DNA of 34,416 nucleotides from Reclinomonas americana ATCC 50394 (Eukaryota): contig PS015092.1 of NCBI GenBank assembly GCA_048213135.1, positions 41,594 to 76,009 on the forward strand, in the 5' to 3' direction. The translations under genes were made by a program, and so were the position numbers. Below are positions 1 to 34,416 of this stretch, piece after piece. Position 1 is the first letter of the stretch; each line of letters starts with the position of its first letter. The notes under the pieces are model-generated. The model did no database searches. It worked only from the letters and a program-made list of their open reading frames with translations, and was not told the DNA's origin.

Positions 1-76
<76 letters not shown>
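1..76. repeat. (GA)n microsatellite in the first intron of the ChAPs-like gene
   Basis: Direct dinucleotide run. Confidence 0.95.
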
Positions 77-79
<3 letters not shown>

Positions 80-318
80 ATGAGTGCCAAGAAAGAGGAG
101 AAGGCGGAATGAGAGTGCGAATCAGTGTGAGTGAGTGAGTGTGTGTACGTGAGTGTGTGCATGTGTGTGTATGTGTGTGTGAGAGAGAGAAAGAGAGCAG
201 TGTGTGTGTTTGTGTGCGAGAGAGCGAGTGAATCTGTCTGTGCAATTGAGAATGTGCTTGTGTGCAAGTGTGTGTGTGTGTGTGTGTTAGTGTGCTTGTG
301 TGTGTGTGTGAGCATTAC

Positions 319-419
319 CCTAGTCCCTGGAATCGACTCATGGCCACACTTCGCGAGGCAATCGCCTCTCCCAAGTGCTTTTCCACGCATTCTGGTGTGT
401 TTTTGATCAATTCGCTCAT
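319..419 (-). CDS. First coding exon of a ChAPs (Chs5-Arf1-binding, Bch1/Bud7-like) exomer subunit; gene continues off the left edge
   Basis: ATG at 419 reads MSELIKNTPECVEKHLGEAIASRSVAMSRFQGLG, then a GTAATG donor at 318. This resembles the ChAPs N-terminus (PE..E...G.A...R......F..LGPPDL). Only one exon is visible and it is not in the ORF track. Confidence 0.6.
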
Positions 420-595
420 GGTGAACACGCGTCACTCACACACACACACACACTGTGTGAGAGCGAGAGAGCACACACACACGCGCGTGTCTGTGTTAAC
501 GAAAATGAGGTCAGGTGCGTCTGGTTTTCCCGCGCGCGCGAGCATTCGAACGTTGCATTCTTTTGTGTGTTTGTGTGTTTTGTGTGAGTAAAGGC
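420..595. promoter_or_regulatory. Short bidirectional promoter region with an E2F-like TTTTCCCGCG motif at 525-534
   Basis: 176 bp between divergent ATGs at 419 (-) and 596 (+). The motif matches the TTTSSCGC consensus. Confidence 0.4.
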
Positions 596-3500
596 ATGAG
601 TGGCGGTGCTTCTCGTGTGAGTGGTGTGGCGTCTGTGTCGAAGTTTGCGGGGTATTCAACTGCGCCGCCGATTGCCAAGAAGCCGAATCGTTGAGTGAGA
701 GAGAGAGAGGGGGAAGAGCAGAAGGAGAGTGCATCGTCTCTTCTCATTCTGTTCTCTCTTCTTCTCTCACCCTTTCTTCTCCTGTTCTCCTCTTCTCTCC
801 TCTCTTCTATTCCCTCATGTTCTCCTCTTCTCTCCTCCTGATTGTGATAGCACTGGGCACCATGTGTGAGGGTGCAACGAACTGAATGAGTGTCAAAGAG
901 CAGTGAGAGACAAGAGAGAAGAGAGAGAGAAGAAAAGGGTTGAGAAAGAGAAGACTGAGAAGCATTCATGTGCACTCATCTGCTCTCTCTTTCTCTTGTT
1001 CTCTCCTCTTGTCCTCCCCATCTTCTTCTCGCTTCTCTTCTCTGTCCTTGCTTTTCACTCCCTGTTTCTCTTCTCTCCTTCTTCTCTTCTTCATAGCGGT
1101 CTCCGTCCTGCTCTCTGGCACTCATTCACTCACTGTCTCGCTCGTCTTCTCTCTCACACACATGCTGACCACTCACTTCACAAACGCACCCACTTTCCAC
1201 CCAATCACTCTTCTCTCTCTTTTCTCTCACTGTCTGTCGGTTTGCTTCTCTCGTCACTGCACAAGGACGCGCTCATTCTATGCCCATGTTTGCTGTGCAC
1301 TCTCTCACTCACGTTCCAGTCCTCAACACTCTCTTGCTCATCCGCTTGACTGTCTCACTCACACGTTGTCCACGCTCCTTGCTCTCTTACAAGGAAGCGC
1401 CACAGCCTCTCGTTCCTCATTCCCACCTTCCCTCTTGTTTCTCTCCCTTCCTCCTTCTCTCCCTTCTCCTTTCTCACCCGTTCCCGTTCAACACCCTTCC
1501 CTCTCCATTACACCATCCCTGCCTTCTCCTTTATTCTTCCCCAACCTCTCCCTTCCCCTCCCTTCCCCGTCCTCATCCTTCCCCTTCCCCCCATACAGGC
1601 CCCCGCTTCGACCCCCTCCCCGCCTCCCAAGCCAGCATGCGCGGCGGCCCACTGGAACAAGGAACACTGGTTTCCTCAACCCCATCCTCGGCGCCCGCGC
1701 CTCCACACTCCGCCCCCATCATGTACCGCACGGTGCGACCGAGTGAGCTGCAGGCGCCGCCGAAAGTCAACGGTCGCTACGACACCTTTTTCTGGCAAGC
1801 GCAGCAGGCCAAGGTGCAATCGCTGCTGCAGCATGATATCTCCAGGTGCGTCTTCTCTCTCATTCTCTGTCTTGCTCTCCTTCTCCCTCCTTTCTTTCTC
1901 TTTGCTCTCGGTCTCATTCATTATCTCTCTCCCTCTTTGTCTCTTCCTTCTCATATTGCTCTCTTGTCTTCTCTCTTTCTTTCTCTTCCTGTCTTGCCTT
2001 CCTATTCTCTCCCTCTCCCTCTCCTTCTCCCTCTCCCTCTCTCCCTCTCCCCCCTATCCCTTTCCCCTCCCCTCCCCCAACCCCTTCCCCCCTCCTCAGG
2101 TCAGCCACAATCGACGTGCAAGAGGCCCGCGCCGACTCCTTCCGCGACATGCTGGATGAGCTGCACCGTTCGGTGCGCTCAGACAAACCAACCGCCGGCG
2201 CCGTACCACCATCGCATCGCGAGTCGGTGGAGGGCTGCCCGCCGCTGGTGGCACACGTCAGCACCATGCGACACACGGGCGTATCGGTGGCCACGCAGAC
2301 CGACATTGTCGGCGACGTGTACCCCACGTTCTTCTTTGCCGACGCCGGTCACTTGCAAGTGATTGCGCAGCGGCACGGGTATCGCATCACCGTGGAGCAA
2401 GTGGACGGAGAGGTGAGAAGCGCTGCTTACCTCGCCCCTTCTTTCCCCCCTCTTACTCATTTCTTGTGGTGGTCGTGGTGGTCATCAGGGCCCCGTTCGT
2501 CGTCGCAAGGCGCTCCGCTCACTCGGCAAGTCGGCCGCCGCCGGCGGTCGCAAGAGGAGTACCAAGAGCAAGTCGCGAAGCGAGAGTCCCACCGCGCCGC
2601 GTGTGGGTGGCGGCTACGGATATGAGCCCACCACCGATCGCTGGGCGTTGCCGGCACGACCGCGCTATCCCGCTGCGGACAAGGAGAACATGCAACATTC
2701 GTCGTCGCGCGGAAAGCTCACAGACACGGTGGCCTCCATCCCGGCGGAGCCTCTCGTGCGCTCACCGATGGACTCGCTGCGCCAATCGGATCACGCGCTG
2801 ACGCGACAGCCGCCTCCGCAGTCACAGTCGTCACAGAAACAGTCACACAATCGACGCACGCCGGCCGGCATTCTCGTCACACCGGCCACTGCACATGGCG
2901 CGACGCATCAGCAGCACTACGTGCCGATCTCTGCGTGGGAGACCGCGCGCGATTCGTCCGCGACGGCGGCCACGAATGCCGGAGACACATCGAGCATGGT
3001 CACGTCGCCCGACTTTTCGTACTCGGACGGCGAACAGCAACAACCGCAACAACAACAGTCCCAGCACCAGCAGCGCGCCACGCAGCCGCCGATGCGTCCG
3101 TACGAGGAGACTGACCTGCTGCGTCCGATGGCGTCACACACGGAGCCGAGCCGACCGGTCCGCGATCGCCACGAGCGCCGCGCGCAGCCAAAGGAGTCCG
3201 AGGCGGCTCTTGACGGACCGTGGCCGACGGGGGAGGTGCAGCACGATTCGATTTCCGTGCGCCAACTGGAGGACTTTCAGCGACTGCTGCGAGAGCAAGA
3301 GAGAAGGTCAGCACTCTTTTCCCCGCAGTTCACCTCGCTGATTGCTGACTGCGATTCACGTTGCGCCACAGACTGCGCACGGAAGAGACCAATGTGCGAC
3401 TGATGGAGCAGTTGCGACAGGATGAGTGGAAGCGGCAGTTTGAGCATGTGCTTCGCGTGCCCGACGAGGGCGACGAGTCGGATATATCGCTGCTCAGCAC

Positions 3501-4166
3501 CGATCGTGATCGCCACGACGCCCCGCCCACGGCCGCCGGCACAGCAGAGGTGAGTGCAATATTTTATCACATGCACACTCCCTGACAGACGCTCATCCAA
3601 ACCGGCTCCCACAGAGCTCGTGGCAAGGCATCGGTCGCGAGCTCGACGAGCTGCTGCGCAACACGGCTTCTGCGGCCGCATCACTGACGGGCGCCAATCC
3701 ACCACCAGCATCCTCCTCCACGACTACAACAACAACAACGACGACGACGGCAAGCACCATCGCAGCGGGAGCCAACACACGACAGCCACCACCACTGGTG
3801 TCGGCGCCGCCACCACCGCCCAAGTCGCCAGACTCGAGCGGCTCATCGTCTGCGCGTTCCTCGCTCGATCAACTGGAGACGCTGGAGCGCATGCTCGAGG
3901 CGCAGCATCGGCGACTGGTGGAGAAGGGCATCATCAGCGACTCGGCCTCCGACGAGTCGTCACTGGCGAGAGCCGGCGGCGGCGGTGGACGTCCGACGAG
4001 TGCGCCCGCCGCGCAACTGAGGCCACCGCCACCGACATACAATGCCGAGTCGTCGCCTGTGAGTTTTGCCGTGTCGCCACCGGGTCGTTCCGAGGTCGCC
4101 GGTGGTGATTTGTCGCACACGGAGGACGACGACGACGATGATGATGATTACGATGACGATGATTGA
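596..4166 (+). CDS. Hypothetical low-complexity protein with short coiled-coil segments, 6 exons
   Basis: Exons 596-689, 1599-1845, 2100-2412, 2489-3306, 3372-3549 and 3615-4166 join in frame through GT-AG introns. Codons are GC3-rich and the protein ends in poly-Asp then TGA. No domain recognised. Confidence 0.75.
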
Positions 4167-4207
4167 TGACGACAGTGTAATTAACATTCTATCCACGTGG
4201 GTTTCAC

Positions 4208-7200
4208 TTACTTGCCGGCGGCACCCTTGGCCTCCTTCTGCTTCTTGATCTTTTCTGCCAGCCACTTGAAGTAGGCCACGCACTCTTTCTCTGTCCGACC
4301 GACGGCCTCGGCAATCTTCGGCCAGCGGCCGCGATCCGAAGCCGGGAACTGACGCAGAGCCGCCTCCAGGCGCTTGTGCTCGTCCGGCGAGAATTTCTGT
4401 GAGAATGTATATCAGCACCACACAACGGTGTCAACGAAAAAAGAAGGCGGAGTGCACGCAACGGGTGCAGCAGTGACGGCCGACGGACCAGCGGCAGCTG
4501 ACGGTGCGGCGGCGGCAGCAGCAGCGGAGGGTGCCGACGCACTGGCAGCACCAGCCGACGCGGCAGCAGTGGCGGTGGCTGTTGTCGTAGTCGTCGTGGT
4601 GGTCGTCGATGCGGCCGCAGGAGCAGCAGCAGCAGGAGCGGCAGCGGCAGCGGCAGCCGGCTTTGGTGGCGCCGGTCGACCATTGGCAGCGTCCTCTTGC
4701 GCCTGCAATTCGTACGTCGGCACCACATCGGTCGGCACAAACACGTCGGCGCCCTCGCGCGCCTTGCGCGTCAGGTGCGCATCACGGCGGCGGCGCGACT
4801 GCTCAAAGTCATCCGCGTGCTGCTTGACAATCGTGCCCTGTCGAGCCGCAGCATCCATCTCCTTGGTCTTGGCCAGCACCTGGCTGGCCGTCTTTGTGCC
4901 GCCCATGAACTTGGCAATGGTCTCCCAGCGGTTGACGGTGCCTCCGGGGAACTTGGCCACACCCAGCGCCAGCGAGTGCAACTCCTCTTCGTCCCACTCA
5001 TCCGACGGCCGCTTCGACGAAGAAGCCGCCGAAGCCGCCGCACTGCCAGACGTAGGTGAGCCACTGCCGGCCTTGAGACGCGCCACCGCCGACGCCAGGA
5101 CCTCCGGAGCGGCCTCTGTGTGTGTGGAATGTTAGCAAAGGCGGGGGAAATCATCATTGTGTGCATCGCTCACCTCCCGCCGCCGTCAGCTCGCCCTCCA
5201 GCGCCAACAGACCCTCCGTGTCGAGCTTGGAGCACACCAGCTCCACGTCGTCGTATGTGGCCGCCGCCACTGTGGCACGCACCGCCTTGCGGAATTGCTT
5301 CCGCTGCTCCTGCAGACCTCGTCGCTCGGCCTTGGCCTGTCTCCGCACTTTCGCCGCCTACCACGCCATTCAACGTGAGAATCACGTCTGCGTCGGTCTC
5401 TGGCCTTTCTGCACTCACCTCCATCTCCTTTTGCCGCTTCTCCTCGTCCTGCTTGCGGTGGAACTCCTCCCAGTGCTGCTCTGTCTCGCGCTTCTTGGCC
5501 TCCAGCGCCTCCTTCTTGGCCTGCTTGACGGCCGCTCTCCGCTGCTTCTCCGCCTCCTCCATGCGCTTCACGCGCGGATCCACACGCCGCGCCTGTGACA
5601 CCAGTCGCTCCAACCGCTCCGTCTCCGCACGTCGTCGCTTGGTGCGAGACTTCTCATTCTGCCGCTCCATCCATCGTCGCTCCTCCCGGAACTCGGCCTT
5701 GCTCGTGTCGTGCTCGTCGCGCGTCACAAACGTGCGCCACGAGCGGAACGAGAACCAAAAATCGTAAAACCGCGCCACATCGTCCAACGACGTGCTGTCG
5801 TCGCCCAACTTGGGCACCTGCTCCGGGAAGCACGTGGCGCACCACTGTGCGTTGCGCTCAAACACCGGTCCGTATTCCGCACAAAACTCGGCCACATTGT
5901 CGCCAAACTCCAGATCCGCCTCGGGGATGCTATCGTCAAAGTAGGGGTCGTGCGAGTCGTACACGCAGCGCGTCGGTGCGTGTGACAGCACTTCGAAAGC
6001 GCGCTTCACGCGCAAGAACGACGAGTCGTCAATGTCCTCCATGGCCGTGGCGCCGAACTCGGCCTCCGACAGTTTGTCGGGGTGCGTCGCCAGAACGGAG
6101 GCTCGGTCTGCGACAGAGGGGGAAGGGGGAGAGAGGAGGAGTGTGAGGGGAAGGGTGGGGAAGGGAGAAGGGGAAGACATGGGGGAAGACAAGGGGGAAG
6201 ACAAGGGGGAAGAGAACGGGGGAGAACGAAGGAGGAAGAGGAGGGTAGAGAAGGAAGAGAGGGAGAGAGGGAGACGAGGGAGAGAGGAGACGAGGGAGAC
6301 GAGGAGAGAGGAGAGAGGAGAGAGGAGACGAGGAGAGAGGAGAGAGGANNNNNNNNNNNNNNNNNNNNAAGACAAGGGGGGAAGACCGAAGGAGGAAGAC
6401 AAGGGGGAAGACAAGGGGGAAGACAAGGGGGAAGAGAAGAGAGGAGATCATGGGGACGAGAGGGGGGAAGAGAAGGGGGAAGACCGAAGGAGGAAGACAA
6501 GGGGGAAGACAAGGGGGAAGACAAGGGAGAAGACAAGGGGGAAGACGAGGGGGAAGAGAAGAGAGGAGATCATGGGGACGAGAGGGGGGAAGAGAAGGGG
6601 AAGGGCAAGGAGGGGAGGGCAAGGAATGGAGGCGGGGTTGAGCAAGGAAAGAGGGAAGACAATGAAGACAAGGGGGAAGACGAAGGGGGAAGACAACGAG
6701 TTCTTGCCAGTCCACGCAACATGCATCCTTCAGCTGCTCCTGCGTCGCACGCCATCTCAAGTGCGACAGTCCCAGCGTCTCATAAAAGTCCGGCTCGACC
6801 TTGTAATCCTCCGAGTCACGGTCCGGGAACGGCTTCCACTTGAGACCGACACCAGCAGCGGGCACTCGCGAACTAGTGGACGAGGCTCCATATCGAGCCT
6901 CTGAGCACGCGCACATGCACAAGTGATTCAGAAAACAAAATCGTTCTGTAGATGCGACTGTGTAAATCACCTTGTCGCTTCTCTCGTCGCTTTGCTCGTC
7001 GGGCTTCGGCGCTCTCCCCGTCTGCTTCATCATCTGTGTCACTATCGGACGACGAGTAAATGTCGAGCAATCCACTGCTGCTGCGATGCAGGCGCCGTTT
7101 CAGCTTCTCGTATGCGTCTCCAGCGGCCTCTACATAGCGCTGTGTGTGCGCCCCTGGTTGAATGAGAGAGAAAAAATTGAAGTGTGTGAGTTGTTGAATC

Positions 7201-7352
7201 TGCACATGTGTGAGATGTCACACACACACAAAACACACGAAACAGATGATTTCAGAGTGGATGATGCCGCCGGGCTCGTTGGGGTCGCGAGTCCACTCGG
7301 GACCTGGAGGCAGAATCGCCAGCATTGGCTTTGTTTCGCTCTCGGCCTCCAT
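4208..7352 (-). CDS. DNAJC2: DNAJC2/MPP11/zuotin-family ribosome-associated J-protein with two SANT/Myb domains
   Basis: Exons 7352-7244, 7153-6971, 6900-6721, 6107-5419, 5357-5174, 5115-4463 and 4396-4208. Contains the J-domain (DFYETLGLSHLRW...YRASVLATHPDK), the zuotin homology region (FYDFWFSFRSWR...REERRWMERQN) and SANT repeats (WDEEE...FPGGTVNRWETIA; FSPDEHKRLEAALRQFP...RWPKIAEAV). The start codon is less certain. Confidence 0.92.
6170..6700. repeat. Purine-rich 12-bp minisatellite (GAAGACAAGGGG) with larger duplicated blocks, in a DNAJC2 intron
   Basis: Repeated gaagacaagggg units. The block gaagagaagagaggagatcatggggacgagagggg occurs twice (about 6431 and 6553). Confidence 0.9.
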
Positions 7353-9005
7353 GTGCGAAATCTGATGTCCTGTGCGTTGGTGGGACAGGTGAGGCAATGT
7401 GGAAGTGGAAAGGAAGCCGCTCTTTGATGGAGTGCCAGTGCAGGCAGTCAGTGTATCTGTGAGTGTGCGTGTCAAGCGCGTTTTCTCTCAGCCCGCAGCT
7501 CAAGCTGGACGGAAATGCCACAAAAACCAGAACCAAGCGCTTAAGCAAACAATCTCCCAACCGCAACAGCTGCGCCGCAGCCTCAGGGCAACTAGAACCA
7601 TTGCGTCGCTACTGCAGCACCCAGCTTCAACGAGTTCAGCGTCTACGTAGGTCGACACCATTTGCGCCACGAAATCCTTTCGTGGCAACACGCGCGCGCT
7701 TGATTGGCTTTGTCTCCTGAAAGGGAAGATGACTGTTGGAGATGATTTATCTATGTGTTGTATATTGTTGGTGTGCCAATGTTCATTGTCGGCAAGGGAT
7801 TTGTCGGCGATTGTCGCATTATAGGAAAATGGTAAATGAAGTGTTTTGTTTGCTTGACGGCAGCATTGCTCTCGGCTGCATCGCGGATCAGAGTGAACAA
7901 CTCAAGCAGCCTTCTCCCCGTCGTTGTTGTTGTTGTTTTTCGTCTTTACCAATGCATACATCTCACACTCCTCCACGTGCACGCGCGCAATCGTCATNNN
8001 NNNNNNNNNNNNNNNNNNNNNNNNNNNNNNNNNNNNNNNNNNNNNNNNNNNNNNNNNNNNNNNNNNNNNNNNNNNNNNNNNNNNNNNNNNNNNNNNNNNN
8101 NNNNNNNNNNNNNNNNNNNNNNNNNNNNNNNNNNNNNNNNNNNNNNNNNNNNNNNNNNNNNNNNNNNNNNNNNNNNNNNNNNNNNNNNNNNNNNNNNNNN
8201 NNNNNNNNNNNNNNNNNNNNNNNNNNNNNNNNNNNNNNNNNNNNNNNNNNNNNNNNNNNNNNNNNNNNNNNNNNNNNNNNNNNNNNNNNNNNNNNNNNNN
8301 NNNNNNNNNNNNNNNNNNNNNNNNNNNNNNNNNNNNNNNNNNNNNNNNNNNNNNNNNNNNNNNNNNNNNNNNNNNNNNNNNNNNNNNNNNNNNNNNNNNN
8401 NNNNNNNNNNNNNNNNNNNNNNNNNNNNNNNNNNNNNNNNNNNNNNNNNNNNNNNNNNNNNNNNNNNNNNNNNNNNNNNNNNNNNNNNNNNNNNNNNNNN
8501 NNNNNNNNNNNNNNNNNNNNNNNNNNNNNNNNNNNNNNNNNNNNNNNNNNNNNNNNNNNNNNNNNNNNNNNNNNNNNNNNNNNNNNNNNNNNNNNNNNNN
8601 NNNNNNNNNNNNNNNNNNNNNNNNNNNNNNNNNNNNNNNNNNNNNNNNNNNNNNNNNNNNNNNNNNNNNNNNNNNNNNNNNNNNNNNNNNNNNNNNNNNN
8701 NNNNNNNNNNNNNNNNNNNNNNNNNNNNNNNNNNNNNNNNNNNNNNNNNNNNNNNNNNNNNNNNNNNNNNNNNNNNNNNNNNNNNNNNNNNNNNNNNNNN
8801 NNNNNNNNNNNNNNNNNNNNNNNNNNNNNNNNNNNNNNNNNNNNNNNNNNNNNNNNNNNNNNNNNNNNNNNNNNNNNNNNNNNNNNNNNNNNNNNNNNNN
8901 NNNNNNNNNNNNNNNNNNNNNNNNNNNNNNNNNNNNNNNNNNNNNNNNNNNNNNNNNNNNNNNNNNNNNNNNNNNNNNNNNNNNNNNNNNNNNCCCCTCC
9001 CACAG

Positions 9006-9626
9006 TCACCGCCCATGGAAGCCACCCTCAGCTGCAGTCTGGAGGAGCTCTACAACGGCACGAAGAAGCGCATGAAGATCACTCGCCAGGTGCTCAACTC
9101 TGACGGCCGCACGACGCGACCGGAGGAGAAGATTCTGGAGATTGATGTGCGCGCCGGCTGGAAGAAGGGCACGAAGATCCGCTTCGAGCGCGAGGGCGAC
9201 CAAGGACCCAACATCATCCCCGGTGACATTGTGTTTGTCATCAACGAGAAGCCGCACCCGAGGTTCACACGCGAGGGCAACAACCTCATCAACAAGGTCA
9301 ACTGCTTCCTCGTGCAGGCGCTGACGGGATTCACTGTCGAGCTGGTTACGTGCGATCGGTTTCTCTCTCTCTCTCATTGCTTTCTTCTTTGCCTCACACT
9401 CTCCCTCTCCCATGTGCAGATGACCCTCGACAACCGCAAGTTGACCATCCCCATCACCGATGTGGTGTACCCGGGCTACACCAAGGTGGTGCGCGGTGAA
9501 GGCATGCCTGTCTCCAAGCACCCCGGCACCAAGGGTGACCTCATTCTCAAGTTCAACCTCGTCTTCCCGCAATCGCTCTCCGAGGAGCAGAAGCACGCGC
9601 TGACGCAGATTCTGCCGGCGCAGTAG
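9006..9626 (+). CDS. C-terminal half (DnaJ_C domain) of a class B Hsp40, DNAJB1/4/5-like
   Basis: Exons 9006-9344 and 9420-9626: SPPMEATLSCSLEELYNGTKKRMKITR...GWKKGTKIRF..EGD...GEGMP..K..G.KGDL...FP. Lies on a small gap-flanked contig (8994-9702). Confidence 0.9.
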   Translation, partial: SPPMEATLSCSLEELYNGTKKRMKITRQVLNSDGRTTRPEEKILEIDVRAGWKKGTKIRFEREGDQGPNIIPGDIVFVINEKPHPRFTREGNNLINKVNCFLVQALTGFTVELVTCDRFLSLSHCFLLCLTLSLSHVQMTLDNRKLTIPITDVVYPGYTKVVRGEGMPVSKHPGTKGDLILKFNLVFPQSLSEEQKHALTQILPAQ

Positions 9627-9849
9627 CTGCCATTATTATGACTTTCTTTTTTCTTTCTGGTGGAATCGGGAGTGTGTGCGTGCTTGAGCGCGGTCGTTGA
9701 CGNNNNNNNNNNNNNNNNNNNNGGAGGGGAAGGGGGGAGGGACAAGGAAGTCGATTAACAATGAGTCTCTCTGTCAAACAGCGAATGTGCGTAAACGTGT
9801 TCCCTCTGACGACGCATCTTTCTGTCTCTCGCTCTCTCTGTGTGTGTAT

Positions 9850-10260
9850 GCAAGTGACGGCAATGCGAAACAGAAAGTATGCGGAAGTTGTCTTCCTCTC
9901 TCTTACTCTGCGCGTGTGAACATATGAATGCCATTTCTCCTGTCGACTCGGTGTGTGTCTATCTCACTCACACACACACTCTCTCTCGTTCTGTGTGCGC
10001 GCGTGACGGCGAATGTGAAACAAAAGCAGGAAGTACGTGGAACTCTCTTCTGCGAGTGCGAATGGGAACATGCGACTCATTTCTCCTCATGAAGTACCTG
10101 CCGACTCGAGAGTGCGTGTGTCTCTGTATATACTATCTCACTCACTCACTCTCTTTGTGCGTGTGTATGCGTATGTGTGAGCACGTGACGGCAAATGAAA
10201 CAGAAAGCATGTAGTAGAATGACTCTCTCTGCGCGGGTGCGTGGGGAATATGTGAGCGAC
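9850..10260. repeat. Degenerate tandem repeat of about 165 bp (about 3 copies) in a DNAJB intron
   Basis: gtgacggc(a/g)a(a)tg..aaaca(g/a)aa recurs near 9854, 10003 and 10185. Confidence 0.65.
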
Positions 10261-10278
10261 TCATTCCCCGATGTCGAA

Positions 10279-10335
<57 letters not shown>

Positions 10336-10581
10336 TGGCGACTGTGACACTGCAAGTGTGTGGCATTTGCCCCCCCTCTCTCTCTCTTTCTGTTCGTGTC
10401 TGTACGTGAGCGACTCAATCCCCCTAATACGTGCTTGTGACTCAAGAGTGAGTCTCTTTGTCTCTGTCCTCTCATTGTGTGTGCGAATGTGAGACAGAAA
10501 GCGCGAGTTCGTCGACTCTTTTCTCTCTCCCTCTCCCTCTCTCTCTCTTCTCTCTCTCTCAATTCCCCCCAACTCACGCAC

Positions 10582-11485
10582 CTGCCGACTCTGCCTCTGT
10601 GCACCCCGCGATCCGCCGCCCATGGAGAAGCCGCCCATGCCGGGGAAGCCGCCACCCCACTCATCGCCACCACCCATGCCGCCGAAAGCACCAAACGGAC
10701 TGCCCTGGCCAAACATTTGCGCAAACAAATCATTGGCATCCATGTGTCCGAACGAGAATCCACCCATGCCACCGCCACCGCCGCCCGGCATGCCGCCTCC
10801 CTTCAGTCCATCCTCGCCGTACTGATCAAAGACCTTGCGCTTCTCGGCGTCACTTAGCACCTCGTATGCCTCGGCAATCTCCTTGAATTTGCGTTCCGCT
10901 GTGTGTGTGTGATGAGGAGGAGAGAGAGTGTGAGAATATGACACACAAAGGGCGACTTGCGTTCCTCTGCTCTCTTGCATCAAAGTGACAGAAAAGCGTT
11001 GGCTATCTGCAGCATGTGAGAAATGATCGGCACCTGCAATGACTACGTGCCTCGTATGTCTCAATCCTGCTCGACGATCGATCCTTCTCTCACATCAGAA
11101 GTGACAAAGAAGCGTCTCCGCCTGCACTCTCGATCTGAACGACTGCACGACTTCACCCGGGGCCATAGCCTAACTCTCTCTCTCTCTCTCAGTGTGTGTG
11201 CCTGTGTGTGTGAGAGAGAGAGAGTACAGAATACGTCAGACAGACGAACGAAGCTGAAGTTGCATTCTCGATCTGTCTCTGACGTCTGCATACATCATCA
11301 CACACTCACACAATGTACAGCCGCCTTATAACAAAAGCGCTCGGCATGCTGCCTTCTCTCTCCCTCTCTCTCTCNNNNNNNNNNNNNNNNNNNNTCGTCG
11401 TACTACTACTACTACTACTACACACACACACCAACTAACTACGTACGACGCCGTCCTTACTAAACTAAACGACGTCGTCGCGTCT

Positions 11486-11551
<66 letters not shown>

Positions 11552-11991
11552 ATCTCGCTCTCTCTCTCTCAGTCTCTGCTCTCTCGTTTGTTCGATTTGA
11601 CACCAGACTTCTCTCTCCTTCCCCTTTCCGTCCCCTTTCCCTCTGTTCTCCCATCCCTCCCCCATCCCTCTTCCATGTATCACCTTCCTCCTTGTTCTCG
11701 GGGTTCCTGCAGACACGAGGAACGGGGGTCAGTCAGGTGCAAAAAATAGGCAGGCCGACCTTGCTGCGGGGGTCGTCAGCTCACCGATCGGGGTGCCATC
11801 GGAGCGCCAACTTGCGATACGCTGCACGCATAAACAAACAAACATACGCAACAGTTGAAGTCAGCATGCAATCCACGCCGGTCCATCCAGAGAGAGAGAT
11901 GCCATTAAAAGTGTGCGTGCGCACCTTTCGTAATCTGCTCGGCAGTCGCCGACCTGTCCACGCCCAACAACTTGTAAAAGTCACGGCCCAT
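10582..11991 (-). CDS. N-terminal half (J-domain plus G/F- and G/M-rich linker) of the same class B Hsp40
   Basis: Exons 11991-11925, 11821-11785, 11706-11684 and 10898-10582 give [78 protein letters not shown]...RQSRQ, followed by a phase-0 donor. Confidence 0.92.
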
Positions 11992-12323
11992 TGTGCTCTG
12001 CACACAGAGGAAGACAACAAAAGAGTGTGAGACGTCATTGCGCGCACACACACACACTCTTTCTGCTCTCTTGCTGTGTGCACATTGAACAGCATTGCAT
12101 GCACGACGATTCTCTCACACTCACTCTGTGTGTGTCACGTGGGGAGAATCGCCACAAACCTCTCTGCAACACGCGAAATGAAAACTGATTGCGTGACGTC
12201 ATCGTCGAAATCGCGGCCAATTCGCAACTCATTTGTGCAACTAATTCGCGAGAGCGCGCGTTCTGTGCTTGACAAAACAACACATACAATCTCTTGCCTT
12301 GTTGATTGCAAGTTACGTCGACA
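11992..12323. promoter_or_regulatory. Divergent promoter region with a CRE palindrome TGACGTCA (12194-12201), CACGTG and CCAAT motifs
   Basis: Motifs seen directly between the Hsp40 ATG and the putative start of the next + gene. Function is untested. Confidence 0.3.
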
Positions 12324-13754
12324 ATGCGCACATTGTTGCAGAGTGAAGTGAGGAATTTGGGCTATATTTGGCCTCTGGAGGCTCACAGTCGACTCTGCGC
12401 AACTCACATGCACTCGTTCACGAGTCGTCTATGCGCACGTGTTCTCTCGTTCTTCCTGTGCACCTGCCACTCCTCACATCGTCAACTGCTATTTTTAGCT
12501 TCTCACATGTGACAACTCTCTCTCACACACACGATCACATACACACAACAGTGCAGTCTCTCACCTGTACTTGTGCACACACTCTTTCTTACTCTCTCCC
12601 TTCTTCCCCACTTGCACTTTACACCTCACTCACTCTCTCTGTCTCTCTCTTCTCTTCTTCATTCTCCTTCTCTGCATCCTTGGCTCTTTCTCTCTCTCTC
12701 TCTCTCATTCTCTCTCTCTCTCTCTGACACACCCTGCTCTTCCTTATCTTCTTTCTCCGCACCCTCACCCTCACCCTCTCCCTTCTCCTCTCTTCACTCA
12801 CCCTTCCCCTTTCCCTCACCCTTTACCTCCCTCCCCAAAACAGTGTGCTCCCTGGACCCCTCCCCTCTACTCGCCTTCCGGGCGGGACTCGACGACAAGT
12901 GGAACACGCGCGCGGCCTGCGCCAGTCGCGTGGTATCCATGCCCTATGGCGTTCTCCCCGAGAGCGGCTACCACTGCGTCGACTTGGGCGTGGTGGACAG
13001 CTCCGCCAAGACGACGACGACGGCGGTGGAGTCGTTCTGTCCGCTCCCGCACCCGCTGTTTCGCTCGGTGACTCGCCGCTCGTACATTGCATTCACGCGG
13101 GAGAATGGCGCGTGGACGCGCATATGCTGGGCGGCGGGAGCGCCGACGCAGAGCAAGAACACGGCCAGTGGGCGCGTGGAGGTGGCCGTGCGTGGGGCGA
13201 CGGCGGGTAGTGTCGGCGTGACGTTGGAGATGCGCCGGGGCACGGCGCGCTCGGCCACGTCGCTCGCCAAGTTCCTGGGTAGGGGCCCTTAGGTCGCGAT
13301 TTCGGCCATCCCCGTGGAGGTGGCCCTTCTTGATGATGCGGGCACGTTGGTGGACGTGCGCCCGCGCCCCGATTTGGCCGAGCTGCTCGGCGCCGACCCG
13401 CAGTCCCCGCCTGCACCACTGCCGCCGTCACTGCCACTGCCGTGTGTTCCCGACTGGACGGCGTGGTCGGTGGTGGAGGACTCGCTGCCGGATCTCGACA
13501 CTGGCTGGCGTGATGATGACGATGACGACTTGTGCACAGTGCACTTCCCGATGCATGTCGGGGCCGCGCAGTGTGGAGCGCAGAGTAGTTGTTCAGCGCA
13601 GCCGTGGGACGCCGCGCCGCAGCCGTCCGTGCCGTTTTTCGACGATGTAGTGGGAGACCAGTTGTGACTATCTGGCGGCGGCGGCGAGCAGGAGGAGACC
13701 CTGTTGCTGCTGATGGATGATATTATGGATGATGACGGCTGTCGCCGCTGGTAA
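12324..13754 (+). pseudogene. Hypothetical gene with in-frame TAG (13290-13292) and TGA (13665-13667): pseudogene, readthrough gene or sequence error
   Basis: A strong polypyrimidine tract and CAG acceptor at 12843. One frame with GC3-rich codons runs 12844-13754 through both stops to TAA. The possible first exon 12324-12387 has a weak GTCGAC donor. Confidence 0.5.
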
Positions 13755-13824
13755 AGTGTCACACGTTGGATAACAACACGCTATACAATTCCATTCAATC
13801 ATTATGTACATGGCCACCGGCCAG

Positions 13825-14852
13825 TCACTTCAGCTCGCTCTCCCCCTCCACCATCTCGTCGTCGTCGCTGTCGAGATGCGCACGACTCGCACCCTCCCTT
13901 TCCCCCTCCCCCTCGCCCTCCTCCTCCATTTCTGCGGAAACTACCACGTCCTCCTCCTCCTCCTCCTCCTCGTCATCTCTCTTTTCGACTTGCCGCTGCG
14001 TGCTGTCTGTGACCATTGGAGGATCGTCCATGATCTCGATCGGCTCCGGCTTCCACGTCACCGTGCGCCGCCGATTGGTGGGCGACGGTGCCGGCGAGCC
14101 CTCCCCGTTGCAGAGAATCGACACGATGGCCGGCGGTGACAATCGATGCTCCGTGTACAAGGGTGCGGCTGCCGTTGCCGGCGAAACAGCAGTTGTGGTG
14201 GTGGTGGTGGTTGTCGTCGAGGAAGCAGGCGCCGCCGCTCGCACCGGTGTCTCCTCCACCACAGTGGCGGTCGTGGCAGTGTGTGACGTGCGTCGACCAA
14301 ACACCGCTCTGCCACACCACCGTGAGCGACGAAAACATCAGAAGCACGAAATGTGATACGCTGCACCTCCATAGTCGCTTGAATATGAAGCGCACCAGTC
14401 CCGGCAGCGACAACAAGCAGCAGCCAGACAGAATGCACACGCCCAGAATGCGCAACGATCGCGCCAGTTCCGATATGACACCACGGATCTGCACAGAACG
14501 GTCAGCAGCAGTTGATCGCCAAATGAAGAAACATAAGGAGAGAGAATCAACCTCCCGCATGCCATCCACGCCCATTCGCTGCCCCATGTGCGGAAACGCC
14601 TCTGTGGACACACACACACACACACCATAAGCACACACCAGCGCGACCACAAGAACAACAGCAGAGACACACACACCAGCAAGAATGCGACTGGCATCGA
14701 CTCCGACATTACGAGCAGCGCGCTCCCCAAATGCATACAGACTGTTTGTTGTCGCACCACTCCCGTCGACCACACCAGCCGCAAGCCCGCGGATCAACGA
14801 GATGACACCTCCTCCTCCTCCTCCTCCACTGCTCCCGCCACTGGCAACAGCA
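13825..14852 (-). CDS. Hypothetical membrane protein with acidic C-terminus (5' exon(s) unresolved)
   Basis: Exons about 14852-14626, 14601-14552, 14488-14367 and 14308-13825. Two hydrophobic segments (ILAGVCVSAVVLVVALVCAY; ILGVCILSGCCLLSLPGLV) are followed by a Thr/Pro-rich region and a poly-Glu tail. Confidence 0.55.
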
Positions 14853-14917
14853 CTGTCGCATATACATTGTTCCGTGTGAGCGAACGATGGGAGATGCGAG
14901 GAGATAGAGGGAAGGGA

Positions 14918-14919
14918 GT

Positions 14920-15004
<85 letters not shown>

Positions 15005-15260
15005 TGTGTGCAAGTGTGTGTAAGTGTGTGTAAGTGCGTGCAGCTGTGTGGAAGTGTGTGCAAGTGTGTGGAAGAGTGTGCAAGTGTGTGGAAGAGTGTG
15101 CAAGTGTGCGGAAGTGTGAATAAGTGTGCGGAAGTGTGCGCAAGTGTGTGGAAGTGTGTGCAAGTGTGTGTAAATGTGTGTGTGTGTGTGCAGCAAGTGT
15201 GTGGGAGTGTGTGGAAGTGTGGGTAAGTGTGCGCAGGTGTGTGCAAGTGTGTGTAAGTGT
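14918..15260. repeat. (TG)n microsatellite grading into a 10-bp minisatellite (C/G)AAGTGTGTG
   Basis: Direct inspection: a long TG run, then about 25 decamer units. Confidence 0.9.
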
Positions 15261-15785
15261 GTCTTTGTGTTATCGATGAGCGGGATTCGGCTCTCTGTGT
15301 GTCATACGCAACGATGGGCGTGATCGGTTGTGTGACTCATCCTCTGCTTACACACACACAGATGAGCACAGAGACACTGAGTGTGAGGAAGAAGAGCACC
15401 ACACTCAAGAAAAACCATTGTCGACACTGTGCAGCACAGAGTGGTGATACTCATCGTGCAGCAAACGATCGCGAATTGATCTCTGAGAGAGAAGTCAGTG
15501 ATAAGCTGCACAGTGAGCAGACAGAGAGAAAGACGAAACAGCTGCGTGGCGCAAAGACGCCATAGGACAGTTACCTGTGAGGCTCGCTTGCACGCAGATT
15601 GTCTTCTGTCCCATCGTGTGTCACTTTCACGGTGCGTGCTCACATACACTGGTGCTGCTGTGTGTGAGTGCAACAGCTCACGTGTGCGCCACAGAGCATC
15701 GCGTTTGAAAGACAAAAAGGCGTGCGGTGCAAAGTGACTCTCTTTGTCTCTCTTGTGAGTGAGTGTGAGTGTGTGTGCCAGCATC

Positions 15786-18700
15786 ATGGATTTGGTTGGG
15801 CAGACGTTCCGTGTGGGCAACAAGACCATTCGTGTGCAGCGCAAGCTCGCAGAAGGCAAGTCTCTGTCACACGTTGATTGATGGAGCACATTTTTTTGTG
15901 TAAGAGATTGATGAGAGTGAGAGAGAGAGAATGACGTGTGTTTGTGTTTGCGTGAGTGTGCGCGCGCAGAGAGTGAGAGAGTGAGCATGAGCCAAGAGGA
16001 GGTGATTTTTTTGTGTGTATGATGTGGGGTGGGTGGCGTGCTCAAACGGTCGGTGATGCATCTCCGCCACTTGAGCACGCACTTTGCTCTCTCACACTCT
16101 TGTCACTCTCCCTCTCTGTCATTCTCCATGTCTGTCTCTGTCTCTTGCTCTGTGTGCGTGCGTGCGTGCTTCCGTCCATGCGCACTTGCTTACTTGGGCG
16201 AATTTGAGACCGCAACTGTCGTCGTCATCATCAGCTCACACACGCGCGCGCACACTGATCGCACTCTCTGTCTGTGTGCGCGTGTCACTCCCTCTCACTG
16301 TCACCATCTGTCTGTGTGATCGCTGTGGCAAGAGAGGAACACTGCACGAAACGAACATGTCCCATCTGTCACACTCACGCTCTCTCGTTCTTCACGCAGG
16401 CGGCTTCTCTGTCGTGTACCTTGCGGTCGACACGTTGCGTCCCTCTCACTCTTGCCTCACTTACCAACGCATTCACAGTTCGATATCTAATGTTGTCATG
16501 ATCTCTTCAGTGCCACCGGCTATGTGTACGCTCTCAAGCGCATGAATGCCGCCGATCGCGAAGTCCTTGCCGACCTCAAGAATGAGATCGCTTTTATGGT
16601 TCGTGTGTGTGTGTGTGTGTGTGGGCGGCAGCGGTGAACCGAGCATTGGGCAGTTGGGTTGGTTGGCTCATTCATTCTCCATGCGATATGTGTGTGCTAT
16701 GTGCTGTGCTGTGCTGTGCTGTGTGTGCAGAAAAAGTTTGGCTCGTATGCATACGTGGTGGAGATGTATGCGGCGGAGATCAAGCCGCGAGGAGACGGCG
16801 GTGCGGAAGTGTACATTCTGATGGAGTTGTGCGAAGGTGATTGCATGTGGAACACGCAGCTGCTTCGTGCCTGTGTGTGACTTAACCCTCCCCGGTCGCT
16901 GTTGGCAGGCGGCACGATGGTCGATGTGATGAACACTCGCTTGACCAATCGGTTCTCGGAGCAGGAGGTGCTGCGCATCTTTTACGATACGTGCTTGGCT
17001 GTGGCGCACTTGCACGATCAGGATCCGCCAGTCATTCACCGCGATTTGAAGGTTGGACTCGTCGCGTCCCTTTTCCTCCCTTCTCCCGCATTCATCTCAT
17101 CCACAACCCACTCGCAGGTGGAAAACATTTTGGTCGGCAACGACGGCAAGTACAAACTGTGCGATTTTGGAAGCTGCACGACTGAGAAATTCGAGAACCT
17201 CACCAACAATCGCGAGCGCATGCAAGCCGAGTACGAGATCGAGAAGAAGACGACGCCACTGTACCGCGCCCCGGAAATGATTGACTTGTACTCGCGCAAG
17301 CCGATCAACGAGAAGGCGGATATTTGGGCGCTCGGCTGCTTGCTGTACAAGCTGGCCTACTTCAAGATGCCCTTTGAGGAGTACCCCATGGCCATTGTGA
17401 ATGCTCGTCTCAGCTTCCCCGCGACACCACGCTACTCGCAAGNNNNNNNNNNNNNNNNNNNNNNNNNNNNNNNNNNNNNNNNNNNNNNNNNNNNNNNNNN
17501 NNNNNNNNNNNNNNNNNNNNNNNNNNNNNNNNNNNNNNNNNNNNNNNNNNNNNNNNNNNNNNNNNNNNNNNNNNNNNNNNNNNNNNNNNNNNNNNNNNNN
17601 NNNNNNNNNNNNNNNNNNNNNNNNNNNNNNNNNNNNNNNNNNNNNNNNNNNNNNNNNNNNNNNNNNNNNNNNNNNNNNNNNNNNNNNNNNNNNNNNNNNN
17701 NNNNNNNNNNNNNNNNNNNNNNNNNNNNNNNNNNNNNNNNNNNNNNNNNNNNNNNNNNNNNNNNNNNNNNNNNNNNNNNNNNNNNNNNNNNNNNNNNNNN
17801 NNNNNNNNNNNNNNNNNNNNNNNNNNNNNNNNNNNNNNNNNNNNNNNNNNNNNNNNNNNNNNNNNNNNNNNNNNNNNNNNNNNNNNNNNNNNNNNNNNNN
17901 NNNNNNNNNNNNNNNNNNNNNNNNNNNNNNNNNNNNNNNNNNNNNNNNNNNNNNNNNNNNNNNNNNNNNNNNNNNNNNNNNNNNNNNNNNNNNNNNNNNN
18001 NNNNNNNNNNNNNNNNNNNNNNNNNNNNNNNNNNNNNNNNNNNNNNNNNNNNNNNNNNNNNNNNNNNNNNNNNNNNNNNNNNNNNNNNNNNNNNNNNNNN
18101 NNNNNNNNNNNNNNNNNNNNNNNNNNNNNNNNNNNNNNNNNNNNNNNNNNNNNNNNNNNNNNNNNNNNNNNNNNNNNNNNNNNNNNNNNNNNNNNNNNNN
18201 NNNNNNNNNNNNNNNNNNNNNNNNNNNNNNNNNNNNNNNNNNNNNNNNNNNNNNNNNNNNNNNNNNNNNNNNNNNNNNNNNNNNNNNNNNNNNNNNNNNN
18301 NNNNNNNNNNNNNNNNNNNNNNNNNNNNNNNNNNNNNNNNNNNNNNNNNNNNNNNNNNNNNNNNNNNNNNNNNNNNNNNNNNNNNNNNNNNNNNNNNNNN
18401 NNNNNNNNNNNNNNNACTTGAAGGACCTGATTGCGTACTGCTTGGAGACGGATCCGATCAAGAGACCCGACATTTGGGAGTTGGTGGACCGTTTGTGCAA
18501 AGTGCGCGTGTGCCCGTACCCGCTGAAGGTATGTCGTGAGTCAAACAGACAAGGAGAGGGATCGGCAATGGCTGACTCTCTCCCTCTGTACTATCGGCGT
18601 AGCGATTGCCTCAACCTCGCGACGGCGTCAGCATCGACGATCTGGTTGGCCACCGCAAGGAGGAGAAGGCCGGCAAGAAGGCGTCGGCAGCACTTTTTGA

Positions 18701-21700
18701 CAAGTTGGAGTGGGCCGAGGGCGGCGCCAGCGGCAGCGGCAGTGCCAGCACACCAAGTTCGGCGGCGCCTCGTCAGCAGATTCAATGTTTCGCCACTTGC
18801 TCTCTCNNNNNNNNNNNNNNNNNNNNNNNNNNNNNNNNNNNNNNNNNNNNNNNNNNNNNNNNNNNNNNTCTCTCTGGTTTTTTTGTGATCTGCGAGGGTG
18901 ATTCTCATCTCTGCACGTCCAGTGAGCGGCGGCGACGACGATGACGATCGCCCAACACGTCCGTCCGGTCCGAGCCGCCGAGCGGCTCCGGCGGCGGCCG
19001 CAGCTGCACCGGCTGCCTCGGCGCGCTCCAAGGCACCTCGCGCACCGCCACAAAATCACATGCTTCTCGACTGTTGCGTGTGACTTGATTGTGTGTTGTT
19101 GTTGCGTGCACCACAATCGCCCATTTCGTCTCCACGCAGTCGGCGATGACTCCAAGAAGGACGATGGGGCCGGTGCGGGTGGTGGCAGTCACGACTTTGA
19201 CTCGATCTTTGAGACGGGTGCCAAGACAGCAGCAGCGGCCGCGGCAGCTGCCACTCCGAGCAGGGCAGGCAAGGTGCCGGTGGCCGCCGATGCGCACTTT
19301 GACGACGACTTTGGTGGCTTCCAGGAGGCTCCACCAGCTGCTCGCAAGCCCACTGCCACGGCGAGCATGCTGGTCAGCCGGGCCACAGCAGCTGTGGTGG
19401 AGGATTCGTCACCAGACACTCCGCAGTCTTCGGGTGGTGCGCAGCAGGTGCCGTCGGACGATGAGGGCGACGAATTGGATCTCGATTTTGGTGCCATTGG
19501 CTCGCGCAATCAGCGCAAGGTGAGATTGCTGGAGGAGGTATTCTCTTCATCATTTCCATTTCCATCTCACCGCCTGTGCAGAAGGACGACAAGCCCAAGA
19601 AGAAGAAGAAGGTGGCACGCGCAACACATCGCTCTGCTGCCTCATTCGACGGTGGTGCTGCGTCATCGGCCAATAGCGCCACGGCGACGGCGGCCGACCC
19701 AGCGTCACCAAACTCGCCGTCGGATGGCCTGTTGCACTCGCGCAGTGCGACAAATCTCGCCGCTGCCCCGTCGCTGCCGAGTGACGAGCGGTCGGCGTCA
19801 CCTTCTGAGGAGATGCCACCACCAGCGGAGCGGCAAGAGAAGCAGCCGCGCGGCGGTTTCCTCGGCCTGCTCGACAAGGCCGGCAACTTGATTGCCTCCG
19901 GGTTCGACAAGCTCGGCTACGTGGCCGATCTGGCCACCTGCGTGTTCTCCTCGGAGAAGGCCAAGTGGGTCATCAAGGCCACGTCGCGCAAGGTCACGGC
20001 GCCCAAGCAAAAATACGTGCGCAGTTGAGTACTGTGTGTGAGAATGGGGGAAGTTGGGGAGGGAGGCGTATGGTTAACCGTGTTTGGTTACTGAACATTG
20101 TGTTGCTGCATGACGCACAGTGATTGTGGTGGATGCGTGGCAGAACAAGGAAATCAAGCCGTTCTATGACTTTTTGGAGGGCAAGCGGCCACTCTTTGGC
20201 AATCACATTGTGGCGTTCAAGACGCTGGTGCTGATTCACCGCGTCTTGCAAGAGGGACCACCAGTGGTGCGTCGTCGGCGGGGAGAGGATTCGATTGCGG
20301 TGCGGTCACCAGCCGCTCATGTTGTTGTGCACTCTGCAGGTCGCTCGCAACAGCTTTGACCATCGCGCCGTGTTGGAGCAAGTTCGCTTCCACTACTCGC
20401 AGTCGGAGCACTGTGCGTGGCATTTGGTTTTCGATTTCTGTGGGAAAATCTCTCTCTAACCGCGCACGCAGCCGACGATGATGGTATCCCGCACCTGGTG
20501 GTCAAGTACTCCTCCTACCTGCTGCGTCGTATGAGGTTCCACCACGAAAATCCGCAGTTCGAGGGCAACTTTTCGCTGCAGGGTGAGTGGAGGGAGAAGA
20601 GGGGGAAGGGTATTTTGGGAGAAGAGTTGGGAGAAAAGGAGAGAGACACAAGCGGAGTGAGGAAAGCAAAGAATGGAGAGACAAGAGAAGAATGAGTTAA
20701 ATATCGCGAGAGAAGTAAGAGTGCAGGAATAGGAGAGGGCAGAATAGGTGTGCGTGAGAGAGAGAGAGAGAGAACGAAAGCAAGAGATGAGCAGAAAGTA
20801 AGGAGCAGAGAAAATGAGTGAAGGGAGACAACGGGCGGGAATGGGAAGGAAAGGAGAGAAGAACAGCGGAAGGATCTAAGAAAGAGAAACAGGAGAAGAA
20901 TTACCAGGAGCCGGTAATGTGACAGCAAGCGTAGACAGTGAGGGAGAAATGAGTGAAGGGAGACAACGGGCGGAGTGGGAAGGGTGAGAGAGAGGAACTG
21001 CTGAAGGAACTAAGAAAGAGAAACAGGAGAAGAATGAACAGGAGCCAGTTATGTGGCAGCAAGCAGAGCGTGCATGATAGCGAGGAAGGTCGTACGAGAA
21101 GCAGATCGTGAGGGAAAAGGGAAAGAGGATACCTGAGAACGATGGAGTATGTAAGAAGACCAGAGGGTGTGGATGAATTGAAGAGAAGATAGACAGGCAG
21201 AAGGAAAGAATAATTGTGTGAGTGAGTGAGAGAGAGAGAGAGAGAAAGACAGCAAGTGAAGCACATTGTGAAAGAGAATGGCATGATGAGCGGGATTTTT
21301 GAGGTGCGAGATGAGAAAACAGAAGGGAGTGAGTTGTCTGTGTGCGTGTGTGACTGTTTCTTTCTCTCTCTGTCTCTCTCTCTCTCACTCTCATTCACAC
21401 TCTCTCTCTGTGTGTGTGTGTGTTTGTGTGTTTGTGTGTTTGTGTGTGATAGAGAGAGGGAGAGAGACAAATTCAGTGCGCTGCGTGAATATGGTGTACG
21501 TGCAGCAAGAGACTCTTTATGTATGCAGGACTTTGCTATTAACTCTCTCCCTCGCGTTCATACAGCTTACCTGCGCGACAAGTACCCGAACATGTCACTG
21601 GCACCCAATGCACCACCAGATGGCAGCTTCAACCGCGATGTCAACATGGGTCGTGCGCCAGTGAGGTGCGCTTTTTTTCGTTATTCTCACCATCCTGCCC

Positions 21701-24700
21701 TGCCGTCTCAATGGCTGGCTTGACTGTGCATCAGTGTTGAAATTGCCGCCTCGCTGTTGGACTTCCTGGAGGCTCTCGATGTGCTGCAAGTGGACGTGGT
21801 TCCCGAGGCGCGCACAATCAGGGCACCGGCCAGTGGCGAGCTGCCGTCCACCATTTTTGTTGGCCAAGCCGCGTGCAAGGTACGCATCACAATCCTCCCA
21901 TGTATCATGTTTTGGGGGGTGAAAAGATGCTCATCTTGCTCCTCGTCTCTCACCCACAGGCCAGCTGCTTGCTTCCGCTTGCTCGCGATGCAGTGGCGAT
22001 TCTCGGCACATCGGTGTTTGCTTTGCGGAAACTGAATGGTTTGGCGGTGGTGTATGTGCATGAGTTTTTTTGACGAATCTGACGAATTCGCTAATGTTGG
22101 GCGTCGCACAGAGGCTCTGCGAGAGGATTCCGTGCGCGAAGTCAATGAAATGTACACGCGGTTGTACAAGCCAACACAGCAGTTTGTGGCCGAGTGCTTG
22201 GCCGTGCCCACCATTAGTCCATTCGTGCAGGATTTGCCCGAATTGCCGGCGGTGCGTGCTGAGTGTGCCGATGCACGTCGTCGTAGTACTGACTCACCTC
22301 CCCCATTCCGCTGCAGTCGGCTCCCGAAATCGTGTACGCCGCCCGCCAGCGCATGTACGACTTGAACCGCAACCGCCCTGGCGCAGTTCCCGAAGTGCCC
22401 ATGTTTTCTTCACTGGCGGAGCCGTCGGCTGCCGATGCTGCGTCGTCGCCCAGTGCGCGCGCCACACGCACGGCGTCGTCTGGATCCAGCAGCGCTCCTG
22501 ATGTGGACTTTGAGGGGGTCAGTCAGGGAGGCATCGTTTGTGCACTTGTGACAAAAAATATCCTGACCATTCTGTGCCACCTGANNNNNNNNNNNNNNNN
22601 NNNNNNNNNNNNNNNNNNNNNNNNNNNNNNNNNNNNNNNNNNNNNNNNNNNNNNNNNNNNNNNNNNNNNNNNNNNNNNNNNNNNNNNNNNNNNNNNNNNN
22701 NNNNNNNNNNNNNNNNNNNNNNNNNNNNNNNNNNNNNNNNNNNNNNNNNNNNNNNNNNNNNNNNNNNNNNNNNNNNNNNNNNNNNNNNNNNNNNNNNNNN
22801 NNNNNNNNNNNNNNNNNNNNNNNNNNNNNNNNNNNNNNNNNNNNNNNNNNNNNNNNNNNNNNNNNNNNNNNNNNNNNNNNNNNNNNNNNNNNNNNNNNNN
22901 NNNNNNNNNNNNNNNNNNNNNNNNNNNNNNNNNNNNNNNNNNNNNNNNNNNNNNNNNNNNNNNNNNNNNNNNNNNNNNNNNNNNNNNNNNNNNNNNNNNN
23001 NNNNNNNNNNNNNNNNNNNNNNNNNNNNNNNNNNNNNNNNNNNNNNNNNNNNNNNNNNNNNNNNNNNNNNNNNNNNNNNNNNNNNNNNNNNNNNNNNNNN
23101 NNNNNNNNNNNNNNNNNNNNNNNNNNNNNNNNNNNNNNNNNNNNNNNNNNNNNNNNNNNNNNNNNNNNNNNNNNNNNNNNNNNNNNNNNNNNNNNNNNNN
23201 NNNNNNNNNNNNNNNNNNNNNNNNNNNNNNNNNNNNNNNNNNNNNNNNNNNNNNNNNNNNNNNNNNNNNNNNNNNNNNNNNNNNNNNNNNNNNNNNNNNN
23301 NNNNNNNNNNNNNNNNNNNNNNNNNNNNNNNNNNNNNNNNNNNNNNNNNNNNNNNNNNTGTGCAGGACGAGTCGGGCGACGAGGATCCTGGCGATTTTGA
23401 CGACTCGCCACACGCTGGTCCCTCGTCGGCGCCGTCGGCGAGTGCCAAGGCCACGAGTGGTGAGGCGGCGGCCCGAAACGCTCGTGCGCTGGAGCTGCTG
23501 CTGCAGCAGCCGGGCAACGACACGTGTGCCGACTGTGGTGCTCGAGGTGAGACGAGATTTTATCGGGGAGGTTGCCGCAGATCAAGGTGCTCACCCATGG
23601 CCATTTCGCAGCTCCGTCATGGGCCTCGATCAATCTCGGCATCTTTGTCTGCCACAAGTGCTCGGGCTTCCATCGCAAGATGGGAACGCACATTTCGCAG
23701 GTGCGCTCCGTCAAGCTGGACTTTTGGACCACGGAGCAGGTGGAGACCATGGAGCGCATCGGCAACCTGAAGGCGAATGCCAAGTACGAGGCGCGCTTGC
23801 CACGCGGTTTCCAGCGACCCAATCCCGACGACCAGTCCAACATGGAGGACTTTATTCGCGACAAGTACGAGCGCAAGAAGTACTACAAGAAGACCAAGCG
23901 CACCGCAAGCCGCGGTGACGAGGCCGGTCTGGGCAAGTCGGTGTCGCAGGGCGATTTTGCCGAGGGTGGTGCCGGTGGTTCGGGCGCTGCTCGTGCGCGC
24001 AGTGAGCGCACGCGCTCGTTTGAGGATGGTTTTGGAGATGACGATGAGACGGGGGTGAGTGCGCGAGGAGAGGGGGAGAGAGGGGGAAGAAAAGAAGGCA
24101 AGAAAAAGGCATGGGAGATGTGAGATAAAGAGAGGAGTTGATAGGGAAGGAGTGAAGAAGCAAGGCGTGAGACTAGAAGGAGTGGTTGTTGACGGAGACT
24201 GGTGGCGNNNNNNNNNNNNNNNNNNNNNNNNNNNNNNNNNNNNNNNNNNNNNNNNNNNNNNNNNNNNNNNNNNNNNNNNNNNNNNNNNNNNNNNNNNNNN
24301 NNNNNNNNNNNNNNNNNNNNNNNNNNNNNNNNNNNNNNNNNNNNNNNNNNNNNNNNNNNNNNNNNNNNNNNNNNNNNNNNNNNNNNNNNNNNNNNNNNNN
24401 NNNNNNNNNNNNNNNNNNNNNNNNNNNNNNNNNNNNNNNNNNNNNNNNNNNNNNNNNNNNNNNNNNNNNNNNNNNNNNNNNNNNNNNNNNNNNNNAGGAG
24501 TAGATGGCGGCAGGGGATGGGAATGGAGACGAGAAGAGGGCATGAGATGGGAAGAAGGGGTTGTTGACAGAGAGTGGTGGGGAGGAGAGGTGGAGAAAAG
24601 AGTGGCAGAAGTTGGGGGGTGCTTTGGGAAAGGAGACAAGAGGGGGTATTTGATGAGGTGAGAAAAGGAGAGGAGAAGAGATTGACGGGGAGGAGGGTGA

Positions 24701-25076
24701 GTGGGGAAGAAGATGAGAAGAGACTGACGTGGAGTTGTGCAAGAAGAAGGCATGATACTCGAAGGAGTGGAGAGTAAGAGTGTTGAAATAGACGGGAAAG
24801 GAGATAGGCAGGTGTTGCTTGAGATTGATATGAGAAGACTGAAAGGGGTACGATGTACAGTAGCCTTGAGGATCGTGTAAGATTGCGCTCATGCATCGTT
24901 CTTTTCTGCTTTGGCTGCGCAGTCATCTGGACGCCAGGCTGATGCGGCGCATTCGAGTTGCGTTTTAAATCGTCGTCAATGTGGGTTACGGGCTGGAGAA
25001 AAACTGACGTGTACTGTCGCTATGTGCAGCTCCGAGCAAGTCACAAGCGGCAGCCAAGTTCGAGGATATTTTCTGA
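15786..25076 (+). CDS. NAK-family (AAK1/GAK/Ark1-Prk1-like) Ser/Thr kinase fused to a Sla2/HIP1-type ANTH domain and a SMAP-like ArfGAP domain
   Basis: Exons 15786-15855, 16400-16433, 16511-16598, 16731-16836, 16909-17051, 17118-17442, 18416-18528, 18603-18771, 18923-19072, 19140-19519, 19582-20023, 20121-20266, 20340-20412, 20472-20582, 21566-21665, 21735-21879, 21960-22038, 22112-22251, 22317-22517, 23366-23546, 23612-24054, 24923-24956 and 25030-25076 stay in frame. Kinase motifs: LAEGGFSVVY, YALKRM, HRDLKVENIL, KLCDFGS, TTPLYRAPEMIDLY. ANTH motifs: KATS...APKQKYVR, AFKTLVLIHRVLQEG, RMRFH..NPQFEG. ArfGAP motif: CADC-x16-CHKC-x4-R. Confidence 0.85.
20812..21064. repeat. Direct duplication of about 135 bp inside an intron of the kinase gene
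   Basis: aaatgagtgaagggagacaacgggcgg...ctaagaaagagaaacagga...caggagcc.gt.atgtg.cagcaagc occurs at about 20812 and 20947. Confidence 0.85.
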
Positions 25077-25506
25077 GGACTCTCTCGCCGCTCAACTCCC
25101 TAGACAAGATTGTGATTCTTTTCATCCTCGCTGTGTGTTGTTCGTACGTGTCTTTGCTTGTGTGCTGTTTTTGTGTGTGTTATGAGTACTTATGGCCATC
25201 TTTTCGTCTCTCTCTCGCTGCTTTCCTTTGTTGCTGCTACTGCTGCTTCTTTGTGCCGTTGTGGTGACTTCATATCTGTTTGTTTTGTCGGATCCCCGCA
25301 CAATGGATCTGGTGCCATTTTTTCGCCGTAGCTGCGTGAGGGATTGCATTCCGTTCATTTGAGAGGGAAGAATCGCGAGACACCAGAGGTATGTGCCTCA
25401 CAGATGCTTTTCGAGATGGATGCATCACTCCGCGACAACGAAACAACAGATAAAGAAGAAAGAAAAAAGTAAAGGAGCAGAGAAAACGAGAGGAGTAAAA
25501 CACGGC

Positions 25507-25667
25507 TCACAAGTGTGTCTCAGGGTCGACAAGCGATCGATGCACCACGACCTCTGCCTCCTCGACAATGAAGCAGCGCAGCACCATCTCCGGCAGGCAC
25601 CGGGAGTCCGATTCTTCCTCTTCCTGCTGCTCCTGCTGCATGTCCCGCACTGCCTGCATCGCTGAGT
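25507..25667 (-). CDS. C-terminal tail of a further WD40-family paralog or allele (partial, bounded by a gap)
   Basis: AMQAVRDMQQEQQEEEESDSRCLPEMVLRCFIVEEAEVVVHRSLVDPETHL* is homologous to the tails of the two neighbouring WD40 genes. Confidence 0.7.
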
Positions 25668-25947
25668 NNNNNNNNNNNNNNNNNNNNNNNNNNNNNNNNN
25701 NNNNNNNNNNNNNNNNNNNNNNNNNNNNNNNNNNNNNNNNNNNNNNNNNNNNNNNNNNNNNNNNNNNNNNNNNNNNNNNNNNNNNNNNNNNNNNNNNNNN
25801 NNNNNNNNNNNNNNNNNNNNNNNNNNNNNNNNNNNNNNNNNNNNNNNNNNNNNNNNNNNNNNNNNNNNNNNNNNNNNNNNNNNNNNNNNNNNNNNNNNNN
25901 NNNNNNNNNNNNNNNNNNNNNNNNNNNNNNNNNNNNNNNNNNNNNNN

Positions 25948-27869
25948 ACAATAAAGCATCGCAGCACCATCTCTGGCAGACATCGCGAGTCCGGCTCTCT
26001 CTGCCGCTGTCGCTGCATCTCCCGCACGGCCTGCATCGCCAAGCGTGCTGAGTTGAGCTCCTGCTGCGCGAGGCCGCACGGAGTGGACCACACTCTGATT
26101 GTGTTGTCATCACTCCCGCTCACGATGTGTTGACAATTGCGAGAGATGGCAACTGATGTGACGTGGTGAGTGTGTCCCTTTAAATGTTGTACTTCCTCCC
26201 CACTCGCCAGTGACCACACGCGCACTGTCTCGTCCCGTCCCCCACTGATAACAAACTGACAATTGGGAGTGACGGCGACAGACTCCACCTCACTGGTGTG
26301 TCCCTCCAACCGTTGCACTTGTTCTCCACTTGCGAGTGACCACACTCGCACTGTTCCGTCATCACTCCCACTGATAATATACTGACCATCGGGAGTGACG
26401 GCGACAGAACACACACAGCCGGTATGCCCTCTCAGCAGTTGCACTCGCTTTTTTTTGCCATCAATAGTGTACACACACACAGTCCTGTCCGCACTGCCAC
26501 TCACAATATGCTGGCCATCGGGAGTGACGGCGACAGACGTCACACTCGCGGTACGCACCGTGTACTGTCGCATTTCCTTGCCACTCGCCATGGACCACAC
26601 TCGCACGGTGCAGTCGTCACTCCCGCTCACCACTTGCCGACCATCGGGAGTGATGGCGACAGAGAGCACCGCAGCAGTGTGCCCCACCATTCGTCGCAGT
26701 TCCTCGCCGGTTGCCAGTGACCACACACGAACAGTCCTGTCGTGACTCCCGCTGACAGCGTGCACACCATCAGGAGTCCAAGTGATGGCGAGNNNNNNNN
26801 NNNNNNNNNNNNNNNNNNNNNNNNNNNNNNNNNNNNNNNNNNNNNNNNNNNNNNNNNNNNNNNNNNNNNNNNNNNNNNNNNNNNNNNNNNNNNNNNNNNN
26901 NNNNNNNNNNNNNNNNNNNNNNNNNNNNNNNNNNNNNNNNNNNNNNNNNNNNNNNNNNNNNNNNNNNNNNNNNNNNNNNNNNNNNNNNNNNNNNNNNNNN
27001 NNNNNNNNNNNNNNNNNNNNNNNNNNNNNNNNNNNNNNNNNNNNNNNNNNNNNNNNNNNNNNNNNNNNNNNNNNNNNNNNNNNNNNNNNNNNNNNNNNNN
27101 NNNNNNNNNNNNNNNNNNNNNNNNNNNNNNNNNNNNNNNNNNNNNNNNNNNNNNNNNNNNNNNNNNNNNNNNNNNNNNNNNNNNNNNNNNNNNNNNNNNN
27201 NNNNNNNNNNNNNNNNNNNNNNNNNNNNNNNNNNNNNNNNNNNNNNNNNNNNNNNNNNNNNNNNNNNNNNNNNNNNNNNNNNNNNNNNNNNNNNNNNNNN
27301 NNNNNNNNNNNNNNNNNNNNNNNNNNNNNNNNNNNNNNNNNNNNNNNNNNNNNNNNNNNNNNNNNNNNNNNNNNNNNNNNNNNNNNNNNNNNNNNNNNNN
27401 NNNNNNNNNNNNNNNNNNNNNNNNNNNNNNNNNNNNNNNNNNNNNNNNNNNNNNNNNNNNNNNNNNNNNNNNNNNNNNNNNNNNNNNNNNNNNNNNNNNN
27501 NNNNNNNNNNNNNNNNNNNNNNNNNNNNNNNNNNNNNNNNNNNNNNNNNNNNNNNNNNNNNNNNNNNNNNNNNNNNNNNNNNNNNNNNNNNNNNNNNNNN
27601 NNNNNNNNNNNNNNNNNNNNNNNNNNNNNNNNNNNNNNNNNNNNNNNNNNNNNNNNNNNNNNNNNNNNNNNAGAGTTCACCCGATTGGTGTGCCCTTCCA
27701 TTCGTCGCACTTCATCTCCACTTGCCAGTGACCACAGTTGCACTGTGCCATCATCACTCCCGCTTAAAACATATCGACCGTCAGGAGTGACAGCGACCGA
27801 ATGCACAAAGTCATCGTGCCCCTGCAGGACGCGCTGCGTGAGGAAGACAGGGCGAGAAGCGGTGGACAT
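25948..27869 (-). CDS. WD40-repeat protein copy B (gapped, probably 7 blades)
   Basis: MSTASRPVFLTQRVLQGHDDFVHSVAVTPDG..., with repeats GH...V.SVAVTPDG..VVSGS.D.TVRVW. The edges of gap 26793-27671 join as GHTNRVNS-LAITWTPDG. No introns in the visible sequence. Confidence 0.85.
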
Positions 27870-28009
27870 GGAGGGGGTGATAGAGAGAGGGAGGGAGGGT
27901 GGGAGAGAGGAGGGGGGGGGGGGAGGGGTGTGTGTGTGAGACGAGTGCGAGATGCAACGCGTGACAAATGAAGTGTCCCACTGCCGACTGGAAGTTATTG
28001 GTCAGGAGA
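27870..28009 (-). repeat. Duplicated 5' flank of the WD40 genes (matches about 29371-29507)
   Basis: ggagggggtgatagagagagggagggagggtggg...gcaacgcgtgacaaatgaagtgtcccactgccg...gaagtta.tg.tcaggaga is shared by both copies. Confidence 0.9.
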
Positions 28010-28278
28010 GAAATTAATTCAGCGGAAGGAAATATCAAAGTTGCAAACGCTTCATTCTTTTGCAGGGTGAGACGGCAACAACACGAAGAACGACAACACC
28101 TCCATCAACGTTGGAGAGAGGAGGAGGAGGAGGAGGATTAGCACGAATACATCAACAACAACAACAACAAGAAGAAGAAGAAGAAGAAGAAGAAAAAGAA
28201 GTAGACGAAAAGTTGGAGCAGTGACAACGAGAAGAGGGGAAAAGCACACGTGATAGAAACAGACAGCTGCAGCTCGGC

Positions 28279-29370
28279 TCACAGATATATATCCGGGTCG
28301 GCAAACGATCGATGCACCACCACGGCCGCCTCCTCGACAATAAAGCATCGCAGCACCATCTCTGGCAGGCATCGGGAGTCCGGCTCTTCCTCTTCATCCT
28401 GTTGCGGCATCATCTCCCGCACCGCCTGCATCGCCACGCGTGCTGCTTCGAACTCCTGCTGCGCGAGGCCGCACAGGGTGGACCACACGAAGACTGCCCT
28501 GTCACTCCCACATACCACACGCTGACCATCGGGAGAGACAGCAACAGATCTCACCCAGCCAGTGTGTCCTTCCAACCGTTGCACTTCCTCCCCACTCGCC
28601 AGTGACCACACTCTCACTGTCTTGCCCCCGCCGCTGATAACAAACTGACCATCGGGAGTGACGGCGACAGAGAATACCGCATCAGTGTGTCCCCACACTC
28701 GTCGCACTATTTCGCCACTCGCCAGTGACCACACGTACACCGAGTTGTCACGACTACCGCTCACAACGTGCTGCCCGTCGCGGGTGACAGCGACAGACAT
28801 CACATCATAATCGTGTCCCTCCAAGAGCCTCACTTGTTTGCCAGTCCCCAGCAACCACACTCGCACTGTCCTGTCCACACTTCCGCTCACAACATGCTGA
28901 CCATCGGGAGTGACGACAACTGAAATCACACTATTAGTGTGCCCCTTCAACCGTCGCACTCTCCTGTTGCCAGCAATGGGGCACACGCGCACTGTCTCGT
29001 CAAAGCTCCCGCTCAAGACAAACTGGCTGTCGGGAGTGACAGCAACACAGTAAACCTCCCCAGCGTGTCCCTCCAGTCGTCGCATTTCTTCTCCAGTCGC
29101 CAAAGACCACACACGCACTGTCTCGTCCCGACTCCCACTCACGACGTGCTCACCATCGGGCGTGACAGCGACAGAGTACACCCGGTGAGTGTGTCCTTCC
29201 AATCGGCGCTCCTCCTCGGCACTCGCCAGTGACCACACTCGCACTGTGCCATTATCACTCCCACTCACAACATGTCGACCATCGGGAGTGACGGCGACCG
29301 AATGCACAAAGTCATCGTGCCCCTGCAGCACGCGCTGCGTGAGGAAGACAGGGCGAGAAGCGCTGGACAT
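28279..29370 (-). CDS. Intronless 7-blade WD40 protein copy A (363 aa) with a conserved C-terminal tail
   Basis: ATG at 29370 (MSSASRPVFLTQR) aligns with the copy B start. Seven highly similar WD40 repeats are followed by the tail STLCGLAQQEF...DSRCLPEMVLRCFIV. Confidence 0.9.
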   Translation of the reverse strand: MSSASRPVFLTQRVLQGHDDFVHSVAVTPDGRHVVSGSDNGTVRVWSLASAEEERRLEGHTHRVYSVAVTPDGEHVVSGSRDETVRVWSLATGEEMRRLEGHAGEVYCVAVTPDSQFVLSGSFDETVRVCPIAGNRRVRRLKGHTNSVISVVVTPDGQHVVSGSVDRTVRVWLLGTGKQVRLLEGHDYDVMSVAVTRDGQHVVSGSRDNSVYVWSLASGEIVRRVWGHTDAVFSVAVTPDGQFVISGGGKTVRVWSLASGEEVQRLEGHTGWVRSVAVSPDGQRVVCGSDRAVFVWSTLCGLAQQEFEAARVAMQAVREMMPQQDEEEEPDSRCLPEMVLRCFIVEEAAVVVHRSFADPDIYL

Positions 29371-29633
29371 GGAGGGGGTGATAGAGAGAGGGAGGGAGGG
29401 TGGGAGAGAGAGAGGGGGGAGGGGTGTGTGAGAGTGCGAGACGCAACGCGTGACAAATGAAGTGTCCCACTGCCGCCTGACGTTTTGGAAGTTAGTGATC
29501 AGGAGACCCGCTCCCTGCCCCGAAGTAACGTCCACTTTCACTCTCCATCCGTGAGGACGGGAGTACCTCCGTGGCACACTCCAAGCCCAGACAAGACCTC
29601 AGCAACTCACACCTTTTATATGCATTCAACAAC

Positions 29634-31400
29634 TCAAAAATACGCTCGGAACAACTCTGCCGACTTGACATTGCTGTTGTACACGAGAGGGGCCAGCTCG
29701 GCGCCGAGTGTCGTCAACATGGTGACAATGTCTTCTGGATTGCCGTACTGCGACTTGTGCTGCGATGCACGTGATGAGAGGCGGGGGGGATGAGAATACA
29801 GTTCTGTGACGCACCATTTGGAAGGCCTTGATCTTGGCCTGGAGCACCGACGAGATGTCCACGTAGTGCGTGGCACCGACGACAAAGTCCCACATATAAT
29901 ACTACCCACAGGGAATATCAGTCTGTGACACCATCAAATGCACGCCTTGCGCGTTCACACACACCTCGGCCTGCACCGGTGGCTTCGGACCGGCGTCGGG
30001 GAACAAGCGTGCGACACCGGCATCAAACTGCGCATCGAGCGTGCGCTGCCCCACACACTGGTGGTCCGGGTGGTAGCCGAGATCGCCCCACCCAGCCGAC
30101 GGTCGCAGCGTGAACTCGGGGAACGGATACCACGACATGATGGCGGCCGGCGCCAGCGTGCGAATGATGCGCACCAACTGCTCCCGCAGCACTTCCTCGG
30201 GAATGCTCGTCGCCATGCCGTCTTCGTAGTCCAGCATGATCACATTGGACGACGGCACGCCCAGCACCGCCGCCGCACTCAGCGCTTCCGCAGAACGCAA
30301 CACGGCGATCTGCGGGCTCGTCATGTTGGCGCAAATCGAGCTCTTTGTAGTGTGAAGGAAAGTGGGATGTGCGAGTCAGAGAGATTGCGCGAGGGAAAGG
30401 GAAGGGAAGAAACAGACCGAGCAGCCCTTGTCGCCGTTCGTGACAATGACATAGTACACCTCGGTGCCCTGCTGCGTGAGGAGCTTGACGAGGCCGCCAG
30501 CACTCGCCTCAATGTCGTCGGGGTGCGCCGAGATCATCAGCACGCGCTTGCCACCGGCCCATCGAGAAATGTTTAGCGGTTGTGGGGCGTCGCCACCGAT
30601 GGGCGATGACGAGGAGGAGGAGGAGGAGGAAGGAGTGTTGAGCTGGAGGCCGCAGGCGGTGATTGCCGCGAGAGTGAGGCAGAGGGTGGCGATGAGGAGG
30701 CGATGGTACTGTGAAGGGGAGAGGGGGGAAGGGGTGAAAGGGGGAAGGGAGAGTGAGGAGAAGTGTGTGACTGGCGCCGGTCCATACTTGAGTGCCCGCA
30801 GGTCAGCACAGGTGCGCGGAAGGGTGCAAAAGATTGCGGAAAAGTACAGGAATGAGGATAAGTGTGTGATTGTGAGTGCATATCCACACCTGAGTATAAG
30901 CACATCGCCTGCAGTGCGTGGAAGAGTGCAGAAGTGTGCACGAAAGTGCAGAAGGTTTTGTTGGAGAAATGAGTGTATCTGAAGTAAAGTGTGCGGAAAG
31001 TGTGCGATTGTGAGTGCGTATCAACATCTGGGCACAGGCAAGTCACCAGAGGTGCGTGGAAGAGTGCAGAAGTGTGCACGAGAGAGCAGAAGGTTGCGTT
31101 TGAGAAATGAGTGTATCTGAAGTAAAGTGTGCGGAAAGTGTGTGATTATGAGTGCGTATACAAGTCAGGGCACAGACAGGTCACCTAAAGTGTGCAGAAG
31201 GGTGCAGAAGAGTGCAGAAGTGTGCAGGAGTATGCAGAAGGCTGAATTCGAAAAATGAGTGTGTCAGTGTGCGGAAAGTGTGCGATTGTGAGTGCGTATC
31301 ACAAACAGGCCACTTACAATGTGCAGAAGAGTGCAGAAGTGTGCAGAAGTGTGCAACAAAGCGAAGCGCGGGACAAGCCAAATCGCTCACTCCCTCACAC

Positions 31401-31457
<57 letters not shown>

Positions 31458-31469
31458 TGCACTCACCAT
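29634..31469 (-). CDS. Secreted PIG-L/LmbE-family zinc-dependent N-deacetylase
   Basis: Exons 31469-31467 (ATG only), 30708-30418, 30342-29965, 29901-29815 and 29759-29634. Motifs: SAHPDD, VTNGDKG, R..E...AA..LGV, YHPDH, KIKAF.MHKSQ. The N-terminus MYHRLLIATLCLTLAAITACG looks like a signal peptide. Confidence 0.85.
30850..31360. repeat. Degenerate tandem repeat of about 140-150 bp (3-4 copies) in the first intron of the deacetylase
   Basis: gaagagtgcagaagtgtgca...aaatgagtgt...gtgtgcggaaagtgtg.gatt.tgagtgcgtat recurs. Confidence 0.85.
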
Positions 31470-31562
31470 TCTCACTATATAAGTCGGAGAAATAATCCAC
31501 TTACTTGATCGACTCTTTTCAGTATTTCTTGCTTGTTTTCTGAGGGAGAGAGAGAGAGAGTA

Positions 31563-31985
31563 ATGACGACCGAGTTTCAACTGGTACCACTGGAGGAGCC
31601 GGAGGTGATTGAGTGCAAGGAGGCCTTTGCACTCTTTGATCGGTGAGTGTGTGTGTGTGAGTGAGAGAGTGAGCGCGCGGAGAAAACAAAGAGTGATGTG
31701 TCTCAACCACGAACCGCCATGTCGCACACTCACACTGACACCTACGCACGCGCACAGAGAGTGAGTGAGAGAGAGATGACGCGGAAGAGAGAGTGAGATG
31801 AGAGAGAGAAGCGTGTGAGAAGGAGAGGGAGTAATTGTGTGCACACTCACTCTCTTCACTCACTCTCTCTCACACGTGCACAGAGAGAGAGATAGAGAGT
31901 TTGAGGGCAAAGTCTTTAGGCGTCCATAGGCGTCGCCTTGAATGATGTTTCCCCTTCACTCTCCCACTGCACATGCACTCTTTTT

Positions 31986-32071
<86 letters not shown>

Positions 32072-34105
32072 GTGTATTCCCGTAACTTTCTTGCACGCGC
32101 ACATTGTCACATCTTCTTCTTTTTCTGGTTCTTGCTCATACTCTTTTCCTTCTGCTTCCCATCCTCCTTCATCTCCTTCTTCTTCTCCTCTCCTCCTCCT
32201 CCTCCTCCTTCTTTTTCTTCTGGTTCTTGCTCATTCTCTTCTCCTTCTGCTTCCCATACTCCTTAATCTCCTTCCTTCTCCTTTATCTTCTTCTTTTCTT
32301 CCTCCTCCTCCTCCTCCTCTTCCTCTTCTTCTTCCTCCTCCTCCTCCTCTCTCTCTCTCATTCTTCTTCTCCCTCCGCTTCCTCTTCTTATCTTCGTTTG
32401 TTTTCTTCAGTGACGCGGACGGTTTCATTTCCATTGACGATTTGGCGATTGTGATGCGATCGTTGGGAACGGCGCCGACGACGGATGAGCTCAAGAAGTT
32501 CTGCACGGTGAGTGGTTGGTTGCAGGTTGAGCGCGTGCTTTGCTTGTTTGTTCTCTCTTGTGTGTGTTTGTACGCGAGTGACGAACCGTCAACCGGTCTT
32601 TGCTTCGTCTTTTGTACTGTCCCTGGTAGCTTGGCTTTCCCGTCCTCATGCTCTGTGTTTCGTCATGCCTATCCTTTCCTTTTCACTCTTGTTCGTTCTT
32701 ACTCTTCTGCCGTCCATCCGCTTCCTCTCGTTCCGCGTTGATGTACTGCGCCATCCTCATGCATGCGTTTCGGCATTCCACTCTTTCTCTTGCTCGCTTG
32801 CTCCCCCGCACCCGCTACATTTCTCGACTCCCTCTCGTTTTCCGAAACTGTACCATCCTCATGCATGTGTTTCGGCGTTCCACTCTTTCTTTTGCTCGCT
32901 TGCTCGCTCGCGCTCCCTGCATTCCTCGATTCCCTCTTGTTTGTCGTGTGCTTGTCATGATTACGCTATCCTCATGCTTTGTATGTCGGCATGCCTTTCT
33001 TTTCCTTCACTCTCTCTTTCTCGTTTTTTACTCTTCTGCCTTCCTCCACATCCTCTCGTTTCCCGTAACTGCGCCATCCTCATGCGTTGTGTTTCAGCAT
33101 GCGACTCTTTCTCTTCGTCACTCTCTTGCTCACACGCACTCCTGTTCTTCCTGCCTTCCCCCACATCCTCTCGTTTCCCGTAACTGCGCTTTGTGTTTCG
33201 GCATGTCTCTCTTTCTCTTCGTCATTTTCTTGCTCACACGCCCTCCTTCTCTTCCTGCATTCCTCCACTCCTCTCGTTTGTCTCGCTCGTGTCACGACTG
33301 CGATGCAGTTTCTCGCTTCCTGTGAACTTCTTCTTCGTTTCCTCATTGACGCTGTGGTTGCGCCATCCTCGTGTTTCCCTTTCGTGTTCTCCCTCGTACC
33401 GGCACGCTTTCGCTGCCTCTCGTTTTCACGTTGATGCTGCGGCTGCGCCGACACACGCTTCTTTTCGCGTCTTTGTGCACTTCCTTGTGCATTGTTACTG
33501 CTGTGGTTCTCTGCCGCGATCATCTTTGGTACGCGAGTCAGTTCCCGCGTTTCATCCGTGGCTTTGCGATTGCTCGTATCTTGCATGCCCTCCCATCCTT
33601 CCCTCCTTCCCTCCCTTTCCCCTGTTCCCTCCTCCTCCCCCCATCGCTCATCCCACTTTCCCCCCTCAGGAAAACCAAACGATTCGCGATCGCGGCCTCG
33701 TCTCCTTTGACGAGTTCCTGCTGCTGATGCGGTGAGCTCCCCATCTCCCCCCCCTTCCCTTCCCCCCTTCTCCCCTTTCCATCCCCGCCTCACCCACTGC
33801 CACCCACCAGGTACAAGCTCAGCGAGGTGGAGAGCGACGACTACATTGTCGAGGCCTTCCGGCATCTGGACTCGGAGAACAGCGGCTACTGCTCCTCGGC
33901 CGAGATTCGTCACATTTTCAAGAACATTGGCGACAAGATGACCGACGCCGAGGTGCATTCCCCCAAACACACTTACCTCTAATACTCTCTTCTCCTCATG
34001 CTCCCCTCGCACACCCGCACACAGATCGACGACATGTTCCAGGAGGCCGGCGTCGAGGGCAGCCTCGTCAGCTTTGAGGAGTTCATGCGCATGATGAGCC
34101 GATAA
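31563..34105 (+). CDS. Calmodulin-like / myosin light chain-like EF-hand protein (153 aa)
   Basis: Exons 31563-31642, 32411-32507, 33670-33731, 33811-33952 and 34025-34105: ECKEAFALFDRDADGFISIDDLAIVMRSLG...FDEFLLLM...EAFRHLDSENSGY...IGDKMTDAEIDDM...VSFEEFMRMM*. Confidence 0.9.
32745..33300. repeat. Degenerate pyrimidine-rich tandem repeat of about 105-115 bp in intron 2 of the calmodulin-like gene
   Basis: ccatcctcatgc...tttcggc.t...ctctttctct...ttgctc recurs about 5 times. Confidence 0.75.
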
Positions 34106-34371
34106 GCAGCCGCCTCTCCCCTGCAACAACACACACACACACTTTTTGTTCCCCCGTGATGATCGTCTACCTCTGCCCCCCCACCGCGCGACAAGTGCGG
34201 AGAGAGAGAGAGAGGAGACACGAAATGTACACATACTCCTGTCAGTGATCGATCCAATCAATAGACGACGCATGACCGGTTTTGCTTGTTGTTTGTTTGT
34301 TCATGAGCTTCATTCACTCATACGAGGGCCAGTTTGGCGGTGCCTCTGGTGAGTGTAATGAGTGGCACACA

Positions 34372-34406
<35 letters not shown>

Positions 34407-34416
34407 ACTGACTTGC

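Follow-up and report, generated by a model that had tools for sequence, protein, structure and literature searches.

A donor subclass with a consensus displaced by one base after non-G exon ends in a 34-kb window of the Reclinomonas americana genome

Introduction

It is established that U1 can pair with human 5' splice sites in shifted and bulged registers (Tan et al. 2016, NAR, PMC4856993). In mammals, shifted-register sites (Roca and Krainer 2009, summarised by Tan et al. 2016) carry a GU followed by the consensus one base further on, so that U1 pairs one position off register and the cut is made at GU. In the bulge registers, a single additional intronic nucleotide separates GU from the paired block at +4 to +6; 68 (bulge +2/+3) and 51 (bulge +3) such human sites were predicted (Roca et al. 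2012; Tan et al. 2016, PMC4856993). The validated noncanonical registers together account for 1.5% of 201,541 human sites (PMC4856993). In human, shifted and bulged U1 registers are thus exceptions, which matter chiefly for the interpretation of mutations.

In some lineages, unusual donors are known to be matched by an altered 5' end of U1. Entamoeba has GUUUGU donors and a U1 beginning with ACAAAC, and Mastigamoeba shows a preference for GUGCGC with a U1 beginning with ACGUAC (bioRxiv 10.1101/2022.06.08.495308). The accessible text of this preprint contains no mention of 'GUUG', 'bulge' or 'register'. Noncanonical U1/U6 registers were also invoked for the Delta-3 tandem donors of STAT3 exon 21, where the cut candidates lie 3 nt apart (NAR 2024, PMC11162779).

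The donors considered here read GTTNNGT and come from a window of 34,416 nt of the genome of R. americana ATCC 50394 (contig PS015092.1). Akin to the mammalian shifted-register sites, as far as these are described in the accessible sources, they have a GU followed by the consensus one base further on. Unlike the human sites, which are an exception, they make up 6/36 (17%) of the better-supported donors and are tied to non-G exon ends. They share the extra intronic nucleotide with the human bulge +2/+3 and +3 sites; the bulge registers, however, predict no loss of G at -1, and such a loss is observed here. With Entamoeba they share an accepted U at +3, and the canonical donors of the window (GTGCGT, GTGCGC, GTGAGT) resemble those of lineages preferring C at +4 (bioRxiv 10.1101/2022.06.08.495308). 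In contrast to Entamoeba and Mastigamoeba, for which the available text describes one consensus in the normal register (+5G, +6U), two registers seem to occur here within the same genes. The class therefore appears, on sequence evidence from which we infer the mechanism, to represent a new variant, and an abundant one, of a register that in human is found at rare sites.

Results and Discussion

Identification of the donor class

The original prediction listed nine GTTNNGT donors, eight of them after an exon end other than G. A direct sequence check found the heptamer at all nine positions and strands (690+, 20024+, 6720-, 4462-, 16434+, 19073+, 24957+, 9345+ and 7243-), preceded by c, a, t, c, c, t, a, g and t, respectively, which gives the same tally of 8/9. 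Across the window, GTTNNGT matched 54 times as compared with 53.8 +/- 7.5 in shuffled sequences. The heptamer is not enriched overall, and any signal must therefore lie in where the copies sit.

Gene models were rebuilt independently, using a gene finder without a donor matrix, three-frame views and homologues. The rebuilt models contained 42 donors, as compared with 49 in the original prediction, 27 of which were fixed by homology (tier 1) and 36 of which were better supported (tiers 1 and 2 taken together). Five of the nine predicted sites (6720-, 9345+, 16434+, 19073+ and 20024+) proved to be homology-fixed donors and a sixth (4462-) a probable one, whereas 690+, 7243- and 24957+ were ambiguous or weakly supported. 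The class thus comprised about one in six tier 1+2 donors, located in three genes of one 34-kb window; the original prediction had spoken of about a fifth of the introns. Expressed against the background, it accounted for 6 of 32 GT donors as compared with 54 of the 3879 GT sites on both strands (binomial p = 4.8e-6).

The six tier 1+2 class introns were all of the GT...AG type, and their joined frames were open and colinear with homologues. Judged by these features, they appear to be ordinary U2-type GT-AG introns whose donors form a separate subclass, N^GUUG(C/A)GU(G), where ^ marks the cut. The local canonical consensus, read from exon position -1, is G^GUG(C/A)GU(G), and the subclass heptamer differs from it only in having U instead of G as the second base. 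As originally described, the class does look like the usual donor extended by one T after the GT. The donor motif of U12-type (minor) introns is /RTATCCTT, and none of the nine donor sequences resembled it. The donors of diplonemids, (G)/GTATG, did not match those found here either. A mobile-intron family was also considered and rejected, as the class introns, compared by eye, were alike only at the donor.

Class introns in the DNAJC2 and DNAJB-type genes

The DNAJC2 (zuotin-like) gene lies on the minus strand, and its intron 6108..6720 (donor cat^GTTGCGTGG) interrupts the J domain (LKDA[Y]RASVLATHPDK). A profile built from 70 DNAJC2 homologues scored this junction at 494.4 bits and the alternative with a GC donor 3 nt downstream (6717) at 487.4 bits, which fixed the J-domain junction as predicted, with the alternative 7.0 bits lower. 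The intron had one usable acceptor only (exon start 6107) and its donor was also picked by the matrix-free gene finder.

Another intron of this gene, 4397..4462 (minus strand, 66 nt, donor ccc^GTTGCGTGC), precedes the SANT2 exon (KFSPDEHKRLEAALRQFP...), the reading frame of which fixes the acceptor at 4396. Only with two GT donors, 4462 (66 nt) and 4477 (GTCACT, 81 nt), does the intron reach at least 40 nt, and the gene finder chose 4462. This is probably a class donor, although homology does not fix its position, the linker being unconserved. The candidate intron 7154..7243 (minus strand, 90 nt, donor tct^GTTTCGTGT) at the DNAJC2 N-terminus was ambiguous. Acceptors 7153 or 7139 fit six GT donors (7243, 7238, 7234, 7229, 7225 and 7223), and the profile scores were 494.4 for 7234, 494.2 for 7225 and 491.8 for 7243, the last being 2.6 and 2.4 bits lower. 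A protein search with the DNAJC2 exon returned 111 matches with no near-identical protein among them, the best showing 52% identity over 49% of the query.

For the DNAJB-type gene on the plus strand, intron 9345..9419 (75 nt, donor ctg^GTTACGTGC) interrupts the DNAJB C-terminal domain, and no other GT-AG pair there is compatible with the frame. In four solved chains of DNAJB13 or the DNAJB1 type (9fqr_HA, 8wzb_B, 3agx_A and 2q2g_A), the residue numbers run on without a break across this junction. Among the nine sites, 9345+ is the sole class member that follows a G.

Class introns in the kinase-ANTH gene and a candidate in gene A

Junctions of the kinase-ANTH gene (plus strand) were judged by alignment to the relative P0112 with BLOSUM62 scoring. 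Intron 16434..16510 (77 nt, donor cac^GTTGCGTCC) lies in the kinase N-lobe (GGFSVVYLAVD[T]ATGYVYALKRM); the joined product aligned without gaps to P0112 (FLASNVSTGRVYALKRM), with a score of 817 as compared with 806 for a donor 3 nt downstream. Intron 19073..19139 (67 nt, donor act^GTTGCGTGT) is located in a disordered linker (HMLLD[F]GDDSKK) and scored 1049 as compared with 1038 for the +3 variant. Matched locally, LLDFGDD...DFDSIFE and P0112 LIDFDGN...DFDVLF scored 53, and shuffled sequences gave 26.2 +/- 4.6, with 0/500 reaching 53. Intron 20024..20120 (97 nt, donor gca^GTTGAGTAC) opens the ANTH domain (KQKYVR[M]IVVDAW), aligned without gaps to P0112 (KQKHVRRILVELW), again scored 1049 as compared with 1038 for the +3 variant, and had its donor chosen by the matrix-free gene finder. 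The kinase (16434+) and ANTH (20024+) junctions were therefore borne out, the variant costing 11 BLOSUM62 units at each.

A weaker candidate in the same gene, intron 24957..25027 (71 nt, donor cga^GTTGCGTTT), precedes the last exon (..AAAKFEDIF*), which by eye ends like the P0112 C-terminus (..DHFDDVFA). The 34-nt exon upstream of 24957+ found no support in the three-frame view. An apparent frameshift near 22060 turned out to be a 73-nt intron. The protein search with the kinase exon revealed no near-identical protein (best 66% identity), and scanning metagenome contigs with P0112 gave 28 loci with 24-38% identity, too distant for a comparison of intron positions.

Site 690+ (690..696, atc^GTTGAGTGA) follows a 31-codon ORF of gene A (MSGGASRV...KKPN). 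The first-exon ORF scored only +8.1 bits and has an in-frame TGA inside the heptamer, and the proposed extension downstream scored -5.5 to -7.5 bits. Pfam analysis of four exons of this gene matched no family, and a representative homologue search with its 272-aa exon gave no homologue, with just one low-complexity match.

Position of the cut

Since GTT is exactly one codon, the frame alone cannot separate a cut before GTT from a cut after it. The boundaries might accordingly be mis-modelled, with true donors of the GC, GA or other type lying 3 nt downstream (GTT^GCGT, GTT^GAGT), or they might reflect assembly errors. A true GC-AG intron does exist in the window (15856..16399, plus strand, donor aag^GCAAGTCTC). 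It was the only non-GT donor found, assigned as GC because the KLAE[G]GFSVVY junction needs phase 1 and no GT fits, and the protein assembled with this intron was stop-free. The scaffold is moreover a gapped draft with 10 runs of N. The extra residue that a downstream cut would add, however, costs 7.0 bits at 6720 and 11 units each at 16434, 19073 and 20024, and breaks the continuous numbering at 9345. For GTTACGT and GTTTCGT, the same displacement would give donors starting with AC or TC, and a single kind of sequencing error repeating only at donors after non-G would be implausible. We consider mis-modelled boundaries or assembly errors highly improbable. As in STAT3 exon 21, at least as far as that case is described in the accessible text of PMC11162779, two potential cuts are separated by 3 nt; unlike there, the downstream one has no GT, and a single cut is backed by homology.

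A cut one base later (G^TT...) was also rejected, as it would need TT...GA or TT...GT introns. Reasoning from the sequence, it would replace a conserved Y at 6720, and an F shared with P0112 at 19073, by C; at 20024 the resulting R would match P0112, and the cut was rejected there on the intron ends. The donor subclass is real: the class exists, its cut positions are fixed by homology at five sites and its statistical links hold in a small sample of six good cases from three genes and one window.

The class is tied to non-G exon ends and to a displaced consensus

The original prediction linked the class to exons with a last base other than G. Among the 36 tier 1+2 donors, class and other donors numbered 5 and 1 after non-G, and 1 and 29 after G (Fisher p = 9.3e-5), so that the link was confirmed. 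Class members thus made up 5/6 of donors without G at -1 and 1/30 of those with it. In tier 1 alone (27 donors, 5 in the class), the corresponding numbers were 4 and 1 after non-G, and 1 and 21 after G (Fisher p = 0.0014), and in the full set of 42 donors 8 of the 11 non-G donors were class members, as compared with 8 of 10 in the original prediction. The sole homology-fixed donor without G at -1 outside the class was that of intron 20413..20471 (plus strand, act^GTGCGTGGC), for which the spacing from EGPP to LVVKY, counted by hand, is 33 residues both here and in P0112.

The downstream consensus was displaced as well. G at +5 was found in 0/6 class donors as compared with 26/30 other donors, and the G+6/T+7 pair in 6/6 class donors as compared with 0/27 donors without T at +3 (tier 1+2). 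The expected enrichment of +6G/+7T among donors with T at +3 was also observed (6/9 versus 0/27). In effect, G+5, T+6 and the frequent G+7 each move by one position, the step from G+7 to +8 having been counted by hand. Three donors with T at +3 follow G and lie outside the class. Intron 16599..16730 (plus strand, atg^GTTCGTGTG) keeps G/T at +5/+6, and donors 17052 (aag^GTTGGACTC) and 22039 (atg^GTTTGGCGG), also on the plus strand, keep only +5G; all three junctions are gapless relative to P0112. Since these donors retain +5G, an extra T is not simply tolerated everywhere.

Such a pattern could in principle be a small-sample effect or a mutational by-product, with no special register and with loose donor recognition outside the GT that depends on proteins or on intron length. 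Several fixed donors do lack +5G or other consensus bases (e.g., GTGATT, GTGATA, GTGCAT, GTCTGT), the tight lengths of short introns (59-97 nt for 13 of the 15 kinase-ANTH introns with a listed length) could help to define introns, and the sample was drawn from three genes. The coupled shifts were, however, each significant on homology-fixed junctions alone (p = 0.0014 for the loss of G at -1, p = 0.0007 for the move of G from +5 to +6 and p = 0.0007 for that of T from +6 to +7), and we regard loose recognition as very unlikely.

Proposed reading by a shifted U1

The pattern could be explained if the class donors were read by U1 pairing shifted by one base, with the cut staying at GT. According to this model, U1 would bind the heptamer in its usual way and thereby sit one base off the register of the cut site, with C9 of U1 pairing to intron +1G rather than to exon -1G and A7 pairing to +3U. 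The last base of the exon would thereby be freed from the requirement for G. The cut would be set by the later U6/U5 steps at the only GU available, and the extra U at +2/+3 would have to bulge at the U6 step, letting G+6/U+7 meet the U6 ACAGA box. The lost preference for -1G is expected under this model because intron +1G would fill the U1 slot of exon -1G. We put the probability of this reading at roughly 45%.

The displacement of G and U by one base would be accounted for equally well if U1 paired normally at +1G/+2U and the extra U at +2/+3 were bulged out, with G+6/U+7 pairing to C4/A3 of U1. The human catalogue contains such a bulge +2/+3 register, as noted above (68 predicted sites; Tan et al. 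2016, PMC4856993), and donor 9345, the only class donor fitting it, was predicted to pair in this way (C9/-1, C8/+1, A7/+2, then C4/+6 and A3/+7). A bulge nevertheless leaves C9 free for exon -1, so that the frequency of G at -1 should equal or exceed that in other donors; G was seen there in 1/6 class donors as compared with 29/30 other tier 1+2 donors (binomial p = 2.4e-7). The bulged pairing is therefore judged unlikely as an account of the class.

Returning to the shifted pairing, U1 duplexes were folded with an assumed standard 5' end, AUACUUACCUG, taken from Tan et al. (2016). All 27 of the other tier 1+2 donors folded were predicted to pair at offset 0 with this U1, whereas donors 16434, 19073, 20024 and 4462 were predicted at offset +1, 9345 was mixed (0 and +1) and the duplex of 6720 was spurious. 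For 20024, a full shifted helix was predicted, with C9 on +1, a mismatch at C8 and -7.1 kcal/mol. With this assumed U1, pairing energies of the GUUGCGU members lay between +0.5 and -1.4 kcal/mol, weaker than the -2.2 kcal/mol of the canonical non-G donor 20413, and so the shift brings no energetic gain that would explain the preference for non-G exon ends.

Because standard U1 pairs with GUUGCGU so weakly, a second or lineage-specific U1, which the original prediction had also offered, is a live alternative. Such a dedicated snRNA would have a 5' end complementary to GUUG(C/A)GU, e.g., with A replacing C8. For a 5' end of the ACGUAC type, the duplexes predicted with the GUUGCGU donors lay at offset +1 and had energies of -4.2 to -6.1 kcal/mol. 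Among canonical donors of the window, C at +4 is about as common as A (10 versus 15), as in lineages with unusual U1-donor matching. Co-evolved 5' ends are described for Entamoeba and Mastigamoeba in the accessible part of the preprint (bioRxiv 10.1101/2022.06.08.495308); most lineages with odd donors, however, retain a standard U1 according to the same text. Scanning the window with Rfam at gathering thresholds detected no family and no U1 gene. We rate a variant U1 as decidedly unlikely. The donor pattern raises a specific question, namely that of the 5' end of U1 in this organism.

Taken more widely, two donor registers might operate side by side as normal gene expression, the second class, N^GUUG(C/A)GU, covering about one intron in six and being read by U1 shifted by +1 or by a dedicated U1 variant, with the last exon base left free. 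We hold this picture tentatively and think it somewhat improbable. If true, it would be the first case of a noncanonical U1 register serving as a major, selected class rather than a rare exception, and a natural system separating U1 binding from the choice of the cut site. With about one-sixth of the donors of a genome read in this way, the register would become an evolvable, genome-wide variable, and natural sites numbering in the hundreds or thousands would be available to probe the uncoupling of U1 binding from the U6/U5 choice of the cut. Such introns will be missed or misplaced by donor models which score positions +1 to +6 alone and assume G at both -1 and +5. Even the matrix-free finder recovered only 4/9 class sites and skipped the small exon before 16434.

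A further observation concerns the exon base itself. With U1 shifted by one base, the class -1 position should mimic the canonical -2 position, yet A was present in 1/6 class donors at -1 as compared with 19/30 canonical donors at -2, which speaks against the shifted register.

The GTTG(C/A)GT sequence occurs 13 times in the window. Copies other than those discussed above were found inside introns (11852-, 19101+), in an exon (30301-) and without assigned context (15312-, 31093+). The copy at 29447-, upstream of the start of a WD40 gene, probably marks no intron, because the paralogue has GTTGCAT at this place and CAC instead of the would-be CAG acceptor.

Gene Models and Heptamer Content of the Window

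The window belongs to a eukaryotic nuclear scaffold and contains 10 runs of N; its GC content fluctuates between coding and non-coding stretches. The evidence base consisted of this 34-kb window, homologous proteins and the literature. A codon log-odds table trained on seven obvious coding stretches was used in a dynamic-programming gene finder, which carried no donor matrix and drew only on codon scores, a lower limit for intron length and the GT...AG ends. Conserved genes were then curated by eye in three frames and their junctions were checked against homologues. The 42 resulting donors were graded as tier 1 (homology-fixed, n = 27), tier 2 (coding on both sides and typical intron length, n = 9) or tier 3 (weak, n = 6). 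An Rfam search of the window returned no family at threshold.

Most introns were short (e.g., 4397–4462, 5358–5418, 17052–17117 and 19520–19581), the longer ones being filled by CT, CA and GA microsatellites. Two coding-looking loci, 1721–4166 (+) and 12900–14300, are lineage-specific genes; no Pfam domain was found in either, and no homologue of the former among 1.84 billion representatives.

The donors under study read GTTNNGT (strict form GTTG(C/A)GT), i.e., a normal donor with an extra T after the GT. All nine heptamers named in the original prediction were present in the window, and eight of them indeed followed a non-G, the preceding bases being c, a, t, c, c, t, a, g and t. GTTNNGT was found 54 times in the window and 53.8 ± 7.5 times in shuffles. 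Since the motif was not over-represented, the issue was whether its copies mark real exon ends. The matrix-free gene finder by itself recovered four of the nine sites (named by the first intron base): 6720 (-), 4462 (-), 9345 (+) and 20024 (+).

Homology Support for Individual Donors

A search with the kinase exon revealed P0112, a related protein of 1409 residues that shares 66% identity over this exon and combines kinase, ANTH and ArfGAP domains. Its tblastn alignment to the window was colinear, and the apparent kinase (NAK-type), ANTH and ArfGAP genes proved to be one plus-strand gene, extending from 15786 to beyond 24054 and encoding all three Pfam domains. Uniting three endocytic modules in one gene in this way is unusual. 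The alignment supported 16 junctions without gaps. Moving the 16434 (+) donor 3 nt downstream reduced the alignment score from 817 to 806, and the same shift at 19073 (+) or 20024 (+) reduced it from 1049 to 1038, a loss of 11 units in each case. The codon split at 19073 gives the F of LLDFGDD, the counterpart of LIDFDGN in P0112; the local score of this match was 53 versus 26.2 ± 4.6 for shuffled sequences, and 0 of 500 shuffles reached 53.

The comparison with P0112 further uncovered a GC-AG intron at 15856–16399 (+) with the strong donor aag/GCAAGT (the slash marks the exon end); of the 42 donors modelled, no other departs from GT. In the same comparison, what had looked like a frameshift near 22060 turned out to be a 73-nt intron with the donor atg/GTTTGGCGG. 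For this gene, 13 of the 15 introns with listed lengths measured 59–97 nt, and the longer introns were 132, 544 and 983 nt long.

The DNAJC2 (zuotin-like) gene was located on the minus strand from about 7352 to 4208. Its large exon, used as a query, returned 111 homologues (at most 49% identical, apart from a top hit with 52% over 49% of the query), of which 70 were used to build a profile for scoring 120 stop-free splice models. The /GTT donor at 6720 was used in every top-scoring model, the best one reaching 494.4 bits, which fell to 487.4 bits when a GC donor 3 nt downstream was substituted at this intron. For the last intron, the acceptor before the SANT2 exon was fixed, and the only GT donors leaving at least 40 nt were 4462 (66 nt) and 4477 (GTCACT, 81 nt). 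The first intron gave an ambiguous result: 7243, proposed earlier as its donor, scored 491.8 bits, and in the profile test it was equivalent to 7234 (494.4) and 7225 (494.2), which serve equally well.

In the DNAJB gene, exon 9012–9344 matched the DNAJB13 chain 9fqr_HA as far as residue 248 and left one query residue over, and the alignment of exon 9420–9623 started at residue 251 with one query residue preceding; the junction at 9345 (+) is therefore exactly continuous. The same continuity was observed against 8wzb_B, 3agx_A and 2q2g_A. The C-terminal half of this DNAJB-type chaperone lies at 8994–9702 (+) in a small contig between N runs, and the J domain and G/F region were found just downstream at 10578–11996 (-). 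The small contig probably has the wrong orientation in the scaffold; a genuine inversion at the locus is the alternative.

Altogether, six of the nine predicted donors (6720, 4462, 9345, 16434, 19073 and 20024) were placed in tiers 1–2, and 690 (+), 7243 and 24957 (+) were left unconfirmed. The 690 heptamer is preceded by a 31-codon ORF (+8.1 bits), the stop codon of which falls within the heptamer; the proposed following exon scored negative, and Pfam and homologue searches with this gene revealed no domain and no homologue. At 24957, the last exon ends with KFEDIF*, which by eye resembles the P0112 C-terminus HFDDVFA, and the 34-nt exon preceding the heptamer was without support.

Association of the Donor Class with the Exon End

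About one donor in six belongs to the class, which is tightly tied to exons with a non-G end. It comprised 5 of 27 donors in tier 1 and 6 of 36 in tiers 1+2. A non-G at -1 was found in four class donors and one other donor in tier 1 (five and one in tiers 1+2), and a G in one and 21, respectively (one and 29). The claimed tie to non-G exon ends was thus upheld (Fisher p = 0.0014 for tier 1 and 9.3e-5 for tiers 1+2), as was the enrichment of +3T with G+6/T+7, observed in six of nine +3T donors versus 0 of 27 without +3T. The three non-class +3T donors (GTTCGT, GTTGGA and GTTTGG) all followed G and retained +5G. Of the 30 other donors, 26 had +5G, versus none of the six class donors.

The class occurred at 6 of 32 GT donors against a background of 54 GTTNNGT in 3879 GT sites (p = 4.8e-6), and the strict form at 5 of 32 (p = 7.9e-8 versus the window background). 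The 13 strict heptamers included five tier 1–2 donors, two weak candidates, two intronic copies, one exonic copy and three without assignment. Based on these six good cases in three genes, the donor subclass is very probably real in the window.

For the tandem WD40-repeat paralogues at 25425–28001 (-) and 28279–29598 (-), similarity extends upstream of the start codon, where GTTGCGT is present in one and GTTGCAT in the other.

Putative U1 Register of the Class

Read from exon -1, the canonical heptamer is G-GUG(C/A)GU, and the class sequence GUUG(C/A)GU differs from it at the second base alone. If U1 bound both heptamers in the same manner, the cut GU would lie one base earlier in the class and the slot of the exon -1G would be taken by the intron +1G. 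With that slot filled, -1G would no longer be needed, which matches the observation. A bulged register, the alternative placement of the same U1, reserves that slot for exon -1 and predicts the opposite of -1G loss. Under any model, G+6/U+7 would reach the ACAGA box of U6 only with one base bulged out.

Duplexes were predicted assuming a standard U1 5' end. All 27 folded donors, out of the 30 other tier 1+2 donors, paired at offset 0 (normal register), whereas 16434, 19073, 20024 and 4462 paired at offset +1 (shifted by one base); 9345 was mixed and 6720 gave spurious pairing. The predicted energy of GUUGCGU with standard U1 was merely +0.5 to -1.4 kcal/mol, and shifted pairing had no predicted energetic advantage over canonical GUGCGU after a non-G. 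Nor was A enriched at exon -1 of the class, in contrast to the canonical -2 position. A variant U1 reading the class would ease the weak pairing: a 5' end of the ACGUAC type, which a preprint (bioRxiv 10.1101/2022.06.08.495308) reports in a candidate Mastigamoeba U1, was predicted to bind GUUGCGU at offset +1, at energies of -4.2 to -6.1 kcal/mol. Judged from sequence, shifted U1 pairing is the best-supported reading of the class, with a probability of roughly 0.45; its rivals are a bulge register, a variant U1 and loose donor recognition.

Comparison with Known Donor Registers

A shifted register of this sort was described for rare human sites in Tan 2016 (PMC4856993), where all validated noncanonical registers together account for 1.5% of 201,541 donors and the bulge +2/+3 and +3 classes for 68 and 51 predicted sites. 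The class would be a new, abundant variant of that register. No publication within the literature searched reports an abundant shifted donor class: the four heptamer spellings as whole words gave only an unrelated match, the matches listed for shifted register with U1 snRNA were human, mammalian or drug-related plus one tunicate study with a passing mention, and such a class was absent among the matches listed in a broader search. 'GUUG', 'bulge' and 'register' are absent from the text of the Entamoeba/Mastigamoeba preprint (bioRxiv 10.1101/2022.06.08.495308). The canonical donors of the window (GTGCGT, GTGCGC and GTGAGT) merely resemble those of the +4C-preferring lineages described in that preprint.

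Donors 6970 (-), 11683 (-) and 16837 (+) read aag/GTGAT(T/A), with T at +5, and form a small recurrent type without the otherwise near-constant +5G.
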